From: Candidatus Kapaibacterium sp.
GTDB lineage: Bacteria > Bacteroidota > Ignavibacteria > Kapaibacteriales > UBA2268
Assembly: GCA_963665665.1 (NCBI GenBank)
Contig: OY762428.1
Coordinates: forward strand, 3,648,001-3,712,000
Direction: 5' to 3'
DNA length: 64,000 nt
In this document: positions 1 to 64,000 of the stretch, piece by piece
Layout of the letters: every line of letters begins with the position of its first letter
Position numbering within the stretch: the stretch's first letter is position 1
Translations under genes and position numbers: made by a program
The notes under the pieces: model-generated
What the model saw: the letters and a program-made list of their open reading frames with translations, nothing else
Told to the model about the DNA's origin: nothing
The model's database searches: none

Positions 1-3000
1 AATGTAGATCTTTGGATTGATAATCCAAATGTGACAGTAACAGGGCAGAGCGGAGACCTGGAAATTCAGGGAGGATTAAGGCTTAGTAATGGTACTGTTA
101 ATGTAGGCCTTGCATCTGAAACTGCAGGAGGGCTGATATATTCCAATGGAACAGGTACTCCTTCACTAACTGTTGAGAACGGTTATCTGAATATCAACTC
201 TGAGTTAGCTAAATCAGCTGTGGCTTCGACTATCGATTTTAACCAGTCCGGCGGTGAAATAAATATTGGTGTTCGTGGATACCTGAATACCACTCATGGT
301 ATGTTTGATATCAGTTCGGTCGGATCGGAATTTATCTGGACCGGCGGTATTATTGAGTTAAACAGGACTAACCGCAGCGTTACTTTTACAGACGGTGATT
401 ATATTGTTGGTGCTTCAAGCGGAACCGTAACAGGTGGTACATTGAGGATTGATGCACAGGAATCCGGAAACAGGGTATACGAAATTAACACTACCCAGCC
501 TGTCAATGAAATTTTTATGACCGGAACAAATGACCCTGTCGCACAGATAATTAATACCGACCTTACAATTCTTGATGACCTGACTATTGATGGTTCAGGT
601 GCTGGAAGATTTGATGCAAATGATTATAATATTAATATCGGCGGTGACTGGTTTAATAATGCCAGTACATCATTTACTGCATTTGCTGCCGGCAGCGGAA
701 CAGTTACATTCGACGGCTCGGCTGATCAGCTAATAGGCGGGACAAGGTCAACAACTTACAATCATGTTACCGTAAATAAGTCTGCCGGTGATGTTATTCT
801 ATCCAATACCGACAGGGAAACTTTTATTGAAGGAACTTTGAAACTTGATCCCGGTAGCAGCGGCCTTGCTGTTATTGATTTGAACCAACGCGATCTGATA
901 ATGGGAGAAAGTGCTTCTTATGTTTCGAATTCAGGCACAAGTGTATTTAACTTTGATACTACAAAATATATTAAAAATTCTGAAAGTGGCGGAAATTATA
1001 ATGGGCGTCTGATAAAACAAACAACTTCAGGAATAACTGCTCGAACAGAAATGATGTTTCCCGTTGGTACAGATACTGTTTATTCACCTGCTGAGATTGT
1101 TTACCTTGCAGGGCAGGCAACTTTCGGAGCTGATGCTTATACTGCTTGTAAAGTGATTCCGATTGAGCATCCCCGGGTTGAGGAACCTGATATTTCCTTG
1201 ATGAGATACTGGCAGATGGCCACGAATGATATTACGCTTGATTCAGATCTTGACGGTGATGTAGATGTAATTTTTCATTATGTAGGTACTGATGTTGCAG
1301 GTAACGAAGGTGAATACAGGGTATTGTTCTTCTCGCCAAGTTATCCTGATCCGCTTGGATTCTGGACTGTGGATCCGGGCGGTATAGGTAATGATATTGT
1401 TGACTTTAATAACAGGATGTTTTATTCTCTTGCCGTTAAAAAGGTAGATGGTGACTGGCTTTGTGGCGAGGAAGATGCTGCCCAGGCTACATATTTTAGT
1501 CGTCAGAACGGTGATTACAATGATCCTGATACATGGTCAAAAATTACTTTTGGCGGAGCTGCTTCTTCAACTGCCCCGAATAAAGCATCGGACAGGGTTT
1601 TGATTGCTGATAATGATACGGTTACTGTTACTGCTAATCCTGCAGAAGTAGATGTTTGTGCCGTGATGGAAGACGGTACATTAAAAATTGCCGGTGATTA
1701 TGTCTTTACGGGAGATACACTAAGGGTAGATGCTAACGGAAGCCTGATAATCGGAAACTCTGATGGTGTTTATCTTTCACCGACTGCACAGGGTTGTGTG
1801 CAGACTGATTTCAGGATATTTAATTCGAATGTTATTTATACATTTATAGATGCTCCTGTGACAAAGTCCGGAACCGGTAATGCTCTGCCAACCCAGTTGC
1901 GTTCCATTGTTGTGGATAAATCTTCCGGCGATACACTTTTGCTTGAGAAACAGTTTGCCATTACCGATTCACTTGTGTTGATAGACGGAGCACTGGATGT
2001 TGGTTCATATTCCATCAACGGCAACAGTGCCGGAAGAACATTTTCAATGTATGACGGTGAACTAATCATAAGGAATCAGTATCCTACAAACTATCTGGAT
2101 AATACTTTTACAGCCGGAAGAATTACATTTGACGGTACGGGTAATGCTACAATTCCCAGTTCCGGCTCAACTCCGGGTGTTGATCAGTATTATGACCTGA
2201 AAATAAGCGGCCAGAGGGATTCAACAGTTATTACCTTCCAGTCTGCCGGGCAGATAAATATTATTAATGATTTTGATATTTCCACGATTGTATTTACCGG
2301 CGGCTTGTCTGAAAGATTTCAGACTGACGGATCGACAGTGAACTTTGCCAAATCAGGAGGAGTACAGGATATACAATGTCGTCCTGCATCGCCACCGGAT
2401 TCTATAGTAAACCTTGAATATTTTAATTTACTGATTACAGGCACCGGAACAAAGCAATTATACACAGCAGCCGGAACTCCGACATTTGTGGTTAGAAATG
2501 ACCTGACATTATCCAGTTCTACATTTTCTTCGAATGGCTATAATCTTGAAGTAAACGGTGACTGGGTTAATACCGGATCTTTATTCGATCCCGGAACTGA
2601 CGGAGTAATAATGCGTTCACCGGTATTCAGCCTGACAAATACAATTTCAAGCAGAGATACTTCGGAAAATCCATTTTATAATTTATTGATTGGCGGCGAA
2701 GGAATTGTAGAGCCGAACGATGACCTGTATGTTATGAATGATTTTGCGATAGAAGCAAATTCTAATTTCTCGCTTTCGACTACTACTTTCACACTTGAAG
2801 GAGACTGGACGAATTACGGCGGATCATTCAGTTCCGCTTCTTTTTCGACAGTTCATTTTAATGGCAGCTCTACTCAGAATATGACGAAATCTGATGCCGG
2901 AAATGAAGAATTCTGGGATGTATTTATTTCTAATCCGAATCATGTTGATGCTACAGGTATTGGCACAAGCAGTGATAACGGGTTTGTAATCAATAATTAT

Positions 3001-6000
3001 ATCGAGCTGGATGGTGGTAATCTTATTACACGTGGCCGCCATGCAACATCCTATGGCGCTATTGGCCGGCCGGGCGCAAATCCGGGACACATAGACGGTG
3101 AATTAAGAAAAATCATGGATACTGCTACGACCTCGGAAATATTTGAAGTTGGCTATGGCAGTCAGTACACTCCTGCCAGGCTCTCTTTTAACGGCAGTGG
3201 CGGATCTTCAGGTCTTGTTGGTGTTGCCAGTGATACTATAACTACAGCTACTTCACCAATCAGCTGGGATAATCTGAATCCTGATAATATTCTTCCTGCC
3301 GGCAGTGAGATGAGCCTTGACAAACATGTTGCAAGGCAATGGACTTTATCGAATCCGGGGGGAATATTCGCAATTGGTTCTAACAGAAATTATGATTTCA
3401 CAGGCTATTTTATTAATCCCGGCGACTTTCGTAATGGAGCTGATCCGGATTATTTTGAACTAAGGCTTTGGAACGGTTCTGTATGGACAGCTCCCGACAG
3501 GTTTGCTAACCCGCTTACCGGAACAAGGAACAGTGATAACTCTACATACAGAATGCTTGAAGAATTCGGTACTATCATTCTCGGAGAACCCGACAAATAC
3601 TCCTTCTACAGCATATATGATGCAAATTGGGGAGTAAATACCAGTTGGTCAACACAGTCATACGGTGGCCCTGCAAGTGATATTCCTCCCAATACTGATT
3701 GTAAGGTATATATTGGTGATTCTAAAGTAATTACTATGGAGGCCAATAAAACCAATAATGGTATAGTTACTATTGATACAAGTGGTACATTACTTTGTGA
3801 AACTTATGTGCTTAGCGGCGGCGTTGGAAGCGAATTTATTCTCGGCAGGGAAGGGGCACTTGGTATTGGAAGCGCCGATGGTATCAGGGCAAGCGGTGCT
3901 TTTGGTAATATACAGACTGATTCCAGAGATTTCAATGAAAATACTCACAACCGTGGCCACTTTATTTATACTTCCGGTTTGAACCAGACTCAGGCCGATG
4001 AGGCTCTTCCTATAACCATAGCTACTCTTCGGGTTAATAAAACTTCGAATACAGTAACCAATAACAGGTCTGCTATAATTATTACAGACAGTCTTCATCT
4101 TGAGAATGGTACTTATGAAGCCGGAGCCAATATAAGCCTGCTTGGTAATTTTTACAGGGAAGATGGTTCAACTTTCGATCCGTCAACAAATTCGTTTACC
4201 GTTGAAGGAACAAGCGGCCAATTTTTCACAAACAGTTCCACATCCCTGACGATAGATTTTTATAATCTTCAGATTGAAAAAGAAGCTGGCGAAGGCATCC
4301 TGACATTAAATGATAATACCCCGATAAAAATTGAAAATAATCTTTTATTTGCTCCTGCGAATGAATCAATAATTGACGGTCAGGGGCATTCCTGGAACTA
4401 TGTTGAATTGCCTAATGGCGCTACATTGACCAGGGCTGGTAGTGGCCATATATTTGGTGAATTAAGAAAATATATTCCTGCGGGAAATACCAGTGATATT
4501 GATTTTGAAGTTGGCGATACAACTTTCTTTACTCCGCTTCGATTTAATTTCGACGATACCGGAGGTACTGCCGGTCTGATCGGCGTTAATAGTATTCAGG
4601 GGGCGCATCCGAACATGACTGATACCGACTGCCCGATTGATCCTGCAAGATATATACCAAGATATTGGAGAACCACCCGGCCAGGCGGTTCCGGCTTTGC
4701 CGTTGGAACAAGATCGTACACTCTCAGGTCAACATTCATTGATCCGGACGATCTGGGTACAATTGACCATCCGACATGTACTGAAACCGGATACTGGCGT
4801 GGAACAACAGAAAGCTGGCAGGCTTTGAGGCCGAATACAACAAACGGCAATTTTGCTTATGCTTGTAGCGATACAAGGTTTATACTTGGTGATATCGATT
4901 ATGATGGCAGCATGACGACAAACCTGGCAAACGATATTCCTTCTGATTCTACGCTGGGTTCAACATATACATTTGCAGACGGTTCCCTTCTTTTAGCAGA
5001 TTACGTAGTCGGAAACCAGAATTCAGGCAGAACTACAATATTTTATAGCCGCCAGGACGGAGACTGGACAGATCCCAATACCTGGTCGGAAGATAGTTAT
5101 ATCGGCACTGCATCCAGCAGGTATCCCATAACACAGTATGATGTTGCTTATATCGGAAATAACCGCTACGTTGATCTTGATGCAAATCTTGGTACCAATT
5201 ATCTTTATTCAGGTGTATCTAATGATTATTTTGGTCCGGCTATAAATGTTGAAAATACCGGGGAACTTTATCTTCACAATCATGTAATACGCGGAGTAGG
5301 TTTTACAGCAAAGAAGGGATCGAAAGTTGTTATTGGCTCAAGGGACGGCATTACTCTGAGTAATACTCGCGGCAATATAATGTCTCTTACAAGGACTTTC
5401 GAAGACAGTATTAATGTTGTGTATACTGCCGAGGGTTATACCCCAAGGTGCAAGTATGGCGATCAAACTGGCAGAAACACTCAGTATTATGATGTCAGGG
5501 ACTGGTATGCCGATAGTAGATATACTGAAAGAGTTACAATGCAGGATGCCAGTTCGGATACAATAATGGATAACCAGAGCGGTTCTGATTTCAGGACGAG
5601 AGGGTATTTCTATTTTGCTGATATTACCGCAACAGTTACTTCGGGTAGCCAATATAGATTTTTCCTTGAGCCGGATGACAATGGATCAAGAAGGTGGAAA
5701 ATTTATGTTGACTGGAACTATGATGGTGATTTTTCTGATTCGAATGAAGAATGGTATGATTCCTACGGTAGCGGGACAAGAAATACGGGATTGCTTACTG
5801 TACCGGCAAGTACTAATCCGGGAGTAACCCGGATTAGAGTTATGAACCGTTATGGATCCAGTGACTATAACTGGTACAGCAGGAGTTTAACTGGAGAAGT
5901 TGAAGATTATACTCTTGTTATTATTAATAACACTCCTGCCATTACACAGGTAACAGGAGACAATTTACCTGATGACTTGTGGTCATTCGAAGCCCGTGCT

Positions 6001-9000
6001 GTAAGAACAGCCGGTGGTACAATCGAACTTGGAAATGATCTGCGTATAAGAGATTCTTTGTTATTAACCAGTGGCGTCTTTACAGTGAACGGCCATGATA
6101 TTTCACTTCAGGGTGATTTTATAAATGACTCAACAAATAATTTTATTCATGACAGCCAGACTATAACTTTCTATGGTTCTGATAATGACACAATCAGGGG
6201 AACAAATCCTACCGATTTCTATAATATAGTAATTGATAAAGACAGTGCTGATGTTGTTCTTACTCATTCAACACCTGATACTGATTTTTACACTACAATT
6301 GAAAATAATCTTACTTTTGATTCTGATACTGATTTTTATCTTTCAAATAGTTCTACTATTACTTTATTGTCATCATCGAATTTGAATGCCGGTTCCGGCA
6401 GTTTTGGCAGATACAGGAAATTTGAAGTAAGCGGCGATACTGATGCAGGAATCATTGAAAAACAATTTACAACTGCCGCAGGAGCCAAGGCTTTTGTATT
6501 CCCGGTAGGAATAGATACATTATATAATCCTGCCGACCTGACTTTAACGGGTTCTTATAGCGGAACTCCCACAATAAACCTTCAGCTCCATTACGGACTT
6601 CACCCGGCAAGGCTTGATGACAACATGCTTTTGAAATACTGGACCGTTGACCTTGAAGATATCAGCTCTATCACAGCTAATGATTTTAAGTTTTACTGGG
6701 AAGATTTGGATACTAATGGTGTTAAGGATGATTATATTCCTGCACTTCATTATTCAGGTGGATGGGAAATAAATCTTGGTATCGGCCCCAAAGCACTACC
6801 TTCGCCAATTGAAATAACAAACAGTCCGCTATTTGAAGGAGACTGGACTGCCGGCGATGCTAACGGTTTCTTTAATGGCCGACCCTTCTATTCCATAAAT
6901 ACAGGCGACTGGGATGTTCCTTCAAACTGGTCAAATATTAGTCATGTCGGCCCCCCTTCTTCATATTATCCCAATCAGCTCTATGATCATGATTCTGTTT
7001 ATGTTGACGGTTATACTATTACTTTCAATGTTGATAGTTCTCTTGTTGACCTTGTTGATGTAGGTGGTACATTTGGCACAAATGGTGAACTTACTTTCGG
7101 TAGCAGCCCAACGGAGAAAAAACTTACGTCAAGTTCTACATTTACTGTATATGAAGATGGCATATTGAATGGCACTACCGGTAGTAACAGAATAGATACT
7201 CTTGTGCTTCACGGAGATTTTTATAATTATGCGCAGTCTGCTTCCTCGGGTATAGTTGAACTTTATTCCGGCGCTAATGACTATACAGTATTGAAATTTG
7301 ATTCTCCTGATTCTGTGTCCGCTTCTGGCAATACATACATTGGTGGTGAAGGAGTATGGGGAGACATCGGTTCATATATTCTTGATAAGAATGGCGGGCT
7401 TGCCGATACTCTTATTGTCAATTCGGGTACGTTTGCCGATGCTACAGTTGCTTCGCCAGGTGACCTTGTTTACTACCCGGAACAGGGTGTTTTAAAGCTT
7501 AATGTAAATAATACATTGTCTGTAAGTAACGGAAATAACCCCGTACAAATGTCTCCTTTCACCGGTTTTGATGTTGCGGCAGGTGTAGTATCTTCATCAT
7601 CAACCCTGACAACCGATGTTAACACAACTATTCATGTTGACGGTGGTGATTTCCTTGTTGGTGATGCTGCCGGAGAATCCCTAATCTATAAAACCGGGAC
7701 ACATTTTGAACTTATCGACGGGACGCTTGATATTGCCGGCGCTTTCAAGAAATTTAATACCAATTCCCTTATAGATTTTTCCATGACATCAGTTGGTGCG
7801 GTCCGGGTTCTTAACCAGGGAGTATTGAGTTCTTCCGAGATTGGATTTGATATAACAAACGCATCATCATCATTTTCTATGGATGGCGGAAGGATAATTA
7901 TTGCCAATGGTACTGTTGGCGCTAATGCCGACTTTGAAGTTAATGCCCAGAACGGCACTGGTATGCTCGGTGGAGAAATTCAATCCGGCGACGGCACAAC
8001 TCCCGGCGCAGCGATAATAAAAATTGCAGGATCAATGCCCGTTTGGGACCTTCACGCCGTTGGAAATGCAAGTACAGATGTTGTAACCCAGATCACTGAA
8101 GAGACTTTTTATATTAATAATGACCTGATAATTGATAATATTAATACCTTTGAAACAAGAGGTAATACAATCGACCTGTCCGGAGACCTGTTAAATTCCG
8201 GTGTTTTCGATGCAATCAATTCTGCCGATGCAACAAGCCCCAGAATGCTTATACTTAGCGGTTCAAGCAATACTCAGACCCTATATAATGCTCAGGCAGG
8301 CGGCCTTGAGCTTTATAACCTCAGGGTAGATAAATTGGGGGGAGACGTTCTTCTTGGCCAGGCTCCCGGTGATAATTCTAATCTGCTAATAAGGAATATT
8401 CTTGAATTTACGAATGATAACTATTCTGTAATTGATTCAAGAACAAACGGGCTTTACGTGGAAATGGAACCCGATGCGGGTTCGGTTCCCCAGATAATCA
8501 GAAACGGACTGGGGCATATTTCCGGCAGGCTGTACAGGTATGTTGATACTGATGAACAAAGTGTTGCCTTTGCTGTTGGATCATCAACGGTAACCGAGTA
8601 CAGGCCTGTAGAATTTGAAACTGTTGGAAGCGGTGGAACAGCAGGTTTGGTGGGTGTTATAATGCATGATTTTGATCACCCGCGCCTTGGCGATGCTCTT
8701 GCCAAAACTGATAATAATATTCAGGTGTACTGGAATATTTCCGAAGGAACAGGCTTTGATCTTGATACAAGAACCTTTGATTTAAAAACTTATTTCCTGA
8801 ACCCGGAAGATATTCGCGGCGCTCAGTCTGATACACTGTTCTTCGGACATTTCCTTTACGAACCGCCATGCCCTGACCCTCCGGCAGTATGTCCGGGTGG
8901 CGGAACCTGGCATGAATTAATTTCAATTGATAAGGGGGCAAACTATGTGCGTTCCACTATCAATGACACATTCGGCGATGTAATGATAGCTGAAGCTGAC

Positions 9001-11070
9001 GGTGTAACATTTTACAGCATTAATGATGGTAACTGGAATAATGCAGCCAATTGGTCAACAGTCGGGTATGAAAGTGCTTCCAATCCTTACGGACGTTACC
9101 CCGGAGAGGCCGGTAATACAAGTGATAAGGCAAGGGTTGGTAACGATAAAAAGATTACAGTTCCTGTAGGTATACTTCCGAATGTAAGGACGTTGATTGT
9201 AGAAATGTATAACTCACAACCCGGAAAATTATATATTGAAGGTAATGTCGGGGCTGTAAGGGGAATATCCTTTGCTCTCAGGGACAGTTGTACTCTTGGC
9301 ATTATGCATCTGAACGGTATTGCTCAGAACGGGGTTACAGGTGGCGCCATTCTTATGGATACTCGTGAATATGGTGTTAGTAACTATGTATTTAATTCTA
9401 CTTTTGGTTCCCAGAACTCCGGTAAAGGCCTGCCCGATTCTGTTGCGGCAATAATTGTTGATAATCCGTCAGCGCCGACTAATAATGTTTTTGTTACAGC
9501 TTTCAATGCAGGTTATGACATTCGTGTAAGGGATTCGCTTTCCGTTTTGCAGGGAACTCTTAACTGTGGTAACAGGGACTTCCATCTTTATGGTGATTTC
9601 TCAATATTTGGAAACGGACTTTTTGAGCCTTTGGCTTCGAGTTTCGAGTTCAGCGGCCCCAACTCACATACAATCACTCTTGGGAATAACCAGGGCCTTT
9701 CTTTCTGGAATTGCAATGTCCGCTCGGATGCTGATGTTATTGTTGATCCTGTAACCGGATATGACACAACAACAGCACATATATATATGGAAAACAATCT
9801 GACATTCTCAGGTGATAATATATTTTACGTTCGCGATCAGTGGCGCAAGATTATTATGAGCAACACAGCAAATGTTGTTCAGTCAGTTGCCGATCAGGGC
9901 TATGTTGACGGTACTCTTCTGAAATATCTTGGCCCTAATGCTCTCACAGAATTTTTTGAGATAGGTAACGGAACGGCTTATACGCCTGTTCTTCTTACAC
10001 TCGATAATACCAGCGGAAATGGCACTGCCGGGCAGGTAGAAGCAATAAATATTGCACCCCTGCCTAATGACCCGTCCAATTACCCGGCTGTCGGGCACAG
10101 GATGGATACCGGGCGTTCCATTCCGCGCTACTGGCGCGTGATGCCGACTCCCGGTGGTTCATTTGCTATTGGTGGCCGTACAGCAAATGCACGCCTTCAC
10201 TTCCCCAATTCCGAACTTGGAATTATAAGTGTTCCGAATGCCGTTATCAGGCGGAGGTCGATTCCCACCGAGACGCCTGAATGGCATCAGCGCTCATATA
10301 CAACGCAGATAAACTGGGATGTTGTCAGCCCGACTTCCTGGGCGGAACTTCTTCCGGCAACACCGCCATGGGAAGGTATCGGCGAATTTTATATCGGCGA
10401 GAAATTTGACAGGACATTCTATAGTATAGCGGATGGTGTCTGGGCTGATAATAATACCTGGTCATTGGAATCTCATGACGGTATAGCGCCTCCTCCTGGT
10501 GTATATCCCAACCATGATGAAAACGAACAGGCTGATAACGTTGAAATAGGACTTACAAGCGCTTCCTATACTCACGTGGTTACTCTGGATGTTGACTCTC
10601 CTGATATTGATACGCTCAGGGTGCTTGGCAATTCTGAATTATATATGGATGCCAATACGATTAATTGTTACGATTGCCTGGCACTTAGCAAAGGACTTTT
10701 CCGATTCAGGGATAACGCCACGCTCAGCATTGGTGGTACGAACAATCCTAATGAACTTGTTTTGAAAAATTTCACTGCTTACGACTGGACGGATGCTGAG
10801 GGCAGCAACACAACAATAAAATTTACCGGTACAAATACAATTACTCAAAACCCTTTCGGTAATGCCACGGATATAGGGTATTTCGGCCATGTGGAAGTGG
10901 CCGAGCCGGGCGAGAAAGTTATTAACCAGGCTTTGCGTATTCAGGGGAACCTGCTGATAACAACCGGAGCAACTTTGAATGTTCAAAATATTGATGCATT
11001 GAAGGTAAATCGAAACGTTATCAACTCTGCCAGTTTGAATAATAACGGGGTGATCGAAATAGGCGAATAG
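1..11070 (+). CDS. Giant repetitive surface/adhesin-like beta-solenoid protein, 5' truncated by the window, with an inserted GEVED domain
   Basis: Frame is open from base 1 (NVDLWIDNPN precedes the GTG at 31). Six FYS-x2-(D/N/T)G-x-W-x5-WS-like motifs at about 1489, 3601, 5038, 6883, 9007 and 10414. Recurring GHIxGxL...F(E/P)VG...Y(T/S)P and RYW motifs. GEVED signature (YVDWNYDGDFSD...GEVEDY) at about 5700-5910. Ends in NNNGVIEIGE with no T9SS CTD. Confidence 0.8.
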   Translation, partial: NVDLWIDNPNVTVTGQSGDLEIQGGLRLSNGTVNVGLASETAGGLIYSNGTGTPSLTVENGYLNINSELAKSAVASTIDFNQSGGEINIGVRGYLNTTHGMFDISSVGSEFIWTGGIIELNRTNRSVTFTDGDYIVGASSGTVTGGTLRIDAQESGNRVYEINTTQPVNEIFMTGTNDPVAQIINTDLTILDDLTIDGSGAGRFDANDYNINIGGDWFNNASTSFTAFAAGSGTVTFDGSADQLIGGTRSTTYNHVTVNKSAGDVILSNTDRETFIEGTLKLDPGSSGLAVIDLNQRDLIMGESASYVSNSGTSVFNFDTTKYIKNSESGGNYNGRLIKQTTSGITARTEMMFPVGTDTVYSPAEIVYLAGQATFGADAYTACKVIPIEHPRVEEPDISLMRYWQMATNDITLDSDLDGDVDVIFHYVGTDVAGNEGEYRVLFFSPSYPDPLGFWTVDPGGIGNDIVDFNNRMFYSLAVKKVDGDWLCGEEDAAQATYFSRQNGDYNDPDTWSKITFGGAASSTAPNKASDRVLIADNDTVTVTANPAEVDVCAVMEDGTLKIAGDYVFTGDTLRVDANGSLIIGNSDGVYLSPTAQGCVQTDFRIFNSNVIYTFIDAPVTKSGTGNALPTQLRSIVVDKSSGDTLLLEKQFAITDSLVLIDGALDVGSYSINGNSAGRTFSMYDGELIIRNQYPTNYLDNTFTAGRITFDGTGNATIPSSGSTPGVDQYYDLKISGQRDSTVITFQSAGQINIINDFDISTIVFTGGLSERFQTDGSTVNFAKSGGVQDIQCRPASPPDSIVNLEYFNLLITGTGTKQLYTAAGTPTFVVRNDLTLSSSTFSSNGYNLEVNGDWVNTGSLFDPGTDGVIMRSPVFSLTNTISSRDTSENPFYNLLIGGEGIVEPNDDLYVMNDFAIEANSNFSLSTTTFTLEGDWTNYGGSFSSASFSTVHFNGSSTQNMTKSDAGNEEFWDVFISNPNHVDATGIGTSSDNGFVINNYIELDGGNLITRGRHATSYGAIGRPGANPGHIDGELRKIMDTATTSEIFEVGYGSQYTPARLSFNGSGGSSGLVGVASDTITTATSPISWDNLNPDNILPAGSEMSLDKHVARQWTLSNPGGIFAIGSNRNYDFTGYFINPGDFRNGADPDYFELRLWNGSVWTAPDRFANPLTGTRNSDNSTYRMLEEFGTIILGEPDKYSFYSIYDANWGVNTSWSTQSYGGPASDIPPNTDCKVYIGDSKVITMEANKTNNGIVTIDTSGTLLCETYVLSGGVGSEFILGREGALGIGSADGIRASGAFGNIQTDSRDFNENTHNRGHFIYTSGLNQTQADEALPITIATLRVNKTSNTVTNNRSAIIITDSLHLENGTYEAGANISLLGNFYREDGSTFDPSTNSFTVEGTSGQFFTNSSTSLTIDFYNLQIEKEAGEGILTLNDNTPIKIENNLLFAPANESIIDGQGHSWNYVELPNGATLTRAGSGHIFGELRKYIPAGNTSDIDFEVGDTTFFTPLRFNFDDTGGTAGLIGVNSIQGAHPNMTDTDCPIDPARYIPRYWRTTRPGGSGFAVGTRSYTLRSTFIDPDDLGTIDHPTCTETGYWRGTTESWQALRPNTTNGNFAYACSDTRFILGDIDYDGSMTTNLANDIPSDSTLGSTYTFADGSLLLADYVVGNQNSGRTTIFYSRQDGDWTDPNTWSEDSYIGTASSRYPITQYDVAYIGNNRYVDLDANLGTNYLYSGVSNDYFGPAINVENTGELYLHNHVIRGVGFTAKKGSKVVIGSRDGITLSNTRGNIMSLTRTFEDSINVVYTAEGYTPRCKYGDQTGRNTQYYDVRDWYADSRYTERVTMQDASSDTIMDNQSGSDFRTRGYFYFADITATVTSGSQYRFFLEPDDNGSRRWKIYVDWNYDGDFSDSNEEWYDSYGSGTRNTGLLTVPASTNPGVTRIRVMNRYGSSDYNWYSRSLTGEVEDYTLVIINNTPAITQVTGDNLPDDLWSFEARAVRTAGGTIELGNDLRIRDSLLLTSGVFTVNGHDISLQGDFINDSTNNFIHDSQTITFYGSDNDTIRGTNPTDFYNIVIDKDSADVVLTHSTPDTDFYTTIENNLTFDSDTDFYLSNSSTITLLSSSNLNAGSGSFGRYRKFEVSGDTDAGIIEKQFTTAAGAKAFVFPVGIDTLYNPADLTLTGSYSGTPTINLQLHYGLHPARLDDNMLLKYWTVDLEDISSITANDFKFYWEDLDTNGVKDDYIPALHYSGGWEINLGIGPKALPSPIEITNSPLFEGDWTAGDANGFFNGRPFYSINTGDWDVPSNWSNISHVGPPSSYYPNQLYDHDSVYVDGYTITFNVDSSLVDLVDVGGTFGTNGELTFGSSPTEKKLTSSSTFTVYEDGILNGTTGSNRIDTLVLHGDFYNYAQSASSGIVELYSGANDYTVLKFDSPDSVSASGNTYIGGEGVWGDIGSYILDKNGGLADTLIVNSGTFADATVASPGDLVYYPEQGVLKLNVNNTLSVSNGNNPVQMSPFTGFDVAAGVVSSSSTLTTDVNTTIHVDGGDFLVGDAAGESLIYKTGTHFELIDGTLDIAGAFKKFNTNSLIDFSMTSVGAVRVLNQGVLSSSEIGFDITNASSSFSMDGGRIIIANGTVGANADFEVNAQNGTGMLGGEIQSGDGTTPGAAIIKIAGSMPVWDLHAVGNASTDVVTQITEETFYINNDLIIDNINTFETRGNTIDLSGDLLNSGVFDAINSADATSPRMLILSGSSNTQTLYNAQAGGLELYNLRVDKLGGDVLLGQAPGDNSNLLIRNILEFTNDNYSVIDSRTNGLYVEMEPDAGSVPQIIRNGLGHISGRLYRYVDTDEQSVAFAVGSSTVTEYRPVEFETVGSGGTAGLVGVIMHDFDHPRLGDALAKTDNNIQVYWNISEGTGFDLDTRTFDLKTYFLNPEDIRGAQSDTLFFGHFLYEPPCPDPPAVCPGGGTWHELISIDKGANYVRSTINDTFGDVMIAEADGVTFYSINDGNWNNAANWSTVGYESASNPYGRYPGEAGNTSDKARVGNDKKITVPVGILPNVRTLIVEMYNSQPGKLYIEGNVGAVRGISFALRDSCTLGIMHLNGIAQNGVTGGAILMDTREYGVSNYVFNSTFGSQNSGKGLPDSVAAIIVDNPSAPTNNVFVTAFNAGYDIRVRDSLSVLQGTLNCGNRDFHLYGDFSIFGNGLFEPLASSFEFSGPNSHTITLGNNQGLSFWNCNVRSDADVIVDPVTGYDTTTAHIYMENNLTFSGDNIFYVRDQWRKIIMSNTANVVQSVADQGYVDGTLLKYLGPNALTEFFEIGNGTAYTPVLLTLDNTSGNGTAGQVEAINIAPLPNDPSNYPAVGHRMDTGRSIPRYWRVMPTPGGSFAIGGRTANARLHFPNSELGIISVPNAVIRRRSIPTETPEWHQRSYTTQINWDVVSPTSWAELLPATPPWEGIGEFYIGEKFDRTFYSIADGVWADNNTWSLESHDGIAPPPGVYPNHDENEQADNVEIGLTSASYTHVVTLDVDSPDIDTLRVLGNSELYMDANTINCYDCLALSKGLFRFRDNATLSIGGTNNPNELVLKNFTAYDWTDAEGSNTTIKFTGTNTITQNPFGNATDIGYFGHVEVAEPGEKVINQALRIQGNLLITTGATLNVQNIDALKVNRNVINSASLNNNGVIEIGE

Positions 11071-11340
11071 CCTAACTTTATAGTATTAGTAGGAATATGA
11101 AAAAGAATTAATTGATAATTAGGTAGTATTACTGAAAAAGAATATAATAATATTGTCGTCTATTAATGTGAAGGAGTAGAAAATTTTTGATAAATTAAAA
11201 AGTTTTAATAAATTTAAGTAGTTATACTTATTGATGCTCAGGTTGCAATTGTGTAACTTGCAGGGCAAACTGAAAGAAGCTATTGAAAAAATAAGTATTT
11301 ATAATAAATAAATAAAATTACTCATCTACGGAGGTTTATA

Positions 11341-13938
11341 ATGAAAAAACGGTATTTTTACAATTCTATGTTGTCCGCACTGGCAATGCTCATATTAGTT
11401 GGCATGAGCAGCGAGGCTTTCGGGCAGACATTTATTAACCAGGGATCTGGTCAGGTTACTAACAGCGGATGTTTTAAGTTCAACACCGCCAGTGGTGAAC
11501 TGCAGAACAATGTCGGGACTGGCGATGATACCCAGACGATAATCAATAACAGCAGCGGTACAATTACTTTCATGGGGCAGGTGGTTACACCAGTGTTCAC
11601 TGGAACCAACCCAATTGGTACGGATAACAACCTTGATCGTATTCAAGGTTCTGTTCGCTATATAAATGATGATGCCGGTGGAAATGTTTATCTTTATGGT
11701 TATGGTGGCGCGGCCGATGCCACATACTACACAAATTTGACTCTTGATGGCCAATCAGCCAAATGGATTCCTGATAATGTGTACGTTGGTGGTGCTTATG
11801 AAAACAACTATCTTACTTCAGGAAGTCGTTCTTATACTGGAACTTTCTACTATGATGGTTCAATTGCTCAGACAATTGCCCCTGAAAATTCTAATTCAGG
11901 TAATTTAAACAGATATAATAATATGGATTTGTCCGGTGGCGGTACAAAAACTATTGCTTATGATGGAACAAATCTTCAGGGTGAAGTATATGTGATTAAT
12001 GAAGTTAATCAGGATGCCACATCCGCATTAAATGTATATGATGACTTCTATGTTGGTCATGCAAGTGGTACCGGCGGTACTTTTGCAGGAAATGTAACAG
12101 TTGGACAGGGTGGCCAGGCTGGTAATATTGACATGGGATTTGGTGACTATGGATTTACCGGTACTAATGTAACAATTGCAAATGGTACCTTTGAACTTGT
12201 TGGAACAGGTAGTTCCTCCTTCAGCGCTGCTGTAGCAATTAACAGCGGTTCATTTACTGTTACTAATACAACCTCCGGCGATCCTTATGCGCTATTTGCC
12301 AGCACAGTTAATGTAGCTGACGGTGGTACGCTTGGTACACAGGATGGAGCAAATGGTGATATCGCTATTGGCACAGCAGGAAGTTTAACTTTAGCTAATG
12401 CTGCCGGTGCTGTTTTAAATCTTGGTACAGGTACTGATATGATAGTTACAGGTAGCTTTACTAACGGTTTGGCTGCCCGTACCAATATGACTTTCGGTGA
12501 CGGATCCAACATGATCTATAATGCTGCCGGAGCTCAGACTGTTGTAAGTACTGCTTCTACAAATCCTTATTCAAACTTGTTTGTTGAAGGTGGGGGTACC
12601 AAAACTCTGGATGCAAATACTAATCCGATGGCTTATGTTGATGATAACTTTGGTATTGGTACATCAACTTATGCCGGTAATGTTGCATTTACTTCAAATC
12701 AGTCCGGTACTTTCACATTTGATGATCTTACTGACTTTACATATAATGCACTTGTAATGAATACGGGAACTGCAACATACCAGGGAACTTCTGAAGTTGA
12801 AGGTAACTTCCGCCGTGGTTCTATAACCGGTAAATTAATGGCTGATGACCAGTTATATACATATAACAATACTGAAACACAGTTGGCATTTGCAAATGCA
12901 CCGGCATTAAATGATTATATGCAGCTTCATGTTGAAGGTGGGCAGTATCCGTCAACAACATATATTGATGCTCCTGATTTAGTCAATGATCCTAACGAAG
13001 ACGATGTCAATAGGCTTTGGGTAACTCATACTGGTTCAAGTGATGGTTCAGTAGAAATTAATACACTCCGCCTTGCATTCCTTGCTTCCGAAGCAACAGA
13101 TGTTGACAGAACAGTAATGCGCGCCCTTGAGGGTACTAATGTTTCTGACGGTAATGCCAATCGTGAGGAAAAACTTAACATGCATTATGCTGCCGGCCAA
13201 ACTAATGGTACAAGTGGCTCTTGGGAATATTTTCAGTTGACAACAACCGGTGATGCTACGCCTTCTCCTTTAGCAATGGTGGGAACAGGTGCATCTGCTG
13301 CTGCCTTGCAGCCAAGATATAGCTTCCAGAATCTTGGTCAGGGTTCAGCTATAGCTCTTACAGATATGGAAAACTATCTAATCACAATTGCAAACGGTCG
13401 TTGGTCTTCAGACGATACATGGGATGAAGGTCGTCCACCGATGTCAACAGAACATGCAATCGTCCGTCACCTCGTATTTACAGGTATGCAGGGTGCTAAC
13501 ATTCTCGGTTCTACCGGTGTGACGACGTCTGAGGCTGAGGTCAATGGTGTTACCACTGTTGGTGATGTTGTTTACCTTGCCAAGAGCGTTGAGATCACGA
13601 ACACTTCTTATTCTGGTGCCAATCCTAATAACGTAGCACTCGTGTTCAACAATATTGATACAGATGCTGATGCTGGTGCGGTTAACCCGGCAAATGCAGT
13701 CTTCGCATTTGGTCAGGGTACACAGACGAATCCTGGTATGGTTAATAATAACGATGATCCCGGAACTCTTTGGGGTAATAATATTGCTAACTTAACATCT
13801 TATAATGGATTACAGGGTGTTTATACTATGGAATCAGAGTCTCCTGGTTCAAGGACAAATGCCGTCAGAGGTTACCAGATTACTAATAATGGTCGCTTCG
13901 TAATCGGTGCAAATTCTTGTGCTGAGGTTGGCGAGTAA
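11341..13938 (+). CDS. Secreted Gly/Thr/Asn-rich beta-solenoid protein, related to the giant protein's modules (candidate major filament subunit)
   Basis: GGAGG RBS. Sec signal ending AFG|Q. YxNLxxxGxxxK rungs and a NGRWSSDDTW motif. Ends in NSCAEVGE. Only two Cys (C44, C860). Confidence 0.75.
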   Translation: MKKRYFYNSMLSALAMLILVGMSSEAFGQTFINQGSGQVTNSGCFKFNTASGELQNNVGTGDDTQTIINNSSGTITFMGQVVTPVFTGTNPIGTDNNLDRIQGSVRYINDDAGGNVYLYGYGGAADATYYTNLTLDGQSAKWIPDNVYVGGAYENNYLTSGSRSYTGTFYYDGSIAQTIAPENSNSGNLNRYNNMDLSGGGTKTIAYDGTNLQGEVYVINEVNQDATSALNVYDDFYVGHASGTGGTFAGNVTVGQGGQAGNIDMGFGDYGFTGTNVTIANGTFELVGTGSSSFSAAVAINSGSFTVTNTTSGDPYALFASTVNVADGGTLGTQDGANGDIAIGTAGSLTLANAAGAVLNLGTGTDMIVTGSFTNGLAARTNMTFGDGSNMIYNAAGAQTVVSTASTNPYSNLFVEGGGTKTLDANTNPMAYVDDNFGIGTSTYAGNVAFTSNQSGTFTFDDLTDFTYNALVMNTGTATYQGTSEVEGNFRRGSITGKLMADDQLYTYNNTETQLAFANAPALNDYMQLHVEGGQYPSTTYIDAPDLVNDPNEDDVNRLWVTHTGSSDGSVEINTLRLAFLASEATDVDRTVMRALEGTNVSDGNANREEKLNMHYAAGQTNGTSGSWEYFQLTTTGDATPSPLAMVGTGASAAALQPRYSFQNLGQGSAIALTDMENYLITIANGRWSSDDTWDEGRPPMSTEHAIVRHLVFTGMQGANILGSTGVTTSEAEVNGVTTVGDVVYLAKSVEITNTSYSGANPNNVALVFNNIDTDADAGAVNPANAVFAFGQGTQTNPGMVNNNDDPGTLWGNNIANLTSYNGLQGVYTMESESPGSRTNAVRGYQITNNGRFVIGANSCAEVGE

Positions 13939-13954
13939 ATCCAATTTGTTTTAT

Positions 13955-14023
13955 TCAGGAGGAGGTTCTCCTCCTCCTGATATTATTAAATTTTAAAAAA
14001 GGAAAACGAGTTGTTTTCCTTTT
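13955..14023 (+). terminator. Two hairpins after the 865-aa gene (terminator/attenuator or stabiliser)
   Basis: TCAGGAGGAGG-ttct-CCTCCTCCTGA (13955-13980) and AAAAGGAAAAC-gagtt-GTTTTCCTTTT (13997-14023). Confidence 0.65.
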
Positions 14024-14093
14024 ACTCGGAAAAGTAAACATGTAGGTTAATAAACATTAATGATAATATCATTTAGAGTAAATATAAAATAAC

Positions 14094-16169
14094 ATGAAAT
14101 ACACGAGAAACATACTACTAATTAGTCTTATTCTAATCATTTCCGCATCTGCTGTTGATAGTCAGGTATTGCTTAGAAATGATAAGAAAAATGCTAAGAT
14201 AGTTAATAACGGTACTTTCCGTGTATTGAAAACAGGTTCGATCGTAGGTATGCCCGATACAATTGGTGGAAGGGTAGAATTCATTAGTGATGAAAGAACA
14301 ATGACTCAGGCAGTTCCGAATTCGACTTACAATCAGTTACTAATAACAGGTTCAACGAAAAAATATATTGATTCAGCATGGAATCATAAAACCTTCAACC
14401 CGCTTCGCACCAGGGATTCTCTGATAGTTGATGGCGAAACGGAATTTAATCTTGATTCTGTTGAAGTACATGCACAGGGGCCAATTGCAAATGAAGCCAG
14501 AATCAAGGGACGGAATGACCTTAGAGCAATAAATGAAGTTAATTCTCAGACGATTCAGGGAAAGGGGCTTATCAGAAGGCTTAATATCGATAATCCCCAG
14601 GGCGTTGATGTAGTTAAAGGTGGTGGCTTTAAAATAACCGGGAAATTAGAACTTACCCGCGGGGAGCTTCGCAATGACGCTGATAATAATTTCCATATCG
14701 AGGATTCGGTAAGGATTATCCGCCATACGGGCGCTTCGCTTGCTAATGATCCTGAATTTGACGGCAGGGATATTGCCGTGGAATATGTTGGTGGCGGTTC
14801 TCTTAGTACAGGTCCGGAATTGCCAAATGATTCAACGTTACTTGCCAGCCTGTATAACAAGACATCAGGCGGTGTTTACCTGACTAAATCCGTAACTGTT
14901 AATGATTCGCTGCTTCTTGTTTCCGACATTACTACAAGCCCGAACAGTACTACTTTTAATGATGATATTGTACTTACATATACAAATGACAAATCTCCGA
15001 TATTTACTAATCATGAAGCGGAGATCATCGGTGCTTTCCGAAGAACTAAGATCAGTTTCGACAGCACAAGGGTAATCTTCAATAATCCATATACCTGGGC
15101 TCTCTTTCTAAAGCCGGAGGATGCGAATGGTTCATCTGATATTACATTTCGCGTAAAACCAAAAACATTCCCTCCGTTTTATAAAGGCGAACTTAAGGTG
15201 CGCAGGAGTTTTGAAATCCGTGCCATGGATAGTAACTATGCCAGCATTGAAGAAGGCATAAACATGAAGGTTGGTTACGGCTGGCGTGTTTCAAAAGATA
15301 CGGCTAAGGACGAAAATCACGGGATGCCCTTGCCTGAATTACTATTCCAGCGATGGACAGGCTCGGATTGGTTTGATTACGATAATTCTAAAAAACCGAT
15401 TCTTGATACTCTTCCGGAATGGGCTTATGCCTCGGCCGATATTTCACAATATGGTGATTTTGCAATCGGTTTGCCGGGTGGAATTCAGTTGACACTTGAT
15501 TCCAGAGTTTTGCTTGAAGGGCCTTATCGATATGGATCAATGGCACAGGACCTGAGATTAAAAAATCTTGTTCCTAAAACTCCACCGGATATCTATCCAT
15601 ATAATCTGGATCCTAACCGAAATCTGATTTTCGTGAATCAAATTCCTGATTCCGTTGTTGATTGGATAGTTATGGAATTCAGGCCTTCCTTTACATCAAC
15701 CGACAGGTTCTATCGTACTGCTTTCCTTAGGTTTGACGGCCGGGTAGTTGACCTTGACGGTATATCCCCGGTACTGCTGTCTAAGGGCGGAATTGACTCG
15801 GGTGAGTACTATGTGGCTATTCACCACAGGAATCACCTTGCAGTAATAACTGAAAAGAAAGTTGGCATATATCCTGAAACTGTTCAGAGGGTACTTGATT
15901 TCACCAATCCAAATATACTTATGGGGCGTTTTAGTGCTCTTAAGCCGATCGATGTTACAGAAGAAGGCCGGGCGATATTCGGTATGATAGGCGGTGATAT
16001 AAATGGTGACGGTATTGTTGATGAAAATGATATGATAGGTGTTTGGAGCGATCGGGATTATGAAGGCCAATATCTTAATACCGATACCCGGATGAACGGT
16101 ATTATTCATACCCGGGATTTCAACGTGAGCTGGAACAACCGGGGCCGGGTCAGCAATCTTCCTAAATAA
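14094..16169 (+). CDS. Secreted protein: N-terminal beta-solenoid related to the 865-aa protein, C-terminal VLLEGPY/HRNH domain with a dockerin-like double Ca-loop
   Basis: Signal peptide ending VDS|Q. IVNNGTFRV...IGGRVEF...YNQLLITGSTKK matches the 865-aa N-terminus. C-terminus has RVLLEGPY...HHRNHL...GDINGDGIVDEND...DTRMNGIIHTRD. Confidence 0.7.
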   Translation: MKYTRNILLISLILIISASAVDSQVLLRNDKKNAKIVNNGTFRVLKTGSIVGMPDTIGGRVEFISDERTMTQAVPNSTYNQLLITGSTKKYIDSAWNHKTFNPLRTRDSLIVDGETEFNLDSVEVHAQGPIANEARIKGRNDLRAINEVNSQTIQGKGLIRRLNIDNPQGVDVVKGGGFKITGKLELTRGELRNDADNNFHIEDSVRIIRHTGASLANDPEFDGRDIAVEYVGGGSLSTGPELPNDSTLLASLYNKTSGGVYLTKSVTVNDSLLLVSDITTSPNSTTFNDDIVLTYTNDKSPIFTNHEAEIIGAFRRTKISFDSTRVIFNNPYTWALFLKPEDANGSSDITFRVKPKTFPPFYKGELKVRRSFEIRAMDSNYASIEEGINMKVGYGWRVSKDTAKDENHGMPLPELLFQRWTGSDWFDYDNSKKPILDTLPEWAYASADISQYGDFAIGLPGGIQLTLDSRVLLEGPYRYGSMAQDLRLKNLVPKTPPDIYPYNLDPNRNLIFVNQIPDSVVDWIVMEFRPSFTSTDRFYRTAFLRFDGRVVDLDGISPVLLSKGGIDSGEYYVAIHHRNHLAVITEKKVGIYPETVQRVLDFTNPNILMGRFSALKPIDVTEEGRAIFGMIGGDINGDGIVDENDMIGVWSDRDYEGQYLNTDTRMNGIIHTRDFNVSWNNRGRVSNLPK

Positions 16170-16213
16170 ACTCTGATTGAATCCCGGTAAAGGATAAACT
16201 TGAAAAAATAAAT

Positions 16214-17548
16214 ATGAAAAAATATTCATACATACTGGTTTTTATTTTTCTCCTCTGTTCTTCAATAGTGTATTCACAGAACAGGGAGATTCTTGGTATT
16301 GTACAGATCGATGAAGTTAACCTGGTGCAGCCTGATACACTGGAATTTGATATTCTTCTGAAAAGAACATCAGACCGATGGGACAGATGGGCTAACGGCA
16401 CATTCCAATTGGAATTTACTGATACAAACTTCAAGCTGGGCCCTTCTGATATGCAGATTGAATACATTTTTAACAGTTCCGATCTGCCGACTCCGCCACT
16501 ATCAGGTGGTGTACTTCCTGTTGATAGTTATATTATAACACCAAGGATTTTAACTGACAGAATCAGTATTACAATAGCCGGACCGGAACTGTATCCTGAT
16601 GCATCTTATGTTCCCATGGATGATAATGGAATAAAGATCGGCACATTCAGAATTTTTTCCAATTTGGGCCAGAAATTATCTGAGTCACTTGGATGGAAAA
16701 TGCCATCGGATTATTACCAGGCATGTGCATATAAACTGAAAAATGATACTATCAGGCCGATAAATATTCCCTGGGCATTTGAAAATGATAATATCGAAAT
16801 GGATAACCTGCGCTCAACCGGCGTTACTTATGAAAGGATTGATACTATTCCACCGCAGATGGTTCTGAAGTATTTTCATGGTGAATATGTCGGCCTTCGA
16901 AAAGTAAGGTTGTGGTGGGAAACTGAAAGAGAGGCTTACAACAAGGGTTTTGTTCTTACCCGTGGAATTAAGCCGCCTTTCGGAGATGACGATGATACTC
17001 AGTTCAATACTCTGATAGCCAGGTTTGACGATGGAATACAGTGGCACAGGGATTCACTTACCGGGCTTGGAACCAAACGCTATGGCCGTGAATATATTTA
17101 TCCTTTCGATACCGTACCATACAGGGGTGAGGAATATTGCTACCTGCTTCAGTATATTGATTTCAATGATTCACTCAGGCATATTCCTTATACTGACGAG
17201 TATGGTGTATATCATGAAAAAGCTATCAGGTGCATACCTATTCCCAATGCTGTTATTTCTGCTGCAGAAGCCCAGCCAAATCCTTTCCGTGAACAAACCA
17301 CCGTGAAATATCTTTTGGATGATAATGTTTTACTGACTGTATCGGTATTCGACCTTCTTGGCAAGGAAGTCAAGAGGCTTATTGATAAGCAGGAGGTTGA
17401 ACTTGGTTGGCATGAGGTTATTTTTAATGCTCCAGTCGAGGAACTAGCCTCGCAGGGCCTTTACCAGATTGTTTTTATTGCTAATCCTATTGACGATCCG
17501 AACGTGGAAATTTCAAAAGCTATCGTTAAAGTGCAGTTGATAAGATAA
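16214..17548 (+). CDS. T9SS type A cargo protein with a cohesin-like N-terminal domain
   Basis: Signal peptide. TLEFDILLK...GTFQLEF beta-sandwich. LWWETERE...GFVL Ig-like domain. CTD QPNPFREQTTVKYLL...VFDLLGKEVKRL...KVQLIR. Confidence 0.7.
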   Translation: MKKYSYILVFIFLLCSSIVYSQNREILGIVQIDEVNLVQPDTLEFDILLKRTSDRWDRWANGTFQLEFTDTNFKLGPSDMQIEYIFNSSDLPTPPLSGGVLPVDSYIITPRILTDRISITIAGPELYPDASYVPMDDNGIKIGTFRIFSNLGQKLSESLGWKMPSDYYQACAYKLKNDTIRPINIPWAFENDNIEMDNLRSTGVTYERIDTIPPQMVLKYFHGEYVGLRKVRLWWETEREAYNKGFVLTRGIKPPFGDDDDTQFNTLIARFDDGIQWHRDSLTGLGTKRYGREYIYPFDTVPYRGEEYCYLLQYIDFNDSLRHIPYTDEYGVYHEKAIRCIPIPNAVISAAEAQPNPFREQTTVKYLLDDNVLLTVSVFDLLGKEVKRLIDKQEVELGWHEVIFNAPVEELASQGLYQIVFIANPIDDPNVEISKAIVKVQLIR

Positions 17549-17609
17549 ACTCTTGATAATATTCAATTTCTAATAAATTCCGGTATTTTATAAATTTTCC
17601 GGAGAAATC

Positions 17610-19535
17610 ATGATCCTGAAACGACACTCCTTTTTCTTAATCATTGTATTATATTCTGCATCCTTTACAGGAGCTTTTAGCAAGTTACAGCTCGTATCGC
17701 CTGCAGTAACTGATACGGTTTTTATTGGCGAGAATATTCTGATACAGTGGGAAGGAGATGAAGGCAGGCCGGTTAACCTGGATTATTCAACTGACATGGG
17801 CGCCGAATGGATTAATATTATTCAGGGATATCAGGGTAGTTCTTATTCCTGGGAAGCTCCATTTCTGGAATCAGTTGACATACGCTTCAGGATTACACTT
17901 GATGAACTGATTAAACCATATATTATCTGGGATACTACAGGCTGCCATAACGCAGAAGTAAGAAGCGCCAGAATAAGCGATGACGATGCATTAGTTGTTA
18001 CATCATCCGATGATGATATAATCAAAATATGGGATATTAACTCCAGAACATTGATAGATTCATATACTCTGAGTATGTCGTTAAATCTTTATAATGCACG
18101 TTTCCACCATGGAACAGATTCAATAATTGCTGCAACAAGCAGCGGATTATTTATTTGGGACAGGAATGCCGGCAGCTTTGAATTATTATCCGGAAGTTCA
18201 TTTACTGACCACGTAAGATCCTGTGCGAGCAGTATATATCAGGATATTGCATTTGGCGCAAGCTATGACGGCAGCGTTAAAGGATTTTCTACTTTTGATA
18301 AATCGGAAATCTATAATTTTCCCGAGCCTTCGAATACCGAGCAATATTGTGTGAATTATTCTCCTGACGGTAGTGCGGTAATTCATTCCGGTTACAATGG
18401 CCTGGTATATTTCCGGTATCTGGATTCACCCGATCCTCCTGTTGTTTTAACGGGGCACGGGGTAAACGGCCAGCGGCTGTTGGTTTGGACGGCCTGTGTA
18501 TCACCGGACAACAGCCTTGCAGCTTCAGGTGGGGTAGATAAAACAGTCAGATTATGGGACCTGCAAACAGGCAATGAGATTATTACCCTTGGAAATCACA
18601 GTGGGCAACTCCGCTCTGTTATGTTTCACCCGAATTCACAATATTTATTATCAGCCGGGCTTGGCGACACACTCAGGCAGTGGAGAATGAGCGATTACTC
18701 GGAATTTACCGATGTGGTTATCGATCACAAGGGACAAATACTGGATGCAGCATATACTCTTACCGGCGATTCGATTATCACAGCCGGAAGGGACAATGGT
18801 TTTAAAATCTGGAAAAACTTTGAATTTACAAATGATGCCGACTCCAGTGAACACCAGTTGAGGTACAGGCTCAGGTTTAAAATACCTCACATATATTCTT
18901 CAGTTCTTTCCCTGGAAGAAATACCAATGATTTGCGAAAGAAAAAAGGGCTATCCGGAGATATTATCGCGTCTTCCTGAGATTGATTTCAGAATACTTAT
19001 ACCCAACAGACTTCTGTTTGTGGATATACCAGGAAAGGTTAAATTTTCTCAGTCCAGGAATGATACCCTGATTGATAAACGGGCAGTAGTGCTAAACGAT
19101 ACGGTCTATACATTTGAAGGGCTGGTATTGCAGGGAGACAGAACATCCGAAGAAATAATAATTGAAAGTATTAATATTCCGAACGACAGCATATTTTATA
19201 TTGAAACTGAAGACGGATCCATAAATATAAGAGAAGAGTGTATAGGAGAATCGGGCAGAGCTGTTTCCTTCATGTCCTATGTCCCCGGTATTAATATACG
19301 TCCCAATCCTGTTGGTAATATTCTGCAGCTTGATTTCAAAACTGTTGCCGACGGTATGGTTACAATTGAGTTGTATGATGAAAGAGGTGCAGCAGTTCTT
19401 GAATTATTCAATAGAAACCTAAAGGGTGGAATTTATAGTATTACACGTGAATTGGACTGTTTGATTTCAGGAGTGTATAATGTCCGTATGGTATGCCCTT
19501 CCGGAATATTTAATCAAAAAATGGTAAAATATTAG
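17610..19535 (+). CDS. WD40-repeat T9SS cargo protein
   Basis: Repeats such as SGGVDKTVRLWD, SSDDDIIKIWD and AGRDNGFKIWK. CTD IRPNPV...ELYDERG...SGVYNVRM...KMVKY. Confidence 0.85.
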   Translation: MILKRHSFFLIIVLYSASFTGAFSKLQLVSPAVTDTVFIGENILIQWEGDEGRPVNLDYSTDMGAEWINIIQGYQGSSYSWEAPFLESVDIRFRITLDELIKPYIIWDTTGCHNAEVRSARISDDDALVVTSSDDDIIKIWDINSRTLIDSYTLSMSLNLYNARFHHGTDSIIAATSSGLFIWDRNAGSFELLSGSSFTDHVRSCASSIYQDIAFGASYDGSVKGFSTFDKSEIYNFPEPSNTEQYCVNYSPDGSAVIHSGYNGLVYFRYLDSPDPPVVLTGHGVNGQRLLVWTACVSPDNSLAASGGVDKTVRLWDLQTGNEIITLGNHSGQLRSVMFHPNSQYLLSAGLGDTLRQWRMSDYSEFTDVVIDHKGQILDAAYTLTGDSIITAGRDNGFKIWKNFEFTNDADSSEHQLRYRLRFKIPHIYSSVLSLEEIPMICERKKGYPEILSRLPEIDFRILIPNRLLFVDIPGKVKFSQSRNDTLIDKRAVVLNDTVYTFEGLVLQGDRTSEEIIIESINIPNDSIFYIETEDGSINIREECIGESGRAVSFMSYVPGINIRPNPVGNILQLDFKTVADGMVTIELYDERGAAVLELFNRNLKGGIYSITRELDCLISGVYNVRMVCPSGIFNQKMVKY

Positions 19536-19678
19536 GAACTCTTTTTTAGTATAAACATTAGAAACTTTCTGAGCAGTTGGTTGTGTGTGTAAGCCCATAT
19601 TTTTTCGTGCATCTTAATATGAATAATTACCTGAGTAAGGAATTTTAGGACGATCTGTCGAATTTACTTAAAATAATC

Positions 19679-19704
19679 AAAGCCGCCGGAATTCCGACGG
19701 CTTT
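19679..19704. terminator. Bidirectional-type hairpin between convergent operons
   Basis: AAAGCCGCCGG-aatt-CCGACGGCTTT, one mismatch. Confidence 0.6.
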
Positions 19705-19842
19705 ACTGATTACTACTAATCAGGTAATCCCCTTGGTCAAAACCAAATTTAAACCAAATTACAGGCTCAAAACCACTATCACCTGCAAAATTTTTAATGT
19801 GTGGCGACAGCTTGTGATTATACTAAACTGCCGCCATCACGA

Positions 19843-21612
19843 TTATACTCTCTGGCGTTTTATATATGTAGTATGCAGCAATTCGTGTGAACGATGGCTG
19901 AGCGGAGTACCGAGAAACTCTTCGTATATCTGTGTTATTTCAGGGTTCTCGTGTGATTTCCTGAGTGCTTTGCCTTCGTCTTCTTTATAAATTGCTTCGA
20001 TCCTTTTCTTCCTGATTTCGTCGGTTGTAAACCTTGGCTGGCCACCGCCGCCAATACAGCCGCCGGGGCATGTCATTACTTCAACGAAATGGAAAGGTTC
20101 GCCTTTCTTTGACATCTGGATAACTTTCTCGGCGTTGGCAAGGCCGTGGGCCACAGCAACTTTGGCTTCAACTCCTTCAAGGAAGTCCCAGTCGGGTTTG
20201 CAATTTTCAAAGGTAAGGGCTGCTTTTTTAACACCTTCAAGGCCCATGATAGGCTCAACGTGAAGGCCTTCTGTCGGGAGTTCCCTGCCTGTTACCAGTT
20301 CGTAAGCCGTTCTGAGGGCAGCTTCCATAACACCGCCTGTGTTTGCAAAGATGTCGGCTGCGCCGGTTGATGCACCAATGGGAGAATCCATCTTGCTGTC
20401 TGGAAGAAGATTGAAATCGATACCTGTTTGCTTGATCATTTTTGCAAGCTCGCGGGTAGTAATAACATAATCAACGTCGCGGATACCGCTGTCGTTCATT
20501 TCGTCACGCTGATTTTCGTATTTTTTGGCGGTACATGGCATAACAGAAACAACAATGATCTCTTCGATATCCTTAGCAACTTTTTCTCTGAAGTATGTTT
20601 TAGCAACAGCGCCGAACATCTGCTGTGGAGATTTACAGGATGAAAGATTATCAAGCATTTCCGGATGATAATATTCAGCGTATTTAATCCATGCCGGACA
20701 GCAGCTTGTATATTGCGGAAGGGCAACATCTTCTTTTTCTTTCAAAGCTTTTTTCAGCCTCATGAGAAGTTCAGTACCTTCTTCCATAATAGTAAGGTCA
20801 GCCGCAAAGTTTGTATCGAAAATTTTATCGAAACCAAGATGCCTGAGTGCAGTTGTCATTTTTCCGGTTACGAGCGTGCCGGGGGCATAGCCGAATTCTT
20901 CGCCAAGGGCTGCCCTGATTGCCGGAGCTGTCTGGACGAGAACCAATTTTTTAGGATCGTCTATTGCTTCCCATACTTTTTCGACCTGGCTTTTCTCGCT
21001 GATGGCACCAACCGGGCAAACAGCAGCGCACTGGCCACACTGTACGCAGGCCACGTCATCAAGATTACTGGCAAAAGCCGGTCCTATTGTAGAGCTGAAT
21101 CCGCGTCCCTGTGCAAACAAAGCTCCAACGCCCTGAATTTCAACACAAACCGATACGCAACGGCGGCATTTGATACATTTTCCATTGTCGCGAACCAGAG
21201 CGGGAGTTGAATCGTCAATGAATGAAGAAGCTCTTTCGCCTTCATATCTTACATTTTCGATACCGAGTTCGTTTGCAATAGTCTGAAGCTCGCAGTCGTT
21301 GTTGCGGTCGCAAGTCTGGCAGTCGCCGCAATGCTCGCTGAGCATAAGTTCAACAACAGTTCTGCGCGCTTCGCGAACTCTTTTAGTATTAGTTTTAACT
21401 TTCATTCCTTCATTAACAAGCGTAGCGCATGAAGCTGCCAGAGCTTTGCCGCCTTCTATCTCCACAAGGCAAACCCTGCAGGCGCCTTTTGGTGGCATAT
21501 TCGGTATATGGCAAAGAGTAGGAATCCTTACGCCGGCCTGTTTGGCTGCATCGAGTACAGTAGTTCCTTCGGGAACCTGTATTTCGACGTTATTTATATT
21601 TACGTTTACCAT
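19843..21612 (-). CDS. hydA: [FeFe]-hydrogenase group A catalytic subunit (HydA/HndD type)
   Basis: N-terminal 2Fe-2S, His-ligated and 2x4Fe-4S Cys motifs. H-cluster motifs TSCCPAW, MPCTAKKYE and EVMTCPGGCIGGGGQP. Confidence 0.95.
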   Translation of the reverse strand: MVNVNINNVEIQVPEGTTVLDAAKQAGVRIPTLCHIPNMPPKGACRVCLVEIEGGKALAASCATLVNEGMKVKTNTKRVREARRTVVELMLSEHCGDCQTCDRNNDCELQTIANELGIENVRYEGERASSFIDDSTPALVRDNGKCIKCRRCVSVCVEIQGVGALFAQGRGFSSTIGPAFASNLDDVACVQCGQCAAVCPVGAISEKSQVEKVWEAIDDPKKLVLVQTAPAIRAALGEEFGYAPGTLVTGKMTTALRHLGFDKIFDTNFAADLTIMEEGTELLMRLKKALKEKEDVALPQYTSCCPAWIKYAEYYHPEMLDNLSSCKSPQQMFGAVAKTYFREKVAKDIEEIIVVSVMPCTAKKYENQRDEMNDSGIRDVDYVITTRELAKMIKQTGIDFNLLPDSKMDSPIGASTGAADIFANTGGVMEAALRTAYELVTGRELPTEGLHVEPIMGLEGVKKAALTFENCKPDWDFLEGVEAKVAVAHGLANAEKVIQMSKKGEPFHFVEVMTCPGGCIGGGGQPRFTTDEIRKKRIEAIYKEDEGKALRKSHENPEITQIYEEFLGTPLSHRSHELLHTTYIKRQRV

Positions 21613-21635
21613 TTATCTGACTCCTGAATTATATA

Positions 21636-24600
21636 TTAACATTTTCCGTAATCGCAACGAAGACATCTGTGTGCCTGCCTGACTGCTTCAGCTTCTGTCC
21701 ATGGCTGTTCAACTTCTGCGAAGTTATTCCTGCGCCTGTCAACCGAAAGAAGAACCATTTTTCTTCTCGGGTATGGAACAGGATCTGCGTCCGGATCGAA
21801 TGATGTGTCAAGCGGTTTATCTTCGCGCCAGAAGGCATGTTCTTCGCCTGTAAGGTATTTGTCAATACCAACGGCTGCCCTTTCGCCTGCTGCAACAGCT
21901 TCAATAACTGTGCGTTCGGCTTTACCAGCACAGTCACCGCCTGCAAATACCCACGGAATTGATGTTTGGCCTGTCATCTCGTCCACAACGATACTGCTTT
22001 CCCAGAACATGTCAAGTTTAGTTCCGGCTGAGATGAGAGAAACGTCGAAGCTCTGGCCAAGTGCCTGTATAACCTGGTCGCAAGGGATAATAAATGTCTC
22101 ACCCTCTGTAACCGGCCTGCGCCTTCCGGATTTGTCAAATTCACCGAGTTTCATAGAGTTGCATCTCAGGCCTGTAACCTTACCGTCTTCAACAACTATT
22201 TCACGCGGGTTGGTAAGAGGCATAAGTTTGATGCCTTCCTGCAGTGCTTCTTCAATCTCTTCAGCATAAGCAGGCATTTCCTCCTGTGTCCTGCGGTAAA
22301 CAAGAGTTACATTTTCAGCGCCGAGCCTGATAGCAGTTCTTGCTGCATCAGCAGCTGCATTGCCACCGCCCACGACAACAATATTTTTCTTAACAGGTAC
22401 GGAACCTCTCAGGTTATAAGTTTTCAGGAAGTCCATGGCGTTTGTTACATTTTCATTATCGCTTCCGGGCAGGTCAAGGCTGACGCCTCTCGGAGTACCG
22501 ATTCCAAGGAATACAGCTTCGTATCCCTGCTCGCGAAGGTCTTTAATAAGGAAGTCGCGTCCGAGTTTCTTTCCACATTCGATATCAACGCCCATGTTTT
22601 CAATCATACGTATCTCTCGTGCAAGAACTTCACGAGGCAAACGGTATGAAGGAATAGTCTGAACAAGCATACCACCCGGACGATGTTCTGATTCAAATAC
22701 TTTTGGTTTGTAGCCAAGCCTTGCAAGGAAGTAAGCTGCAGACAAACCTGAAGGGCCTGCACCTATTATAGCAATTTTACGGCTGGAATTATTTTCATTT
22801 TCCCTGATTTCGGGAACCTGAACAGTAATTTCCTGGTCTACCATGAAACGTTTTATCGAACGGATTGCAACAGCATCATCAAGAGCAGCGCGGCGGCATT
22901 TCTCTTCACATGCATGGAAGCAGACCCTGGCGCAAACTGCTGCGAAAGGATTGCGTTCCCTGTGAAGCCTGAGAGCTTCTGCATAACGTTTTTCACCAAC
23001 AAGTGAAACAAATCCAGGAACGTCAACATGAGCAGGACATGCGCTTTGGCAGGGTGAGCGTACAAGGCTGGCACAAACGCCTGCTTCACAATGTTTCCTG
23101 CGGATATGATCTTCATATTCTTTACGAAAGTGCCTGATAGTGGAAAGTACAGGGTTCGGAGCTGTCTGGCCTAAGCCGCAGAGAGCAGTATCCCTGATCT
23201 GTTCGCCAAGTTCTATAAGTTTTTCAATGTCGCCTTCTTCGCCTTCGCCTCTTGTAATCCTTTCAAGGATTTCGAGCATACGCTTGGTACCAACACGGCA
23301 TGGAACGCATTTGCCACAGGATTCTTCCTGAACGAATTCAAGGAAGAAACGGGCAACGTCAACCATACATGTATCTTCGTCCATAACGATAAGGCCGCCG
23401 GAACCCATTATAGCGCCGAGTTCATCAAGTGATTCATAGTCAAGCTGAACATTAAGGTTAGCCCTTGGAATACAACCACCTGACGGCCCGCCGATCTGTG
23501 CGGCTTTAAATCTTTTACCACCCGGGATACCTTTACCGATATCATAAACCAGTTCGCCAAGTGTTGTGCCTACAGGTACTTCTACCAGGCCAGAGTTGTT
23601 GATAGCGCCGGCAAGCGCGAATACTTTTGTTCCCTTGCTTTTATCTGTTCCGAATGATGCGAACCATTCGCCGCCATTAAGAAGAATTGCTGAAACGTTT
23701 GCGTAGGATTCAACATTGTTGAGAACAGTCGGTTTGCCCCAAAGGCCCTGGTCTGCCGGGAATGGCGGACGTGGACGTGGTTCACCGCGTTTACCTTCTA
23801 TTGAATGTATGAGGGCTGTTTCTTCACCGCAAACAAATGCGCCGGAGCCCATTCTGATCTCAAGGTCGAAGTCAAAGCCTGAACCAAGGATATTATTTCC
23901 AAGCAGTCCGATTTCCCTTGCGCGGTCGATTGCGAACTGAAGCCTTTCTACTGCCAGCGGGTATTCAGCACGGACGTAAACGTAACCCTGATTTGCACCA
24001 ATAGCAAAAGCGCCGATGGCCATACCTTCAATTACGCTATGGGGGTCGCCTTCAAGAACAGACCTGTCCATGAATGCACCGGGATCTCCTTCATCGGCGT
24101 TACATAATATATATTTCTGATCACTTTCTTTTTTCTTGGCAAATGACCATTTCAGGAATGTGGGGAAACCAGCGCCGCCACGTCCGCGAAGCCCTGATTT
24201 TTTCATTTCCTCGATAACGTCGTCGGGAGTCATTGAAGTAAGTACTTTACCAAGAGCTTTGTATCCGTCGCGTCCAACATAATCTTCAATCCTCAGAGGA
24301 TCAACAATTCCTGAATTCCTGAGAACTATCTTTGTTTGCTTTTTGAAGAAATCAATATCCATCTGAACCGGAACAGGTTTGCCTGTACCTTCTTCTTTCC
24401 ATGTAAGTTCTTCAATAATTTCACCGCCAAGAACATGCTTTTCAATGATATCCCTGGCATTTTCGGGTTGTACGTTCTGGTAGAAAACTTTGTCCTGCCC
24501 CATAACGACAACCGGGCCGCGAACACATGGCCCGAGGCATCCTGTTTCAACAACAGTTACCCTGTTACCGATCTCTTTTTCCTCGATAACTTTTTTGAGT

Positions 24601-24761
24601 TCGCTGATTACTTTAAGTGCGCCTGAAGCAATACAACCACCGCCGGCGCACACAAATATTTTTTGCCTGAAACCGGAGTTCAGCTCCTGGTTCTCTGAAA
24701 TAGCTTTTTCCCTGAGGGATTTTAATTCATCAATCGTATTAATTCTTTCTGCCTTAATCAT
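21636..24761 (-). CDS. hydB: HydB/NuoF-like FMN-NADH subunit fused to a C-terminal GltD/NfnB-like FAD-NADPH oxidoreductase
   Basis: Thioredoxin-like 2Fe-2S domain, GLRGRGGAGFPT, CNADEGDPGAFMDR, GAFVCGEETAL, ESCGKCVPCRVG. Then SPCQSACP, CARVCFHACEEKCRR, GAGPSG, GGGNAAAD, YRR, FAGGD and a terminal RCLRCD. Confidence 0.9.
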   Translation of the reverse strand: MIKAERINTIDELKSLREKAISENQELNSGFRQKIFVCAGGGCIASGALKVISELKKVIEEKEIGNRVTVVETGCLGPCVRGPVVVMGQDKVFYQNVQPENARDIIEKHVLGGEIIEELTWKEEGTGKPVPVQMDIDFFKKQTKIVLRNSGIVDPLRIEDYVGRDGYKALGKVLTSMTPDDVIEEMKKSGLRGRGGAGFPTFLKWSFAKKKESDQKYILCNADEGDPGAFMDRSVLEGDPHSVIEGMAIGAFAIGANQGYVYVRAEYPLAVERLQFAIDRAREIGLLGNNILGSGFDFDLEIRMGSGAFVCGEETALIHSIEGKRGEPRPRPPFPADQGLWGKPTVLNNVESYANVSAILLNGGEWFASFGTDKSKGTKVFALAGAINNSGLVEVPVGTTLGELVYDIGKGIPGGKRFKAAQIGGPSGGCIPRANLNVQLDYESLDELGAIMGSGGLIVMDEDTCMVDVARFFLEFVQEESCGKCVPCRVGTKRMLEILERITRGEGEEGDIEKLIELGEQIRDTALCGLGQTAPNPVLSTIRHFRKEYEDHIRRKHCEAGVCASLVRSPCQSACPAHVDVPGFVSLVGEKRYAEALRLHRERNPFAAVCARVCFHACEEKCRRAALDDAVAIRSIKRFMVDQEITVQVPEIRENENNSSRKIAIIGAGPSGLSAAYFLARLGYKPKVFESEHRPGGMLVQTIPSYRLPREVLAREIRMIENMGVDIECGKKLGRDFLIKDLREQGYEAVFLGIGTPRGVSLDLPGSDNENVTNAMDFLKTYNLRGSVPVKKNIVVVGGGNAAADAARTAIRLGAENVTLVYRRTQEEMPAYAEEIEEALQEGIKLMPLTNPREIVVEDGKVTGLRCNSMKLGEFDKSGRRRPVTEGETFIIPCDQVIQALGQSFDVSLISAGTKLDMFWESSIVVDEMTGQTSIPWVFAGGDCAGKAERTVIEAVAAGERAAVGIDKYLTGEEHAFWREDKPLDTSFDPDADPVPYPRRKMVLLSVDRRRNNFAEVEQPWTEAEAVRQAHRCLRCDYGKC

Positions 24762-25294
24762 TAGTTGCCCTCCGGTATAGTTTCTTGTTCCATGGCTTTA
24801 TAATAATTAATAATGTCTCCCACTTTTTCGGGTTTTACCCTTTGGTGAGTATCATCGTTTACCATGATAACCGGTGCCAGGCCGCAAGCGCCAAAGCAGC
24901 GCCCGACATCTAAGGAGAAAAGCCTGTCGGCTGTTGTCTGCCCAACATCAATATCAAGTTCTTTACTGAAGGCGTTCAATACTTCTTTACCACCACGAAC
25001 GTAGCATGCCGTACCAAGGCATATCCTGATAACATATTTGCCACGCGGGACGGTTGAAAAGAATGAATAGAAGCTTACCACACCGGCAACTTCACTGTAT
25101 GATTTATCAAGTTTGAAACTGATTTTTCTGAGGGCCGATTCCGGCAGGTAGCCGAACATATTCTGTGCTATCTGCAATACCGGGATCAAAGCGCCCTGCT
25201 TGTCCTTGTACTGTTCCAATACATCGTCAAGAATAGCGAGCTGTTCCTCTTCGGAAACTTCGCTTTGACAATTGCATGTTTGAATCTCTGACAT
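24761..25294 (-). CDS. hydC: HydC/NuoE-like 2Fe-2S subunit
   Basis: GVVSFYSFF, ICLGTACYVRGG, RCFGACGLAP. Likely start ATG at 25294 behind AAGGGA. Stop overlaps the hydB ATG (TAATG). Confidence 0.92.
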   Translation of the reverse strand: MSEIQTCNCQSEVSEEEQLAILDDVLEQYKDKQGALIPVLQIAQNMFGYLPESALRKISFKLDKSYSEVAGVVSFYSFFSTVPRGKYVIRICLGTACYVRGGKEVLNAFSKELDIDVGQTTADRLFSLDVGRCFGACGLAPVIMVNDDTHQRVKPEKVGDIINYYKAMEQETIPEGN

Positions 25295-25363
25295 ATTATT
25301 TCCCTTTATAAGAAAACCCAAAAATTTTTTTCCAGAACTATTCGTCGTTTGTAATCTTTTAAA

Positions 25364-25744
25364 TCAGGCAAGGCTGAATTTGCAGCGATCCCTGATAAGA
25401 TTAATAATGCTGTCAATATCACCTGTTTTATCAAAAAAGTACATGGCACCGTTGGAAAGGCATCTTCCCCTTACGTTTTCATCCTTGTAGTCAGTGAAAA
25501 CAATTGATACCGGCCTTTTAGCCATGCCCTGCATTTTCCTTAATAGCCTTAACCCGTTTAATTCCGCAGGGCTGATATTAACATCAAGAATTACAAAATC
25601 CGGCTGTTCCCTGTCAATAATATTGGAAGCATCAATACCATTGTCCGATTCATATATTTCACCTACATTTGGAATAAATTCCTGAAAGAGGCTCCTGATG
25701 CGTTTCCGGACCGGTTTTGATTTGTTTACTAATAATGTTTTCAT
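25364..25744 (-). CDS. Stand-alone response-regulator receiver protein
   Basis: PDFVILDVNI, GLRLL, VFT, GAMYFFDK. Heads the hyd operon. Confidence 0.8.
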   Translation of the reverse strand: MKTLLVNKSKPVRKRIRSLFQEFIPNVGEIYESDNGIDASNIIDREQPDFVILDVNISPAELNGLRLLRKMQGMAKRPVSIVFTDYKDENVRGRCLSNGAMYFFDKTGDIDSIINLIRDRCKFSLA

Positions 25745-25869
25745 CTATTCCAATACTCTTGTTATTGTTTCCGGGGAAACAGCCCCGTTACTGAAGTAAA
25801 AATAAGTCTAAGTATCAATGGTTGGTATCAGAGATTTTCCGATAATGGTGGTAATAAATTCCGATAGGC

Positions 25870-25890
25870 TTGTAAGAGCTACTCCTACAA
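25870..25890. promoter_or_regulatory. Palindromic operator TTGTA(A/G)-N9-(C/T)TACAA upstream of the hydrogenase operon
   Basis: TTGTAAgagctactcCTACAA. The same motif occurs at 30639 and 31009. Confidence 0.6.
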
Positions 25891-25937
25891 GAATATAAAA
25901 AGCAGTTGTTTCTTGAAGTGTTGGAATGCCTGAAAAT

Positions 25938-25965
25938 AAAAAAACCGCCCTTTCAAGGCGGTTTC
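25938..25965 (-). terminator. Intrinsic terminator of the ompA-family gene
   Basis: AAACCGCC-ctttcaa-GGCGGTTT, with an A-run on + giving a U-tail on minus. Confidence 0.7.
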
Positions 25966-25987
25966 GGTTATGTGTGTTTTCCCCCTG

Positions 25988-27070
25988 TTATTCGGAAATC
26001 ACCCGGACTTCACTGCGCCTGTTTTTTGCCCTGCCTGCTGCTGTTTCATTAGTTGCAATAGGGTAAAGTTCCCCGTAGCCGCGCGGAGTAAGCCGGTTTC
26101 CGTCTATTCCTTTGCTGATAAGCCATTTAACGATTGTTTCAGCTCTTCTTTCGGACAATATCTGATTATCTTTTTCTTTACCAACATTATCAGTATGCCC
26201 TGCAATCTCTATTACCATATTGGGTTTTGAAGTAAGTTCGCCAAGTAATTCATTCAGTGCATGGAATGATTCAGGTTTCAGGTTCCATTTTCCACTTTCA
26301 AAATTTACGTTCTCAAGAATATAAGTACGGCGATAGCCTGAATTCTTCAGCTCATCAGGTTCAAAATTGTCTTTTCTTTGCTTACCAAAGGAGATATTAT
26401 CAACAAAATCTCCGTCGCCCGGTGGCTGATGGCCCTGGGAAGGGAAAGGAAGAATAAGCCTGTAATTATATATTTTTGCCTCCGGGTCGATTATAAAATG
26501 ATCATAGTATTCAATACCATAAACCATGGTTACAACAAAATACAGGTTGCCGTCAACTAATTTTGTCCTGAATTTTCCTGTGCCATCGGTTTGGCCTTCC
26601 CCGATTTTAACGCTGTCCGAGTTGAAAAGTAAAAATTTGTGATTATTAAGTGTTCTTCTGTCTTTATTTTGGAGTGTAATGGTAATATCAATTTTTTTTC
26701 CGGTTGAGGAAAATTTTTTGTTATCCTTAACATTATCGGCTATTACAACCGGAAGACGACATACAAGACGATATTGTTTGTATTTAATATCAGCCGGTAT
26801 TGAAATATTATAGGCAGGCTTTTCTTCTATCGATTCAAAGGATAATACGATATTATCTCCTTTATGGAGCTTGGTTTTCAATAAGCCTTCACTGTCTGTT
26901 GTAACATTTTCAGTGCTGGATTTTGCTTTGTTGATTAGCAAAAAATTCAAATTCGGAATATTGTTTCCGTCCAGATCCTTGATCGTAATTTCCACATCAA
27001 TTTCATAAGAGTATGAAAATAATGGTGTTAAGAGAATACATGCTGCAATTATTAATAATATTTTTTTCAT
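25988..27070 (-). CDS. OmpA-family peptidoglycan-binding protein with N-terminal Ig-like domains
   Basis: Signal peptide. NVNFESGK...IEIAGHTDNVG...NQILSERRA...GYGE...NRRSEV. Confidence 0.88.
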   Translation of the reverse strand: MKKILLIIAACILLTPLFSYSYEIDVEITIKDLDGNNIPNLNFLLINKAKSSTENVTTDSEGLLKTKLHKGDNIVLSFESIEEKPAYNISIPADIKYKQYRLVCRLPVVIADNVKDNKKFSSTGKKIDITITLQNKDRRTLNNHKFLLFNSDSVKIGEGQTDGTGKFRTKLVDGNLYFVVTMVYGIEYYDHFIIDPEAKIYNYRLILPFPSQGHQPPGDGDFVDNISFGKQRKDNFEPDELKNSGYRRTYILENVNFESGKWNLKPESFHALNELLGELTSKPNMVIEIAGHTDNVGKEKDNQILSERRAETIVKWLISKGIDGNRLTPRGYGELYPIATNETAAGRAKNRRSEVRVISE

Positions 27071-27358
27071 AATAGTCAATTAATGTCTTTAACAATTAAA
27101 ATAATTTAATAAAATATTAATTAACAATCAATCAAAATTTTAAAATTTCGATGATTTATTTCATTTTCTATCAATTATTATTCCCAATTTTTAAGAAAAA
27201 GTTGTAACTTTCCGTCTATAATTGTTTATCAATGTTATAAGAACAGACGATATTAATTTTTTAAAGATATTTAATTTCAATGGAAACGTATTTAATAATC
27301 CCGATATTATCTTTGACAATCCTTTTGTTTTTTAATAATTATCTATCAGTTATTCAAA

Positions 27359-29959
27359 TTGAAAAAATTTCATAAAAATCAAATCTATTATGATTTGCCA
27401 AACGGCAATAATAATGCAGCGCAAATATCAGCAAACGAATCAGAATGTTTGCTGTTATGCCTTGACAAAGACGGTAGAATTCTTTATTACAATAAAAAGG
27501 TAGAAAATATTACCGGAATGAACTATGAATGCTGCAAAGGAAAGTCATGGTTTGATGAGTTCGTCGCCGAAGAAGAAAGGAAAGAAGAAAAAAAACTTTT
27601 TCAAAAAACTATACAGGCCGGTGGATCAAAAGCTAATGCAACTAAAATCATCTCAAAAAGCGGAAAAGTTTTTAAAATTCAATGGTTTTACAAAGTAATA
27701 AAGCCTGATGACAGCAGTATAAATATTCTTGCATCCGGTTATGATACAAGTACTTTTGTGCGTTCTGATAAAATAATCGAAATGGTTTCAAATATTCTGG
27801 AGGGGTCGGAGGATGCAGTTTTTGTTGCTGACAAGAACGGATTAATTGAGAAATGGAACATAAGTGCAGAGAAATTGTTCGGGATAGGCCACAAAGATGT
27901 TTTGGGTTCTTCCCTGAATTTTATTTCTCTTTCTGGAAGGAAAATTTCTTTGAAGGAAATAACCAGAAAAAGCAGCTACAATGGTGAAACTTTTATATTC
28001 GATTCAAAATTCAGAAAGCAGGACGGAAACTTTATACGAATACGGAAGCATGTTTTTTCGCTTAAGGATTCAGATGGAAATAAAGAATCTTTCGGCTTTA
28101 TCGTAAAAAACCTGACAGGCATGGTTGTTAACGAACAGAAATTCCGTGAATCAAAATTGTTCAATTTATCGGTTATTCAATCAATTCAGGAAGGTATTTT
28201 AGTTCTTGACAGGTCAAAAAAAGTTAAAATATGGAATAAATCCCTTGAAAGATGGACAGGGGTGAATTCTTCTGAAATTACCGGCCATAAATTTACTGAA
28301 TTTTTCGACAGCAAGATTGGAAGTGTATTCGACGAATATTTTAAAAAAGGTATTACAGGCGAACTGTTTTACGATAATCATGACTTTGATGAAATGTCCT
28401 TCCTGAACATCAAAGGCTGGTATTCGATAATTGTTGCTCCGCATTTTAGTGTTGACGGCGAGATAATTGGGGTAATCTTTACAATCAGGGACATGACAAG
28501 CCAGAAAGAATCCGAATCGAAACTTGAAGAAAGTGAGAACCGTTTCAGGGAATTGTTTAATAATATGAGTAACGGGGTTGCAGTTTATACTGCCGTGGAA
28601 GGCGGAAGGAATTTTGTTGTACAAAACATTAACGAGGCAGGACTTAAAATCGAGAAAAAGAAATCCTGCGATATAATTGGCAAAAGTGCTAAAGAAGCAT
28701 TTCCTGAAATGTTGCATACCGGAATTTTTGATATTTTCAAAGAAGTGTACAGAACAGGGATACCCGGAGATATGATGTTTACATCTATGTCTGACGACGA
28801 AATAATCGGTTGGAGACAGTATTATATATACAAATTGCCGACAACTGAAATTGTTTCAATATTTGATGATGTTACAGAAACAAAACTTGCAGTGGAAGCC
28901 CTGCAGAAGAGCGAGGACAATTTCAGAACTCTTGTAACGGCTGCTCCTGACGGAATAGCCCTGATAAAAATGCCCGGAACCATTAAGGAAATGAATTCTG
29001 CCTTTGCCAGGCTGCTCGGATTATCAAGAATTGAAATGATTGGCACAAATATTATGGACCTGATTCGTGACGACAAAGGCAATAAAGTGCTTGATGAACT
29101 ATTGGATATTCTTCAGAAAAAAAGATATATAACGGCCAAAAGGGTTAATATTATTTCTAAAAACTCATCTGTTGTTCCTGTGGAACTCAGCGCTAAAGCT
29201 ATATACAAATCAAAAAGAAAAATTGATAAGATAATTTTAGTTATCAGGGATATAACCTACAGGCTTATGGCAGAAAATGAACTGAAAGAATCAAGAGAGG
29301 AAATGAGAAAATTAGCTACATATATCAGCAATGTGCGTGAAGATGAAAAAAAGAAAATTGCATTTGAAATTCATGATGATCTTGGTTATGCTCTTACCGC
29401 TATGAAAATGGATTTGAAATGGCTTCAAAAAAAAATGGATTCCTGCAATCAAAATGTGGAGGATAAGCTGGTTGATATGACAACATTACTTGATGAAACT
29501 ATTCAGAAAGTAAGAGATTTATCTACCAGGCTAAGGCCATCGGTTCTCGATCATTTTGGGATAATTGCGGCTATCGAGTGGCAGGCCGCTGAATTTCAGA
29601 AACATTTTTCCGTCAGATGTCGTATTCATTCAGAAATATCAGATCTTGATCTTGATGATCAGACATCTACGGCATTATTCAGAATTGTGCAGGAATCGCT
29701 AACAAATATCGGAAAACATGCCAATGCAAGAAGAGTAGATCTGAATATTTATATCAGGTCGGGAAAATTATTCATGAAGATTATTGATAACGGTATAGGT
29801 ATGATTAAGGGATCGGAAAGTGGAAGCCATTCACTTGGTGTTCTTGGTATGAAAGAAAAAGCCAGGTCAATAGGTGCTGACCTTTCTATCAGTAATAATC
29901 CGGAAGGTGGAACTTGCGTAAAGATCCAACTGCCGGTTTCCATTAACAAAAAGAATTAA
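27359..29959 (+). CDS. Cytoplasmic multi-PAS sensor histidine kinase (HisKA_3, NarX/UhpB type)
   Basis: About five PAS-like segments and no TM helix. EIHDDLGYALT, LRPSVLD, LFRIVQESLTNIGKHA, DNGIG, GVLGMKE. Start (TTG) uncertain. Confidence 0.9.
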   Translation: MKKFHKNQIYYDLPNGNNNAAQISANESECLLLCLDKDGRILYYNKKVENITGMNYECCKGKSWFDEFVAEEERKEEKKLFQKTIQAGGSKANATKIISKSGKVFKIQWFYKVIKPDDSSINILASGYDTSTFVRSDKIIEMVSNILEGSEDAVFVADKNGLIEKWNISAEKLFGIGHKDVLGSSLNFISLSGRKISLKEITRKSSYNGETFIFDSKFRKQDGNFIRIRKHVFSLKDSDGNKESFGFIVKNLTGMVVNEQKFRESKLFNLSVIQSIQEGILVLDRSKKVKIWNKSLERWTGVNSSEITGHKFTEFFDSKIGSVFDEYFKKGITGELFYDNHDFDEMSFLNIKGWYSIIVAPHFSVDGEIIGVIFTIRDMTSQKESESKLEESENRFRELFNNMSNGVAVYTAVEGGRNFVVQNINEAGLKIEKKKSCDIIGKSAKEAFPEMLHTGIFDIFKEVYRTGIPGDMMFTSMSDDEIIGWRQYYIYKLPTTEIVSIFDDVTETKLAVEALQKSEDNFRTLVTAAPDGIALIKMPGTIKEMNSAFARLLGLSRIEMIGTNIMDLIRDDKGNKVLDELLDILQKKRYITAKRVNIISKNSSVVPVELSAKAIYKSKRKIDKIILVIRDITYRLMAENELKESREEMRKLATYISNVREDEKKKIAFEIHDDLGYALTAMKMDLKWLQKKMDSCNQNVEDKLVDMTTLLDETIQKVRDLSTRLRPSVLDHFGIIAAIEWQAAEFQKHFSVRCRIHSEISDLDLDDQTSTALFRIVQESLTNIGKHANARRVDLNIYIRSGKLFMKIIDNGIGMIKGSESGSHSLGVLGMKEKARSIGADLSISNNPEGGTCVKIQLPVSINKKN

Positions 29960-30006
29960 CTTATGGCATTTTTTTTTAAATTGCCAGAAAATTCAGTGAG
30001 AGAAAT

Positions 30007-30636
30007 ATGATTAAAGTTATTATTGCAGATGATCATGCTGTTGTAAGAAAAGGGATAAATCAAATATTGGATGATGTCCAGGATATTAATATTACCGGCG
30101 AAGCTTCAAACGGCAATGAATTGATCAGTAAAATCATCAGGGAAGATTATGATGTGGTTATTCTTGACATTTCTATGCCCGGCAGGGACGGGCTGGATGT
30201 TCTGAAAGAAATTAAATCGATAAAGCCAAAATTGCCGGTACTGATTTTTACTATATATCCCGAAGATCAGTTTGCACTCAGGATATTGAAAGCCGGTGCA
30301 AGTGGTTATATTAATAAAGAAGAAGAACCTGAAATAATTATCGAAGCTATCAGAAGGCTGAATGAAGGACGCAGGTTTATTTCAGATGATGTTGCCGAAA
30401 TGTTAGCTTCAAAGCTTGGAAAACGTCAGGATAAACTTATACACGAAACACTTTCTGACCGCGAATTCCAGGTTATGAGCCTTATAGCTTCAGGCCTTAC
30501 GGTTTCGCAAATAGCACGAAAGCTGTCATTGAGTACCAATACTGTTAGTACATACAGGAACAGAATCCTTGAAAAAATGCGAATGAAAACCAATGCTGAA
30601 GTTACGCATTACGCTATTAAAAACAATCTTGTTTAA
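30007..30636 (+). CDS. NarL/LuxR-family response regulator, UvrY/GacA-like
   Basis: IADDHAVVRKG, ILDISMPG, LSDREFQV...LSLSTNTVSTYRNRILEKM. Confidence 0.92.
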   Translation: MIKVIIADDHAVVRKGINQILDDVQDINITGEASNGNELISKIIREDYDVVILDISMPGRDGLDVLKEIKSIKPKLPVLIFTIYPEDQFALRILKAGASGYINKEEEPEIIIEAIRRLNEGRRFISDDVAEMLASKLGKRQDKLIHETLSDREFQVMSLIASGLTVSQIARKLSLSTNTVSTYRNRILEKMRMKTNAEVTHYAIKNNLV

Positions 30637-30638
30637 TA

Positions 30639-30925
30639 TTGTAGTATAAAGGGTTACAATTAATTTCAAGATTATGCTACACGAATTTAGTAGTAATTGC
30701 TATTTCAATTTGGAATTATTTTGTTTTCTTATAGTGTAGTTTGTATTGGATACTTTTGGCAATTTTAAGACAGCTTTTGCCGGCAATCAGAGTTCTTCAT
30801 TGCTGCCAGGCAAATTCATTGTGAACCTGAAATACTCCGATTTTGAAAAGCGAACACCAAAAACGGCAGAAGTTGTCTGATAATTCCGAAGCTCAAAAAA
30901 TAATTAAGTTTTTTGGGCTTTTTTT
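30639..30925 (+). ncRNA. Candidate regulated small transcript, unit 1 (operator + AT-rich promoter region + structured body + terminator)
   Basis: TTGTAG-N9-TTACAA box, internal hairpin at about 30777-30814, terminator AAGCTCAAAAAA...TTTTTTGGGCTT-T5. Contains a 44-codon TTG ORF (30746-30880). Confidence 0.4.
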
Positions 30926-31008
30926 ATTAAAATTATTTTAAATTTTACCACCCGTATCCCATGAAATTGAATAATTAATGATGTCAATATACTGTCCAAT
31001 CCTTGATA

Positions 31009-31273
31009 TTGTAGTAAATACAACTACAAGACAGTAGTTAAAACAATGATGCAAAATTAGTATTAACTACTATTTTTTCTTTGATTTTTTTATTGTTTCT
31101 TTGTAATGTGTGTATGGGATTTAATTGGAATTTGGTTACTATATATTTTGATTGTATAATCAGGTATAATATAGTTATACTAATATTCAAAAATTTAACA
31201 GATAAGAAATTCAAAATATTTGTTGATTTTGAATCAAAAAGCTCAAAAGGATGATTCTTTTTGAGCTTTTTTT
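31009..31273 (+). ncRNA. Candidate regulated small transcript, unit 2 (similar architecture to unit 1)
   Basis: TTGTAG-N9-CTACAA box, TAGTA-N5-TACTA at the same offset as in unit 1, terminator AAGCTCAAAAG...TTTTTGAGCTT-T5. Confidence 0.4.
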
Positions 31274-31555
31274 ATTGATTACAAACTATGAATGTGGCGG
31301 TATAATATTAATTCTATGGTGGTATAAATATACAAAACGTTTGCACGTTTTTTTGTAACATTTTATTAAATTTATTGTTATTGTTTTAGAAACTTTGGAA
31401 ATTTAACAAAATATGATAATTTTAACATTGGCGAAATAGAGTAGAAATTCTATTATGAAAAAAAATATTATGTTTTTAGATTTTAAATGAAAATTATTCA
31501 ATATTAGTTTAATCATACAAAATTTCTTTTTTTAACTTAATCGGAGAACTAATTA

Positions 31556-34500
31556 ATGATTTCTACAAAATTCCTAAAGGTTCTAATAGCAATAGCTGTA
31601 ATAGCTTTTATTGCTGTTAGCGGCGCAAAAGCGCAGCTCTTAACGGAATACACGGTAAATGAGTACGACGGTGTTTATACTCCTATTTCAGGTACTTATG
31701 TTGGTACGGGTGATGACCGTTCTTTCCGTGTAAACCTGCCCTTTACATTTATCTATGACGAGCAGGAAATTACTTATGTTTACTGCGGTACAAACGGCTG
31801 GATGTCTCTTAACAGAAATTATGGCACATGGTATCCCTACTACGCAAACTACACACCAAATATCATTGCCTTTTACGCAGCCGACCTTTATACTGTTGGT
31901 GAAATTTCCTATGAAATCCAGGGTTCAGCTCCTAACAGGGTTGCTGTTTTCCAGTGGAGAGAACAGTACAACTATTCTCCCAGGCTTCATGCCTGTGATG
32001 TTCAGATCAAGCTATACGAAACTACAGGAAGGTTTGATATTGTTTGGGCAGCTCCTTCGTCAGCATTCGGCGACCGCACAGGTTCTATGTTTGCAACTGG
32101 TGGATCTACAAGCAGATATATAAATATCCAGCCTGGAAACCCATCTACTTTTTACTTTAGCAATGTAAACCCAAATACAACTCAGTGGATGAGAAACCCA
32201 TACACTGACAATATTCATGCTGGTAAAACATATTCATTCACAACATATCCTGCATTAATGGGTGCTTTCCCGGCCCAGGATGCAATCCTGCGCAGGGGAA
32301 CAATCGTAAATGACGAAAACAAACCCGGCGTTGTTATGGAAAACAACCAGATGGACGGCGTTTATATAAAATATTCAATCGAAGGCCCTTTGCCGGCAAG
32401 CAATCCTCAGTTCAGAACAGTTTACACTGCAACTGTTGAGGGTGACGAAACTGACGATATGGTTCCAGTCTATAATAATGGAAGAACTAATTTTACACAT
32501 GCCACAGGATTTATTGCCAGGACTGATCCTGACAATAATGGTGATATTGATCTTGAAACAAATGAACTTAATATTCCCGGTGGAACTTATAAAGTAAAAG
32601 CTGAAATGCAGATACCTTCAGTCGGTTTCACACAGGAACTTGCAGACCAGACATTTATTATCGCTCTTGAAAATGACCTTGCAATTAACAGGATAATTTC
32701 TCCAAAACCTAAAGACGAAAAGAAATATCCTCTTTCAACAGGACGCATACGCGTACAGTGCAGGGTTCAGAACTATGGTATCAATGATGTAACAGAATTT
32801 GACGCTGTAGCAAGAATTTATAAAGATGACGAACAGGTTTACGAAGAAGATTTCGAATGGTCTTCAACTGACCCGATGAGCACAGGTGAATACGTTGATA
32901 TCAGCTTCCCTGACTACCGTCCGTTCGAAACAGGTGATTTCGATATAGTTTTTGAAGTAACAATGGTAGGCGTATTAGACAGAGAGCTTTCTAATAACCG
33001 CTGGCCAAAGACAGGCGACCATTACTGGTTCGAAGTTGCTCACGAGATAGAAGCAGAAGCATTGGATATAATCGATCCGACAGGTGAAGTATTTGTTGGC
33101 CGCCCTGTTAAACCTCTGGCAAGCTTCCAGAACAACGGCGTTTCTGATATATCTGACATCGATGCTGAAATGGTTATTACCAATTCAGACGGTGATGTTG
33201 TTTACAGAAGCCCGATCATCATTCAGGATATTCCCCAGGGAAGGTCAAATAAAGTGATCGTTGACTTTGATGACTTTGTTCCCCCGGCAGCAGGCGAATA
33301 TACAGCATGTATCACAATTACATCTAATGATGACCCTGTTACAGATAATAACTCGATTTGTGAAGATTTCTCAGTTGTTGAAGCCCTTAGCGGAACATAT
33401 ACGATTGGAACTTTATACGAAGGAAATATCAAAAACTTCCTTACTTTTGAAGCAGCTCTTGATCAGCTCTACCGTCGTGGTATGACTGGCCCTGTTACAT
33501 TTGAACTTACAGATGCCGTATATAATATTGGCTCGCTGGATAGAATGAATCAGCCGGCAATCGACATGAGCTCTACAATTGTAGGCCTTAGCGAAGACCA
33601 GCCGATCGTATTCAAGCCTTCAAGGCAGCGTGCCGTTTACCGTGCAGGTGTTAAGATCAACATGGTATCCGATAACGGTATTGGTATCTACATGGGTCAG
33701 AATATGGCTCCGAGCAACTCAAATGCTCCTGTTCATATCGTAAGAAACAGCAGTAAGAAAAACTATTCCAACTTCCCCGGATTTGTAACATTTGACGGCG
33801 GTGCAAACAAAGCATTCCAGTTCTCAATCGACAGTGATGAAGATTTCAGGACTGTTTTCTATCTTGCACAGGGCGCTTCAAACGTTACTATCAAGAACTG
33901 TATTATCAGGGGTGATTATAACACTACACCTTCATTTGATGCAGACCTTCCGAAGATGGTATTCAACTCTGCACAGAGCCAGTTCCTTTATGAAGATGAT
34001 ATTCGCACCAGCGGAACATATAGTGCAGGTATTCTTCTCAGAAGCCTGCCTCCGACAGATGACAAACAGACATCAAACCTGAACGCCCTTGATTCATTGT
34101 TCAACCAGAACAACGTAATCGAGAACAACGAGATCACAGGCTTTGGTTATGGTATAGCATCAATGGGTATGGGCGTACTGTTCAAACAGGAAGCCAACAA
34201 CTTCGTAAAATACTACAACATGAATAACGAGTATAAAGACAATGTTATCCATAATGTAAGCCGCGCAGCTATATTCCTTGGTTCCGAGCAGAACTCAACG
34301 ATCAAAAACAACAGGATATATGAAATCAACGGCGTAAGCGGCATGGACGCAGCCGGTATTATCCTTGGCGGCGACGCAGAACGCGACTGGTTCGGTTACA
34401 ACGTAATCGACATCACAGTTGACGGCAACGAAATAAGCGAAATCGACGGCGACTACGAGATCCGCGGAATCAAAGTATCCCAGGATCCTATCGTTATGCA

Positions 34501-37096
34501 GGCACCGGGCGGCGGACTTTCCTTCTATCCTGACAGGGCAGAAACAGTTGTAATCAAAAACAACGTAATCCGCAACTTAAATCCTGAAAATGCAGACGTG
34601 AAACGCTGCGGTATCCAGCTTTCAACACAGCGTGCAGGCATTGCAGACGAATACATGAATATACTTACACCTGCAAGGAAAGATTATCTTTCACGCAATG
34701 ACATAATAGCAAACAATACTATCATCATCACAGATGACGCTGTTGAAAACGTAGGCGCAACAGCAGGTATCATGCTTCAGCAGGTAGACGGCGCAGTTCT
34801 CAAGAACAATGCAATCGCCTTTGAAGACGAAGAATTTGCAGACAATGCATACACAACAACAGCAATCCTGCTCCAGAGCGAATGGCCTGAATGGGGTGCA
34901 GTAACATCCGACAGGAATGCCTTCGACATGGGCAATGCCAATGCAGACCTCATCCGCTTCATCCACATGGACGAAGACCAGAACGTAATAGAATACGGGC
35001 AGACAGGTGAATTTGCAAACATAGCACAGTGGCAGGTATGGACAAAACAGGATGAGAACTCCGTAGTAGGCGAGTTCCTTGGCGACCTTGACTATACAGG
35101 CAACTATCCCTACCAGCTTCGCGTTGTATCGGATCCTTATCCTCTTGGATGTATCCTTAACAACCGCGGCGGCGAAGTAACAGAAGTAGAATATGACATC
35201 GACGGCAACCTTCGCGGAGCAGCAGGCCAGCGTTACGACATCGGCGCCTTTGAATTCTCAGGCCGCATGTATGTAAGCGACGTAGAAATGCTTAACGTAC
35301 CAACACCGGGCGCATACAGGGCCGGCATGGGTACATTCAGCGATGCAGAATACATAATGACAGAAGCCCCGACAAACATCGTGGCAAGCCTGAGGAATAA
35401 CGGAACACTTCAGCAGTCAAACATCAATGTATATGCAAAGATCTACCGCGAACAGCCTGACGGATCATTCTCTGATACAGTAGAAATAGAAACAACAGTA
35501 AAAACAAGCATTCCAACAACAGAATCCGTTGACGTGGACTTCCTTCTTGATGACGAAGACGGCGTTGACTTCTATCCTCAGACTTACGGCGAGCTTGGCT
35601 TCTACAACGTACCGGATCAGTTTGCAGGTATGGAATCAAACGTAACACCACGCTACAGGATAGTAATCTCGGTAGAATCAGACCAGTATAACTCTAATAA
35701 TGTTATCGACAAAGTTGTACGTTTCTATGTTAAACGTTCATCACTCGGCCTTCTGGCATCAGCCAGGGATATTGCCACAGAAATCTACTGGGGCGAACCG
35801 ACAACAGACGAGATAGCCGGTAAGCTGAACCTTGACAGCCTTCGTGAAGGCCTCCGCAAAGTCGGCTGGGTATCAGACCTTGGCGAAGGACAGTATGATA
35901 TAGACCTGTTCAACAGGCTCGGCTGGGAACCCAGGTCAGTAAACTACACAATGTACAAAACACTTCTCTGGTCAGACGGTGATGAAAACACAATGAGCAG
36001 ATACGAGAAGATGGACATTGAAAGCTTCCTTGAAGGCGGCATGCAGAATGATAAGAAAAACCTTGTAATCGGTTCACAGGAACTTGTACGCCAGCTTGGA
36101 GGCAACGCATCCTCACTTGATTATGATCCTGACTTCCTTGATGAAGTATTCAGGGCCGAATACGTAACACCTGGCAACCCGATGGGCGCCGGCGTTAGCA
36201 ACAGCGGCAATACTGCAATCGGTATCTCGGTAGGAACAAACCTTGAAAATGCAATCGTGGCTACAAGCTATGAATTTGCAGAAGATGAAGATCCTTACTG
36301 CTCACTGATGAAAGTAACACAAAACGGTGAAGGCCTTGCAAGGCCGGCATATTACTATACAACACATACAGCCACACCTTCGGACAGCACACTTGGCGTG
36401 GCAGTAACATCACTAAGCAAGAACATAGTAACACTTGGCGTTGACTGGCGTCACTGGGCAGACATGGAAGACGTTCTTCGCCAGGTACTTGACTTCCTGG
36501 ATCAGAACGGCGGCTCGGTAGTACCGGTAGAACTTACAAGCTTCGATGCTATAGCAGCAGGCCAGAGGGTTGACCTTAGCTGGGAAACAGCAAGTGAATA
36601 CAAATCCTCACACTTCGAGATAGAAAAAGCAGAAGTAAGCCAGGCAGGCATGGGTTCATTCATGCAGATCGGACGTATGAAAGCAGCCGGAACAAGCAGC
36701 TATGCCACACAGTACGGCCCTGTAGTTGACTATGATGTAAACTATGGCAATACTTACGCATACCGCCTGAAAATGGTTGACATTGACGGAAGCTACGACT
36801 ACAGCGATGAAGAAGTAGTAACAATCGGTGGAAATGAAATGATCTCTCTCGGCCAGGCATATCCGAACCCGAGTAAAGAATCAGCTAAGTTCGAACTTAC
36901 AACCGGCAACGATGTAAATGTAAGCATCGATCTTTATGACATGAGCGGCAAGCTTGTACGCAACGTACTCAGCGAAACAACAAGCGGCACAGTAACAGTT
37001 GAAGTGGATACCCGCGACCTTACAAGCGGCAGCTACACACTTGTTCTTCGCAGCGGCTCAACAATCATCAACAGGACAGTACGCGTTGTTAAGTAA
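31556..37096 (+). CDS. Large T9SS cargo surface protein (CARDB/Ig-like domains, right-handed beta-helix, PVEL-Ig, CTD)
   Basis: Signal ending AKA|Q. NDLAI...VQNYG...NN CARDB-like repeats, LSGTYTIG, IxNNxI beta-helix rungs, YDIDGNLR...YDIGAFEF, VPVELTSF, AYPNP...SGSYTLVL...VRVVK. Confidence 0.85.
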   Translation: MISTKFLKVLIAIAVIAFIAVSGAKAQLLTEYTVNEYDGVYTPISGTYVGTGDDRSFRVNLPFTFIYDEQEITYVYCGTNGWMSLNRNYGTWYPYYANYTPNIIAFYAADLYTVGEISYEIQGSAPNRVAVFQWREQYNYSPRLHACDVQIKLYETTGRFDIVWAAPSSAFGDRTGSMFATGGSTSRYINIQPGNPSTFYFSNVNPNTTQWMRNPYTDNIHAGKTYSFTTYPALMGAFPAQDAILRRGTIVNDENKPGVVMENNQMDGVYIKYSIEGPLPASNPQFRTVYTATVEGDETDDMVPVYNNGRTNFTHATGFIARTDPDNNGDIDLETNELNIPGGTYKVKAEMQIPSVGFTQELADQTFIIALENDLAINRIISPKPKDEKKYPLSTGRIRVQCRVQNYGINDVTEFDAVARIYKDDEQVYEEDFEWSSTDPMSTGEYVDISFPDYRPFETGDFDIVFEVTMVGVLDRELSNNRWPKTGDHYWFEVAHEIEAEALDIIDPTGEVFVGRPVKPLASFQNNGVSDISDIDAEMVITNSDGDVVYRSPIIIQDIPQGRSNKVIVDFDDFVPPAAGEYTACITITSNDDPVTDNNSICEDFSVVEALSGTYTIGTLYEGNIKNFLTFEAALDQLYRRGMTGPVTFELTDAVYNIGSLDRMNQPAIDMSSTIVGLSEDQPIVFKPSRQRAVYRAGVKINMVSDNGIGIYMGQNMAPSNSNAPVHIVRNSSKKNYSNFPGFVTFDGGANKAFQFSIDSDEDFRTVFYLAQGASNVTIKNCIIRGDYNTTPSFDADLPKMVFNSAQSQFLYEDDIRTSGTYSAGILLRSLPPTDDKQTSNLNALDSLFNQNNVIENNEITGFGYGIASMGMGVLFKQEANNFVKYYNMNNEYKDNVIHNVSRAAIFLGSEQNSTIKNNRIYEINGVSGMDAAGIILGGDAERDWFGYNVIDITVDGNEISEIDGDYEIRGIKVSQDPIVMQAPGGGLSFYPDRAETVVIKNNVIRNLNPENADVKRCGIQLSTQRAGIADEYMNILTPARKDYLSRNDIIANNTIIITDDAVENVGATAGIMLQQVDGAVLKNNAIAFEDEEFADNAYTTTAILLQSEWPEWGAVTSDRNAFDMGNANADLIRFIHMDEDQNVIEYGQTGEFANIAQWQVWTKQDENSVVGEFLGDLDYTGNYPYQLRVVSDPYPLGCILNNRGGEVTEVEYDIDGNLRGAAGQRYDIGAFEFSGRMYVSDVEMLNVPTPGAYRAGMGTFSDAEYIMTEAPTNIVASLRNNGTLQQSNINVYAKIYREQPDGSFSDTVEIETTVKTSIPTTESVDVDFLLDDEDGVDFYPQTYGELGFYNVPDQFAGMESNVTPRYRIVISVESDQYNSNNVIDKVVRFYVKRSSLGLLASARDIATEIYWGEPTTDEIAGKLNLDSLREGLRKVGWVSDLGEGQYDIDLFNRLGWEPRSVNYTMYKTLLWSDGDENTMSRYEKMDIESFLEGGMQNDKKNLVIGSQELVRQLGGNASSLDYDPDFLDEVFRAEYVTPGNPMGAGVSNSGNTAIGISVGTNLENAIVATSYEFAEDEDPYCSLMKVTQNGEGLARPAYYYTTHTATPSDSTLGVAVTSLSKNIVTLGVDWRHWADMEDVLRQVLDFLDQNGGSVVPVELTSFDAIAAGQRVDLSWETASEYKSSHFEIEKAEVSQAGMGSFMQIGRMKAAGTSSYATQYGPVVDYDVNYGNTYAYRLKMVDIDGSYDYSDEEVVTIGGNEMISLGQAYPNPSKESAKFELTTGNDVNVSIDLYDMSGKLVRNVLSETTSGTVTVEVDTRDLTSGSYTLVLRSGSTIINRTVRVVK

Positions 37097-37134
37097 TCAA
37101 CCTTAACAGCTGAATATAATTCTTATAATTAAGA

Positions 37135-37167
37135 AAAGAACCCCGGGGCAAAGCCCCGGGGTTTTTT
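37135..37167. terminator. Bidirectional intrinsic terminator
   Basis: AACCCCGGGGC-aaa-GCCCCGGGGTT followed by a T-run. Confidence 0.8.
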
Positions 37168-37215
37168 GTTTTGTAATCGAGTTTTCTAAAACTACTGAAT
37201 ATCAGGAACTGGTTT

Positions 37216-39249
37216 TCATTTTCCCGATTCAAAGTAGTTGTAAATTAATTCCTGAGAAGAACTGACAGCAGCATCTCTTTCTTTAAATAAATTCTTAAGG
37301 TCAGGTTCGATTATACGTGCTTTTTTCCGGTCACTGAGTTGAATATTAATTATATCCATTAATTCCTGCTGAATATTATCATCATAAATTGGGAATACTA
37401 CTTCGATACGCCTGCTAAGGTTTCTTTTCATCCAGTCGGCTGAACCCGCGTAAATTTTAGTATTGCCATTGTTGTGGAAAACAAACACTCTTGAATGCTC
37501 CAGGAAACGATCAACAATACTTATAACCTCAATATTTTCACTTAGTCCGGCTACTCCGGGTTTCAGGCAGCATATTCCCCGGCAGATAATTTTTATACTT
37601 ACTCCGGCATTAGAAGCTTCATAAAGTTGTTTTATCATCTTTCTGTCTTCCAGCCCGTTTACTTTTATAATTATTCCGGACTTCTTCCCCTGACGGGCAT
37701 TTTCAATTTCTTTTCGTATTCTCGCGATAAATACTTTCCTCATATTGAACTGTGCTACCAATAGATGCGTAAATTTATAATTCAACCTTTTGCCTTCGAG
37801 TATTTCGAATACTCTGTCAAGTTCGGAGCAAATGCCCTCATGAGAAGTAAAATATCCTATATCAGTATATATTTTAGCATTTTTTTCATTGAAATTTCCG
37901 GTTGACAGAAAGGCATATCTTTTTATAGCTGTTCCGTCTTTTCTATGAATAAGGGCTATCTTTGCGTGTACTTTCAGCCCGGGAAAACTATAGTGAACTT
38001 TTATACCGGCTTTTTCCATTTCTTCAGCCCAGTATATGTTGGACTCTTCATCAAAGCGGGCTTTTATTTCAACAAAAACGGTAACATCTTTTCCGGCATG
38101 CACTGCTCTGATCAATGCCTTCACTACTTCAGAATCACGGGCTACACGATATTGTGTGATTTTAATTGACTCAACCTGCTTGTCGGTGGCAGCAGCATTA
38201 AGGAAATCCAAAACATGATCGTAAGTATGATACGGGAAATTGATGATATTGTCTTTTGCATTAATAGCATCAAAAACAGCTATTCCTTCGGGCAGCTCTT
38301 TGTACCGCATGGGTGGCATTTCTTTGTAGGAAAGGCTTGCATCATTAGTTCTTGGAAATCCGAAATAATCACTAAAATTGTGATATCTCCCGCCTGGTAC
38401 TAAGTCCTCTTCGAATAATGAAAGGCTTTCCTGAAGATAATCCAGCATTTCGAAACTTATATTTTTATCATATAAAAAACGACATGGAGGGCCGTTTGGC
38501 CTCTTATTCAAGCCTTTTTTGATTTTTTGAAGTAAATTGCCGCTGAATTCATCATCAATATTCAGGTGCGCACCTCTTGTTAATTTAACTGATGCAATCT
38601 CTGCAACTTGATATTCCGGAAAAAGTTCAGAAATAAAATGCCGGATAATATCATCAATATAAATCACATAGGTTTTTGATCCGGTATCAGGAAGTCGGAT
38701 AAATCTTTTATACTCATCTGAAGGTATGTTTACAATGAAATAATCAAGCATTCCGCTGTTATTAACAGCTTTTACTGAAAAATATATCTGCCCGTTTTTC
38801 AGAAAAGGTATTGACATTGATTTTTTAATTTTCACAATATTGATCAATGGTTTAATCTCTTCCCGGAATATTTTTGAAATCACACCTGACTGTTCATCGT
38901 TTAGTTCTGTGTCATTTACCAGGTAAATATTATTGTTTCTTAGGCTGGGAACTATTGATTTCCTGAAAATATTGCCAAACTCCTCCTGATGCTTATTCAC
39001 GGTAAAATTGATCTGCTTAATAAGTTTTGAAGGATTGAACTTTAATTTCTCAACTGATTTTTTATTCAGTTCCAGCAATGACATAAGTGATGCAACTCTT
39101 ACTCTGTAAAATTCATCAAGGTTTGATGAGAAGATTGCCAAAAATTTAATTCTCTCGAATAATGGTACTTCAGTATCAGCTGCTTCCTGAAGCACCCTGT
39201 GGTTAAATGCAAGCCAACTGATCTCGCGGTTAATGTATATGTCTTTCAT
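37216..39249 (-). CDS. ppk1: Polyphosphate kinase 1
   Basis: YINREISWLAFNHRVLQEA, ERIKFLAIFSSNLDEFY, EIKARFDEE, GLKVHAK, SIVDRFLEHSR, SADWMKRNL. Confidence 0.97.
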   Translation of the reverse strand: MKDIYINREISWLAFNHRVLQEAADTEVPLFERIKFLAIFSSNLDEFYRVRVASLMSLLELNKKSVEKLKFNPSKLIKQINFTVNKHQEEFGNIFRKSIVPSLRNNNIYLVNDTELNDEQSGVISKIFREEIKPLINIVKIKKSMSIPFLKNGQIYFSVKAVNNSGMLDYFIVNIPSDEYKRFIRLPDTGSKTYVIYIDDIIRHFISELFPEYQVAEIASVKLTRGAHLNIDDEFSGNLLQKIKKGLNKRPNGPPCRFLYDKNISFEMLDYLQESLSLFEEDLVPGGRYHNFSDYFGFPRTNDASLSYKEMPPMRYKELPEGIAVFDAINAKDNIINFPYHTYDHVLDFLNAAATDKQVESIKITQYRVARDSEVVKALIRAVHAGKDVTVFVEIKARFDEESNIYWAEEMEKAGIKVHYSFPGLKVHAKIALIHRKDGTAIKRYAFLSTGNFNEKNAKIYTDIGYFTSHEGICSELDRVFEILEGKRLNYKFTHLLVAQFNMRKVFIARIRKEIENARQGKKSGIIIKVNGLEDRKMIKQLYEASNAGVSIKIICRGICCLKPGVAGLSENIEVISIVDRFLEHSRVFVFHNNGNTKIYAGSADWMKRNLSRRIEVVFPIYDDNIQQELMDIINIQLSDRKKARIIEPDLKNLFKERDAAVSSSQELIYNYFESGK

Positions 39250-39334
39250 AGCAAATCAGGATTATTGATAATTATATCATGAAAAATACAAATAATTTGT
39301 TAATTCATTATGAAGATGAAAAAGTATAAATAAC

Positions 39335-39365
39335 AAAATGCACGAAATAGTGACTATTTCGTGCA
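39335..39365. terminator. Inverted repeat, terminator-like
   Basis: TGCACGAAATAG-tga-CTATTTCGTGCA. Confidence 0.55.
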
Positions 39366-39392
39366 AAATCAAATCAAGCTGCGATTATCTGT

Positions 39393-40577
39393 TTATAATT
39401 CATTTTCAATTGCTTTTTCCAGTATATCCTCAAAGCCAGTGTTGTAGCCAAGCAGAGAGAATTTTATTTTCCCGTCCCTGCCAATAAGATAAAGCGTCGG
39501 GAAAGCCTGGACTTTATACGCGCCCAATAAATCATCTCCCGGAAAAACATTTGGATAGGTCATTCCCATTTCATCTATAAAATCTCCAAGCATCTTTTCT
39601 CTTCTGCTTTCATTATCGGTATTCATTCCGATAACCCGGAATCCTCTTGATTGATATTTCCTGTAGAATTTCTCGATATGAGGAATAAAAAGCTTGCAGG
39701 GATGGCATGTTGAAAACCAGAAGTCAAGCAGTACTACATTTCCCCTGTATTTGCTTAGTTTTATTCTTGTCTTGTCCATACTGAAAAGCTCAAAATCAGG
39801 GGCAACGCTGCCGTCCTGCAATAACTGTTCAGCGAAATCTGTTTCGGGGGGAACAAAATCCTCGAAAACATAATCCGGAGGAATAACATTTCTGGAAAAA
39901 TGCCCGTCAGTGATATTTTGATTAGTTTTAATTGAACTTATATACACATCATTGAACTGAATGTTTTTACCATTGCTTACCGAGAAAATTATTCTTTCCG
40001 GCAAAAGAGTACTGCGATTAATATAATATCGCTTATTAATATTTGTCCAGGGGCCGTCATCAGGATATTTGAACTGAACAATACGATATCTTTTGTTTGT
40101 ATCAGGCAGGAATTTTATTTCCGGATTATCCTTTTTAAATCTCGAGAAAGGAGCATTTACGGTGTATTCCGGAAATATCAGGTCTTTAACAATATTCTGC
40201 CTGATAAACCCCGGCCCGTTTTTGTGGGGGTTATCAACTATCACTTTTTTATTAACAAAATCCACAGAAAAAATATTCTTTCCGTCATAAATTTTCTCAT
40301 AAAAATCATTTCGGCGCACCCTTACTTTATACCCGAAAATCGTATCGGAGGGCATTTTGTCGATAAGGCAAAAACCCTTAACAGTAAGTGTATCCATTTC
40401 GTCGATCATTTTTATTCTGTAATCAACGTTATAAGAAATATTTTGAATATTAAGCAATTCTGCTTCTGATTTCATAAGAAAATCCCATGGATTCTCGTCA
40501 ATTTTTTCAATAGTATCCTTATTATCTCCGCAGGAAGCAAAAAAAGGCAGGAGCAGTAATAGCAGTAGTTTTTTCAT
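39393..40577 (-). CDS. Lipoprotein with a C-terminal TlpA/ResA-like thioredoxin domain (N-terminal region possibly LolA-like)
   Basis: Lipobox FASC. APDFEL...VVLLDFWFSTCHPCK...AFPTLYLIGRDGKI. Confidence 0.85.
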   Translation of the reverse strand: MKKLLLLLLLPFFASCGDNKDTIEKIDENPWDFLMKSEAELLNIQNISYNVDYRIKMIDEMDTLTVKGFCLIDKMPSDTIFGYKVRVRRNDFYEKIYDGKNIFSVDFVNKKVIVDNPHKNGPGFIRQNIVKDLIFPEYTVNAPFSRFKKDNPEIKFLPDTNKRYRIVQFKYPDDGPWTNINKRYYINRSTLLPERIIFSVSNGKNIQFNDVYISSIKTNQNITDGHFSRNVIPPDYVFEDFVPPETDFAEQLLQDGSVAPDFELFSMDKTRIKLSKYRGNVVLLDFWFSTCHPCKLFIPHIEKFYRKYQSRGFRVIGMNTDNESRREKMLGDFIDEMGMTYPNVFPGDDLLGAYKVQAFPTLYLIGRDGKIKFSLLGYNTGFEDILEKAIENEL

Positions 40578-41023
40578 TGTCATTTCCAAAAAATTGTTTG
40601 CTTTATTTCTAAACTCTAAGATAATATCCCGACTTGAGATATAAAAATTTATTGTTTATCCTAAGCGTTTCAGGAGCAATAATTGCTTTTTCCGATTGAA
40701 ATAATTATTAAGCCGGAAAATGTTGCATTGAAGCAAGTGAAGGAGTCATTCTTCAGGATTTTATCATAGAAACAAGTGTATTCTTTATTTCGATTCTGCC
40801 ACTGCCGAAGAATTTTATTCTTTCCCGGGGGCTTGAAAACGCATAATTTGGAGAAATTATTCCCTGAATGTAATTGAATTACAGCGATCCCGATCATATT
40901 CCTGTCGAATTTTTACTTATTTCCTATCCGTACTCGTAATTGCCTGATATTATTGATATTAATATCGTTGACACATCCTTCTGAAACGATTTTTTACAGC
41001 CAAAATCCCTTTTTCTGAGCCTT

Positions 41024-41301
41024 CCGAGCATTCCCTCGTGCCTGCCGAGCGTTCCCTCGTGCCTTCCGAGCGTTCCCCCGACCCTGTCGAGCGTTCCCTC
41101 GTGCCTGCCGAGCGTTCCCCCGTGCTTTCCGAGCGTTCCCCTGAGCTTTCCGAGCGTTCCCTCATGCCTGCCGAGCGTTCCCCTGAGCTTTCCGAGCGTT
41201 CCCTCATGCCTGCCGAGCGTTCCCCCGTGCTTTCCGAGCGTTCCCCCGAGCTTTCCGAGCATTCCCTCGTGCTTTCCGAGCGTTCCCCCGTCCTTTCCGA
41301 G
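41024..41301. repeat. Tandem array of 13 x 21-bp imperfect repeats, consensus about CCGAGCGTTCCCYCGTGCYTK
   Basis: Units start every 21 bp from 41024 to 41276, with no spacers. Confidence 0.95.
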
Positions 41302-41587
41302 ACACTTTTTCAGGTAAAATTTTACTCAGAAAAGACAGAGTTTCACTTTTTTGATATAGAATTTCGCTCTATTGGTCAGTTCATTTCCCTTGATCAGTTG
41401 ATGTTTTTTTCGGAAAGTAGCCCAATTCGCTATGACGATGAAAATATTCAGTTCAAAAACATTGAAGTTTGCTATGCCCGGCAAATTTAATGATCATTTT
41501 GCACAGAATTTCAATCGGATGAGGGTAGAGATAACTAAGTAACAATATGTATTAGGTTTCGGAGAGTATAATCTTGCAATACAAGCT

Positions 41588-41767
41588 TTAATCCCCGATA
41601 TTTGATACTGACCAGTTAATCTTTCTAAGTGGTTTCCTGCGTTTATATACAGGAGGGCTGTCAATTTTATACACAATCGGTGTCGGGTTTCTTAAAGTAG
41701 CTGTTTGGTCGATTTCGATAATCGACAATACTAATGAGATCGTTATTGATATAAAAAGGTTTTTCAT
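41588..41767 (-). CDS. Putative 59-aa small protein with a hydrophobic N-terminus
   Basis: Manual translation MKNLFISITISLVLSIIEIDQTATLRNPTPIVYKIDSPPVYKRRKPLRKINWSVSNIGD. Below the ORF-track cutoff. Confidence 0.35.
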   Translation of the reverse strand: MKNLFISITISLVLSIIEIDQTATLRNPTPIVYKIDSPPVYKRRKPLRKINWSVSNIGD

Positions 41768-41955
41768 ATTGAAATATGATAAAATTTATAATAATATGCA
41801 AGTATGAAAGAAGAAATTTCTATTGTAAACGGGTACTCAGAAACATCAATGGAAACATCAATGTATTTTCAATATGCAGGAGAAGCATTTCGATATCTTT
41901 TATTATTTTTGTAGAATATTTGTAGAATAATTTATGGACAAATTTGGTTGAAGAA

Positions 41956-42918
41956 ATGAAACTCCCGCAATTTTCAGACATTATCTCTGCATCAGAAGTT
42001 TTAAAAGGTTTTGCTCACAGGACACCTGTACTTACTTCAAGAATGATTGATGATATATTTTCCTGCAATCTTTATTTCAAATGTGAAAATTTTCAACGCG
42101 CCGGAGCGTTTAAATTTCGCGGGGCTTTTAATTCAGTATCGAATCTTGATGATCAATCTGCTGCGAAAGGAGTTGCCACTCATTCTTCCGGAAACTTTGC
42201 ACAGGCACTGGCACTTGCTGCCAAAATGAGAAACATACCTGCTTACATTGTAATGCCGGAAACTGCGCCCAAAGCAAAAGTTAATGCCGTTAAGGGCTAT
42301 GGCGCAAATATTACTTTCTGCAAGCCAACCCTTGAAGCAAGGGAATCAACCCTGGATAATGTAGTTGCTGAAACCGGGGCAGTCTTTCTTCATCCTTATG
42401 ATAATTTTCACGTAATAGCAGGCCAGGGAACCTCTGCGTTCGAACTTCTGACAGATTTCCCTGATATTGATACAATTATTGCCCCGGTCGGCGGGGGAGG
42501 GCTGATAAGCGGAACGGCAACGGCAGCCAAGGCAATGCGTCATGATATAAACGTTCTTGCAGGCGAACCCCAGGGAGCTGATGATGCTTACCGTTCATTT
42601 ACTACAGGAGAGTTTGTTGCTTCAGTTAATCCCAACACAATAGCCGACGGCCTTCTGACTTCCCTTGGGAAGCTGACATTCCCAATAATCCGTGAAAAAG
42701 TGGATTCTGTTATAACTGTACCGGACGAAATTACAATAGAAATTATGAAGCTGATATTCGAAAGAATGAAATTGGTTATCGAGCCTTCATCGGCAGTGGC
42801 AGTTGCGGCCATTTATTCTCAGAAGGAAGCCCTGAAAGACAGGAAAATCGGTATTATTATAAGTGGCGGCAACCTGGATCTTGATAATCTGCCCTGGCAG
42901 AATAATATTGTGAAATAA
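41956..42918 (+). CDS. PLP-dependent serine/threonine dehydratase / serine racemase family
   Basis: FKCENFQRAGAFKFRGA, HSSGNFAQ, PVGGGGLISG, IEPSSA, ISGGN. Confidence 0.92.
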   Translation: MKLPQFSDIISASEVLKGFAHRTPVLTSRMIDDIFSCNLYFKCENFQRAGAFKFRGAFNSVSNLDDQSAAKGVATHSSGNFAQALALAAKMRNIPAYIVMPETAPKAKVNAVKGYGANITFCKPTLEARESTLDNVVAETGAVFLHPYDNFHVIAGQGTSAFELLTDFPDIDTIIAPVGGGGLISGTATAAKAMRHDINVLAGEPQGADDAYRSFTTGEFVASVNPNTIADGLLTSLGKLTFPIIREKVDSVITVPDEITIEIMKLIFERMKLVIEPSSAVAVAAIYSQKEALKDRKIGIIISGGNLDLDNLPWQNNIVK

Positions 42919-43130
42919 TTGCAATATTTATTACCATCCATGGAAATTTTTCTTAAATGAAAAAGTTTGATTTTAATATTCCAATAGCCTGATGTGTTAA
43001 TGCAAATAATTTATGCCTCAGCTCTGTATATAATATATTTGGAATAAATTATTGATATATATAATTTGCAGCAAAATGATTAATTGGTTAAAATTTTACT
43101 TAAATATTTTTTGAAAAAGGGGAATTTTTA

Positions 43131-44165
43131 ATGCTGCGCAATTCGTTAATTTTTATAATTTTGATATTATTTTTCTTTTCCTGCGGGGACGATAGCGGAA
43201 CCAATAATGGAAATTCAGATTCCTTATGGATATATTACAATTTTAGGCCTGATAACGACCAGCCATTTGTAATCGAGAGAATGGACCTTCAAACAGGCAA
43301 GAGATATGAAATTATTGATTCTGCCGAATTAGCATCTCTGCCTGTAAATAACAGACTGATATTTAAGAGATATGATGAGGAAGAAGATAGTCAGGGGCAT
43401 AAAACCGGAACCAATCAGCTATGGGTTTCTGCTGCCGATGGCAAAAACAGGCAATTGCTGATAGAAAAAGAATATGACCAAAATCAATTCGAAGCCTGGA
43501 TGTTGAATGACGGAAATACTGCTGTATTGCTTTCAAACAAAGAATTATCAGTTATTGGCATTGATGATGGAAGTGAAGAAAAGATAAGCAATACGCCTTC
43601 TTACCTGAATATTCATTACATGGCCATTGCTCCGGACGGATCAGGAGGAGCATTTTTCTCCAATAATTGTTTATATATAGTTGATCACGAGGCAAAAACA
43701 CTAAGGGAAATTGATATTCCGGATTGTAATCTGGATTCTTTTTTTTCATACGACCAGCAAGGTAAAAATATAATAGGCAAAATTAATGGCAATGAAACGA
43801 ATACTCTGGTAAAAATTAATTTGGAATCTGCTGATATTGATACAATTGGAACCGGAAAAAGTTTTAACAGGCCTTACTTACTTGCAAATGGCGAAATTAT
43901 TTTTAATGAATTAGAACCTAACGCACAGTATCGTAATTATTTTTATAATGTTTGGGTGATCAAACCCGGCAGTACCGTACCCCAAATATTAAGCCCGAAA
44001 GAAGGCAACGGCTACAGGCATATTTATCATAAAGAATTTGTTGGTAATGATGAAATCCTTCTCGGAAAAATCAGGCCTTATTCAGCTCACTACTATGATA
44101 AAATATACGCTTGCAATATCTACACGGGCGAATTAAGATTTCTTTGTGATGTAAATTTAATTTAA
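43131..44165 (+). CDS. Lipoprotein, TolB/DUF5050-like beta-propeller (paralogue 1)
   Basis: Lipobox FFSC followed by GDD. LWVSAADGKNRQLL, IAPDGS. Confidence 0.65.
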   Translation: MLRNSLIFIILILFFFSCGDDSGTNNGNSDSLWIYYNFRPDNDQPFVIERMDLQTGKRYEIIDSAELASLPVNNRLIFKRYDEEEDSQGHKTGTNQLWVSAADGKNRQLLIEKEYDQNQFEAWMLNDGNTAVLLSNKELSVIGIDDGSEEKISNTPSYLNIHYMAIAPDGSGGAFFSNNCLYIVDHEAKTLREIDIPDCNLDSFFSYDQQGKNIIGKINGNETNTLVKINLESADIDTIGTGKSFNRPYLLANGEIIFNELEPNAQYRNYFYNVWVIKPGSTVPQILSPKEGNGYRHIYHKEFVGNDEILLGKIRPYSAHYYDKIYACNIYTGELRFLCDVNLI

Positions 44166-44190
44166 TAATACTAACACACCGGAGATTATT

Positions 44191-45231
44191 ATGCTACGCA
44201 AATTTTGTTTATTCACTGTTATAATATTATTTTTCATGTCATGCGGGGATGATGATAATGGAACTACTACGACTGGGGACACTCCCGAATGGTTTTACAT
44301 GACGAGAACAACCGATAGCGAAGAATGCACCAATCATTATATTGAAAGAATTAATATCAACAATGGGAATGTGGAACATGTAATCGACAGTGCCAGGATG
44401 TTTTCACGTCCCGGCGGCGGCAAACTTGCTTTTATAAGAACTTTAAGGCGGCTTACACAGGATAGCGGCCTGGTCGACGACAGGTATCTTTACATTTGTA
44501 ATGAGGATGGCAGTAATCCTGAACTACTATTGAATGAGAGCTTCGGGCAGATGACCTGCATTCCCCATATTTCGCCCGATGGCAAAAATATCTTAATGTC
44601 GGCAGGAAGTAATATTATGGATATTGATGTGGAAACAGGTGAAAAAAGGGAAATTATTAACGCCGGAGGATTTTTCAATTTGCATTTTGTTGCTTTCCGG
44701 GAAAATTCAAGCATCTGTGCCTTTGTTTTCAATAATGTTGTTGCTACCTATGATTTTGCCTTGAATTCACTCGAGGCACGTTTCCAAAGCGAAAATGATA
44801 TAAATGATGTTATTTGTTTCGATGAAACCGGCGATTATATTTTTGCAAATGTTAAAGCAGAAGATGATTACCTTTTGAAAATTGAAATTGCAACAGGCAA
44901 TGCCGATACTCTTGATAAGGGAAAAGACTATAAAAATTTATGCTGCAATAACGAAGGTATTGTGATATTTGCTGAAATGACAACACTTACAACAAATAAT
45001 TATATTTTTAATTTATGGAAAATGAATTCTGACGGCAGCAGTCCGGAAAAACTTATCCCGCTTGATGGGAACGGATATTATCACGCCCCTAATAAACCAT
45101 TTACAAATAATAACGAGCTTTTGGCAGGACGTGTTGTTCCAAATGGAAACGGCCGGTGCGATAATCTTGTGGGAATAAATATTTCAACTGGACACATCAG
45201 GCAAATCTGTAATGGATGCCTGAATGATTAG
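44191..45231 (+). CDS. Lipoprotein, TolB/DUF5050-like beta-propeller (paralogue 2)
   Basis: Lipobox FMSC followed by GDD. ICNEDGSNPELL, ISPDGK, LWKMNSDGSSPEKL. Colinear with the upstream gene. Confidence 0.65.
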   Translation: MLRKFCLFTVIILFFMSCGDDDNGTTTTGDTPEWFYMTRTTDSEECTNHYIERININNGNVEHVIDSARMFSRPGGGKLAFIRTLRRLTQDSGLVDDRYLYICNEDGSNPELLLNESFGQMTCIPHISPDGKNILMSAGSNIMDIDVETGEKREIINAGGFFNLHFVAFRENSSICAFVFNNVVATYDFALNSLEARFQSENDINDVICFDETGDYIFANVKAEDDYLLKIEIATGNADTLDKGKDYKNLCCNNEGIVIFAEMTTLTTNNYIFNLWKMNSDGSSPEKLIPLDGNGYYHAPNKPFTNNNELLAGRVVPNGNGRCDNLVGINISTGHIRQICNGCLND

Positions 45232-45258
45232 GTATTAATATAATAATTAGGAGAATCA

Positions 45259-45558
45259 ATGATAAAGCATGTTGTAATGTTCAGGATAAAAGAAGCCGAA
45301 GGGCTTAGCAAAGAAGAAAATATAATAAAAGCACAAAACTTACTGAAATCCCTGCCTTCGAAAATCGACCTTATCCGGGAGTACCAGGTGGGCATAAACG
45401 CAAAAGAATCGGAAAGAGCCGGAGATATTGTACTTATTTCAGCTTTTGATAATATGGAAAAACTTGCTGAATACAGTTCACACCCTGAGCATCAGGCTGT
45501 GGTTTCATTCCTGAAAAAAGTATGGTTCGACGTAATGGTTGTAGACTACGAGTATTGA
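45259..45558 (+). CDS. Dabb family (stress-responsive A/B barrel) protein
   Basis: MIKHVVMFRIK...YSSHPEHQ...VVDYE. Confidence 0.9.
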   Translation: MIKHVVMFRIKEAEGLSKEENIIKAQNLLKSLPSKIDLIREYQVGINAKESERAGDIVLISAFDNMEKLAEYSSHPEHQAVVSFLKKVWFDVMVVDYEY

Positions 45559-45587
45559 TTATTATAAGGTTTGAACGATATACAAAT

Positions 45588-45677
45588 TAAAAAACCTTCC
45601 TTCCGCATTGGAAAAGAAGGTTAAGGGGGGGATGAAACTTTAGTTTTCAATAAATATTACATCATAATTCGTGCCAA
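45588..45677 (-). ncRNA. Candidate sigma54-dependent ~60-nt sRNA (promoter + body + terminator)
   Basis: Minus strand TTGGCACGAATTATGA (-24/-12-like), then AAACTAAAGTTTCATCCCCCCC and hairpin AACCTTCTTTTCC-aatgc-GGAAGGAAGGTT plus T-run. Confidence 0.5.
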
Positions 45678-45694
45678 CATTTAATAAAAGCAAT

Positions 45695-45724
45695 AAAAAA
45701 AGCCGGGAATCATCCCGGCTTTTA
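45695..45724. terminator. Intrinsic terminator of the DUF1573 gene
   Basis: AAAAGCCGGGA-atca-TCCCGGCTTTT. Confidence 0.75.
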
Positions 45725-45744
45725 TTAATTCTTTTTACATACGA

Positions 45745-46458
45745 TCAATTATTATTAAAGATCGGAGATTCTTTTACTTTTCCAAATCCGTCAATTTTCA
45801 GTGTTCTATAATCATCATTGCTTGTTGACATTCTAACCCTGACATTAAAGTATCCTTTCTTCTCAGGTTTTGCTTTTACTTTAATATCAATTTTCTCACC
45901 GGGTGCAAGTGTTACCGGAGAAGCCAGGCTTATAGACACATTGTCCGGCTTAACTTCATAATCTGATAAAGTAACCTCTTCCTTGGAATTGTTCTTAACC
46001 CAGAATGATACTTCTTCACTTGTTCCTACCTGCATTTCATCAAAGGAAAAATAAGAATTTGGCCCGATTTCAATTTCCCTGACAACATTTGCTTTCAGCC
46101 AAAGAACTTTTCTCTTTTTCGTGGGATCGTTCGAACTGATATAAATCGTTTTGCTAACGGCACCAGAACGGCTGCCGATCCTTAGCGAAACATGCATAAC
46201 CGTAGATTCACCAGGCTTCAGTTCATTCTTGTCCAGCGGAGCTGTTGTACACCCGCAAGTAGGTTTTACATTAGTTATTTTCAGTGTTTCGTTACCGGTA
46301 TTTTTAAGAACAATATCAGCTTTCAGCGGAGAGTCGTTTGGCTTAACATCCTTCCAATTATATGTATCACCACCCTGAATTTCCAGTTTAGGCTGTGCAA
46401 GAGCAGCGGCTGCCGAGAAAACTCCAAAAGCCAGTAGAACAAATAAAATCCTCTTCAT
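45745..46458 (-). CDS. DUF1573 domain secreted protein
   Basis: Signal peptide. KNTGNETLKITNVKPTCGCT...LKPGES, plus a second Ig-like domain. Confidence 0.88.
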   Translation of the reverse strand: MKRILFVLLAFGVFSAAAALAQPKLEIQGGDTYNWKDVKPNDSPLKADIVLKNTGNETLKITNVKPTCGCTTAPLDKNELKPGESTVMHVSLRIGSRSGAVSKTIYISSNDPTKKRKVLWLKANVVREIEIGPNSYFSFDEMQVGTSEEVSFWVKNNSKEEVTLSDYEVKPDNVSISLASPVTLAPGEKIDIKVKAKPEKKGYFNVRVRMSTSNDDYRTLKIDGFGKVKESPIFNNN

Positions 46459-46639
46459 AATTTATACTCCATAAAACAGAATACGACTATAGTAAATTTC
46501 TAACAGGTCAACTTACAAAAGTAAAAAAACTCTGCTTATCAAAAAAATACTCTTTATATAATAACACTACATAATTTAATATGTCACATCACAAATTATT
46601 ATTATTTTTAATACGAGATGAAAATGCAAAAGGATTCGT

Positions 46640-47710
46640 ATGAATAAAAAAATTAGTGATTTTCTCAGGAAGTTTGTTGTTTACGCAATATTTTGGGCTA
46701 TAGCCTATTCTTTTTTCATATCAATAAAACTAACAAGTATTGAATTTACCCTTGATGTATTGAACGAACCGGATTTCAGATGGACGAGCCTGTATTTTGG
46801 TTCTTTTATAGGTGCAGTTTTCCTGTCGTTCATGCTTACATTTTTCGATGAAATATTATTTCCCAAACGTCTTCAAAGAAGTTCGTTTTCGTTGAATATT
46901 GCAATAAAAACTTTCACGTATTTCATTATTATTAACCTCACAATTTATTTAGTCTTTTTCTATTTTTCATTTTTCAGGGAATTTGATTCAAAGACGGTTA
47001 GAATATTTTTCAAATCCGGCACATATATCGGGTTTTCAATTTTCGGGCTGGTTTGCATAGCTTTGCTGAATTTCTTTCGCCAAATGTTTGATTATATTGG
47101 CAAAAGAAAACTATTTCGGCTGATAAGCGGTTATTATCACAAGCCCAGGAAAGAAGAAAGAGTTTTTATGTTTTTGGATATTAAGTCCTCCACAACTCTT
47201 GCCGAATCGATGGGTGAGATTGAATACAGCAGAATGCTTACCGATTTCTTTCATGATATTTCCATGCCGATAAAAAAATTCGGTGGCAGTATTTATCAAT
47301 ATGTTGGCGACGAAGCTGTTATCACCTGGCTGAAAAATGACGGCATCAGTAATTCTGCATGTGTGGAATGCTTCTTTGCTATCGAGGATGTAATAATTGA
47401 ACGGTCGGATATTTATCTGGAAAAATTCGGAGTTGTGCCCGAATTCCGTGCAGGCATGCATGCCGGGCCAGTGGTTACTACGGAGGTAGGAACTTTGAAA
47501 AAAGATATTGTTCACCATGGCGATACCGTTAATACAGCTTCTCGGATACAGGAAGAGTGTTCGGCCAGAGGCCTGGAGCTTCTGATATCATCCAACCTGT
47601 TCGAGCTGCTAAACCTGCCATATTATTTCAGCCTGAAAATGCTTGGCGAAATCAGCCTGAAAGGACGAGAAGAACCAATAGAGCTGCTAAGTATAACGTA
47701 CACAGGATAG
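46640..47710 (+). CDS. Membrane-bound class III adenylate/guanylate cyclase
   Basis: About four TM segments. FLDIKSST, YVGDE, GMHAGPV, HGDTVNTASRI, LKGR. Confidence 0.9.
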   Translation: MNKKISDFLRKFVVYAIFWAIAYSFFISIKLTSIEFTLDVLNEPDFRWTSLYFGSFIGAVFLSFMLTFFDEILFPKRLQRSSFSLNIAIKTFTYFIIINLTIYLVFFYFSFFREFDSKTVRIFFKSGTYIGFSIFGLVCIALLNFFRQMFDYIGKRKLFRLISGYYHKPRKEERVFMFLDIKSSTTLAESMGEIEYSRMLTDFFHDISMPIKKFGGSIYQYVGDEAVITWLKNDGISNSACVECFFAIEDVIIERSDIYLEKFGVVPEFRAGMHAGPVVTTEVGTLKKDIVHHGDTVNTASRIQEECSARGLELLISSNLFELLNLPYYFSLKMLGEISLKGREEPIELLSITYTG

Positions 47711-47811
47711 AAAATCCCGGGACAGCAAAAAAGGAATTAATTTTTTCTGTCTCTACAAAAATTTGTAAATTCTTTTTGAATAAATTCGTGAAATATTTTC
47801 GAGATATTATT

Positions 47812-48942
47812 ATGGATATAAATGTTTACCCGATCAGCGGAAGCGCCGGAATCAAAAAATTTGTTAAATCACAGTTTAAGTTTTATAAAAACGACCCGAA
47901 TTTTGTTCCTAAAATGATTGCTGAAAGTACAAAGCAACTTAACAAAGAGAAGAATCCTTTCTTTGAGCATTCAGATATACAGCTTTATCTTGCCGAAAAA
48001 AATGGTGAAATTGCAGGCCGTATAGCTGCTATTAAAAACGGAAATCATAACAAAACACATAAAGACAAAGTTGGATTCTTTGGCTTTTTTGAATGTATTG
48101 ACGATCAGGACGTAGCCAACGCTTTGTTTACCGCTGCCGAGGACTGGCTGAAAAAACAGGGGTTTGATACCATCAGGGGCCCGATGAACCCCTCACTTAA
48201 TGATGAGTGTGCCCTTCTTATCGACGGTTTTGATTCGCCGCCGGTTGTAATGATGCCCTACAATCCTAAATATTACTTGAAACTTATCGAAGGAGCCGGG
48301 CTTGCCAAGGCCAAGGACCTGAATGCATACTTCCTTGATCAAAAAACTTTTAAAGACCCCAAAATTGACAGGCTGCAAAATATTATCAGAAAAAGGCATA
48401 ATATTGTTGTAAGGAATGTTAATTTTAAAAATAAAGAGCAGTATCATAAGGATGTTGATACTCTTAAGTATCTATACAATGAAGCATGGGAGCCGAATTG
48501 GGGGTTTGTAAAAATGACAGAACATGAATTCGACCATCTCGCCGCAGACCTCAAAAAAGTTGCCGAACCCAGCTTTACAATGATAGTTGAAGTAGACGGA
48601 GAACCGGCTGGTTTTGCTCTTGGACTTCCGGATATTAACCAGTGCCTTATACATAATAAAAAAGGCGGTACTCTCGGTGGTATTTATCATTTACTGACAA
48701 AGTACAATAAAATTGATTCTTTAAGAATAATTGTTCTGGGTATAATACCAAAATATCAAAAATCAGGCGCTGACGCCGTTCTATATTGGGAGTTTGGCGA
48801 AAGAGCCCCTAAACTTGGTATTGAAAACGCAGAGGCTTCATGGGTGTTGGAGGACAACCTGATGATGAACAGAGGTCTTACCATTACTATGAAGGGCAAA
48901 CTTTACAAAAGATACAGGATTTATGAAAAAGCGATCGATTAA
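47812..48942 (+). CDS. GNAT-fold N-acetyltransferase (YghO-like)
   Basis: NPFFEH, GRIAA, GFFGFFEC, GPMNPS, MPYNPKYY, WEPNWGFV, SWVLEDN. Start at MDINVY rather than 47557. Confidence 0.85.
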   Translation: MDINVYPISGSAGIKKFVKSQFKFYKNDPNFVPKMIAESTKQLNKEKNPFFEHSDIQLYLAEKNGEIAGRIAAIKNGNHNKTHKDKVGFFGFFECIDDQDVANALFTAAEDWLKKQGFDTIRGPMNPSLNDECALLIDGFDSPPVVMMPYNPKYYLKLIEGAGLAKAKDLNAYFLDQKTFKDPKIDRLQNIIRKRHNIVVRNVNFKNKEQYHKDVDTLKYLYNEAWEPNWGFVKMTEHEFDHLAADLKKVAEPSFTMIVEVDGEPAGFALGLPDINQCLIHNKKGGTLGGIYHLLTKYNKIDSLRIIVLGIIPKYQKSGADAVLYWEFGERAPKLGIENAEASWVLEDNLMMNRGLTITMKGKLYKRYRIYEKAID

Positions 48943-49024
48943 ATAATCCGGGCCGAATATTTGATTTTTGCCGGTTTTTATAACCGGCATTTTTTTTAGT
49001 GATCTTTGCTGAAATTGATAATAG

Positions 49025-49318
49025 TTAGAGTTCAATTTTCAGATTGAAATCATTTTCTTTTTTACCGGTATTTTTTTCTTTATCGATATATTCCCTGATA
49101 ACCGGTTTTACATATATATCATCGATATTTTCATTAATAAGGCAGCGTGCCAGAACTGAAGACTGCATTTCAAGGGGCGTGGTTCGATTGAAAAGAACTA
49201 CACGTTTCTCATTCAGAATGCAGTAACCACTTCTGAATCGTCCCTGATCCCTGCGTACGGTAATACCTTTTTGCCTGGCTACTTCTTTCAGTTCGTCAAA
49301 TATTTCGTGGATCTTCAT
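49025..49318 (-). CDS. Conserved hypothetical protein
   Basis: AGGT RBS. GITVRRDQGRFRSGYCIL motif. Confidence 0.65.
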   Translation of the reverse strand: MKIHEIFDELKEVARQKGITVRRDQGRFRSGYCILNEKRVVLFNRTTPLEMQSSVLARCLINENIDDIYVKPVIREYIDKEKNTGKKENDFNLKIEL

Positions 49319-49341
49319 AGTTGAATACCTTTATTTAAATA

Positions 49342-49878
49342 TCAGTTATTCTGATTATTCAGAGGCCTCCAGATTACAAATACTATGGCAGTAAGCCCGG
49401 AAAGGAATGAAAGCCCGGAGGGAACAGTTATCAACGGGTTCGTAAGACGCCCGATGAAATGATCCTGAATAGCCGGGTGGTTTATGTCTCTGACATTATC
49501 CCAAAACACTGACAGGCCAAGCTGTATGTCATGATAAATCAGCACAGTTTCTGCCGGCACACACAGTATGAATAGGATTATGGCCATAAACATCCAGCCT
49601 TTGCTTCTTAATTGCTTTCTTTTCAAAATAAATAATATAATTACGCAAAGCGCGGCAATGGCAAACCCGATATCGGAATAAACTGAGAGCATGGAAAATA
49701 TATAAACAGATTGCATAGCAATGTTAGTCGAATACGCGCTGTTCAGAACTATTTCCTCGCCAGGTTTCACCAGGTCGAAAGCAATAAATGAACGTGCCAG
49801 GGAAATACCCATCCATAGTATATACCCGATTGCCATCAGGCTTAATATCAATTTATCCGTTTTTGTCTTTTGCTGCAT
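49342..49878 (-). CDS. Membrane protein, about four TM helices
   Basis: Hydrophobic segments, ends in VIWRP. Confidence 0.7.
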   Translation of the reverse strand: MQQKTKTDKLILSLMAIGYILWMGISLARSFIAFDLVKPGEEIVLNSAYSTNIAMQSVYIFSMLSVYSDIGFAIAALCVIILFILKRKQLRSKGWMFMAIILFILCVPAETVLIYHDIQLGLSVFWDNVRDINHPAIQDHFIGRLTNPLITVPSGLSFLSGLTAIVFVIWRPLNNQNN

Positions 49879-49978
49879 GCCTTTAACCGTATTATTACAT
49901 CAGTACAAAAATAATAATTACAACGCTAAAGTTATCCACAAAATTTTGGGAATGATATTAAAAATTTTTACTGAAAGG

Positions 49979-50410
49979 TTATTTTTCAGGAATAACTTCC
50001 AGGCTTACACGGGCAGTACCGTTTTTGATCATATCCAGTTTCCTGGCAGCAGCCTCGGAAACATCGAGAATCCTTCCGGGTTTGAAGGGGCCTCTGTCAT
50101 TGATCTTAACAATTACTGATTTCCCGTTATCCAGGTTTGTTACTTTTAACCTTGTTCCGAATTCAAGTGTTTTGTGAGCCGCCGTCATCGCGTTTTTATT
50201 AAATATTTCTCCGCTGGAAGTGCGCCTGCCGTGGTATTTGTCGGCATAATACGAAGCCCTTCCTGCCATTGCCTGCTCGGGATTATCATCAAAAAAACTT
50301 ATGCCGTCGAACTTACCTTTAAGTCCGGAAACATCAATATCCTCTTTGCTTACCGAGGCAAAAACAATTGAAACTGCCAGAAAGAAAAGTATATATTTGA
50401 ATAATTTCAT
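49979..50410 (-). CDS. rlpA: Septal ring lytic transglycosylase RlpA family (DPBB domain)
   Basis: GRASYYADKYHGRRTSSGE, MTAAHKTL, VKINDRGPF, RILDVSEAAA. Confidence 0.92.
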   Translation of the reverse strand: MKLFKYILFFLAVSIVFASVSKEDIDVSGLKGKFDGISFFDDNPEQAMAGRASYYADKYHGRRTSSGEIFNKNAMTAAHKTLEFGTRLKVTNLDNGKSVIVKINDRGPFKPGRILDVSEAAARKLDMIKNGTARVSLEVIPEK

Positions 50411-50451
50411 TACTTAATCAATTGATAATTTTACATATACTATCTGTATAA

Positions 50452-50467
50452 GCAGATTTGATGCCAA
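50452..50467 (-). promoter_or_regulatory. Sigma54-type promoter upstream of rlpA
   Basis: Minus strand TTGGCATCAAATCTGC has exact GG-N10-GC spacing, about 40 bp before the ATG. Confidence 0.55.
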
Positions 50468-50544
50468 ATTTACTTTCTTGTATTAATAGCAAAATCTTTC
50501 CCTGATTTTTCAGGGAAAGATCTTTATAATATTATCCAAATAAA

Positions 50545-51696
50545 CTACCTCGTTTTAAGTTGCAGTATCGAGAGGAAAAATGAGAAATAAATAACCTGGA
50601 AACCCAGTATCAGCAATGTTATTGCAGGTATTACCAGCCGCATGGTATTCTGAATGCCAAGTTCGGGGAACCTGCCCTCCGAGGCAAATATAAGCAGGTA
50701 AATTGAAACTCCAAGGCCGGTTAATATCATCAGCGACCCGGCAATAAGCCCCTTTTCCAATGTAAGGAATTTTATCAGCCGCTGCAGCGTAGGGTGTGCC
50801 GGCATCAATTGTTCGTGCAGTGCGAATATCCTGGTAAGTAGCGCAAAGGATACCGATTGAAAACCAATCGATACAGCTGCCGATGCATAAAGCATGGTAT
50901 GCACATCCAGCGACATCTTTGTTCCCGGAAGCAACCACAGGCCAATCACCAAACCTAACAATATCAGCGTTAGCCCGGGGTAGAGAAAAAGCCACTTGGG
51001 TGAGAACATGAACAGGAATCGAAGGTGGCGCCAGCCATCCCTGAAGCTTCTCAGGTGGGCAGGGCCGGTTCTGCCTGCCGGAGCCATTTTTGTTGGTACT
51101 TCCACCATGTTTACCTTGAAAAGCGATGCCTTAACAATCATTTCGCTGGCAAATTCCATTCCCGTGGCACGAAGGTCCAGCCTGTTGAACAGTTCTTTTC
51201 GGAAACCCCGCAGGCCGCAATGGAAATCCTTAACCTTTGAATGGAAGAAAATCCTGCCAATTCCGGATAATATAGGGTTGCCGATATACCTGTGGGCAAA
51301 GGACATTGCCCCCGGCTCGATGCCGCCCCGGAAACGGTTGCCAACAACAAGTTCGTATCCCTCTTCAAGTTTTTCCACGAATTCATCAAGGTTTTCCAGG
51401 TCATGGCTGTCGTCGGAATCGCCCATAATCACATATTTGCTTTCAGCAGCGCTGATACCGCCAATCAGTGCGGATCCGTATCCCTTTTCAGGTACGTTGA
51501 CAACACGGGCGCCGTTTGCCCTTGCAATATCGGGCGAGCCGTCCGTGGAACCGTTATCGGCCACGATAACCTCGCCGTTTATATTTTTTCTTTTCAGGAA
51601 TCCGACTGCCTTGCGAACGCATAATCCAACAGTCTCGGATTCGTTCAGGCAGGGCATAACAATAGTCAGATCGTATTTATATTTGGAATCGTCCAA
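50545..51696 (-). CDS. GT2 glycosyltransferase (polyprenol-phosphate mannose synthase-like) with C-terminal TM helices
   Basis: IVMPCLNE, ADNGSTDGS, GYGSAL, MGDSD, DFHCGLRGF, GMEFASEM, RDGWRHL. Confidence 0.92.
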   Translation of the reverse strand: MDDSKYKYDLTIVMPCLNESETVGLCVRKAVGFLKRKNINGEVIVADNGSTDGSPDIARANGARVVNVPEKGYGSALIGGISAAESKYVIMGDSDDSHDLENLDEFVEKLEEGYELVVGNRFRGGIEPGAMSFAHRYIGNPILSGIGRIFFHSKVKDFHCGLRGFRKELFNRLDLRATGMEFASEMIVKASLFKVNMVEVPTKMAPAGRTGPAHLRSFRDGWRHLRFLFMFSPKWLFLYPGLTLILLGLVIGLWLLPGTKMSLDVHTMLYASAAVSIGFQSVSFALLTRIFALHEQLMPAHPTLQRLIKFLTLEKGLIAGSLMILTGLGVSIYLLIFASEGRFPELGIQNTMRLVIPAITLLILGFQVIYFSFFLSILQLKTR

Positions 51697-52087
51697 GTTT
51701 CCCCGGTGTTTTAGTTAGCACAAACTAAGTATTTCAAATTTACAAAAAAGTATGAAAGAAACAACCCGGCTTATAAAATTTATCAAAGCCAACAAAAATA
51801 TATTGATAAAACGCGGCAGTTATATTTTACGTGTATCGAATGCCGGCTAAATCCCCACCCGCTTTCAGCGCTGACAGGTTCAGAATTGAAAGTTGTGGTT
51901 TGTTGGAGCTATCCCCTGCTGCCTGTAATGGCACGAAGGCATGGGGGAATTATTCTTTTTCTCCAATAAAAACTTTCCTGCGTCTTTTTGCCTTTTCATG
52001 TGTTCTGATAATGAAAAGGAATTGTGGTTTATGGTTAATTAAAACATTTATTCAACACCTTTAACAATAATTAAATAGGAAAATATC

Positions 52088-53332
52088 ATGAAAAAGATAA
52101 TTTTAAATATCATTTTGTTTATTATTATATCCAGCAATCTAATTGCAGCAGATGAATGGGTTGCTATTGACAAGAATAATTCAGGCCTGAAAAGCGACTA
52201 TATAGATATAATTGGAATTAGAAATAATAAAAAGTATTTTATATCTAATGAAGCTTTGTACATATATGATGGAAAAACCTGGGATATAAAATTGAATATT
52301 GAGAACAATGATTATTATTTTCGTACAGGCGGTGTTCACGGATTTGCTGAAGATAGCCAAAATAATATTTGGTTTGCAAATAGGTATCTCGGCCTGGCAA
52401 AATACGATGGTTCTGAATGGAAATTAATAATCCTGCATGACGACAAATCAATGAGAAGTATTAATGATGTTGTTTTCCATAATGGGATTTTATGGGCTTC
52501 ATCCGATACACTCGGAATTTATCGCTTTGACGGTAATGAATGGCAGAACTTTAATCCTGATAATTCAGAAATTCTTTATAATTATATATATAAATTAGCC
52601 GTTGATTCAAGCGGAAATGTTTGGGCTTCATGTAATTCAGCGATTATAAAATATGACGGTTCAAATGTTACTAATTATAATCCGGAAAATTCTCCTATTC
52701 CTAAAGAATATGCCAGAGATATTGCTTTTGATTCGGATAATAATCTGTGGGCCACATATTCAAACGGACTTTACAAATATGCCGGTGAGAACTGGACGGT
52801 ATATAATCTTGAAAATTCCGAAATTCCGGTTCAGGACCTGGGAATTATTGCTATTGAAAACAACATACTTTGGATTTGTAGTCGAAATGCACAGGGTATG
52901 TTAAAATTCGACGGAACAAATTTCGAACAGTTTAAAATGGACAATTCAGGATTACTTTCGAATGCTCCGAGGGATATTTCAATAGATACAAACGGCAACA
53001 AATGGATTGCTACAATTGCCGGAGTTTCGGTTTACCGCGAGGGCGGGGTAATACTCGGCGTGGAAGAGGGCGGCAGCCCGGCTGGCAAAACAGCCCCCAA
53101 CCCGGCGGAGCAAACCGTTAATATTGAATATACCCTTGCCGCGCCCGGAAATGTAAGCATTGAAGTTTATACTTCCGCAGGCAGCCCGGCAGGCAGCTAT
53201 AAGGCAGGCTGGCAGGAAGAAGGCGGTAATAATTACATAATTCCTCTTTCAAATTTCCCGTCCGGCTCTTATTATTATAAGGTTCGTTGCGGCAAGCAGG
53301 TTGTGAACGGCAGCTTTATAGTAAGAAAGTAG
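52088..53332 (+). CDS. Two-component-regulator-type beta-propeller T9SS cargo protein
   Basis: Repeats of (F/Y)DG..W..(Y/F)N..NS, AxDSxxNxW. CTD APNPAEQTVNIEYTL...SGSYYYKV...FIVRK. Confidence 0.85.
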   Translation: MKKIILNIILFIIISSNLIAADEWVAIDKNNSGLKSDYIDIIGIRNNKKYFISNEALYIYDGKTWDIKLNIENNDYYFRTGGVHGFAEDSQNNIWFANRYLGLAKYDGSEWKLIILHDDKSMRSINDVVFHNGILWASSDTLGIYRFDGNEWQNFNPDNSEILYNYIYKLAVDSSGNVWASCNSAIIKYDGSNVTNYNPENSPIPKEYARDIAFDSDNNLWATYSNGLYKYAGENWTVYNLENSEIPVQDLGIIAIENNILWICSRNAQGMLKFDGTNFEQFKMDNSGLLSNAPRDISIDTNGNKWIATIAGVSVYREGGVILGVEEGGSPAGKTAPNPAEQTVNIEYTLAAPGNVSIEVYTSAGSPAGSYKAGWQEEGGNNYIIPLSNFPSGSYYYKVRCGKQVVNGSFIVRK

Positions 53333-53341
53333 ATTTTAAAC

Positions 53342-54063
53342 AACCTCCCCTTTAATCCCCTCCTATCGTAGGAGGGGAATTATATCTATGATAATTAGGA
53401 ATGATTTATTGCCCACCGCCAGCGGGGGAGAGTGATGTTGTCATTCTGACGGAGCGAAGCGACCGAAGAATCCATCTTTGTTTGCAGATAATGAGTGAAG
53501 AATCCACCCCGCCCTTCGGGCACCCCTCAAGAGGTACTGTGTTAAATTGCAAGTTTTTTTTTATAAAATCAGCCATCCAGAAAGCGGCGTAGCCGCGACA
53601 TTTTTGTAGTAAGGAAAACCTTTGATATTCAAAGCCCCGTCGGGGCGACATAGACAAGTATCGGTGTCGCTCCTACGGAGCTTTTAGAAATAATGACTGA
53701 CACAATATCTACAAAAATTCCGCTCCTACGGAGCTAAAAACAGATATACAATACTTTCGTCGATGGACTCCCTGCTATAAGGAACACAGGAATGTTTTAA
53801 ACTCGCATCTAAGCCCCTGCTTAGATGTGTAGTATTAATTTTTTACCCAGTGGTATTTGCCTTCCCAAGCGGGGCTTGGGAAGGAGTAGAAAGTAGGAAA
53901 ATTTCAATAGCCACGTGCTTTAGCTTGTGGATAAAGATGCAAGGTACAGAAGCAAAGAAAGAAAACCTCCCCTGTATTCCCCTCCTCCCCGAGGAGGGGA
54001 TAAGAAGTTAAATATCATATAATTAACTCCTCCTCCTTCCTAAGGAGGGGGCCGGGGGGAGGT
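53342..54063. repeat. Cluster of diverse REP/MITE-like palindromic elements
   Basis: CCCCTCCT..AGGAGGGG-type hairpins (53342, 53964, inverted at about 54027-54063), GTCATTCTGACGGAGCGAAGCGAC, GCCCTTCGGGC, GCGGCGTAGCCGC, GCCCCGTCGGGGC, GCTCCTACGGAGC twice, TTCCCAAGCGGGGCTTGGGAA. Confidence 0.75.
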
Positions 54064-54350
54064 AGAAGAGTTTTTTTATATTTTTTATAATTCCCTTACA
54101 ATAAAAACAAAAGTTAATTCCCTGGAAAGTAACGGGATAAGAGTTGGAAAGAGAAGAATTGCTATAATAAATCGCGGAACAGGCCAGGAAAACACAATAA
54201 ATACAGGTTAGAATTCTTACCCCGGAAAAATTAACAGCTGTTTTACTTCCTAAGAAGCAGGCCATGATATTTGAGGGTCATCCGGCTTATTTTCTATTTC
54301 CGTCCTTAATCTGCGAAAGAAAGGAATGGAACAATAAAGTATTTCACGAA

Positions 54351-54623
54351 CCCGTTCCGCCTTTAGACAAGACCGTTCCGTCCTTAGACAAGACTGTTCC
54401 GCCTTTAGACAAACCCGTTCCGCCCTCAGACAAACCCGTTCCGCCCTCAGACAAACCCGTTCCGGCTTCTCACAGACCCGTTCCGGCTTCTCACGAACCC
54501 GTTCCGGCTTCTCACGAACCCGTTCCGGCTTCTCACAGACCTGTTCCGTCCTCTCACGAACCTGTTCCGGCTTCTCACGAACCTGTTCCGCCTTCTCACG
54601 AACCAGTTCCGGATATTGACAGA
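54351..54623. repeat. Tandem array of 13 x 21-bp imperfect repeats, consensus about CCYGTTCCGSCTTCTCACGAA / CCGTTCCGCCYTYAGACAA
   Basis: Units start every 21 bp from 54351 to 54603. Confidence 0.95.
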
Positions 54624-54794
54624 CACTGTTTTGGACAGATTTTTATTCTTATGCTATATTTCAATTCTTTAGATTGATAAAAAATTGATAACCGGCAATT
54701 AATCAGTATAGGAACATTTGTGTGAAATCATACAAAAAAACTTCCGAAGGCATAAAACCCCTCGGAAGCTGTAATAATTATTTTTTTTTATCTG

Positions 54795-56435
54795 TCAGGT
54801 ATAAAGGAAACGTTTGATCTTCTGGGTGGCTGTTTTCGTAAACGGAGTCGGGTGGGCAATAACGAGCTGCACCCTGGAAAATTTGTTTACCCTTGAATTA
54901 ACATATTCCTGAAGTTCCACCGCCAATTCGTCTATTTTTTGTTCCACGTAGTTGGTAACTTCAGTTTTCATGTGTTCGTAACGATTTTCAAGTTCTTCCA
55001 TGTTGAAATGAACTAAAGCCACGAGTTTTCCCTTTTGTTCTATTACAACAGATTCCACCACGTAGCGGAAATTATTGATCACGGATTCTATTTCCTCGGG
55101 GAAGATATTTTCACCGGAAGCGCCGATTATAACATTTTTCAGCCTTCCTTTTATATACAGGTTTTGTTCTTTATCTAAAATCGCAAGGTCACCGGTTTTC
55201 AGCCAGCCGTCTTCGGTAAGTACATCTTTGGTCAGTTCCGGTTCTTTGTAATAGCCTTTCATAATATTCGGGCCTTTCGCCCAAACTTCACCTTCACCGG
55301 TTTTAGTATTGATATTATGAAGTTTGATTTCAGCTCCTTCTATTGCCGGGCCCGTCGACTGAAGAATTGTATCTTCCGGGGCAAGGCCTGCCAGCAGCGG
55401 CGAGGTTTCAGTAAGCCCGTACCCGATAGCATAGGGGAATTTGGCTTCCCTAAGGAAAACCTCTACCTTTCTGTTCAGTTTTGCTCCGCCGATACCAAAG
55501 AACTTGATCTCGCCGCCAAAAGTTTTCATAAGTTTTTTTCCTGCCACTTTGTTCAGTTTTTTCCTGAAGAAAGGAACTTTATATAGAGCTTTGGTTGCAA
55601 ATTTTTCATTAATTGTTGACAGAATCTTTTTCCGGTATATTTTTTCAATTACCAATGGCACGGAAAGCATAATTGTTGGTTTTACTTTTGCCATGGCCGG
55701 AATTAACACGGACGGCGAGGGCAGTTTCTTTAAATAATATATGCATGCGCCACTAATCAGCGGAAGTATCAGCCCGAGAGTATTTTCGTAAGTGTGAGAA
55801 AGCGGCAATATTGACAGAAACCTGTCCGTGCTTTCCACAGGTTGTACTTTTTTGCCTGCAACTGCGTCGAAAGCAAGATTCTTGTGTGTAAGCATTACTC
55901 CTTTGGAAGTACCTGTAGTACCCGATGTATATATAATTACCGCCAGGTCTTCTTCATCAACAATATAATTTTTTTTAGGTTTTTTGTCCTGCTGATATTC
56001 CACATTTGTTTTTCCTTCTAAAACAGAAAAATCCTCTATGGAAATTCTGCAATCCAGGGTTTTGTTTTTAAAACCTTCAATTTTTGCTTTCAATCCATTA
56101 GAAACAAAGATAGCTTTAGATTCGGAATGGTTAAGGATATTCTCAATTTCTCCGGGGTGGAAATCAGGCAATAACGGAACTGCAATTGCTCCCATACTGA
56201 CAATTGCAAAGTAAGCCGCCCCCCAGTTAGGCATATTCTGGCTTAGTATTGCAACTCTGTCGCCTTTTTTAATTCCCGATTGCTCCAGAAAATGAATAAT
56301 GGAGTCAACGATATTCTCGAAATCAGAAAATTTATAAGGGGTGCCGTCAACGAAGGTCATGAAATCATTATCAGCAAATTCCTTCACGGAATTCCGGAAA
56401 AATGATTGTAACGTAAGTTGGTCAGTTTTTATCAA
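54795..56435 (-). CDS. Long-chain fatty acid-CoA ligase (AMP-binding)
   Basis: IIYTSGTTGTSKGVMLTH, GYGLTETSP, GWLKTGDL, GRLKNVII, GENIFPEEIE. Confidence 0.92.
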   Translation of the reverse strand: MIKTDQLTLQSFFRNSVKEFADNDFMTFVDGTPYKFSDFENIVDSIIHFLEQSGIKKGDRVAILSQNMPNWGAAYFAIVSMGAIAVPLLPDFHPGEIENILNHSESKAIFVSNGLKAKIEGFKNKTLDCRISIEDFSVLEGKTNVEYQQDKKPKKNYIVDEEDLAVIIYTSGTTGTSKGVMLTHKNLAFDAVAGKKVQPVESTDRFLSILPLSHTYENTLGLILPLISGACIYYLKKLPSPSVLIPAMAKVKPTIMLSVPLVIEKIYRKKILSTINEKFATKALYKVPFFRKKLNKVAGKKLMKTFGGEIKFFGIGGAKLNRKVEVFLREAKFPYAIGYGLTETSPLLAGLAPEDTILQSTGPAIEGAEIKLHNINTKTGEGEVWAKGPNIMKGYYKEPELTKDVLTEDGWLKTGDLAILDKEQNLYIKGRLKNVIIGASGENIFPEEIESVINNFRYVVESVVIEQKGKLVALVHFNMEELENRYEHMKTEVTNYVEQKIDELAVELQEYVNSRVNKFSRVQLVIAHPTPFTKTATQKIKRFLYT

Positions 56436-56728
56436 TACAGTTCCTGTAAAAAATTACAAAGATAATAAAATTGCTTTACTTAACATAACAGTTGTTATTC
56501 AAAGCTTACGACGAATTAATAATTTCAAACATTGTATTCATTTAATGTATTTCCTGTCAGGCTTTTACATAAGTAAAAGTAACATATATCTGAATAATTC
56601 ACCTCCCGATATTAATATTCAAAAGCAAACATGGAAATGATTGAGCCAGGCTCATTCTCTTTTTTTTATTGAACTTATTTCTATTATGGTTTTTGCAACA
56701 CATTGATTTTTTTACTTTTATCTTTTTA

Positions 56729-56890
56729 GTCATACTGATGGAGCGAAGCGACTAAAGAAACCATATTCTTTTGCAGATGATGTATAAAGAATCCACTCCG
56801 CCCTTCGGGCACCCCTCAAAGAGAATCTTTCGGAATTCCACCCCCGCCTGCTTGCGCAAACACCCTCAGCTTGCCCTGATTTATCGGGGG
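56729..56890. repeat. Second REP-like composite, similar to 53440-53532
   Basis: GTCATACTGATGGAGCGAAGCGAC...AAGAATCCACTCCGCCCTTCGGGCACCCCTCAA. Confidence 0.75.
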
Positions 56891-57134
56891 CTATCGGGTT
56901 TCTGGTATTGTACATATTTATCTTTATGCTGACTATTTAAGATAAAACTATATGAATATTAACGCTGAAAAGTAAAATATTTCCAGGGATTCCTCGGGTA
57001 GTTCCGGATATTTTCAAAATCTAACATATTATTATCCAAAATGTGATAATGATTATATGTCTATCCTGTAATATTCTTAATCATTGTTCGTAATGACTTA
57101 AAATGAAAATTTAAAACTAAGTTAGAGAATCAAA

Positions 57135-57623
57135 ATGAAACATATAAAATTCTTATCACTGGCAATTATTTCTATGATAGTTCTCATTTCCTGCGGGAAT
57201 GATAGCAGTAAAGATGAAACGCCCGAAACAGTGAATAAACCTGAACTGAAAAAAATGATGCTTCATGAGGCAACTGTTGAAATTGATGTAATGCAATACA
57301 TTTCTGATTGCAAAATAAATCCCGGTAATTCAGCTGAAATGACATTGAAAACTCCGGACGAAGCTGACTTCAATGCTGATGATTTTCTCGGGCCCTGGGC
57401 TGCAGGCTTATTTTATAAAGTTCTAATTCTTGAGAAACTTACAATTCATGCCCAAAGAAACGGGGAAAATATTGTTTTTAGCATATCCAGGCCGGAAATC
57501 GAAGAATTCTGGGGAATTGAGCTTTCAGAAATGAAAGCTGACCAATGGAAAAAATTCCGGGAAAGCGAATTCAAGGATAGTAAATTGGAAGAATATATCA
57601 CTAAATTTTCAAAACCGGAATAA
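57135..57623 (+). CDS. Hypothetical lipoprotein
   Basis: Lipobox LISC followed by GND. Confidence 0.7.
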   Translation: MKHIKFLSLAIISMIVLISCGNDSSKDETPETVNKPELKKMMLHEATVEIDVMQYISDCKINPGNSAEMTLKTPDEADFNADDFLGPWAAGLFYKVLILEKLTIHAQRNGENIVFSISRPEIEEFWGIELSEMKADQWKKFRESEFKDSKLEEYITKFSKPE

Positions 57624-58226
57624 TTATATTTTTATCTCTCCTGAAACAATTTTTTGCAGGGTATCAGTATAAAGCTGGTGCTCTGTTTTTAATACACGGG
57701 CAGCAAGGTCATCAGGTGTATCTTCCGGCAGTACAGGCACATGCGATTGGGCAAGTATCCTGCCATTGTCGTAAACTTCGTCAACAATATGAATTGTAGC
57801 TCCGCTTTCTTTTTCTCCTGCGGCAACAACTGCCTTGTGAACATTCATACCATACATACCCTGTCCGCCATATTTGGGCAGCAGCGCGGGATGAATATTA
57901 AGAATCCTGCCCTGATATTTCTCAAGAATCGGACTACCGATTTTTTTCATGTAGCCTGCAAGAATAACCAAATTAACATTATTACTTTCAAGTGCGGCTA
58001 TCATTGACTTTTCCATTTCAGATTCATCGGGATGAGTTTTCGAACTAATATGATAAAACGGAATACCCTCTTTTTCAGCTCTGTCCGATGCACCGGATTT
58101 TGAATTATTTGAAATAACGCATCCGAGTTCAGCGTCCAGGCTGCCTGCTTTAACAGCGTCAATAATTGCCTGCATGTTTGATCCGCCGTGAGAAGCAAAA
58201 AATCCAAGTATAAGTTTCATCATCAC
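57624..58226 (-). CDS. purN: Phosphoribosylglycinamide formyltransferase
   Basis: FASHGGSNMQAI, LAGYMK, ILNIHPALLPKYGGQGMYG, SGATIH, YDNG. Confidence 0.96.
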   Translation of the reverse strand: MMMKLILGFFASHGGSNMQAIIDAVKAGSLDAELGCVISNNSKSGASDRAEKEGIPFYHISSKTHPDESEMEKSMIAALESNNVNLVILAGYMKKIGSPILEKYQGRILNIHPALLPKYGGQGMYGMNVHKAVVAAGEKESGATIHIVDEVYDNGRILAQSHVPVLPEDTPDDLAARVLKTEHQLYTDTLQKIVSGEIKI

Positions 58227-58609
58227 ATCCTTAATTGAAATATCATTACGGGAGCAAAAATAAGGATTAGTTTTAAATTATCATACAGATTATGAGGATT
58301 TACAATTTTTTTATTTTCGATTATTACCATTTGGATTTCAAAAATTTGCCGGGGAATAATCTTTTAAAAATTATGAACCCTGTTCCGGTTTGTATTTAAA
58401 ATATACCGAAACGAAGAAGGAATTGAAATAGATTTTTTGGAGTGGTTATTCAGTAATTACATTCAAAAATGATCGCCATCAATTCCTATATTGTACGGAA
58501 AATATTTATTATATTGCAGTTTCATAGGTTTAGCTTTATCGGTTCAAACCTTATTTGCTTTTTGATTTATTGTGTAAACATTTAAATACTAATAAATTAC
58601 GGAACAATA

Positions 58610-61177
58610 ATGGCACAAGCGAAAAAGATCACTGCAAAGAGTAATTCTGAAAACAAGAAAAGCCTGATACCCGAAAAGTATCAGAATTGGTTATACTGCG
58701 GGGCAATAATATTATTAATATTTATTTTCTTTGGCGGAGCAATCGGCGGAGGCGGGTTCAACGTTTCTGATAACGTTGCATCAGTCAGCTTCAGGCCCTT
58801 TGTAGCTGAATCGAATGAAACCGGGGATTTTCCTTTATGGATGCCTTACATCTTTAGTGGTATGCCGGGCTATTCAGCCCTGCTCGTTACAGGTGAGCGT
58901 ATCTGGGACGTTGGCCCCATGCTTGCTTTCGAAACAACCGAACTAATGGGTGCCATTTTCAATAATGATACAGTCAGAGTGCTGAGTTATTATATGATTT
59001 TCGGCATAGGTATGTTCTTCCTGATGAGATTCAAAAATCACGAAAGGTTTATATCTTTTATAACTGCCCTGGCAGCTGTATTCTCAACAAGTGTGATAGC
59101 CTGGGTAATGATCGGGCATAATACCAAACCCTTTGTGTTTTCGATGTTCCCGTTTATATTTATTCTACTTGAAAAACTAAGGATAAAATTCTCCTTCATA
59201 TACGCGGCTTTGCTGGTTTTCGCAGTACACGTTATGATGGAGGCAGGCCACCTTCAGATGATATTCTATGGGATATGCGCATTTGGAATATATTTAGTAT
59301 TTGAACTAATTTATCGCGGAATCAAAAAAGATAAACCGATCAATGTTATTCGTTCAGCTGTTATACTGGCAGTAGCCGGCGGACTGGCATTCCTTATGAG
59401 CGCTGACAGGTATTTCTCAACACTGGAATACACCCCTTACTCAACCCGAGGTTCCGCCCCGATAGTTCAATCAGAAAGCAACAAACAGGATCAATCGGGT
59501 GGAAATGATTATGATTACGCAACCATGTGGTCGTTCAATCCTGCCGAAATGCTTACATTTTTTGTACCTGAGTATTACGGTTTTGGTAAAATGGATTACT
59601 CCGGGCCGGCTACCGGGAACAAAGATGTAAAGATATATTCTTACTGGGGTACTAAACCTATTGAAGACGCTCCGCCTTACATGGGAATTATTATTTTCAT
59701 CTTTGCCATTATTGGCATAATAATCTTCAGGCGTGATCCGTTTGTTCTATCACTTGCTACCGTTTCTGTTTTCGCATTGCTTTTATCATTCGGACACCAC
59801 ATGTCTCTGTTGTATGACATCTTCTATAATCTTGTACCCGGATTCAATAAATTCAGGGCGCCGAGCATGGTTCTGGCATTAATGCAGTTCTCATTCCCGA
59901 TTCTTGCAGGTTACGGCCTGACAGGACTTGTTAAAATGAGCAGGGAAGGTAATCCGGATATTCAGAAATGGCTGAAAATTTTATTTATTGTTGTTGGCGC
60001 TTTCCTTGGGCTTGCAATTATATTCAATCTTGGAATGAAAGGTGCTTATCTTGATGCCGTGGCAGCAACAAGCACCGGCCAAAGGCTTCCTGCCGAAATA
60101 CATAATTTCATCTGGAAAACAATGATTAACGGCTGGTATATAACAGCTATTCTGGCTGTTGCAGCAGTTGGTGCACTGTGGTTATTCGTGAAGAAAAAAA
60201 TTAATTCAACTATTTTCTTTGCTGCTATTGCGCTTTTTGTTATCATTGATCTGTGGCGCGTTGGATCTAATCCAATGGAAATATCAGATAATAAAATTGA
60301 ACAGGAAATATTTAAACGCACGGATGTAATAGATTTTCTCAAAAATGATAATTCAATATATCGAGTTGCTGATTTTGCATCAGCTTCACCAAATATGCCA
60401 GCTTATTATTTCCTTGAAAATGTAAATGGTTATCATTCTGCAAAACTCAGGGTTTATCAGGATCTGATGGATGTTGCCAATATTATCGAAGAAGGCTCGA
60501 CATCCAATATCAGGAATCCACTTCTTTGGGATATTCTTAATGTTAAATATATTATTACTGACCAGAACCTTTCCTATAACGGCCAGTTTATGATGCAGCA
60601 GGGCCCCGACGGTAAGCCGGCACTGAGCAGACGTTACCAGGTTGCACATGCATCTCAGCAGACGGGCAGCTATGTATTCCAAAACAATAGCGTACTGCCG
60701 AGGGCATTTTTCGTTAAAAGCGTTGAGAAAGCAGAACCTATGCAGATTCTCAGGCATCTCAAGAATAATGATTTCGACCCCCTGGAAAAAGCGTTTATTG
60801 AAAAAGACCTGCCGGTTAGTATAGATGTTCCAATGGAAGGCGTTAATGCCAAAATCGTGGAGAAAAAACCTAAATACATGAAGATAGAAGCCGAAGCAAG
60901 CGGGAACAACCTGCTGCTGATCAGCGAAATTTATTATCCTGCAGGCTGGAAAGCCCTTATTGACGGAAAAGAAACGGAAATACATAAAACAAATTTTGCT
61001 TTCAGGTCGGTTATTGTTCCGGCTGGAAAGCATACAGTCGAGCTGAAGTTCGAATCGGAGAAATTTGAATCCGGCAAGACATACAGCATCATGGCAAATG
61101 CAATTACCATTCTTTGCCTTGCTGTCGGGATTTTTCTTAATTACAGGAACAGGAACCAGTCCCGGAAAGAAGATTAA
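58610..61177 (+). CDS. YfhO-family polytopic membrane protein (GT-C-like)
   Basis: PLWMPYIFSGMP, many TM helices, GFNKFRAP, GYHSAKL, LPRAFFV, SEIYYPAGWKALIDG. Confidence 0.88.
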   Translation: MAQAKKITAKSNSENKKSLIPEKYQNWLYCGAIILLIFIFFGGAIGGGGFNVSDNVASVSFRPFVAESNETGDFPLWMPYIFSGMPGYSALLVTGERIWDVGPMLAFETTELMGAIFNNDTVRVLSYYMIFGIGMFFLMRFKNHERFISFITALAAVFSTSVIAWVMIGHNTKPFVFSMFPFIFILLEKLRIKFSFIYAALLVFAVHVMMEAGHLQMIFYGICAFGIYLVFELIYRGIKKDKPINVIRSAVILAVAGGLAFLMSADRYFSTLEYTPYSTRGSAPIVQSESNKQDQSGGNDYDYATMWSFNPAEMLTFFVPEYYGFGKMDYSGPATGNKDVKIYSYWGTKPIEDAPPYMGIIIFIFAIIGIIIFRRDPFVLSLATVSVFALLLSFGHHMSLLYDIFYNLVPGFNKFRAPSMVLALMQFSFPILAGYGLTGLVKMSREGNPDIQKWLKILFIVVGAFLGLAIIFNLGMKGAYLDAVAATSTGQRLPAEIHNFIWKTMINGWYITAILAVAAVGALWLFVKKKINSTIFFAAIALFVIIDLWRVGSNPMEISDNKIEQEIFKRTDVIDFLKNDNSIYRVADFASASPNMPAYYFLENVNGYHSAKLRVYQDLMDVANIIEEGSTSNIRNPLLWDILNVKYIITDQNLSYNGQFMMQQGPDGKPALSRRYQVAHASQQTGSYVFQNNSVLPRAFFVKSVEKAEPMQILRHLKNNDFDPLEKAFIEKDLPVSIDVPMEGVNAKIVEKKPKYMKIEAEASGNNLLLISEIYYPAGWKALIDGKETEIHKTNFAFRSVIVPAGKHTVELKFESEKFESGKTYSIMANAITILCLAVGIFLNYRNRNQSRKED

Positions 61178-61204
61178 TTATTTTTTTGAAACACAGGAGT
61201 TATC

Positions 61205-61633
61205 ATGCCAAAAGCAGAAAAAGGAAATGTAGTTGACGTACATTACAAAGGAACACTTGACGACGGGACAATGTTCGACAGTTCAGAAGGACGCGAGCCA
61301 CTCAGCTTTACTCTCGGTTCAGGCGAAGTGATCGTTGGTTTTGACGAGGGAGTTCTCGGAATGGAAGTTGGAGAAAAAAAATTGGTAAATATTCCGGCTG
61401 AAAAAGCTTATGGCCCGCACAGGAAAGAACTCGTTCTTGAAGTTGGCCGCGACCAGCTTCCTCCGGACGTGAACCCTAACAGGGGCGACAAACTTGAAAT
61501 GCAGGACCCGAACGGGAACAGGATTCCTGTAACAGTATCAGGCCTTACGGACGAACATATCATCCTTGATGCCAATCCTCCGCTTGCCGGCGAAAACCTT
61601 AATTTCGAACTTGAACTTGTTGCCGTAAAATAA
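61205..61633 (+). CDS. FKBP-type peptidyl-prolyl isomerase (SlyD/FkpB-like, no His-rich tail)
   Basis: VHYKGTLDDGTMFDSS, GFDEGVLGM, AYG, LDANPPLAGENLNFELEL. Confidence 0.92.
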   Translation: MPKAEKGNVVDVHYKGTLDDGTMFDSSEGREPLSFTLGSGEVIVGFDEGVLGMEVGEKKLVNIPAEKAYGPHRKELVLEVGRDQLPPDVNPNRGDKLEMQDPNGNRIPVTVSGLTDEHIILDANPPLAGENLNFELELVAVK

Positions 61634-61912
61634 GAAATCAACTCATAGAATATAAAAAGCTGTCCTGAGAAACCGGGGCGGCTTTTTTTATGGGGAATAC
61701 ACTCCTGCTTTCTGCCACTTTTTCCAATCCAACTGTCATTTTATCATAATCTTAACAAAATTCTGACAAATTTTTCGTCCGGGCTGTCATTATTTCATAC
61801 TGCCGGAAATTGGCATGGAATTCGTAATACAGTCCCGTGAAAGCGAATTTCAATAATCGGTTTATCAGATTTATCTAATTAACTTTGTCTAACTAATGAT
61901 TTGGAGGTTGCT

Positions 61913-62356
61913 ATGGCTATCGTAAAATTTGATCCCTTCCGCGGTTTCGAATCATTGACCAGGCGGATGAATCAGTTCATGAACGAATTTGACCGCGATA
62001 CGCGGACGTTTGATAACAGCAGGGTTTTCCTGCCCAAGGTCAATATCCGCGAGGATAAGGAAAATATTTACGTAGACGCTGAAATTCCCGGAGTAAAAAA
62101 GGATGATATCAAGCTGACACTAAACCAGGATAATATCCTTGAGATCCGGGGCGAGAGAAAGGCCGAAGAGAAGAAAGAAGGCGAAAATTACATTCGCTAT
62201 GAAAGTTCTTACGGCGAATTTACACGATCCTTTATGCTTCCGGATGCAGCTGATAGCGAACAGATATCAGCTGAGTACAAAGATGGTATGCTTCGCCTGT
62301 CGATAGGTAAGAAGGAAGAGGTGAAGCCGAAAGAAAAAGAAATTGCAATAAACTAA
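61913..62356 (+). CDS. Hsp20/alpha-crystallin small heat shock protein
   Basis: GGAGG RBS. PKVNIRED, AEIPGV, YGEFTRSFMLP, AEYKDGML. Confidence 0.95.
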   Translation: MAIVKFDPFRGFESLTRRMNQFMNEFDRDTRTFDNSRVFLPKVNIREDKENIYVDAEIPGVKKDDIKLTLNQDNILEIRGERKAEEKKEGENYIRYESSYGEFTRSFMLPDAADSEQISAEYKDGMLRLSIGKKEEVKPKEKEIAIN

Positions 62357-62754
62357 TTTCCCGGTTAATACGCGGGGCTGCTTTAACCGGCAGTCCCGTG
62401 ATTTTTTTGAGAATATTTACAAAACATCAATGAAATATGCACTGAGGAAAGCGAAGAGATCATTCATCTGGTAAATGTTGCAAGAAATAGATTCTGCAGA
62501 TGCAAGCTCTTTAAGCCTGCTCCGAAATGTCGGGCAGTGACAATTTTGCAATTATTCTTTTCAAAACAGAATAATATCAGATTTGCTGAGCAAAGACGCA
62601 AATTATTCTATCGAAAAATAATTTGTATAATACGCTGAATAGAAATAATTTTGTAGCTTTGTTTTTAATGACTTATTATTATTATAAATTGTTTAAACTC
62701 TATTTCGTCTTATGCACACTAAGAATGATAATATTTTAAAGGAGACGGGTTAAA

Positions 62755-63498
62755 ATGGCGGATAAAAATAAAGGCGGAAATAATAAATCGCGGGCAAAGG
62801 GGATTGCCAGGGATGTTTTTGCTGCTTACAGAAAGAACAGGAAAGAAAAAGAAATTCCGATACAGGATGAAAATGAGGATATTATGACCGATGAAACTGA
62901 AAAAATTGATGTGAAACCGGAAAAGGATTCTGAAGCAAAGAAAGAAAAGGATGAAAAAGTTTCTGCAGAAACTTCTGAAAATGATAAAAAAGACCTGACC
63001 GAAGAAGACCTGCTGGAAATTGTTGATAATTATAACAACATTTTAAAAGAAAGAGACGAACTTAAGGATAAACTTATCCGCAACACTGCCGAGATGGAAA
63101 ATATTCGCCGCAGGACTGCCAGGGAAAAACAGGACGCGATTATTTATGGTAATGAAAAACTTCTGGATAAACTTCTCCCTGTTATCGACGACCTGGAAAA
63201 TGCCGTTGAAGCCGGAAAAAAATCCGGAGAAGGTGATGCCCTACTACAGGGTGTGGAAATGATACTGAAAAAAGCCCTGAAAACTTTCGAGGAATCCGGC
63301 GTCACAAAGATGAAAGACCCCACGGGCGAAGAATTCGACGTTAATTTCCACGAAGCCCTTATGCAGATGCCTTCGGATCAGCCTGAGGGGCATGTGGCAC
63401 AGGTTGTTCAGCCGGGATACATGATCCACGACAAAGTACTCCGCCACGCAAAAGTAGTTACTTCATCGGGCAGCCCGGCAGAAACTGAAAAGAAATAA
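62755..63498 (+). CDS. grpE: Nucleotide exchange factor GrpE
   Basis: AEMENIRRR, LLPVIDDLE, GVEMI, FDVNFHEAL, QPGYMIHDKVLRHAKVV. Confidence 0.95.
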   Translation: MADKNKGGNNKSRAKGIARDVFAAYRKNRKEKEIPIQDENEDIMTDETEKIDVKPEKDSEAKKEKDEKVSAETSENDKKDLTEEDLLEIVDNYNNILKERDELKDKLIRNTAEMENIRRRTAREKQDAIIYGNEKLLDKLLPVIDDLENAVEAGKKSGEGDALLQGVEMILKKALKTFEESGVTKMKDPTGEEFDVNFHEALMQMPSDQPEGHVAQVVQPGYMIHDKVLRHAKVVTSSGSPAETEKK

Positions 63499-63528
63499 TT
63501 TGATAATTAAAAAAGATTAAGATATAAA

Positions 63529-64000
63529 ATGGCTAAAAGAGATTATTACGAAGTATTGGAAGTTAGCAGGGACGCCTCGGCGGAAGAAATAAAGTCAAGT
63601 TACAGGAAGAAAGCCATTCAGTTCCATCCGGATAAAAATCCCGGTAATTCCGAAGCCGAAGAAAATTTTAAAGAGGCTTCCGAAGCTTATGAGGTGCTCA
63701 GCGATGCTGATAAACGCGCCCGATACGACAGGTTTGGTCATGACGGTCTGCGCGGCGGACAGGACTTTCGTTCTTCGGGCAGCGTGGATGATATTTTCTC
63801 AGCTTTCGGGGATATCTTCGGCGGCAGTATATTCGGTGATTTCTTTGGCGGCGGACAGGCCCGAGGACGTGGCAGGCGTTCACCCGGCGAGCCGGGCAGC
63901 GATATTAAGATCAGGCTGCCCCTGACCCTGGAGGAAATTGCTACAGGAGTTGAAAAAAATATTAAACTGAAACGCATGGTGAATTGTGATGAATGCAGTG
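63529..64000 (+). CDS. dnaJ: Chaperone DnaJ, 3' truncated
   Basis: [12 protein letters not shown]...QFHPDKNPG...AYEVLSD...YDRFG, a G/F-rich linker and the start of the Zn finger (CDEC). Not in the ORF track because it has no stop in the window. Confidence 0.96.

Follow-up and report, generated by a model that had tools for sequence, protein, structure and literature searches.

The gene cluster and its products

The window analysed is a stretch of 64,000 nucleotides. It contains open reading frames at 1–11070 (5′ end open), 11341–13938, 14094–16169 and 16214–17548, which belong to an operon with the order LuxR-type regulator, A (1408 aa), B (3966 aa), C (865 aa), D (691 aa), E (444 aa) and F (WD40 plus C-terminal domain, CTD). 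A, the operon's first gene, and the regulator lie upstream of the window and were absent from a preliminary description of this DNA. The features were as follows.

1..11070, + strand: B, giant modular beta-helix protein; proposed distal end, with a donor tail only
11005..11067, + strand: tail of B, its last 21 residues (..NSASLNNNGVIEIGE), with the donor motif N.G.I.N.G.IEIG.$; assigned from sequence
11341..13938, + strand: C, 865-aa proposed extender (shaft), with signal peptide, acceptor head, beta-helix and donor tail
11425..11487, + strand: head of C, mature residues 29–49 (QTFINQGSGQVTNSGCFKFNT), including C44; contacts the tail in the complex model and has low pLDDT in the monomer
13873..13935, + strand: tail of C, residues 845–865, including C860; contacts the head in the complex model, with low pLDDT when modelled as a monomer
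14094..16169, + strand: D, 691-aa proposed terminator/adaptor; by sequence a paralogue of C, with an acceptor head and no donor tail
15996..16145, + strand: dockerin-like end of D, residues 635–684, with two DxNxDGxIxxxD-type loops (DINGDGIVDEND and DTRMNGIIHTRD)
16214..17548, + strand: E, 444-aa proposed surface anchor; cohesin-like 24–210, FN3-like 215–345, T9SS-CTD-like 346–444
17610..19535, + strand: F, 641-aa WD40 beta-propeller protein with a T9SS type A CTD; optional cluster member

No PHROGs or Pfam match was obtained for A, a putative "tail-fibre-like" protein; the A-like protein of one related locus (L038) matched Phage_depo_C (E 9.9e-11). Of 69 related loci, 16 had a protein of about F's size (size being the sole criterion) next to E on its downstream side, and a ~270-aa protein located after E in giant-less loci had no Pfam family match. 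OmpA-like and CHASE-kinase genes, which come after the cluster elsewhere, were ~300 kb distant in this genome.

D was located directly after C in 70 of 80 related loci; in the remainder C and D were fused (6), C was ended by a contig edge (3) or D was absent (1). E came next after D in 69 of the 71 loci that could be evaluated. C was carried by 30 of the 40 relatives searched, making the cluster near-universal in one poorly studied order, and of 201 genomes sampled across the phylum 12 matched, every one of them in the window's own class.

B starts 831 nt upstream of the window, and 3689 of its residues lie inside. It has its own Sec signal peptide and a GEVED domain (residues 1899–1972 of the window protein), and ends in NNNGVIEIGE. 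A profile of C (C.hmm) gave weak colinear matches to B and none to a head of the C/D type. The giant had been described as showing a tail, with its N-terminus outside the window; the complete protein begins with a head that is not of the C/D type. hhalign placed the tail domain of B on a rung inside C (probability 90.7). A reading of this domain as the orthologue of the C tail domain was dropped, the terminal motif being all that the two have in common; so was B as a plain concatemer of C units at the sequence level, since the C.hmm matches were weak and the tail aligned to an internal rung. A C-type ending was carried by 23 giants of related loci, a list selected by regular expression for that ending and hence giving no rate.

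C comprises a signal peptide (1–28), the head, a long right-handed beta-helix (~39–481), a beta-rich middle domain, a GRWS..TWDEG domain and the tail, which ends in ANSCAEVGE. The AF2 monomer had pLDDT 83.2 and pTM 0.70, with pLDDT falling to 43–56 at residues 21–70 (block 51–60: 74) and to 29 at 861–865. As aligned by VIA-align, residues 39–481 matched the Vag8 passenger (7akv_G, Z 16.5, rmsd 5.4, 366 aa aligned), tapirins (4wa0_A, 15.2; 6n2c_B, 15.0), pertactin (2iou_H, 14.9) and HMW1 (2odl_A, 13.7), at sequence identities of 8–14%. Foldseek against PDB gave no match at E<=0.001 and weak matches to Ag43 and Hap. Pfam, NCBIfam and PHROGs gave no match for C or D of this genome. A plain homologue search gave just 5 relatives of C, and a HMMER profile was needed to reveal the family, with 541 representatives at E<=1e-3, of which 202 also passed E<=1e-30.

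A terminal motif, h-x-h-[GC]-x(1-3)$, ended 114 of 140 normal-length representatives of the C family; 26 did not fit, and C's own ..AEVGE fell outside the expression solely through an A where a hydrophobic residue is required. The giant and C were said at the outset to end alike, and their common motif can now be written N.G.I.N.G.IE[IV]G.$, with family data far beyond chance. The search proposed then, for conserved gene order and an E(I/V)GE-type terminus in related genomes, found the order, and a terminus of this kind, kept in most cases.

D has a signal peptide (1–23), followed by an acceptor head and a C-terminal region of its own (LLEGPYR..HRNHLA). The head rungs of C (VTNSGCFKF / IQGSVRY / YTNLTLDGQSAK) and of D (IVNNGTFRV / IGGRVEF / YNQLLITGSTKK) had been called similar; every string quoted for them, and for the ends of the giant and C, was present. 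Pairwise BLASTP among the window's own proteins gave nothing significant (best E 0.098), so the likeness of C and D could not be judged from the window alone and was decided by family profiles. hhalign of the C family (14–642) with the D family (11–455) gave probability 99.7 and E 1.1e-25 over ~450–600 residues, which bears out the similarity and rules out that the heads share a mere general rung motif. Judged by these profiles, C and D are true paralogues, with homology much longer than the "head".

Predicted docking of donor tails onto acceptor heads

The preliminary description had proposed that solenoid ends stack tail to head, and had asked for a complex prediction of the C tail with the C head. 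C 656–865 was modelled with C 29–330 by ESMFold2, together with three controls with unrelated partners. The median ipSAE was 0.87 (0.87, 0.89, 0.83), and the best of the 3 controls gave 0.00; 58 of 80 solved complexes attained the mark for this score, as did 2 of 110 mismatched pairs. Contact agreement among the runs was at least 93% and partner pLDDT at least 87. The predicted interface joined residues 845–865 (plus 802, 805, 807, 810, 831, 839 and 843) with 29–49, 52 and 72–73, and was clear of the artificial cut ends. The lowest-error pairs, including 853:39, 849:32, 855:41 and 861:45, were parallel, with an offset of 20–23 residues were the chain continuous. C had no sequence relative in PDB (best E 0.13), indicating that, by sequence, the result was not owed to a similar solved complex.

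C44 and C860 are the sole cysteines of C in this genome and adjoin the predicted 861:45 contact. In alignment windows of 133 C-family representatives, cysteine occurred at both ends in 13, in the head only in 41, in the tail only in 7 and in neither in 72, a weak association (Fisher p 0.025) that, as in all the cysteine tests, ignores phylogeny. In 12 of the 13 head-plus-tail pairs the two residues were separated by 20–24 residues, as in a continuous chain; when partners were shuffled, a mean of 4.8 pairs fell in this range and 12 were reached in 0 of 20,000 shuffles (phylogeny ignored). The registers were head 19–23 with tail −2 or −3, head 16 with tail −6, head 14–15 with tail −8 and head 9 with tail −14. 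Eight of the 13 representatives had no further cysteine.

In all 8 loci with a near-end cysteine in the C tail, the C head had a matching one; D was cysteine-free in 6 of these loci, while each of the remaining two had a D with one cysteine in the signal-peptide region (in L048 also at residue 647). In this genome the giant tail and the D head have no cysteine, so C44 and C860 can pair only C-to-C, and a disulfide between them probably locks the joint here and likewise in some other lineages. Many C-family members have no end cysteines, so the disulfide is not general. Tail cysteines were found in the giants of six loci, at −2 (L052, L066, L104 and L069) or −8 (L063 and L088), and in all six the C head has a cysteine in the matching register. 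Two of the three such giants examined had no cysteine in their own head, indicating that the tail cysteine is unable to pair in cis.

In six natural C-D fusions the C tail continues straight into the D head. The C profile stops at 763–765 of 766 and the D profile starts there at 24–40 in five of them; in the sixth (L083) C ends at residue 762 and D profile position 28 lies at residue 764. Lost at the junction are just the last residues of C and the signal peptide of D (..NGGQIDV followed by LDNLTSLGFFANSG..). The six fusions may stem from one or two events. The interface model, the cysteine co-variation and the fusions each lend support to tail-to-head stacking.

The proposed anchor, and export

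The C-terminal end of D gave weak profile matches to PDB dockerins (5lxv_B, E 0.19; 2vn6_B, 1.1; 2vn5_B, 1.4). Pfam Dockerin_1 (PF00404) was detected in 4 of 11 D-family members (best E 7.4e-4) and not in this copy. The Atlas also gives a dockerin lead for this end.

The AF2 model of E had pLDDT 91.1 and pTM 0.78. VIA-align matched residues 24–210 to cohesins (2vn5_A, Z 9.9, rmsd 3.5, 132 of 142 aa; 6kgc_A, 9.8; 4uyp_A, 9.8; 1ohz_A, 9.6), which made up 12 of the 50 matches listed for E and all of the listed matches confined to 24–210. The cohesin jelly-roll fold is thus predicted over the whole domain. In sequence searches, Pfam gave no match of E to cohesin PF00963 at E<=0.1, and the E-family profile found none among PDB sequences; the Atlas annotates Cohesin in 29–32% of the members of two clusters neighbouring E's, which is a lead only. 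Residues 346–444 of the model matched the CTDs of PorU (6za2_B, Z 9.6, rmsd 2.8, 91 aa), PorZ (5m11_A, 8.9) and mirolase (8qb1_A, 8.7), a match at fold level only, since generic Ig-like domains score equally high. Against TIGR04183 (cut-off 23 bits), E scored 19.9 bits, below the cut-off, and F 25.5 bits, above it.

A T9SS is present in the genome (SprA 956.6 bits, PorU 853.4 bits). Searches for a T9SS type A CTD (TIGR04183 / PF18962) gave no match in B, C or D at E<=0.1, in line with the earlier observation, now made with Pfam and NCBIfam, that the giant and C have none. Neither an autotransporter beta-barrel translocator nor a TPS domain/TpsB was matched by Pfam or NCBIfam in the five window proteins (E<=0.1). 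With no outer-membrane export signal recognised in B, C and D by these databases, their surface location is assumed.

Proposed fibre, alternatives and known systems

These data, all of them sequence statistics or predicted structures, suggest that a conserved cluster of Kapabacteria-like bacteria makes a cell-surface fibre out of beta-helix proteins docked tail to head. Our main reading, to which we give a probability of roughly 60%, is that the locus encodes a multi-subunit, pilus-like fibre of end-joined beta-solenoid proteins, anchored via D and E. The last rung of the donor tail (N.G.I.N.G.IE[IV]G.$; B and C) would stack in parallel onto the acceptor head's first rung (Q..N...G.I.N.GTI.F; C and D), as a continued chain would. 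B, with a tail only, would form the distal end of the fibre; C, with both ends, would extend it; D, with a head only, would end the chain. The dockerin-like module of D would bind the cohesin-like domain of E, which would be exported and fixed on the cell surface by the T9SS through its C-terminal domain. We infer that docking occurs in trans, that a fibre contains more than one C, that D binds E, that the assembly lies on the surface and that it has an adhesive role.

The roles first guessed for the three proteins thus gain computational support: the giant as tip, having a donor tail and no acceptor head; C as shaft, being the sole protein with both ends and having cysteines that can pair only C-to-C; and D as terminator and tether to the CTD-bearing E, having a head without a tail and a dockerin-like end, with a cohesin fold predicted in E.

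The docking could be real and yet form no shaft, if B, C and D (plus E) assemble 1:1:1, one C serving as the connector. A single gene for each part, a strict gene order and C-D fusions that work with one C fit this arrangement. We nevertheless consider it unlikely: here, as in L048, L049 and L051, matched cysteines occur on the head and tail of C only, the giant tail and D head having none, and both would stay unpaired in a strict trimer; a C tail is also predicted to bind a C head. Alternatively, head and tail could meet within one chain, closed by an intramolecular disulfide, with B, C and D being separate adhesins that have end motifs in common. The co-varying cysteines do sit in the same protein, and complex prediction from fragments cannot separate cis from trans. 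However, the AF2 monomer leaves the two ends apart, both at low pLDDT; the Vag8-like alignment over 366 residues implies a long helix, along which the tail would have to fold back; in the fusions the C tail runs on into a D head and so is not taken up by C's own head; and giants carry the tail, sometimes with a cysteine, yet no matching head. Such closure is in our view quite improbable.

The C-terminal motif might instead be a sorting or export signal of an unknown outer-membrane pathway, the predicted docking being a by-product of sticky beta-helix ends. Its position at the extreme C-terminus is conserved in two otherwise unlike tail domains, and B and C are without a known export signal. 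But the fusions lose the free C-terminus while the motif stays, the cysteine registers fit the head and not a third party, and the controls with unrelated partners gave 0.00, with the interface away from the cut ends; we regard this explanation as highly improbable. Export and docking roles of the motif are not mutually exclusive.

The fibre reading can be extended, tentatively and at somewhat less than even odds, to a new filament class, in which secreted beta-solenoids polymerise open-endedly by rung stacking, with a disulfide lock in some lineages; a giant adhesin would form the cap, and a terminator subunit would plug the fibre into a cohesin of a T9SS-anchored protein. The end motifs would then be a donor/acceptor code for assembly order, split and fused in evolution (the giant as a covalent concatemer, and the C-D fusions), and the CTD-less subunits may cross the outer membrane by a route outside those known.

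To our knowledge, well-studied bacterial surface filaments use few joining principles: donor-strand exchange, sortase isopeptides, type IV pilin helices, amyloid stacking and flagellin coiled coils. Folded beta-helix subunits that continue each other's solenoid would, if the reading is true, be a new one, with a readable assembly rule (tail only, tip; both ends, shaft; head only, base), and would pose the problem of how giants lacking a CTD get out of a cell with a T9SS. The tail and the head, at 21 residues each, are compact and testable parts that could serve protein engineering. A literature search of partial coverage, supplements excluded, found no paper on such a fibre system.

In chaperone-usher, sortase and type V pili the tip is a donor only, the shaft has both ends and the terminator is an acceptor only, a division of labour common to those pili and the proposed B/C/D fibre. 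Those pili consist of Ig-like pilins linked through donor-strand exchange or isopeptide bonds, and their assembly depends on an usher, a sortase or the processing of lipoproteins, whereas the joint modelled here is a rung-on-rung stacking of solenoids. The absence of an usher, sortase or lipoprotein pilin, already remarked on, agrees with Pfam and NCBIfam, where none of the five window proteins matched an usher, chaperone or sortase, and with the signal peptides of B, C, D and E, which end before Gln without a lipobox (three of them as ..AFG/Q, ..VDS/Q and ..SEG/Q) and so lack the Cys +1 of type V pilins. The passenger-like beta-helix fold of C 39–481 is common to Vag8, pertactin, HMW1 and tapirins and, by a weak match, to Ag43. 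Autotransporter and TpsA beta-helix adhesins are single chains, and we know of none that extends by end stacking of separate subunits. Bactofilin PF04519 had no Pfam match in the window proteins, and all the subunits have Sec signal peptides.

Bactofilin filaments are reported to arise by end-to-end association of right-handed beta-helix cores (PMC4372379; bioRxiv 10.1101/617639) and to be non-polar (10.1101/617639). Bactofilins are small, cytoplasmic and built from a single subunit, whereas the proteins of this cluster have signal peptides, 700–4000 aa and three subunit classes with different ends; unlike in bactofilins, the docking proposed here from sequence and models would be polar, tail to head, with a cohesin/dockerin/CTD anchor. 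For Cloacimonadota, one report infers that a surface cohesin protein with a conserved C-terminal domain holds dockerin partners (PMC8542988). In those cellulosome-like systems enzymes sit on a multi-cohesin scaffoldin; in this cluster, where the cohesin and dockerin modules of the present copy are below Pfam significance, one cohesin-like domain would serve to hold a fibre at its base.

The gene cluster and its relatives

The contig is single, with a length of 5.46 Mb, and the window lies at 3648001-3712000. The region of interest is filled by five ORFs, all on the plus strand, with a further gene before them.

Genes of the locus (B to F from ORF reading)
Genome 3642940-3647166 (L001:6940-11166 in the locus of the own genome), upstream of the window: A, secreted, 1408 aa, gene before B
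Window 1-11070, + strand, open at the 5′ end of the window: B, giant ORF
Window 11341-13938, + strand: C, 865 aa
Window 14094-16169, + strand: D, 691 aa
Window 16214-17548, + strand: E, 444 aa
Window 17610-19535, + strand: F, 641 aa

Reading of the upstream genome sequence placed the start codon of B 831 nt upstream of the window, giving a full length of 3966 aa with a Sec signal peptide at the N-terminus. The end of A, which contains near-identical internal repeats, is separated from this start codon by 3 nt. A is preceded by a 219-aa open reading frame, which we took from its sequence for a putative LuxR-type response regulator. Searches of Pfam and NCBIfam detected a single Pfam domain in B (GEVED, PF20009, E 2.3e-13, window 5695-5916, window-protein residues 1899-1972), named no family for C or D, gave a below-threshold match to a type IX secretion (T9SS) C-terminal domain (CTD) for E, and found WD40 repeats and a CTD in F. 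C, D and E are each present in one copy in the own genome.

On inspection by eye, three minus-strand ORFs farther along the window (19843-25321; 589, 1041 and 186 aa) suggest an [FeFe]-hydrogenase together with subunits that are NuoF/GltD-like and NuoE-like. Judged by eye in the same way, 25988-30636 encodes on the minus strand a protein of 363 aa whose C-terminus is OmpA-like, and after it, on the plus strand, a multi-PAS histidine kinase (866 aa) and a response regulator of LuxR type (209 aa); 31556-37096 (plus strand) encodes a 1846-aa secreted protein whose end resembles a T9SS CTD.

All sequence strings quoted in the preliminary description were found in the window proteins. BLASTP between these proteins gave nothing significant, so the window alone allowed no verdict on chance. 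C matches were found in 30 of 40 relatives searched, and a C profile search over 1.84 billion representatives yielded a family of 541 members at E ≤ 1e-3 (202 at E ≤ 1e-30). A sample taken across the phylum gave a C-family match at E ≤ 1e-10 in 12 of 201 genomes, all of the window's class, and full-length matches came from the window's own order only.

The pattern h-x-h-[GC]-x(1-3)$, usually in the form N.G.I.N.G.IE[IV]G[DEQN]$, terminates 114 of the 140 normal-length members, which were drawn from the best 150 representatives and C. The C-type ending is also carried by 23 giants adjoining C genes in related loci, a list selected by regex for that ending and not a rate. The tail domains of B and C showed no orthology and have the terminal motif alone in common, which makes their shared ending more telling. 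Thus, the motif that the preliminary description had seen on both the giant and C is common to them beyond chance. The likeness it had noticed between the heads of C and D is also real, the two families being homologous over C 14-642 and D 11-455 (family hhalign, probability 99.7, E 1.1e-25). After the homologous part, C continues with a GRWS..TWDEG domain and the tail, and D with an LLEGPYR..HRNHLA region followed by an end that is dockerin-like.

Relatives were sought in one genome per species and 107 were found; the records of the best 80 loci (L030-L109) are titled Candidatus Kapabacteria/Kapaibacterium, Ignavibacteria, Chlorobiota or Bacteroidota, some with other automatic labels. In 70 of these best 80 loci D comes after C, in six the two are fused, in three a contig end cuts C and in one D is absent; where the gene after D could be judged (71 loci), it is E in 69. 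The gene order, proposed earlier as a check on the filament, is therefore kept. Two types of locus were seen. One has the giant B, then C-D-E and often F, followed by an OmpA-family protein and a histidine kinase of CHASE-PAS type; in the other, which lacks a giant, C-D-E is accompanied by several A-like proteins and a protein of ~270 aa. In the own genome, orthologues of the OmpA-family and kinase genes, which come after the cluster in other genomes, are ~300 kb away at 3345546-3349515 (tblastn, 37% and 50% identity). The ~270-aa protein (L038:15439-16245 and 17 other loci), to which Pfam assigned no family, ends in LG.MWR.GL and follows E, in the slot of the OmpA-family gene of giant-bearing loci; it might be an outer-membrane barrel with a bearing on export. 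The A-like paralogues, two to six per giant-less locus, end in W[IV]E[IVL].R..N$, faintly recalling the donor motif hEhG, and may be alternative tips docking on the C head. A genome without a separate C was also observed (G033, L021:17523-19904; C-family representative P0110). Its 794-aa D-type protein resembles C in the N-terminal part (C profile 13-588) but has the C-terminal end of D, and adjoins a 3583-aa protein with an A-family-like ending.

Predicted docking of the C tail on the C head

The preliminary description had proposed a head-to-tail beta-solenoid filament in which the tail of C stacks on the head of the next, to be checked by a complex model of the two ends. The AF2 monomer of C (pLDDT 83.2, pTM 0.70) was good except at both ends, where pLDDT was 43-56 over residues 21-70, bar one block at 74, and 29 in the last block; the PDB held no sequence resembling C. 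When the C tail domain (656-865) and C head part (29-330) were given to ESMFold2, the complex reached an ipSAE of 0.87 (0.87, 0.89, 0.83), and the highest-scoring of three controls 0.00. Among solved complexes, 58 of 80 attained the mark passed here; among mismatched pairs, 2 of 110 did. Contact agreement between runs was at least 93% and partner pLDDT at least 87. The predicted interface joined residues 845-865 with 29-49, away from the artificial cut ends. The best residue pairs (853:39, 849:32, 855:41 and 861:45) ran in parallel; when the head was numbered as the continuation of the tail, they were offset by 20-23 residues, or one solenoid rung. The model supports, rather than demonstrates, binding of the C head by the C tail.

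Only two cysteines occur in the C protein of the window; C44 belongs to the head and C860 to the tail, and they adjoin the predicted contact 861:45. Of 133 C-family representatives, 13 have a cysteine within 40 residues of the mature N-terminus and another among the final 14 residues; eight of these 13 have no further cysteine. With the chain counted as continuous, head and tail cysteines are 20-24 residues apart in 12 of the 13, in several registers (head 19-23 with tail -2 or -3, 16 with -6, 14-15 with -8, 9 with -14). On shuffling of partners a mean of 4.8 fell in range and 0 of 20,000 shuffles reached 12, although this, like all the cysteine co-variation tests, ignores shared ancestry. A motif-based count gave both cysteines in 7, head only in 1, tail only in 5 and neither in 120 (Fisher p 4.9e-8, kinship ignored). 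A window-based count (13, 41, 7 and 72, respectively; p 0.025, kinship ignored) was weak, because the head cysteine of another subclade pairs elsewhere.

All eight loci with a cysteine near the C tail end have a matching one in the C head. Six of them have a D without any cysteine; the D of the other two has one in the signal-peptide region and, in L048, also residue 647. In six loci the giant has a tail cysteine, and its register always matches the cognate C head; of three such giants inspected, two lack any cysteine in their own head.

C-D fusion proteins of 1443-1581 aa occur in six loci (L053, L068, L083, L085, L089 and L097) and as six of 150 listed representatives (P0064, P0065, P0071, P0084, P0091 and P0114). 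In five of six fusions, the point at which the C profile stops (763-765 of 766) coincides with the start of the D profile (24-40). In the L083 fusion, C ends at residue 762 and D profile position 28 falls on residue 764; another D alignment gave a later stretch. The sequence ..N.GLI.NGG.I[DE]V is followed directly by L..L.S.G.I.NSG.., and just the last residues of C and the signal peptide of D are missing. No E gene follows the fusion in L085 and L089. The complex model, cysteine registers and fusion junctions are thus in line with the tail-to-head docking first proposed.

Such docking might join two chains or the two ends of one. In the own genome neither the B tail nor the D head has a cysteine, so C44 and C860 could pair only between C molecules or within one. 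Docking between chains is likely, because the AF2 monomer leaves both C ends unplaced, the D head continues the C tail in fusions, and giants carry the tail without a matching head. Moreover, C 39-481 aligns over 366 residues to the passenger beta-helix of Vag8 (Z 16.5), from which we infer a long helix, along which the tail would need to return to dock in cis.

Proposed anchor and fibre

The AF2 model of E had a pLDDT of 91.1. In all-against-all structural comparison, residues 24-210 matched cohesins (2vn5_A, Z 9.9, rmsd 3.5, 132 of 142 aa; also 6kgc_A, 4uyp_A and 1ohz_A), cohesin entries making up 12 of the 50 rows. Residues 215-345 were FN3-like, and for 346-444 the matches were T9SS CTDs (PorU, PorZ and mirolase, Z 8.7-9.6). 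SprA and PorU were above cut-offs in the own genome. The last 50 residues of D contain two putative Ca-loop/helix segments; its profile matched dockerin chains weakly (E 0.19-1.4), and Pfam Dockerin_1 was found in 4 of 11 D-family members, the window's D not among them. Among Atlas neighbours of D and E, a minority of members had cohesin or dockerin. A surface anchor of cohesin plus CTD for dockerin proteins was inferred earlier in Cloacimonadota (PMC8542988).

In the proposed model, E would be exported and fixed by T9SS and would hold D by a dockerin-cohesin bond. The D head would receive the tail of C, and the C head that of another C or of B. B would end the fibre because it has no acceptor head, and A, translationally coupled to B, may decorate it. 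We give this docking-and-anchor model a probability of about 0.6; an open-ended polymer is tentative, at somewhat less than even odds. The putative upstream regulator suggests, from its sequence, that the cluster is regulated. An adhesive function is inferred by analogy, since the fold relatives (tapirins, Vag8 and pertactin) are adhesins.

In the part of the literature searched, no description was found of a surface fibre whose separate secreted solenoid subunits join by stacking rung on rung; if the model is true, this would be a categorically new kind of fibre. In its logic the proposed fibre comes closest to those pili that have subunits for tip, shaft and anchor, and its anchor would be built from known modules. 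The closest principle is the bactofilin filament, but bactofilins are cytoplasmic and are reported to be non-polar.

Follow-up and report, generated by a model that had tools for sequence, protein, structure and literature searches.

Cysteines on the first and last β-strands of a β-solenoid protein probably lock its neighbouring copies together in a predicted bacterial surface fibre

Several described systems share features with the three-gene locus analysed here, whose products we call G, M and D. Curli, with the major subunit CsgA and the nucleator and anchor CsgB, consist of secreted β-solenoids whose open ends join head to tail, so that the β-sheet continues through a polar fibre, with a minor subunit at the cell end, and the assembly proposed below would resemble them in each of these respects. 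The curli interface was proven by engineering one cysteine into the first repeat and one into the last and detecting the disulfide between them (PMC10192328), and the arrangement given there is the one that M carries naturally. In chaperone–usher and type V pili, which rely on donor-strand exchange, a terminal strand completes or extends the neighbouring subunit and the operon encodes repeating as well as terminal subunits, both of which have a proposed counterpart in the present locus. A stem-loop follows the major-subunit gene in the pap and fim operons, as one does the gene for M. Autotransporter and TpsA-type adhesins (EspC, Ag43, pertactin and Hap) are elongated right-handed β-helices of the cell surface, as M would be.

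The locus lies on the forward (+) strand of a 64,000-nucleotide stretch of DNA from Candidatus Kapaibacterium sp., referred to here as the window, and its gene order, G followed by M and then D, is conserved. The giant protein G (window part 1–11070) is encoded by a full open reading frame of 3966 amino acids that begins 834 nt upstream of the window; it has a signal peptide, one GEVED domain and 18 cysteines, none of them terminal. M (11341–13938) is a secreted β-solenoid protein of 865 residues whose gene is single-copy in the host genome, and D (14094–16169), which has 691 residues and no cysteine, is proposed to end or anchor the fibre. Two conserved operon partners follow, a 444-residue protein (16214–17548; ∼430–450 residues across loci) and a 641-residue protein (17610–19535; ∼640 residues) that forms a WD40 β-propeller, and a further partner is an OmpA-like barrel. 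Sorting-domain matches to the type IX secretion system (T9SS) in the 444- and 641-residue neighbours are all below threshold, at 15.4, 19.9 and 22.2 bits against cut-offs of 27 (Pfam), 23 (NCBIfam) and 27 (Pfam), and the C-terminal sorting domain Por_Secre_tail was not found in M, D or G with Pfam or NCBIfam. A perfect 11 bp GC-rich hairpin (13955–13980) begins 17 nt past the stop codon of M. Of the 38 loci that have a spacer after M, 37 show a strong hairpin there, conserved in structure and not in sequence, and in 24 of 24 loci it outdoes anything in the G–M spacer; it looks like the signature of a major subunit, a role that would fall to M.

The M family occurs in Kapaibacteria, Ignavibacteria and Chlorobiota and is widespread across an entire branch of the FCB group; about 146 clusters at 50% identity were recovered, and the family carries no annotation. 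Family relatives were found in none of Pfam, NCBIfam and the PDB, a protein atlas returned only clusters of 'hypothetical protein', a metagenome scan with the family member P0001 matched 31 stretches that included no relative, and a literature search of listings and abstracts found no paper on the family.

Translation of the open reading frame and a scripted count over all 865 residues confirm the starting observation of the sequence-only reading, namely that M contains exactly two cysteines, one at each end and in the same register. C44 is encoded by TGT at 11470–11472 (...VTNSGCFKFNT...) and C860 by TGT at 13918–13920 (...IGANSCAEVGE). The signal peptide spans residues 1–28 (11341–11424, with a predicted helix at 4–22), and mature M begins at Q29, a residue that is near-invariant in the family. 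The N-end rung, residues 29–49 (11425–11487), contains C44 and K46 and is the predicted docking surface; the C-end rung, residues 845–865 (13873–13935), contains C860 and E862 and is the predicted acceptor surface. The structure model shows a β-solenoid and a non-solenoid middle domain with long strands at 485–650. By the family logos, both cysteines stand at +1 past the motif glycine or serine, and the N-end motif G-x-I-x-N-x-G-T-I-R/K-F follows the same hexad repeat as the C-end motif N-x-G-x-I-x-N-x-G-x-I-E-V-G-x.

In the host genome these end motifs are confined to G, M and D and, since M is single-copy, C44 is the sole motif partner available to C860. The C-end rung of G (...NSASLNNNGVIEIGE; 11005–11067) has V at the position of C860 and E at +3, while D has an N-end rung motif (IVNNGTFRV; 14199–14225) with T at the position of C44 and R at +3, and no C-end rung. 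The earlier assignment of T in D (KIVNNGTFRV) and V in G (NNNGVIEIGE) to the cysteine position of M is accordingly correct. The complementary charges at +3 recur in the family: 64 of 117 rows of M combine K/R at the N-end with D/E at the C-end, the C-ends of G carry E/D in 23 of 32 cases and the N-ends of D carry K/R in 30 of 57.

We propose, with a probability of about 0.6, that M repeats to form the shaft of a G-(M)n-D β-helix fibre, stapled by C860–C44′ disulfides. A single polar β-helical surface fibre would be built from G, M and D, joined head to tail, with the first ∼21 mature residues of a subunit stacked parallel to, and in register with, the last ∼21 of the subunit before it. G would contribute only an acceptor end and D only a donor end; M would contribute both, so that it could repeat and give G-(M)n-D. 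In this lineage C860 of one M would lie directly over C44 of the next, and the resulting inter-subunit disulfide would make the shaft covalent; the G–M and M–D junctions, with V and T at these positions, would be non-covalent and held by continuation of the β-sheet and by the K/R–E pair. Computation establishes the cysteine pair with its co-variation and matched registers, the conservation of the operon, the natural fusions of M with D and the hairpin; the docking is predicted from models, and we infer the disulfide, a value of n above 1 and oxidation outside the cell.

The predicted complex of M 29–865 with residues 29–190 of a second copy gave an ipSAE of 0.73 (0.73, 0.76 and 0.71), compared with 0.00 for the best of three controls, which were unrelated proteins and not other β-solenoid ends; 58 of 80 solved complexes attain the ipSAE mark, as do 2 of 110 mismatched pairs. 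Contact agreement between runs was at least 93% and the pLDDT of the partner at least 84, in a model built on a custom alignment from which intrachain co-evolution may be read as interchain. The interface joins residues 798–810, 831, 843 and 845–865 of the first chain to residues 29–49, 52 and 72–73 of the second. The listed contacts 863:47, 849:33 and 854:40 place residues 860 and 44 in register; 860:44 itself is not among the 25 contacts listed, and its register is an extrapolation from 863:47 and from the residue sets of the interface. As far as computation goes, the geometry favours the sequence-only reading: in the predicted complex the N-end of a second copy docks on the C-end of full-length M. 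Further natural cysteine classes of the family (34..40/805..810, 152/832 and 83..110/848..865) fall on the same C-side interface residues.

Co-variation across the family points to the same contact. Cysteines are found at both ends of 18 non-redundant M proteins (19 rows minus the truncated P0107), in seven distinct matched registers, the offset from the motif glycine at one end shifting in step with that at the other: (−15,−12), (−12,−7), (−3,−1), (−1,−1), (+1,+1), (+5,+5) and (+6,+5). These registers serve as a natural cysteine scan, which shows the two ends to be stacked parallel and in register, and provide a residue-level contact map of the junction without experiment. Joint gains are repeated: on a tree built from internal columns only, the 120 rows require 10 changes for end-strand pairs and 18 for any inter-terminal pair. 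In independent contrasts (n = 16–20) the C-side cysteine changed in the same way in 11.4–12.4 cases and in the opposite way in 0–0.6 (p = 0.0018 and 0.00024), which agrees with the expectation that the terminal cysteines are gained and lost together. A cruder Fisher test that used fixed windows counted cysteines on both sides in 15 rows, on the N-side alone in 36, on the C-side alone in 7 and on neither in 62 (odds ratio 3.7, p = 0.009); it was superseded, since many of the rows with an N-side cysteine alone carry a partner inside the protein, near residue 152. Lone terminal cysteines occur on the C-side only in 12 rows and at the N-end only in three. The M proteins of the L047 type have a single cysteine, at the C-end; the frequent lone cysteine of D was considered as its partner and rejected, as it sits at ∼540–596, in the C-terminal part and off the junction.

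These data bear on three other accounts of the cysteine pair. That it is a functionless chance by-product of a cysteine-poor protein might be suggested by the exact 44/860 pair, which M shares with a single close relative (P0004, 48% identity) and which reflects one evolutionary event in the clade. However, nine of the 22 family proteins with exactly two mature cysteines combine one within 40 residues of the mature N-terminus with one among the final 32 residues, where random placement would by simple arithmetic give about 0.1 of 22; together with the seven matched registers and the significant contrasts, this makes chance or artefact highly improbable, and we reject it. A second account accepts the stacking and denies the bond: the thiols would form a metal-bridging or redox-sensitive junction site or, with a single M in a G-M-D complex, would simply remain free. 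Its appeal lies partly in the host genome (99.5% complete), in which DSBA, Thioredoxin_4, DsbB and VKOR had no match, so that oxidation would need a spontaneous route or an unknown enzyme; the same genome encodes a haem-copper oxidase. A disulfide between in-register cysteines of adjacent parallel strands is strained, and the relatives with a lone terminal cysteine also fit this account. On the other hand, mature cysteine counts are even in 66 rows, odd in 14 and zero in 40, and an internal pair, 387–434, recurs in the family, which argues that the cysteines of the family are disulfide partners. Moreover, in a 1:1:1 complex at this locus neither cysteine would face another, so that there would be no reason why they were gained together in two or more lineages (this one and L020/L022) that lack a cysteine partner in G or D. 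Free or metal-bound thiols therefore seem unlikely.

The third account places the disulfide within one chain, the N-end rung of M lying on its own C-end rung and C44–C860 closing the molecule, with G, M and D separate or associated in some other way. Co-variation and matched registers indicate that an N-end meets a C-end, not whose ends they are, and the non-solenoid middle domain of M could allow the chain to fold back. It would also suit the giant of lineage L048, which has both an N-end cysteine (C38) and a C-end cysteine, and the near-absence of N-end cysteines in D, which has no C-end rung. Yet D does possess the N-end motif while lacking the C-end one, and in one lineage (L026, L033 and L076) the sole cysteine of D belongs to its N-end rung and takes the position of the N-end cysteine of M, where closure within a chain leaves it unexplained. 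In the complex model, a second copy docks its N-end on the C-end of the full-length chain even though the N-end of that chain is present, outside the interface. A C-end cysteine of G that matches the N-end cysteine of M occurs in three lineages (L023/L046, L048 and L037/L072), in two of which the first 143–343 residues of G are devoid of cysteine. Finally, in six natural M–D fusions (1451–1581 residues) the last rung of M is followed after about six residues by the first rung of D, without a signal peptide between the halves, and one of the fusions retains a cysteine at the C860 position; the face occupied by the first rung of D cannot hold the N-end of M itself. A MAFFT alignment of part of P0110 with the fusions, M and D was dropped: the D rows fell on M columns and six rows covered the D half. 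Closure within the chain thus appears improbable, and the reading of the pair as an inter-subunit disulfide is supported, as far as computation goes, by co-variation and predicted docking.

The sequence-only reading had also claimed that the tip and base junctions stay non-covalent. This holds at the present locus, with V in G and T in D at that position; in other lineages, a matched cysteine pair is present at the G–M junction as well. Its labels of 'head' for the 691-residue protein and 'tail' for the giant are arbitrary; D is more likely to be the base, since its C-end in the model resembles an X-module–dockerin anchor. This C-terminal part (15651–16166, boundaries approximate) is modelled as a β-module and two helices, and its sequence finishes with the family motif ...TRDFNVSWNNRG.... 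In fold comparison the D model matched type II X-module–dockerins best (4u3s_B, 4wi0_B, 2b59_B and 5g5d_B), with probabilities of 0.99–1.00 and TMt of 0.54–0.63, but with E values of 2e-3 to 5e-2, none of them at or below 0.001. Two D-x-N-x-D-G-like loops were recognized by eye, D had no dockerin match in Pfam and no sequence match in the PDB and, unlike in cellulosomal scaffoldins, no cohesin was found here.

Beyond these parallels, the locus departs from each of the known systems. M shares with curli subunits the predicted trait of β-solenoids polymerizing head to tail through open end rungs, but the Curlin repeat (Curlin_rpt) is absent from M, D and G in a Pfam scan, the subunits measure 700–4000 residues as opposed to about 130, the fold of M looks like an adhesin-type β-helix with extra domains, and three subunit classes are distinguished by donor-only, acceptor-only and dual ends. 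Neither is a csgEFG-like gene recognized among the operon partners (the OmpA-like barrel, the WD40 protein and the ∼430-residue protein), and the host clade is that of Kapaibacteria, Ignavibacteria and Chlorobiota. In contrast to chaperone–usher pili, M is a β-solenoid and not an Ig-like pilin, and the subunits of the fibre would stack rungs and not insert strands; usher, chaperone and FimA-type families had no Pfam or NCBIfam match in M, D, the 444-residue protein or the giant, and the 641-residue protein matched only WD40 and the weak sorting domain in Pfam. Unlike the type V (FimA/Mfa) pili of Bacteroidota, M has no lipobox cysteine, Q29 following its signal peptide. The best fold match of the M model is a weak one to EspC (9mne_B, E = 8.9e-3, TMq 0.17), accompanied by Ag43, pertactin and MpAFP; no fold match reached E ≤ 0.001 and no PDB chain matched in sequence. 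However, autotransporter and TpsA adhesins are single chains and not end-to-end assemblies of several gene products, and neither a translocator barrel nor a TPS domain was matched in Pfam or NCBIfam.

In its wider form, to which we give roughly even odds, the proposal is that Kapaibacteria, Ignavibacteria and Chlorobiota possess a new kind of modular surface fibre, in which one giant β-helix adhesin is divided among three gene products whose end rungs complement one another: a giant tip with an acceptor end only, a repeatable shaft with both ends and a dockerin-like base with a donor end only. The number of shaft units would set the length of the fibre, and its junctions would have been disulfide-stapled repeatedly, in registers that differ by lineage. 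The donor and acceptor rungs, with their charge pair and optional disulfide, could be borrowed for protein fibres of programmable length. If the proposal is true, the end-to-end docking of very large folded β-helix proteins from separate genes, with optional covalent locking, would be a third principle of fibre assembly in bacteria, besides the strand exchange of pili and the amyloid stacking of small repeats in curli.

The 865-residue protein M, encoded at 11341..13938 (+), combines a signal peptide with a strand-rich sequence abundant in Gly, Thr and Asn. A scripted count agreed with the sequence-only reading that C44 (codon TGT at 11470, +, in VTNSGCFKF) and C860 (codon TGT at 13918, +, in GANSCAEVGE) are its only cysteines. 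The upstream giant protein G (3966 residues, with an open reading frame starting 834 nt upstream of the window) ends in NNNGVIEIGE and has 18 cysteines, none of them near either end, while the downstream protein D (691 residues) has no cysteine and a mature start containing KIVNNGTFRV; Val in G and Thr in D indeed occupy the places equivalent to the cysteines of M. In the M family the N-terminal end conforms to G-x-I-x-N-x-G-T-I-R/K-F and the C-terminal end to N-x-G-x-I-x-N-x-G-x-I-E-V-G-Q/E/D, and by these motifs the two ends are the same kind of rung, with C44 and C860 each at position +1 past the second glycine/serine of its motif. At position +3, K/R at the N-terminus accompanies D/E at the C-terminus in 64 of 117 M proteins (K46 and E862 in M itself), the giants carry E/D at their C-terminal ends (23 of 32) and the D proteins K/R at their N-terminal ends (30 of 57). 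In the genome holding the window M is single-copy, and both end motifs are confined to G, M and D.

Neither M nor D matched any Pfam or NCBIfam family; G, also without an NCBIfam match, has as its sole Pfam match a GEVED domain (PF20009; E 2.3e-13) at 5695-5916 (+), residues 1899-1972 of its window part, and by eye a '...S...G.W.....W...' motif recurs in G at intervals. PDB sequences gave no match to the M-family or D-family profiles (A2, A4). Counting the query itself, an exhaustive search for relatives of M yielded 146 cluster representatives at E <= 0.001, of which 94 reached 1e-10 and 22 reached 1e-30, and a word-index search returned five relatives besides the query. In a genome scan 125 of 153 candidate stretches were confirmed and 80 loci were kept, the majority labelled as Kapaibacteria, Ignavibacteria, Chlorobiota or Bacteroidota MAGs. 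Several loci (L001, L006, L008, L013, L014, L060 and others) show an FCB-type operon in MAGs labelled Hyphomicrobiales, Bradyrhizobiaceae or Desulfobulbaceae, which are probably mislabelled bins. Outside the window, a 3036-residue open reading frame of the same genome (G000:C1:2448505-2457612, +) weakly matches the M-family profile (E 3e-4) and is another large beta-helix-like protein.

Gene order is kept across loci: a giant of >3000 residues ending in N-x-G-x-I-E-I-G-x, M, D with the terminal motif ...TRDFNVSWNNRG..., a protein of ~430 residues, one of ~640 residues with WD40 and a weak T9SS tail, and an OmpA-like barrel. The window operon ends after the 641-residue gene, and locus L001 continues with OmpA-like and CHASE-PAS-HisKA genes; in their place the window has two open reading frames of 589 and 1041 residues at 19843-24761 (-), with a G+C content of 0.47-0.48 versus about 0.41. 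In a Melioribacter-like subgroup (L009, L010, L013, L016, L018, L024, L027 and similar loci) the giant is absent and the M and D genes overlap (gap -3); upstream there are instead several proteins of 400-880 residues with a terminal ...W(D/N)G(T/S).W... motif, which may be another tip type.

Cysteine pairing was analysed in 120 of 147 family proteins, the 27 excluded being fragments, fusions and D-like hybrids. Mature sequences with 0, 1, 2, 3, 4, 5, 6 and 11 cysteines numbered 40, 6, 22, 3, 43, 4, 1 and 1, respectively, and the excess of even over odd counts (66 versus 14 rows) indicates that cysteines of this family occur as pairs. Nine of the 22 two-cysteine proteins have one cysteine among the 40 N-terminal residues of the mature chain and the second among the 32 C-terminal ones. 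In M numbering, the recurring internal classes are 387-434 (many proteins) and 42-152 (one subfamily), and the recurring inter-terminal classes are 44-860 (P0001 and P0004), 48/49-864 (six representatives), 42-858 (three proteins), 30-846, 34-850 and 83-848 (two each), 34..40 with 805..810 (seven), 152-832 (four) and 110-865+ (three). Relative to the motif glycines, the end-strand pairs fall at offsets (-15,-12), (-12,-7), (-3,-1), (-1,-1), (+1,+1), (+5,+5) and (+6,+5) (from 19 rows, with one truncated protein excluded), the monotonic, slope-one relation expected if two rungs stack in parallel and in register.

On a FastTree phylogeny restricted to the internal columns (M residues 60-795), the end-strand pair requires 10 changes, any inter-terminal pair 18 and a multistate coding 21. 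N-end and C-region cysteines occur together in 25 of the 120 rows, N-end alone in 24, C-region alone in 12 and neither in 59; in 20 independent contrasts they changed the same way in 11.4, in opposite ways in 0.6 and not at all in 8.0 (median p 0.0018). When N-end cysteines with a residue-152 partner are left out, the counts become 25, 3, 12 and 80, and 12.4 of the 16 contrasts are concordant and none is discordant (p 0.00024). The co-variation anticipated by the sequence-only reading is therefore borne out, and the two cysteines are not gained and lost independently.

Such pairing could join the two ends of one chain or those of neighbouring chains, and six lines of evidence point to contact between chains. 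A complex of full-length mature M (29-865) with the N-terminal 162 residues (29-190) of a second copy was modelled with an ipSAE of 0.73 (runs 0.73, 0.76 and 0.71), compared with 0.00 for the best of three controls, which were unrelated proteins and not other solenoid ends; the ipSAE mark, which 58 of the 80 solved complexes and two of the 110 mismatched pairs attained, is only a rough guide here as our own alignment was used. At least 93% of contacts were shared between runs, with a partner pLDDT of 84-86. The predicted interface comprises residues 798, 802, 805, 807, 810, 831, 843 and 845-865 of chain 1 and 29-49, 52 and 72-73 of chain 2; the N-terminal end of chain 1 lies outside it, so the model does not bring M's own ends together. 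The lowest-error pairs include 849:33, 854:40, 848:32, 856:42, 847:31 and 863:47; 860:44 is absent from the 25 pairs listed, and it is by extrapolation of the last strand's offset of 816 that C860 is predicted to overlie C44, and E862 to overlie K46. The other natural cysteine classes also have their C-side residues (805-810, 832 and 846-865) on this interface.

Six natural M-D fusions of 1451-1581 residues (P0074, P0089, P0094, P0100, P0109 and P0110) place ~six residues and no signal peptide between the last rung of M and the first of D, and P0110 retains the cysteine at the C860 position. In three lineages (L023/L046, L048 and L037/L072) the giant has a C-end cysteine in the same register as that of M, with a matching cysteine in the N-terminal end of M. 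The first mature cysteine of these complete giants is at residue 344, 38 and 144, respectively, so that two of the three lack an N-end partner within G; the L048 giant (L093) has, besides its C-end cysteine, Cys38 in its own N-terminal strand region, and its N-terminal end could also dock on a C-end rung. In L026, L033 and L076 D has a single cysteine, located in the N-end rung where M carries its own N-end cysteine, and the partner in M lies ~50 residues from M's end. The ends are asymmetric, D having a donor (N-end) rung without an acceptor rung and G an acceptor (C-end) rung, and in this genome no cysteine but C44 of a second M copy could sit opposite C860 at a junction of this type. By our own estimate, it is quite likely that G, M and D stack head to tail through their rungs. 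The inter-subunit disulfide between M copies put forward in the sequence-only reading is supported computationally by co-variation, the complex model, the fusions and the giants' C-end cysteines, and the C860-C44' bond itself is given a probability of about 0.6.

Many D proteins (L006, L025, L028, L031, L037, L042, L047, L055, L061, L068, L072, L074, L077 and L078) have a cysteine in a conserved ...YRT-C-FLK.DG... context, at about residue 530-596 and in most the only one; the window's D has Ala there.

Against the disulfide stand the lone terminal cysteines of some relatives and the cysteines at both ends of the L048 giant. A further point against it is that the genome (99.48% complete) gave no hit to DSBA, Thioredoxin_4, DsbB or VKOR, which contrasts with a secreted family whose cysteine counts are predominantly even. 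A haem-copper oxidase is present, making oxidation outside the cell, in air, plausible.

The predicted fold of M (mean pLDDT 84.8, pTM 0.63) opens with short strands (30-450), followed by a middle domain of longer strands (485-650) and a C-terminal strand region past an invariant G-R-W-S...W...P motif; its PDB fold matches are weak (none at E <= 0.001), pointing to adhesins of the right-handed beta-helix type and to an antifreeze solenoid. The D model (pLDDT 90.0, pTM 0.68) is less confident at the start of the mature chain (10-residue block means: 46 at residues 21-30, 74 at 31-40), and its C-terminal part (15651-16166, +) is modelled as a beta module and two C-end helices. In the PDB, the D fold is best matched by type II X-module-dockerins (probability 0.99-1.00, TMt 0.54-0.63, E 2e-3 to 5e-2). 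Given these dockerin-like matches of a predicted structure, D is more likely to be a cell-side anchor than the 'head' it was originally called; no neighbouring gene was recognised as encoding a cohesin-like partner.

A perfect 11-bp, GC-rich hairpin lies at 13955-13980 (+), 17 nt past the M stop codon. Among 38 loci, the window included, whose M-D spacer reaches at least 30 nt, 37 have a spacer hairpin stronger than any from 30 shuffles, and in 24 of 24 loci it beat the best hairpin of the (usually longer) G-M spacer; its sequence varies between loci and its structure is conserved. In 23 further loci the M and D genes overlap or lie very close. The hairpin is possibly a terminator or mRNA stabiliser setting the M:D ratio. 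Pilus operons carry a stem-loop after the major-subunit gene, an analogy that offers only a hint that M may be made in excess.

At title and abstract level, the literature searched holds no description of the M family. Tests for membership among chaperone-usher pilins, type V pilins, autotransporters and T9SS cargo were negative for M. The closest working analogue is curli, in which CsgA solenoids stack head to tail via their first and last repeats, an interface probed with one cysteine engineered near each terminus and detection of the disulfide (PMC10192328). M was rejected as a member of the curli family on three grounds: the lack of a Curlin repeat, the very large size of the subunits and their division into three classes. 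The G-M-D system would represent a new form of fibre assembly in which beta-solenoids join end to end, within a family that is unannotated and widespread.
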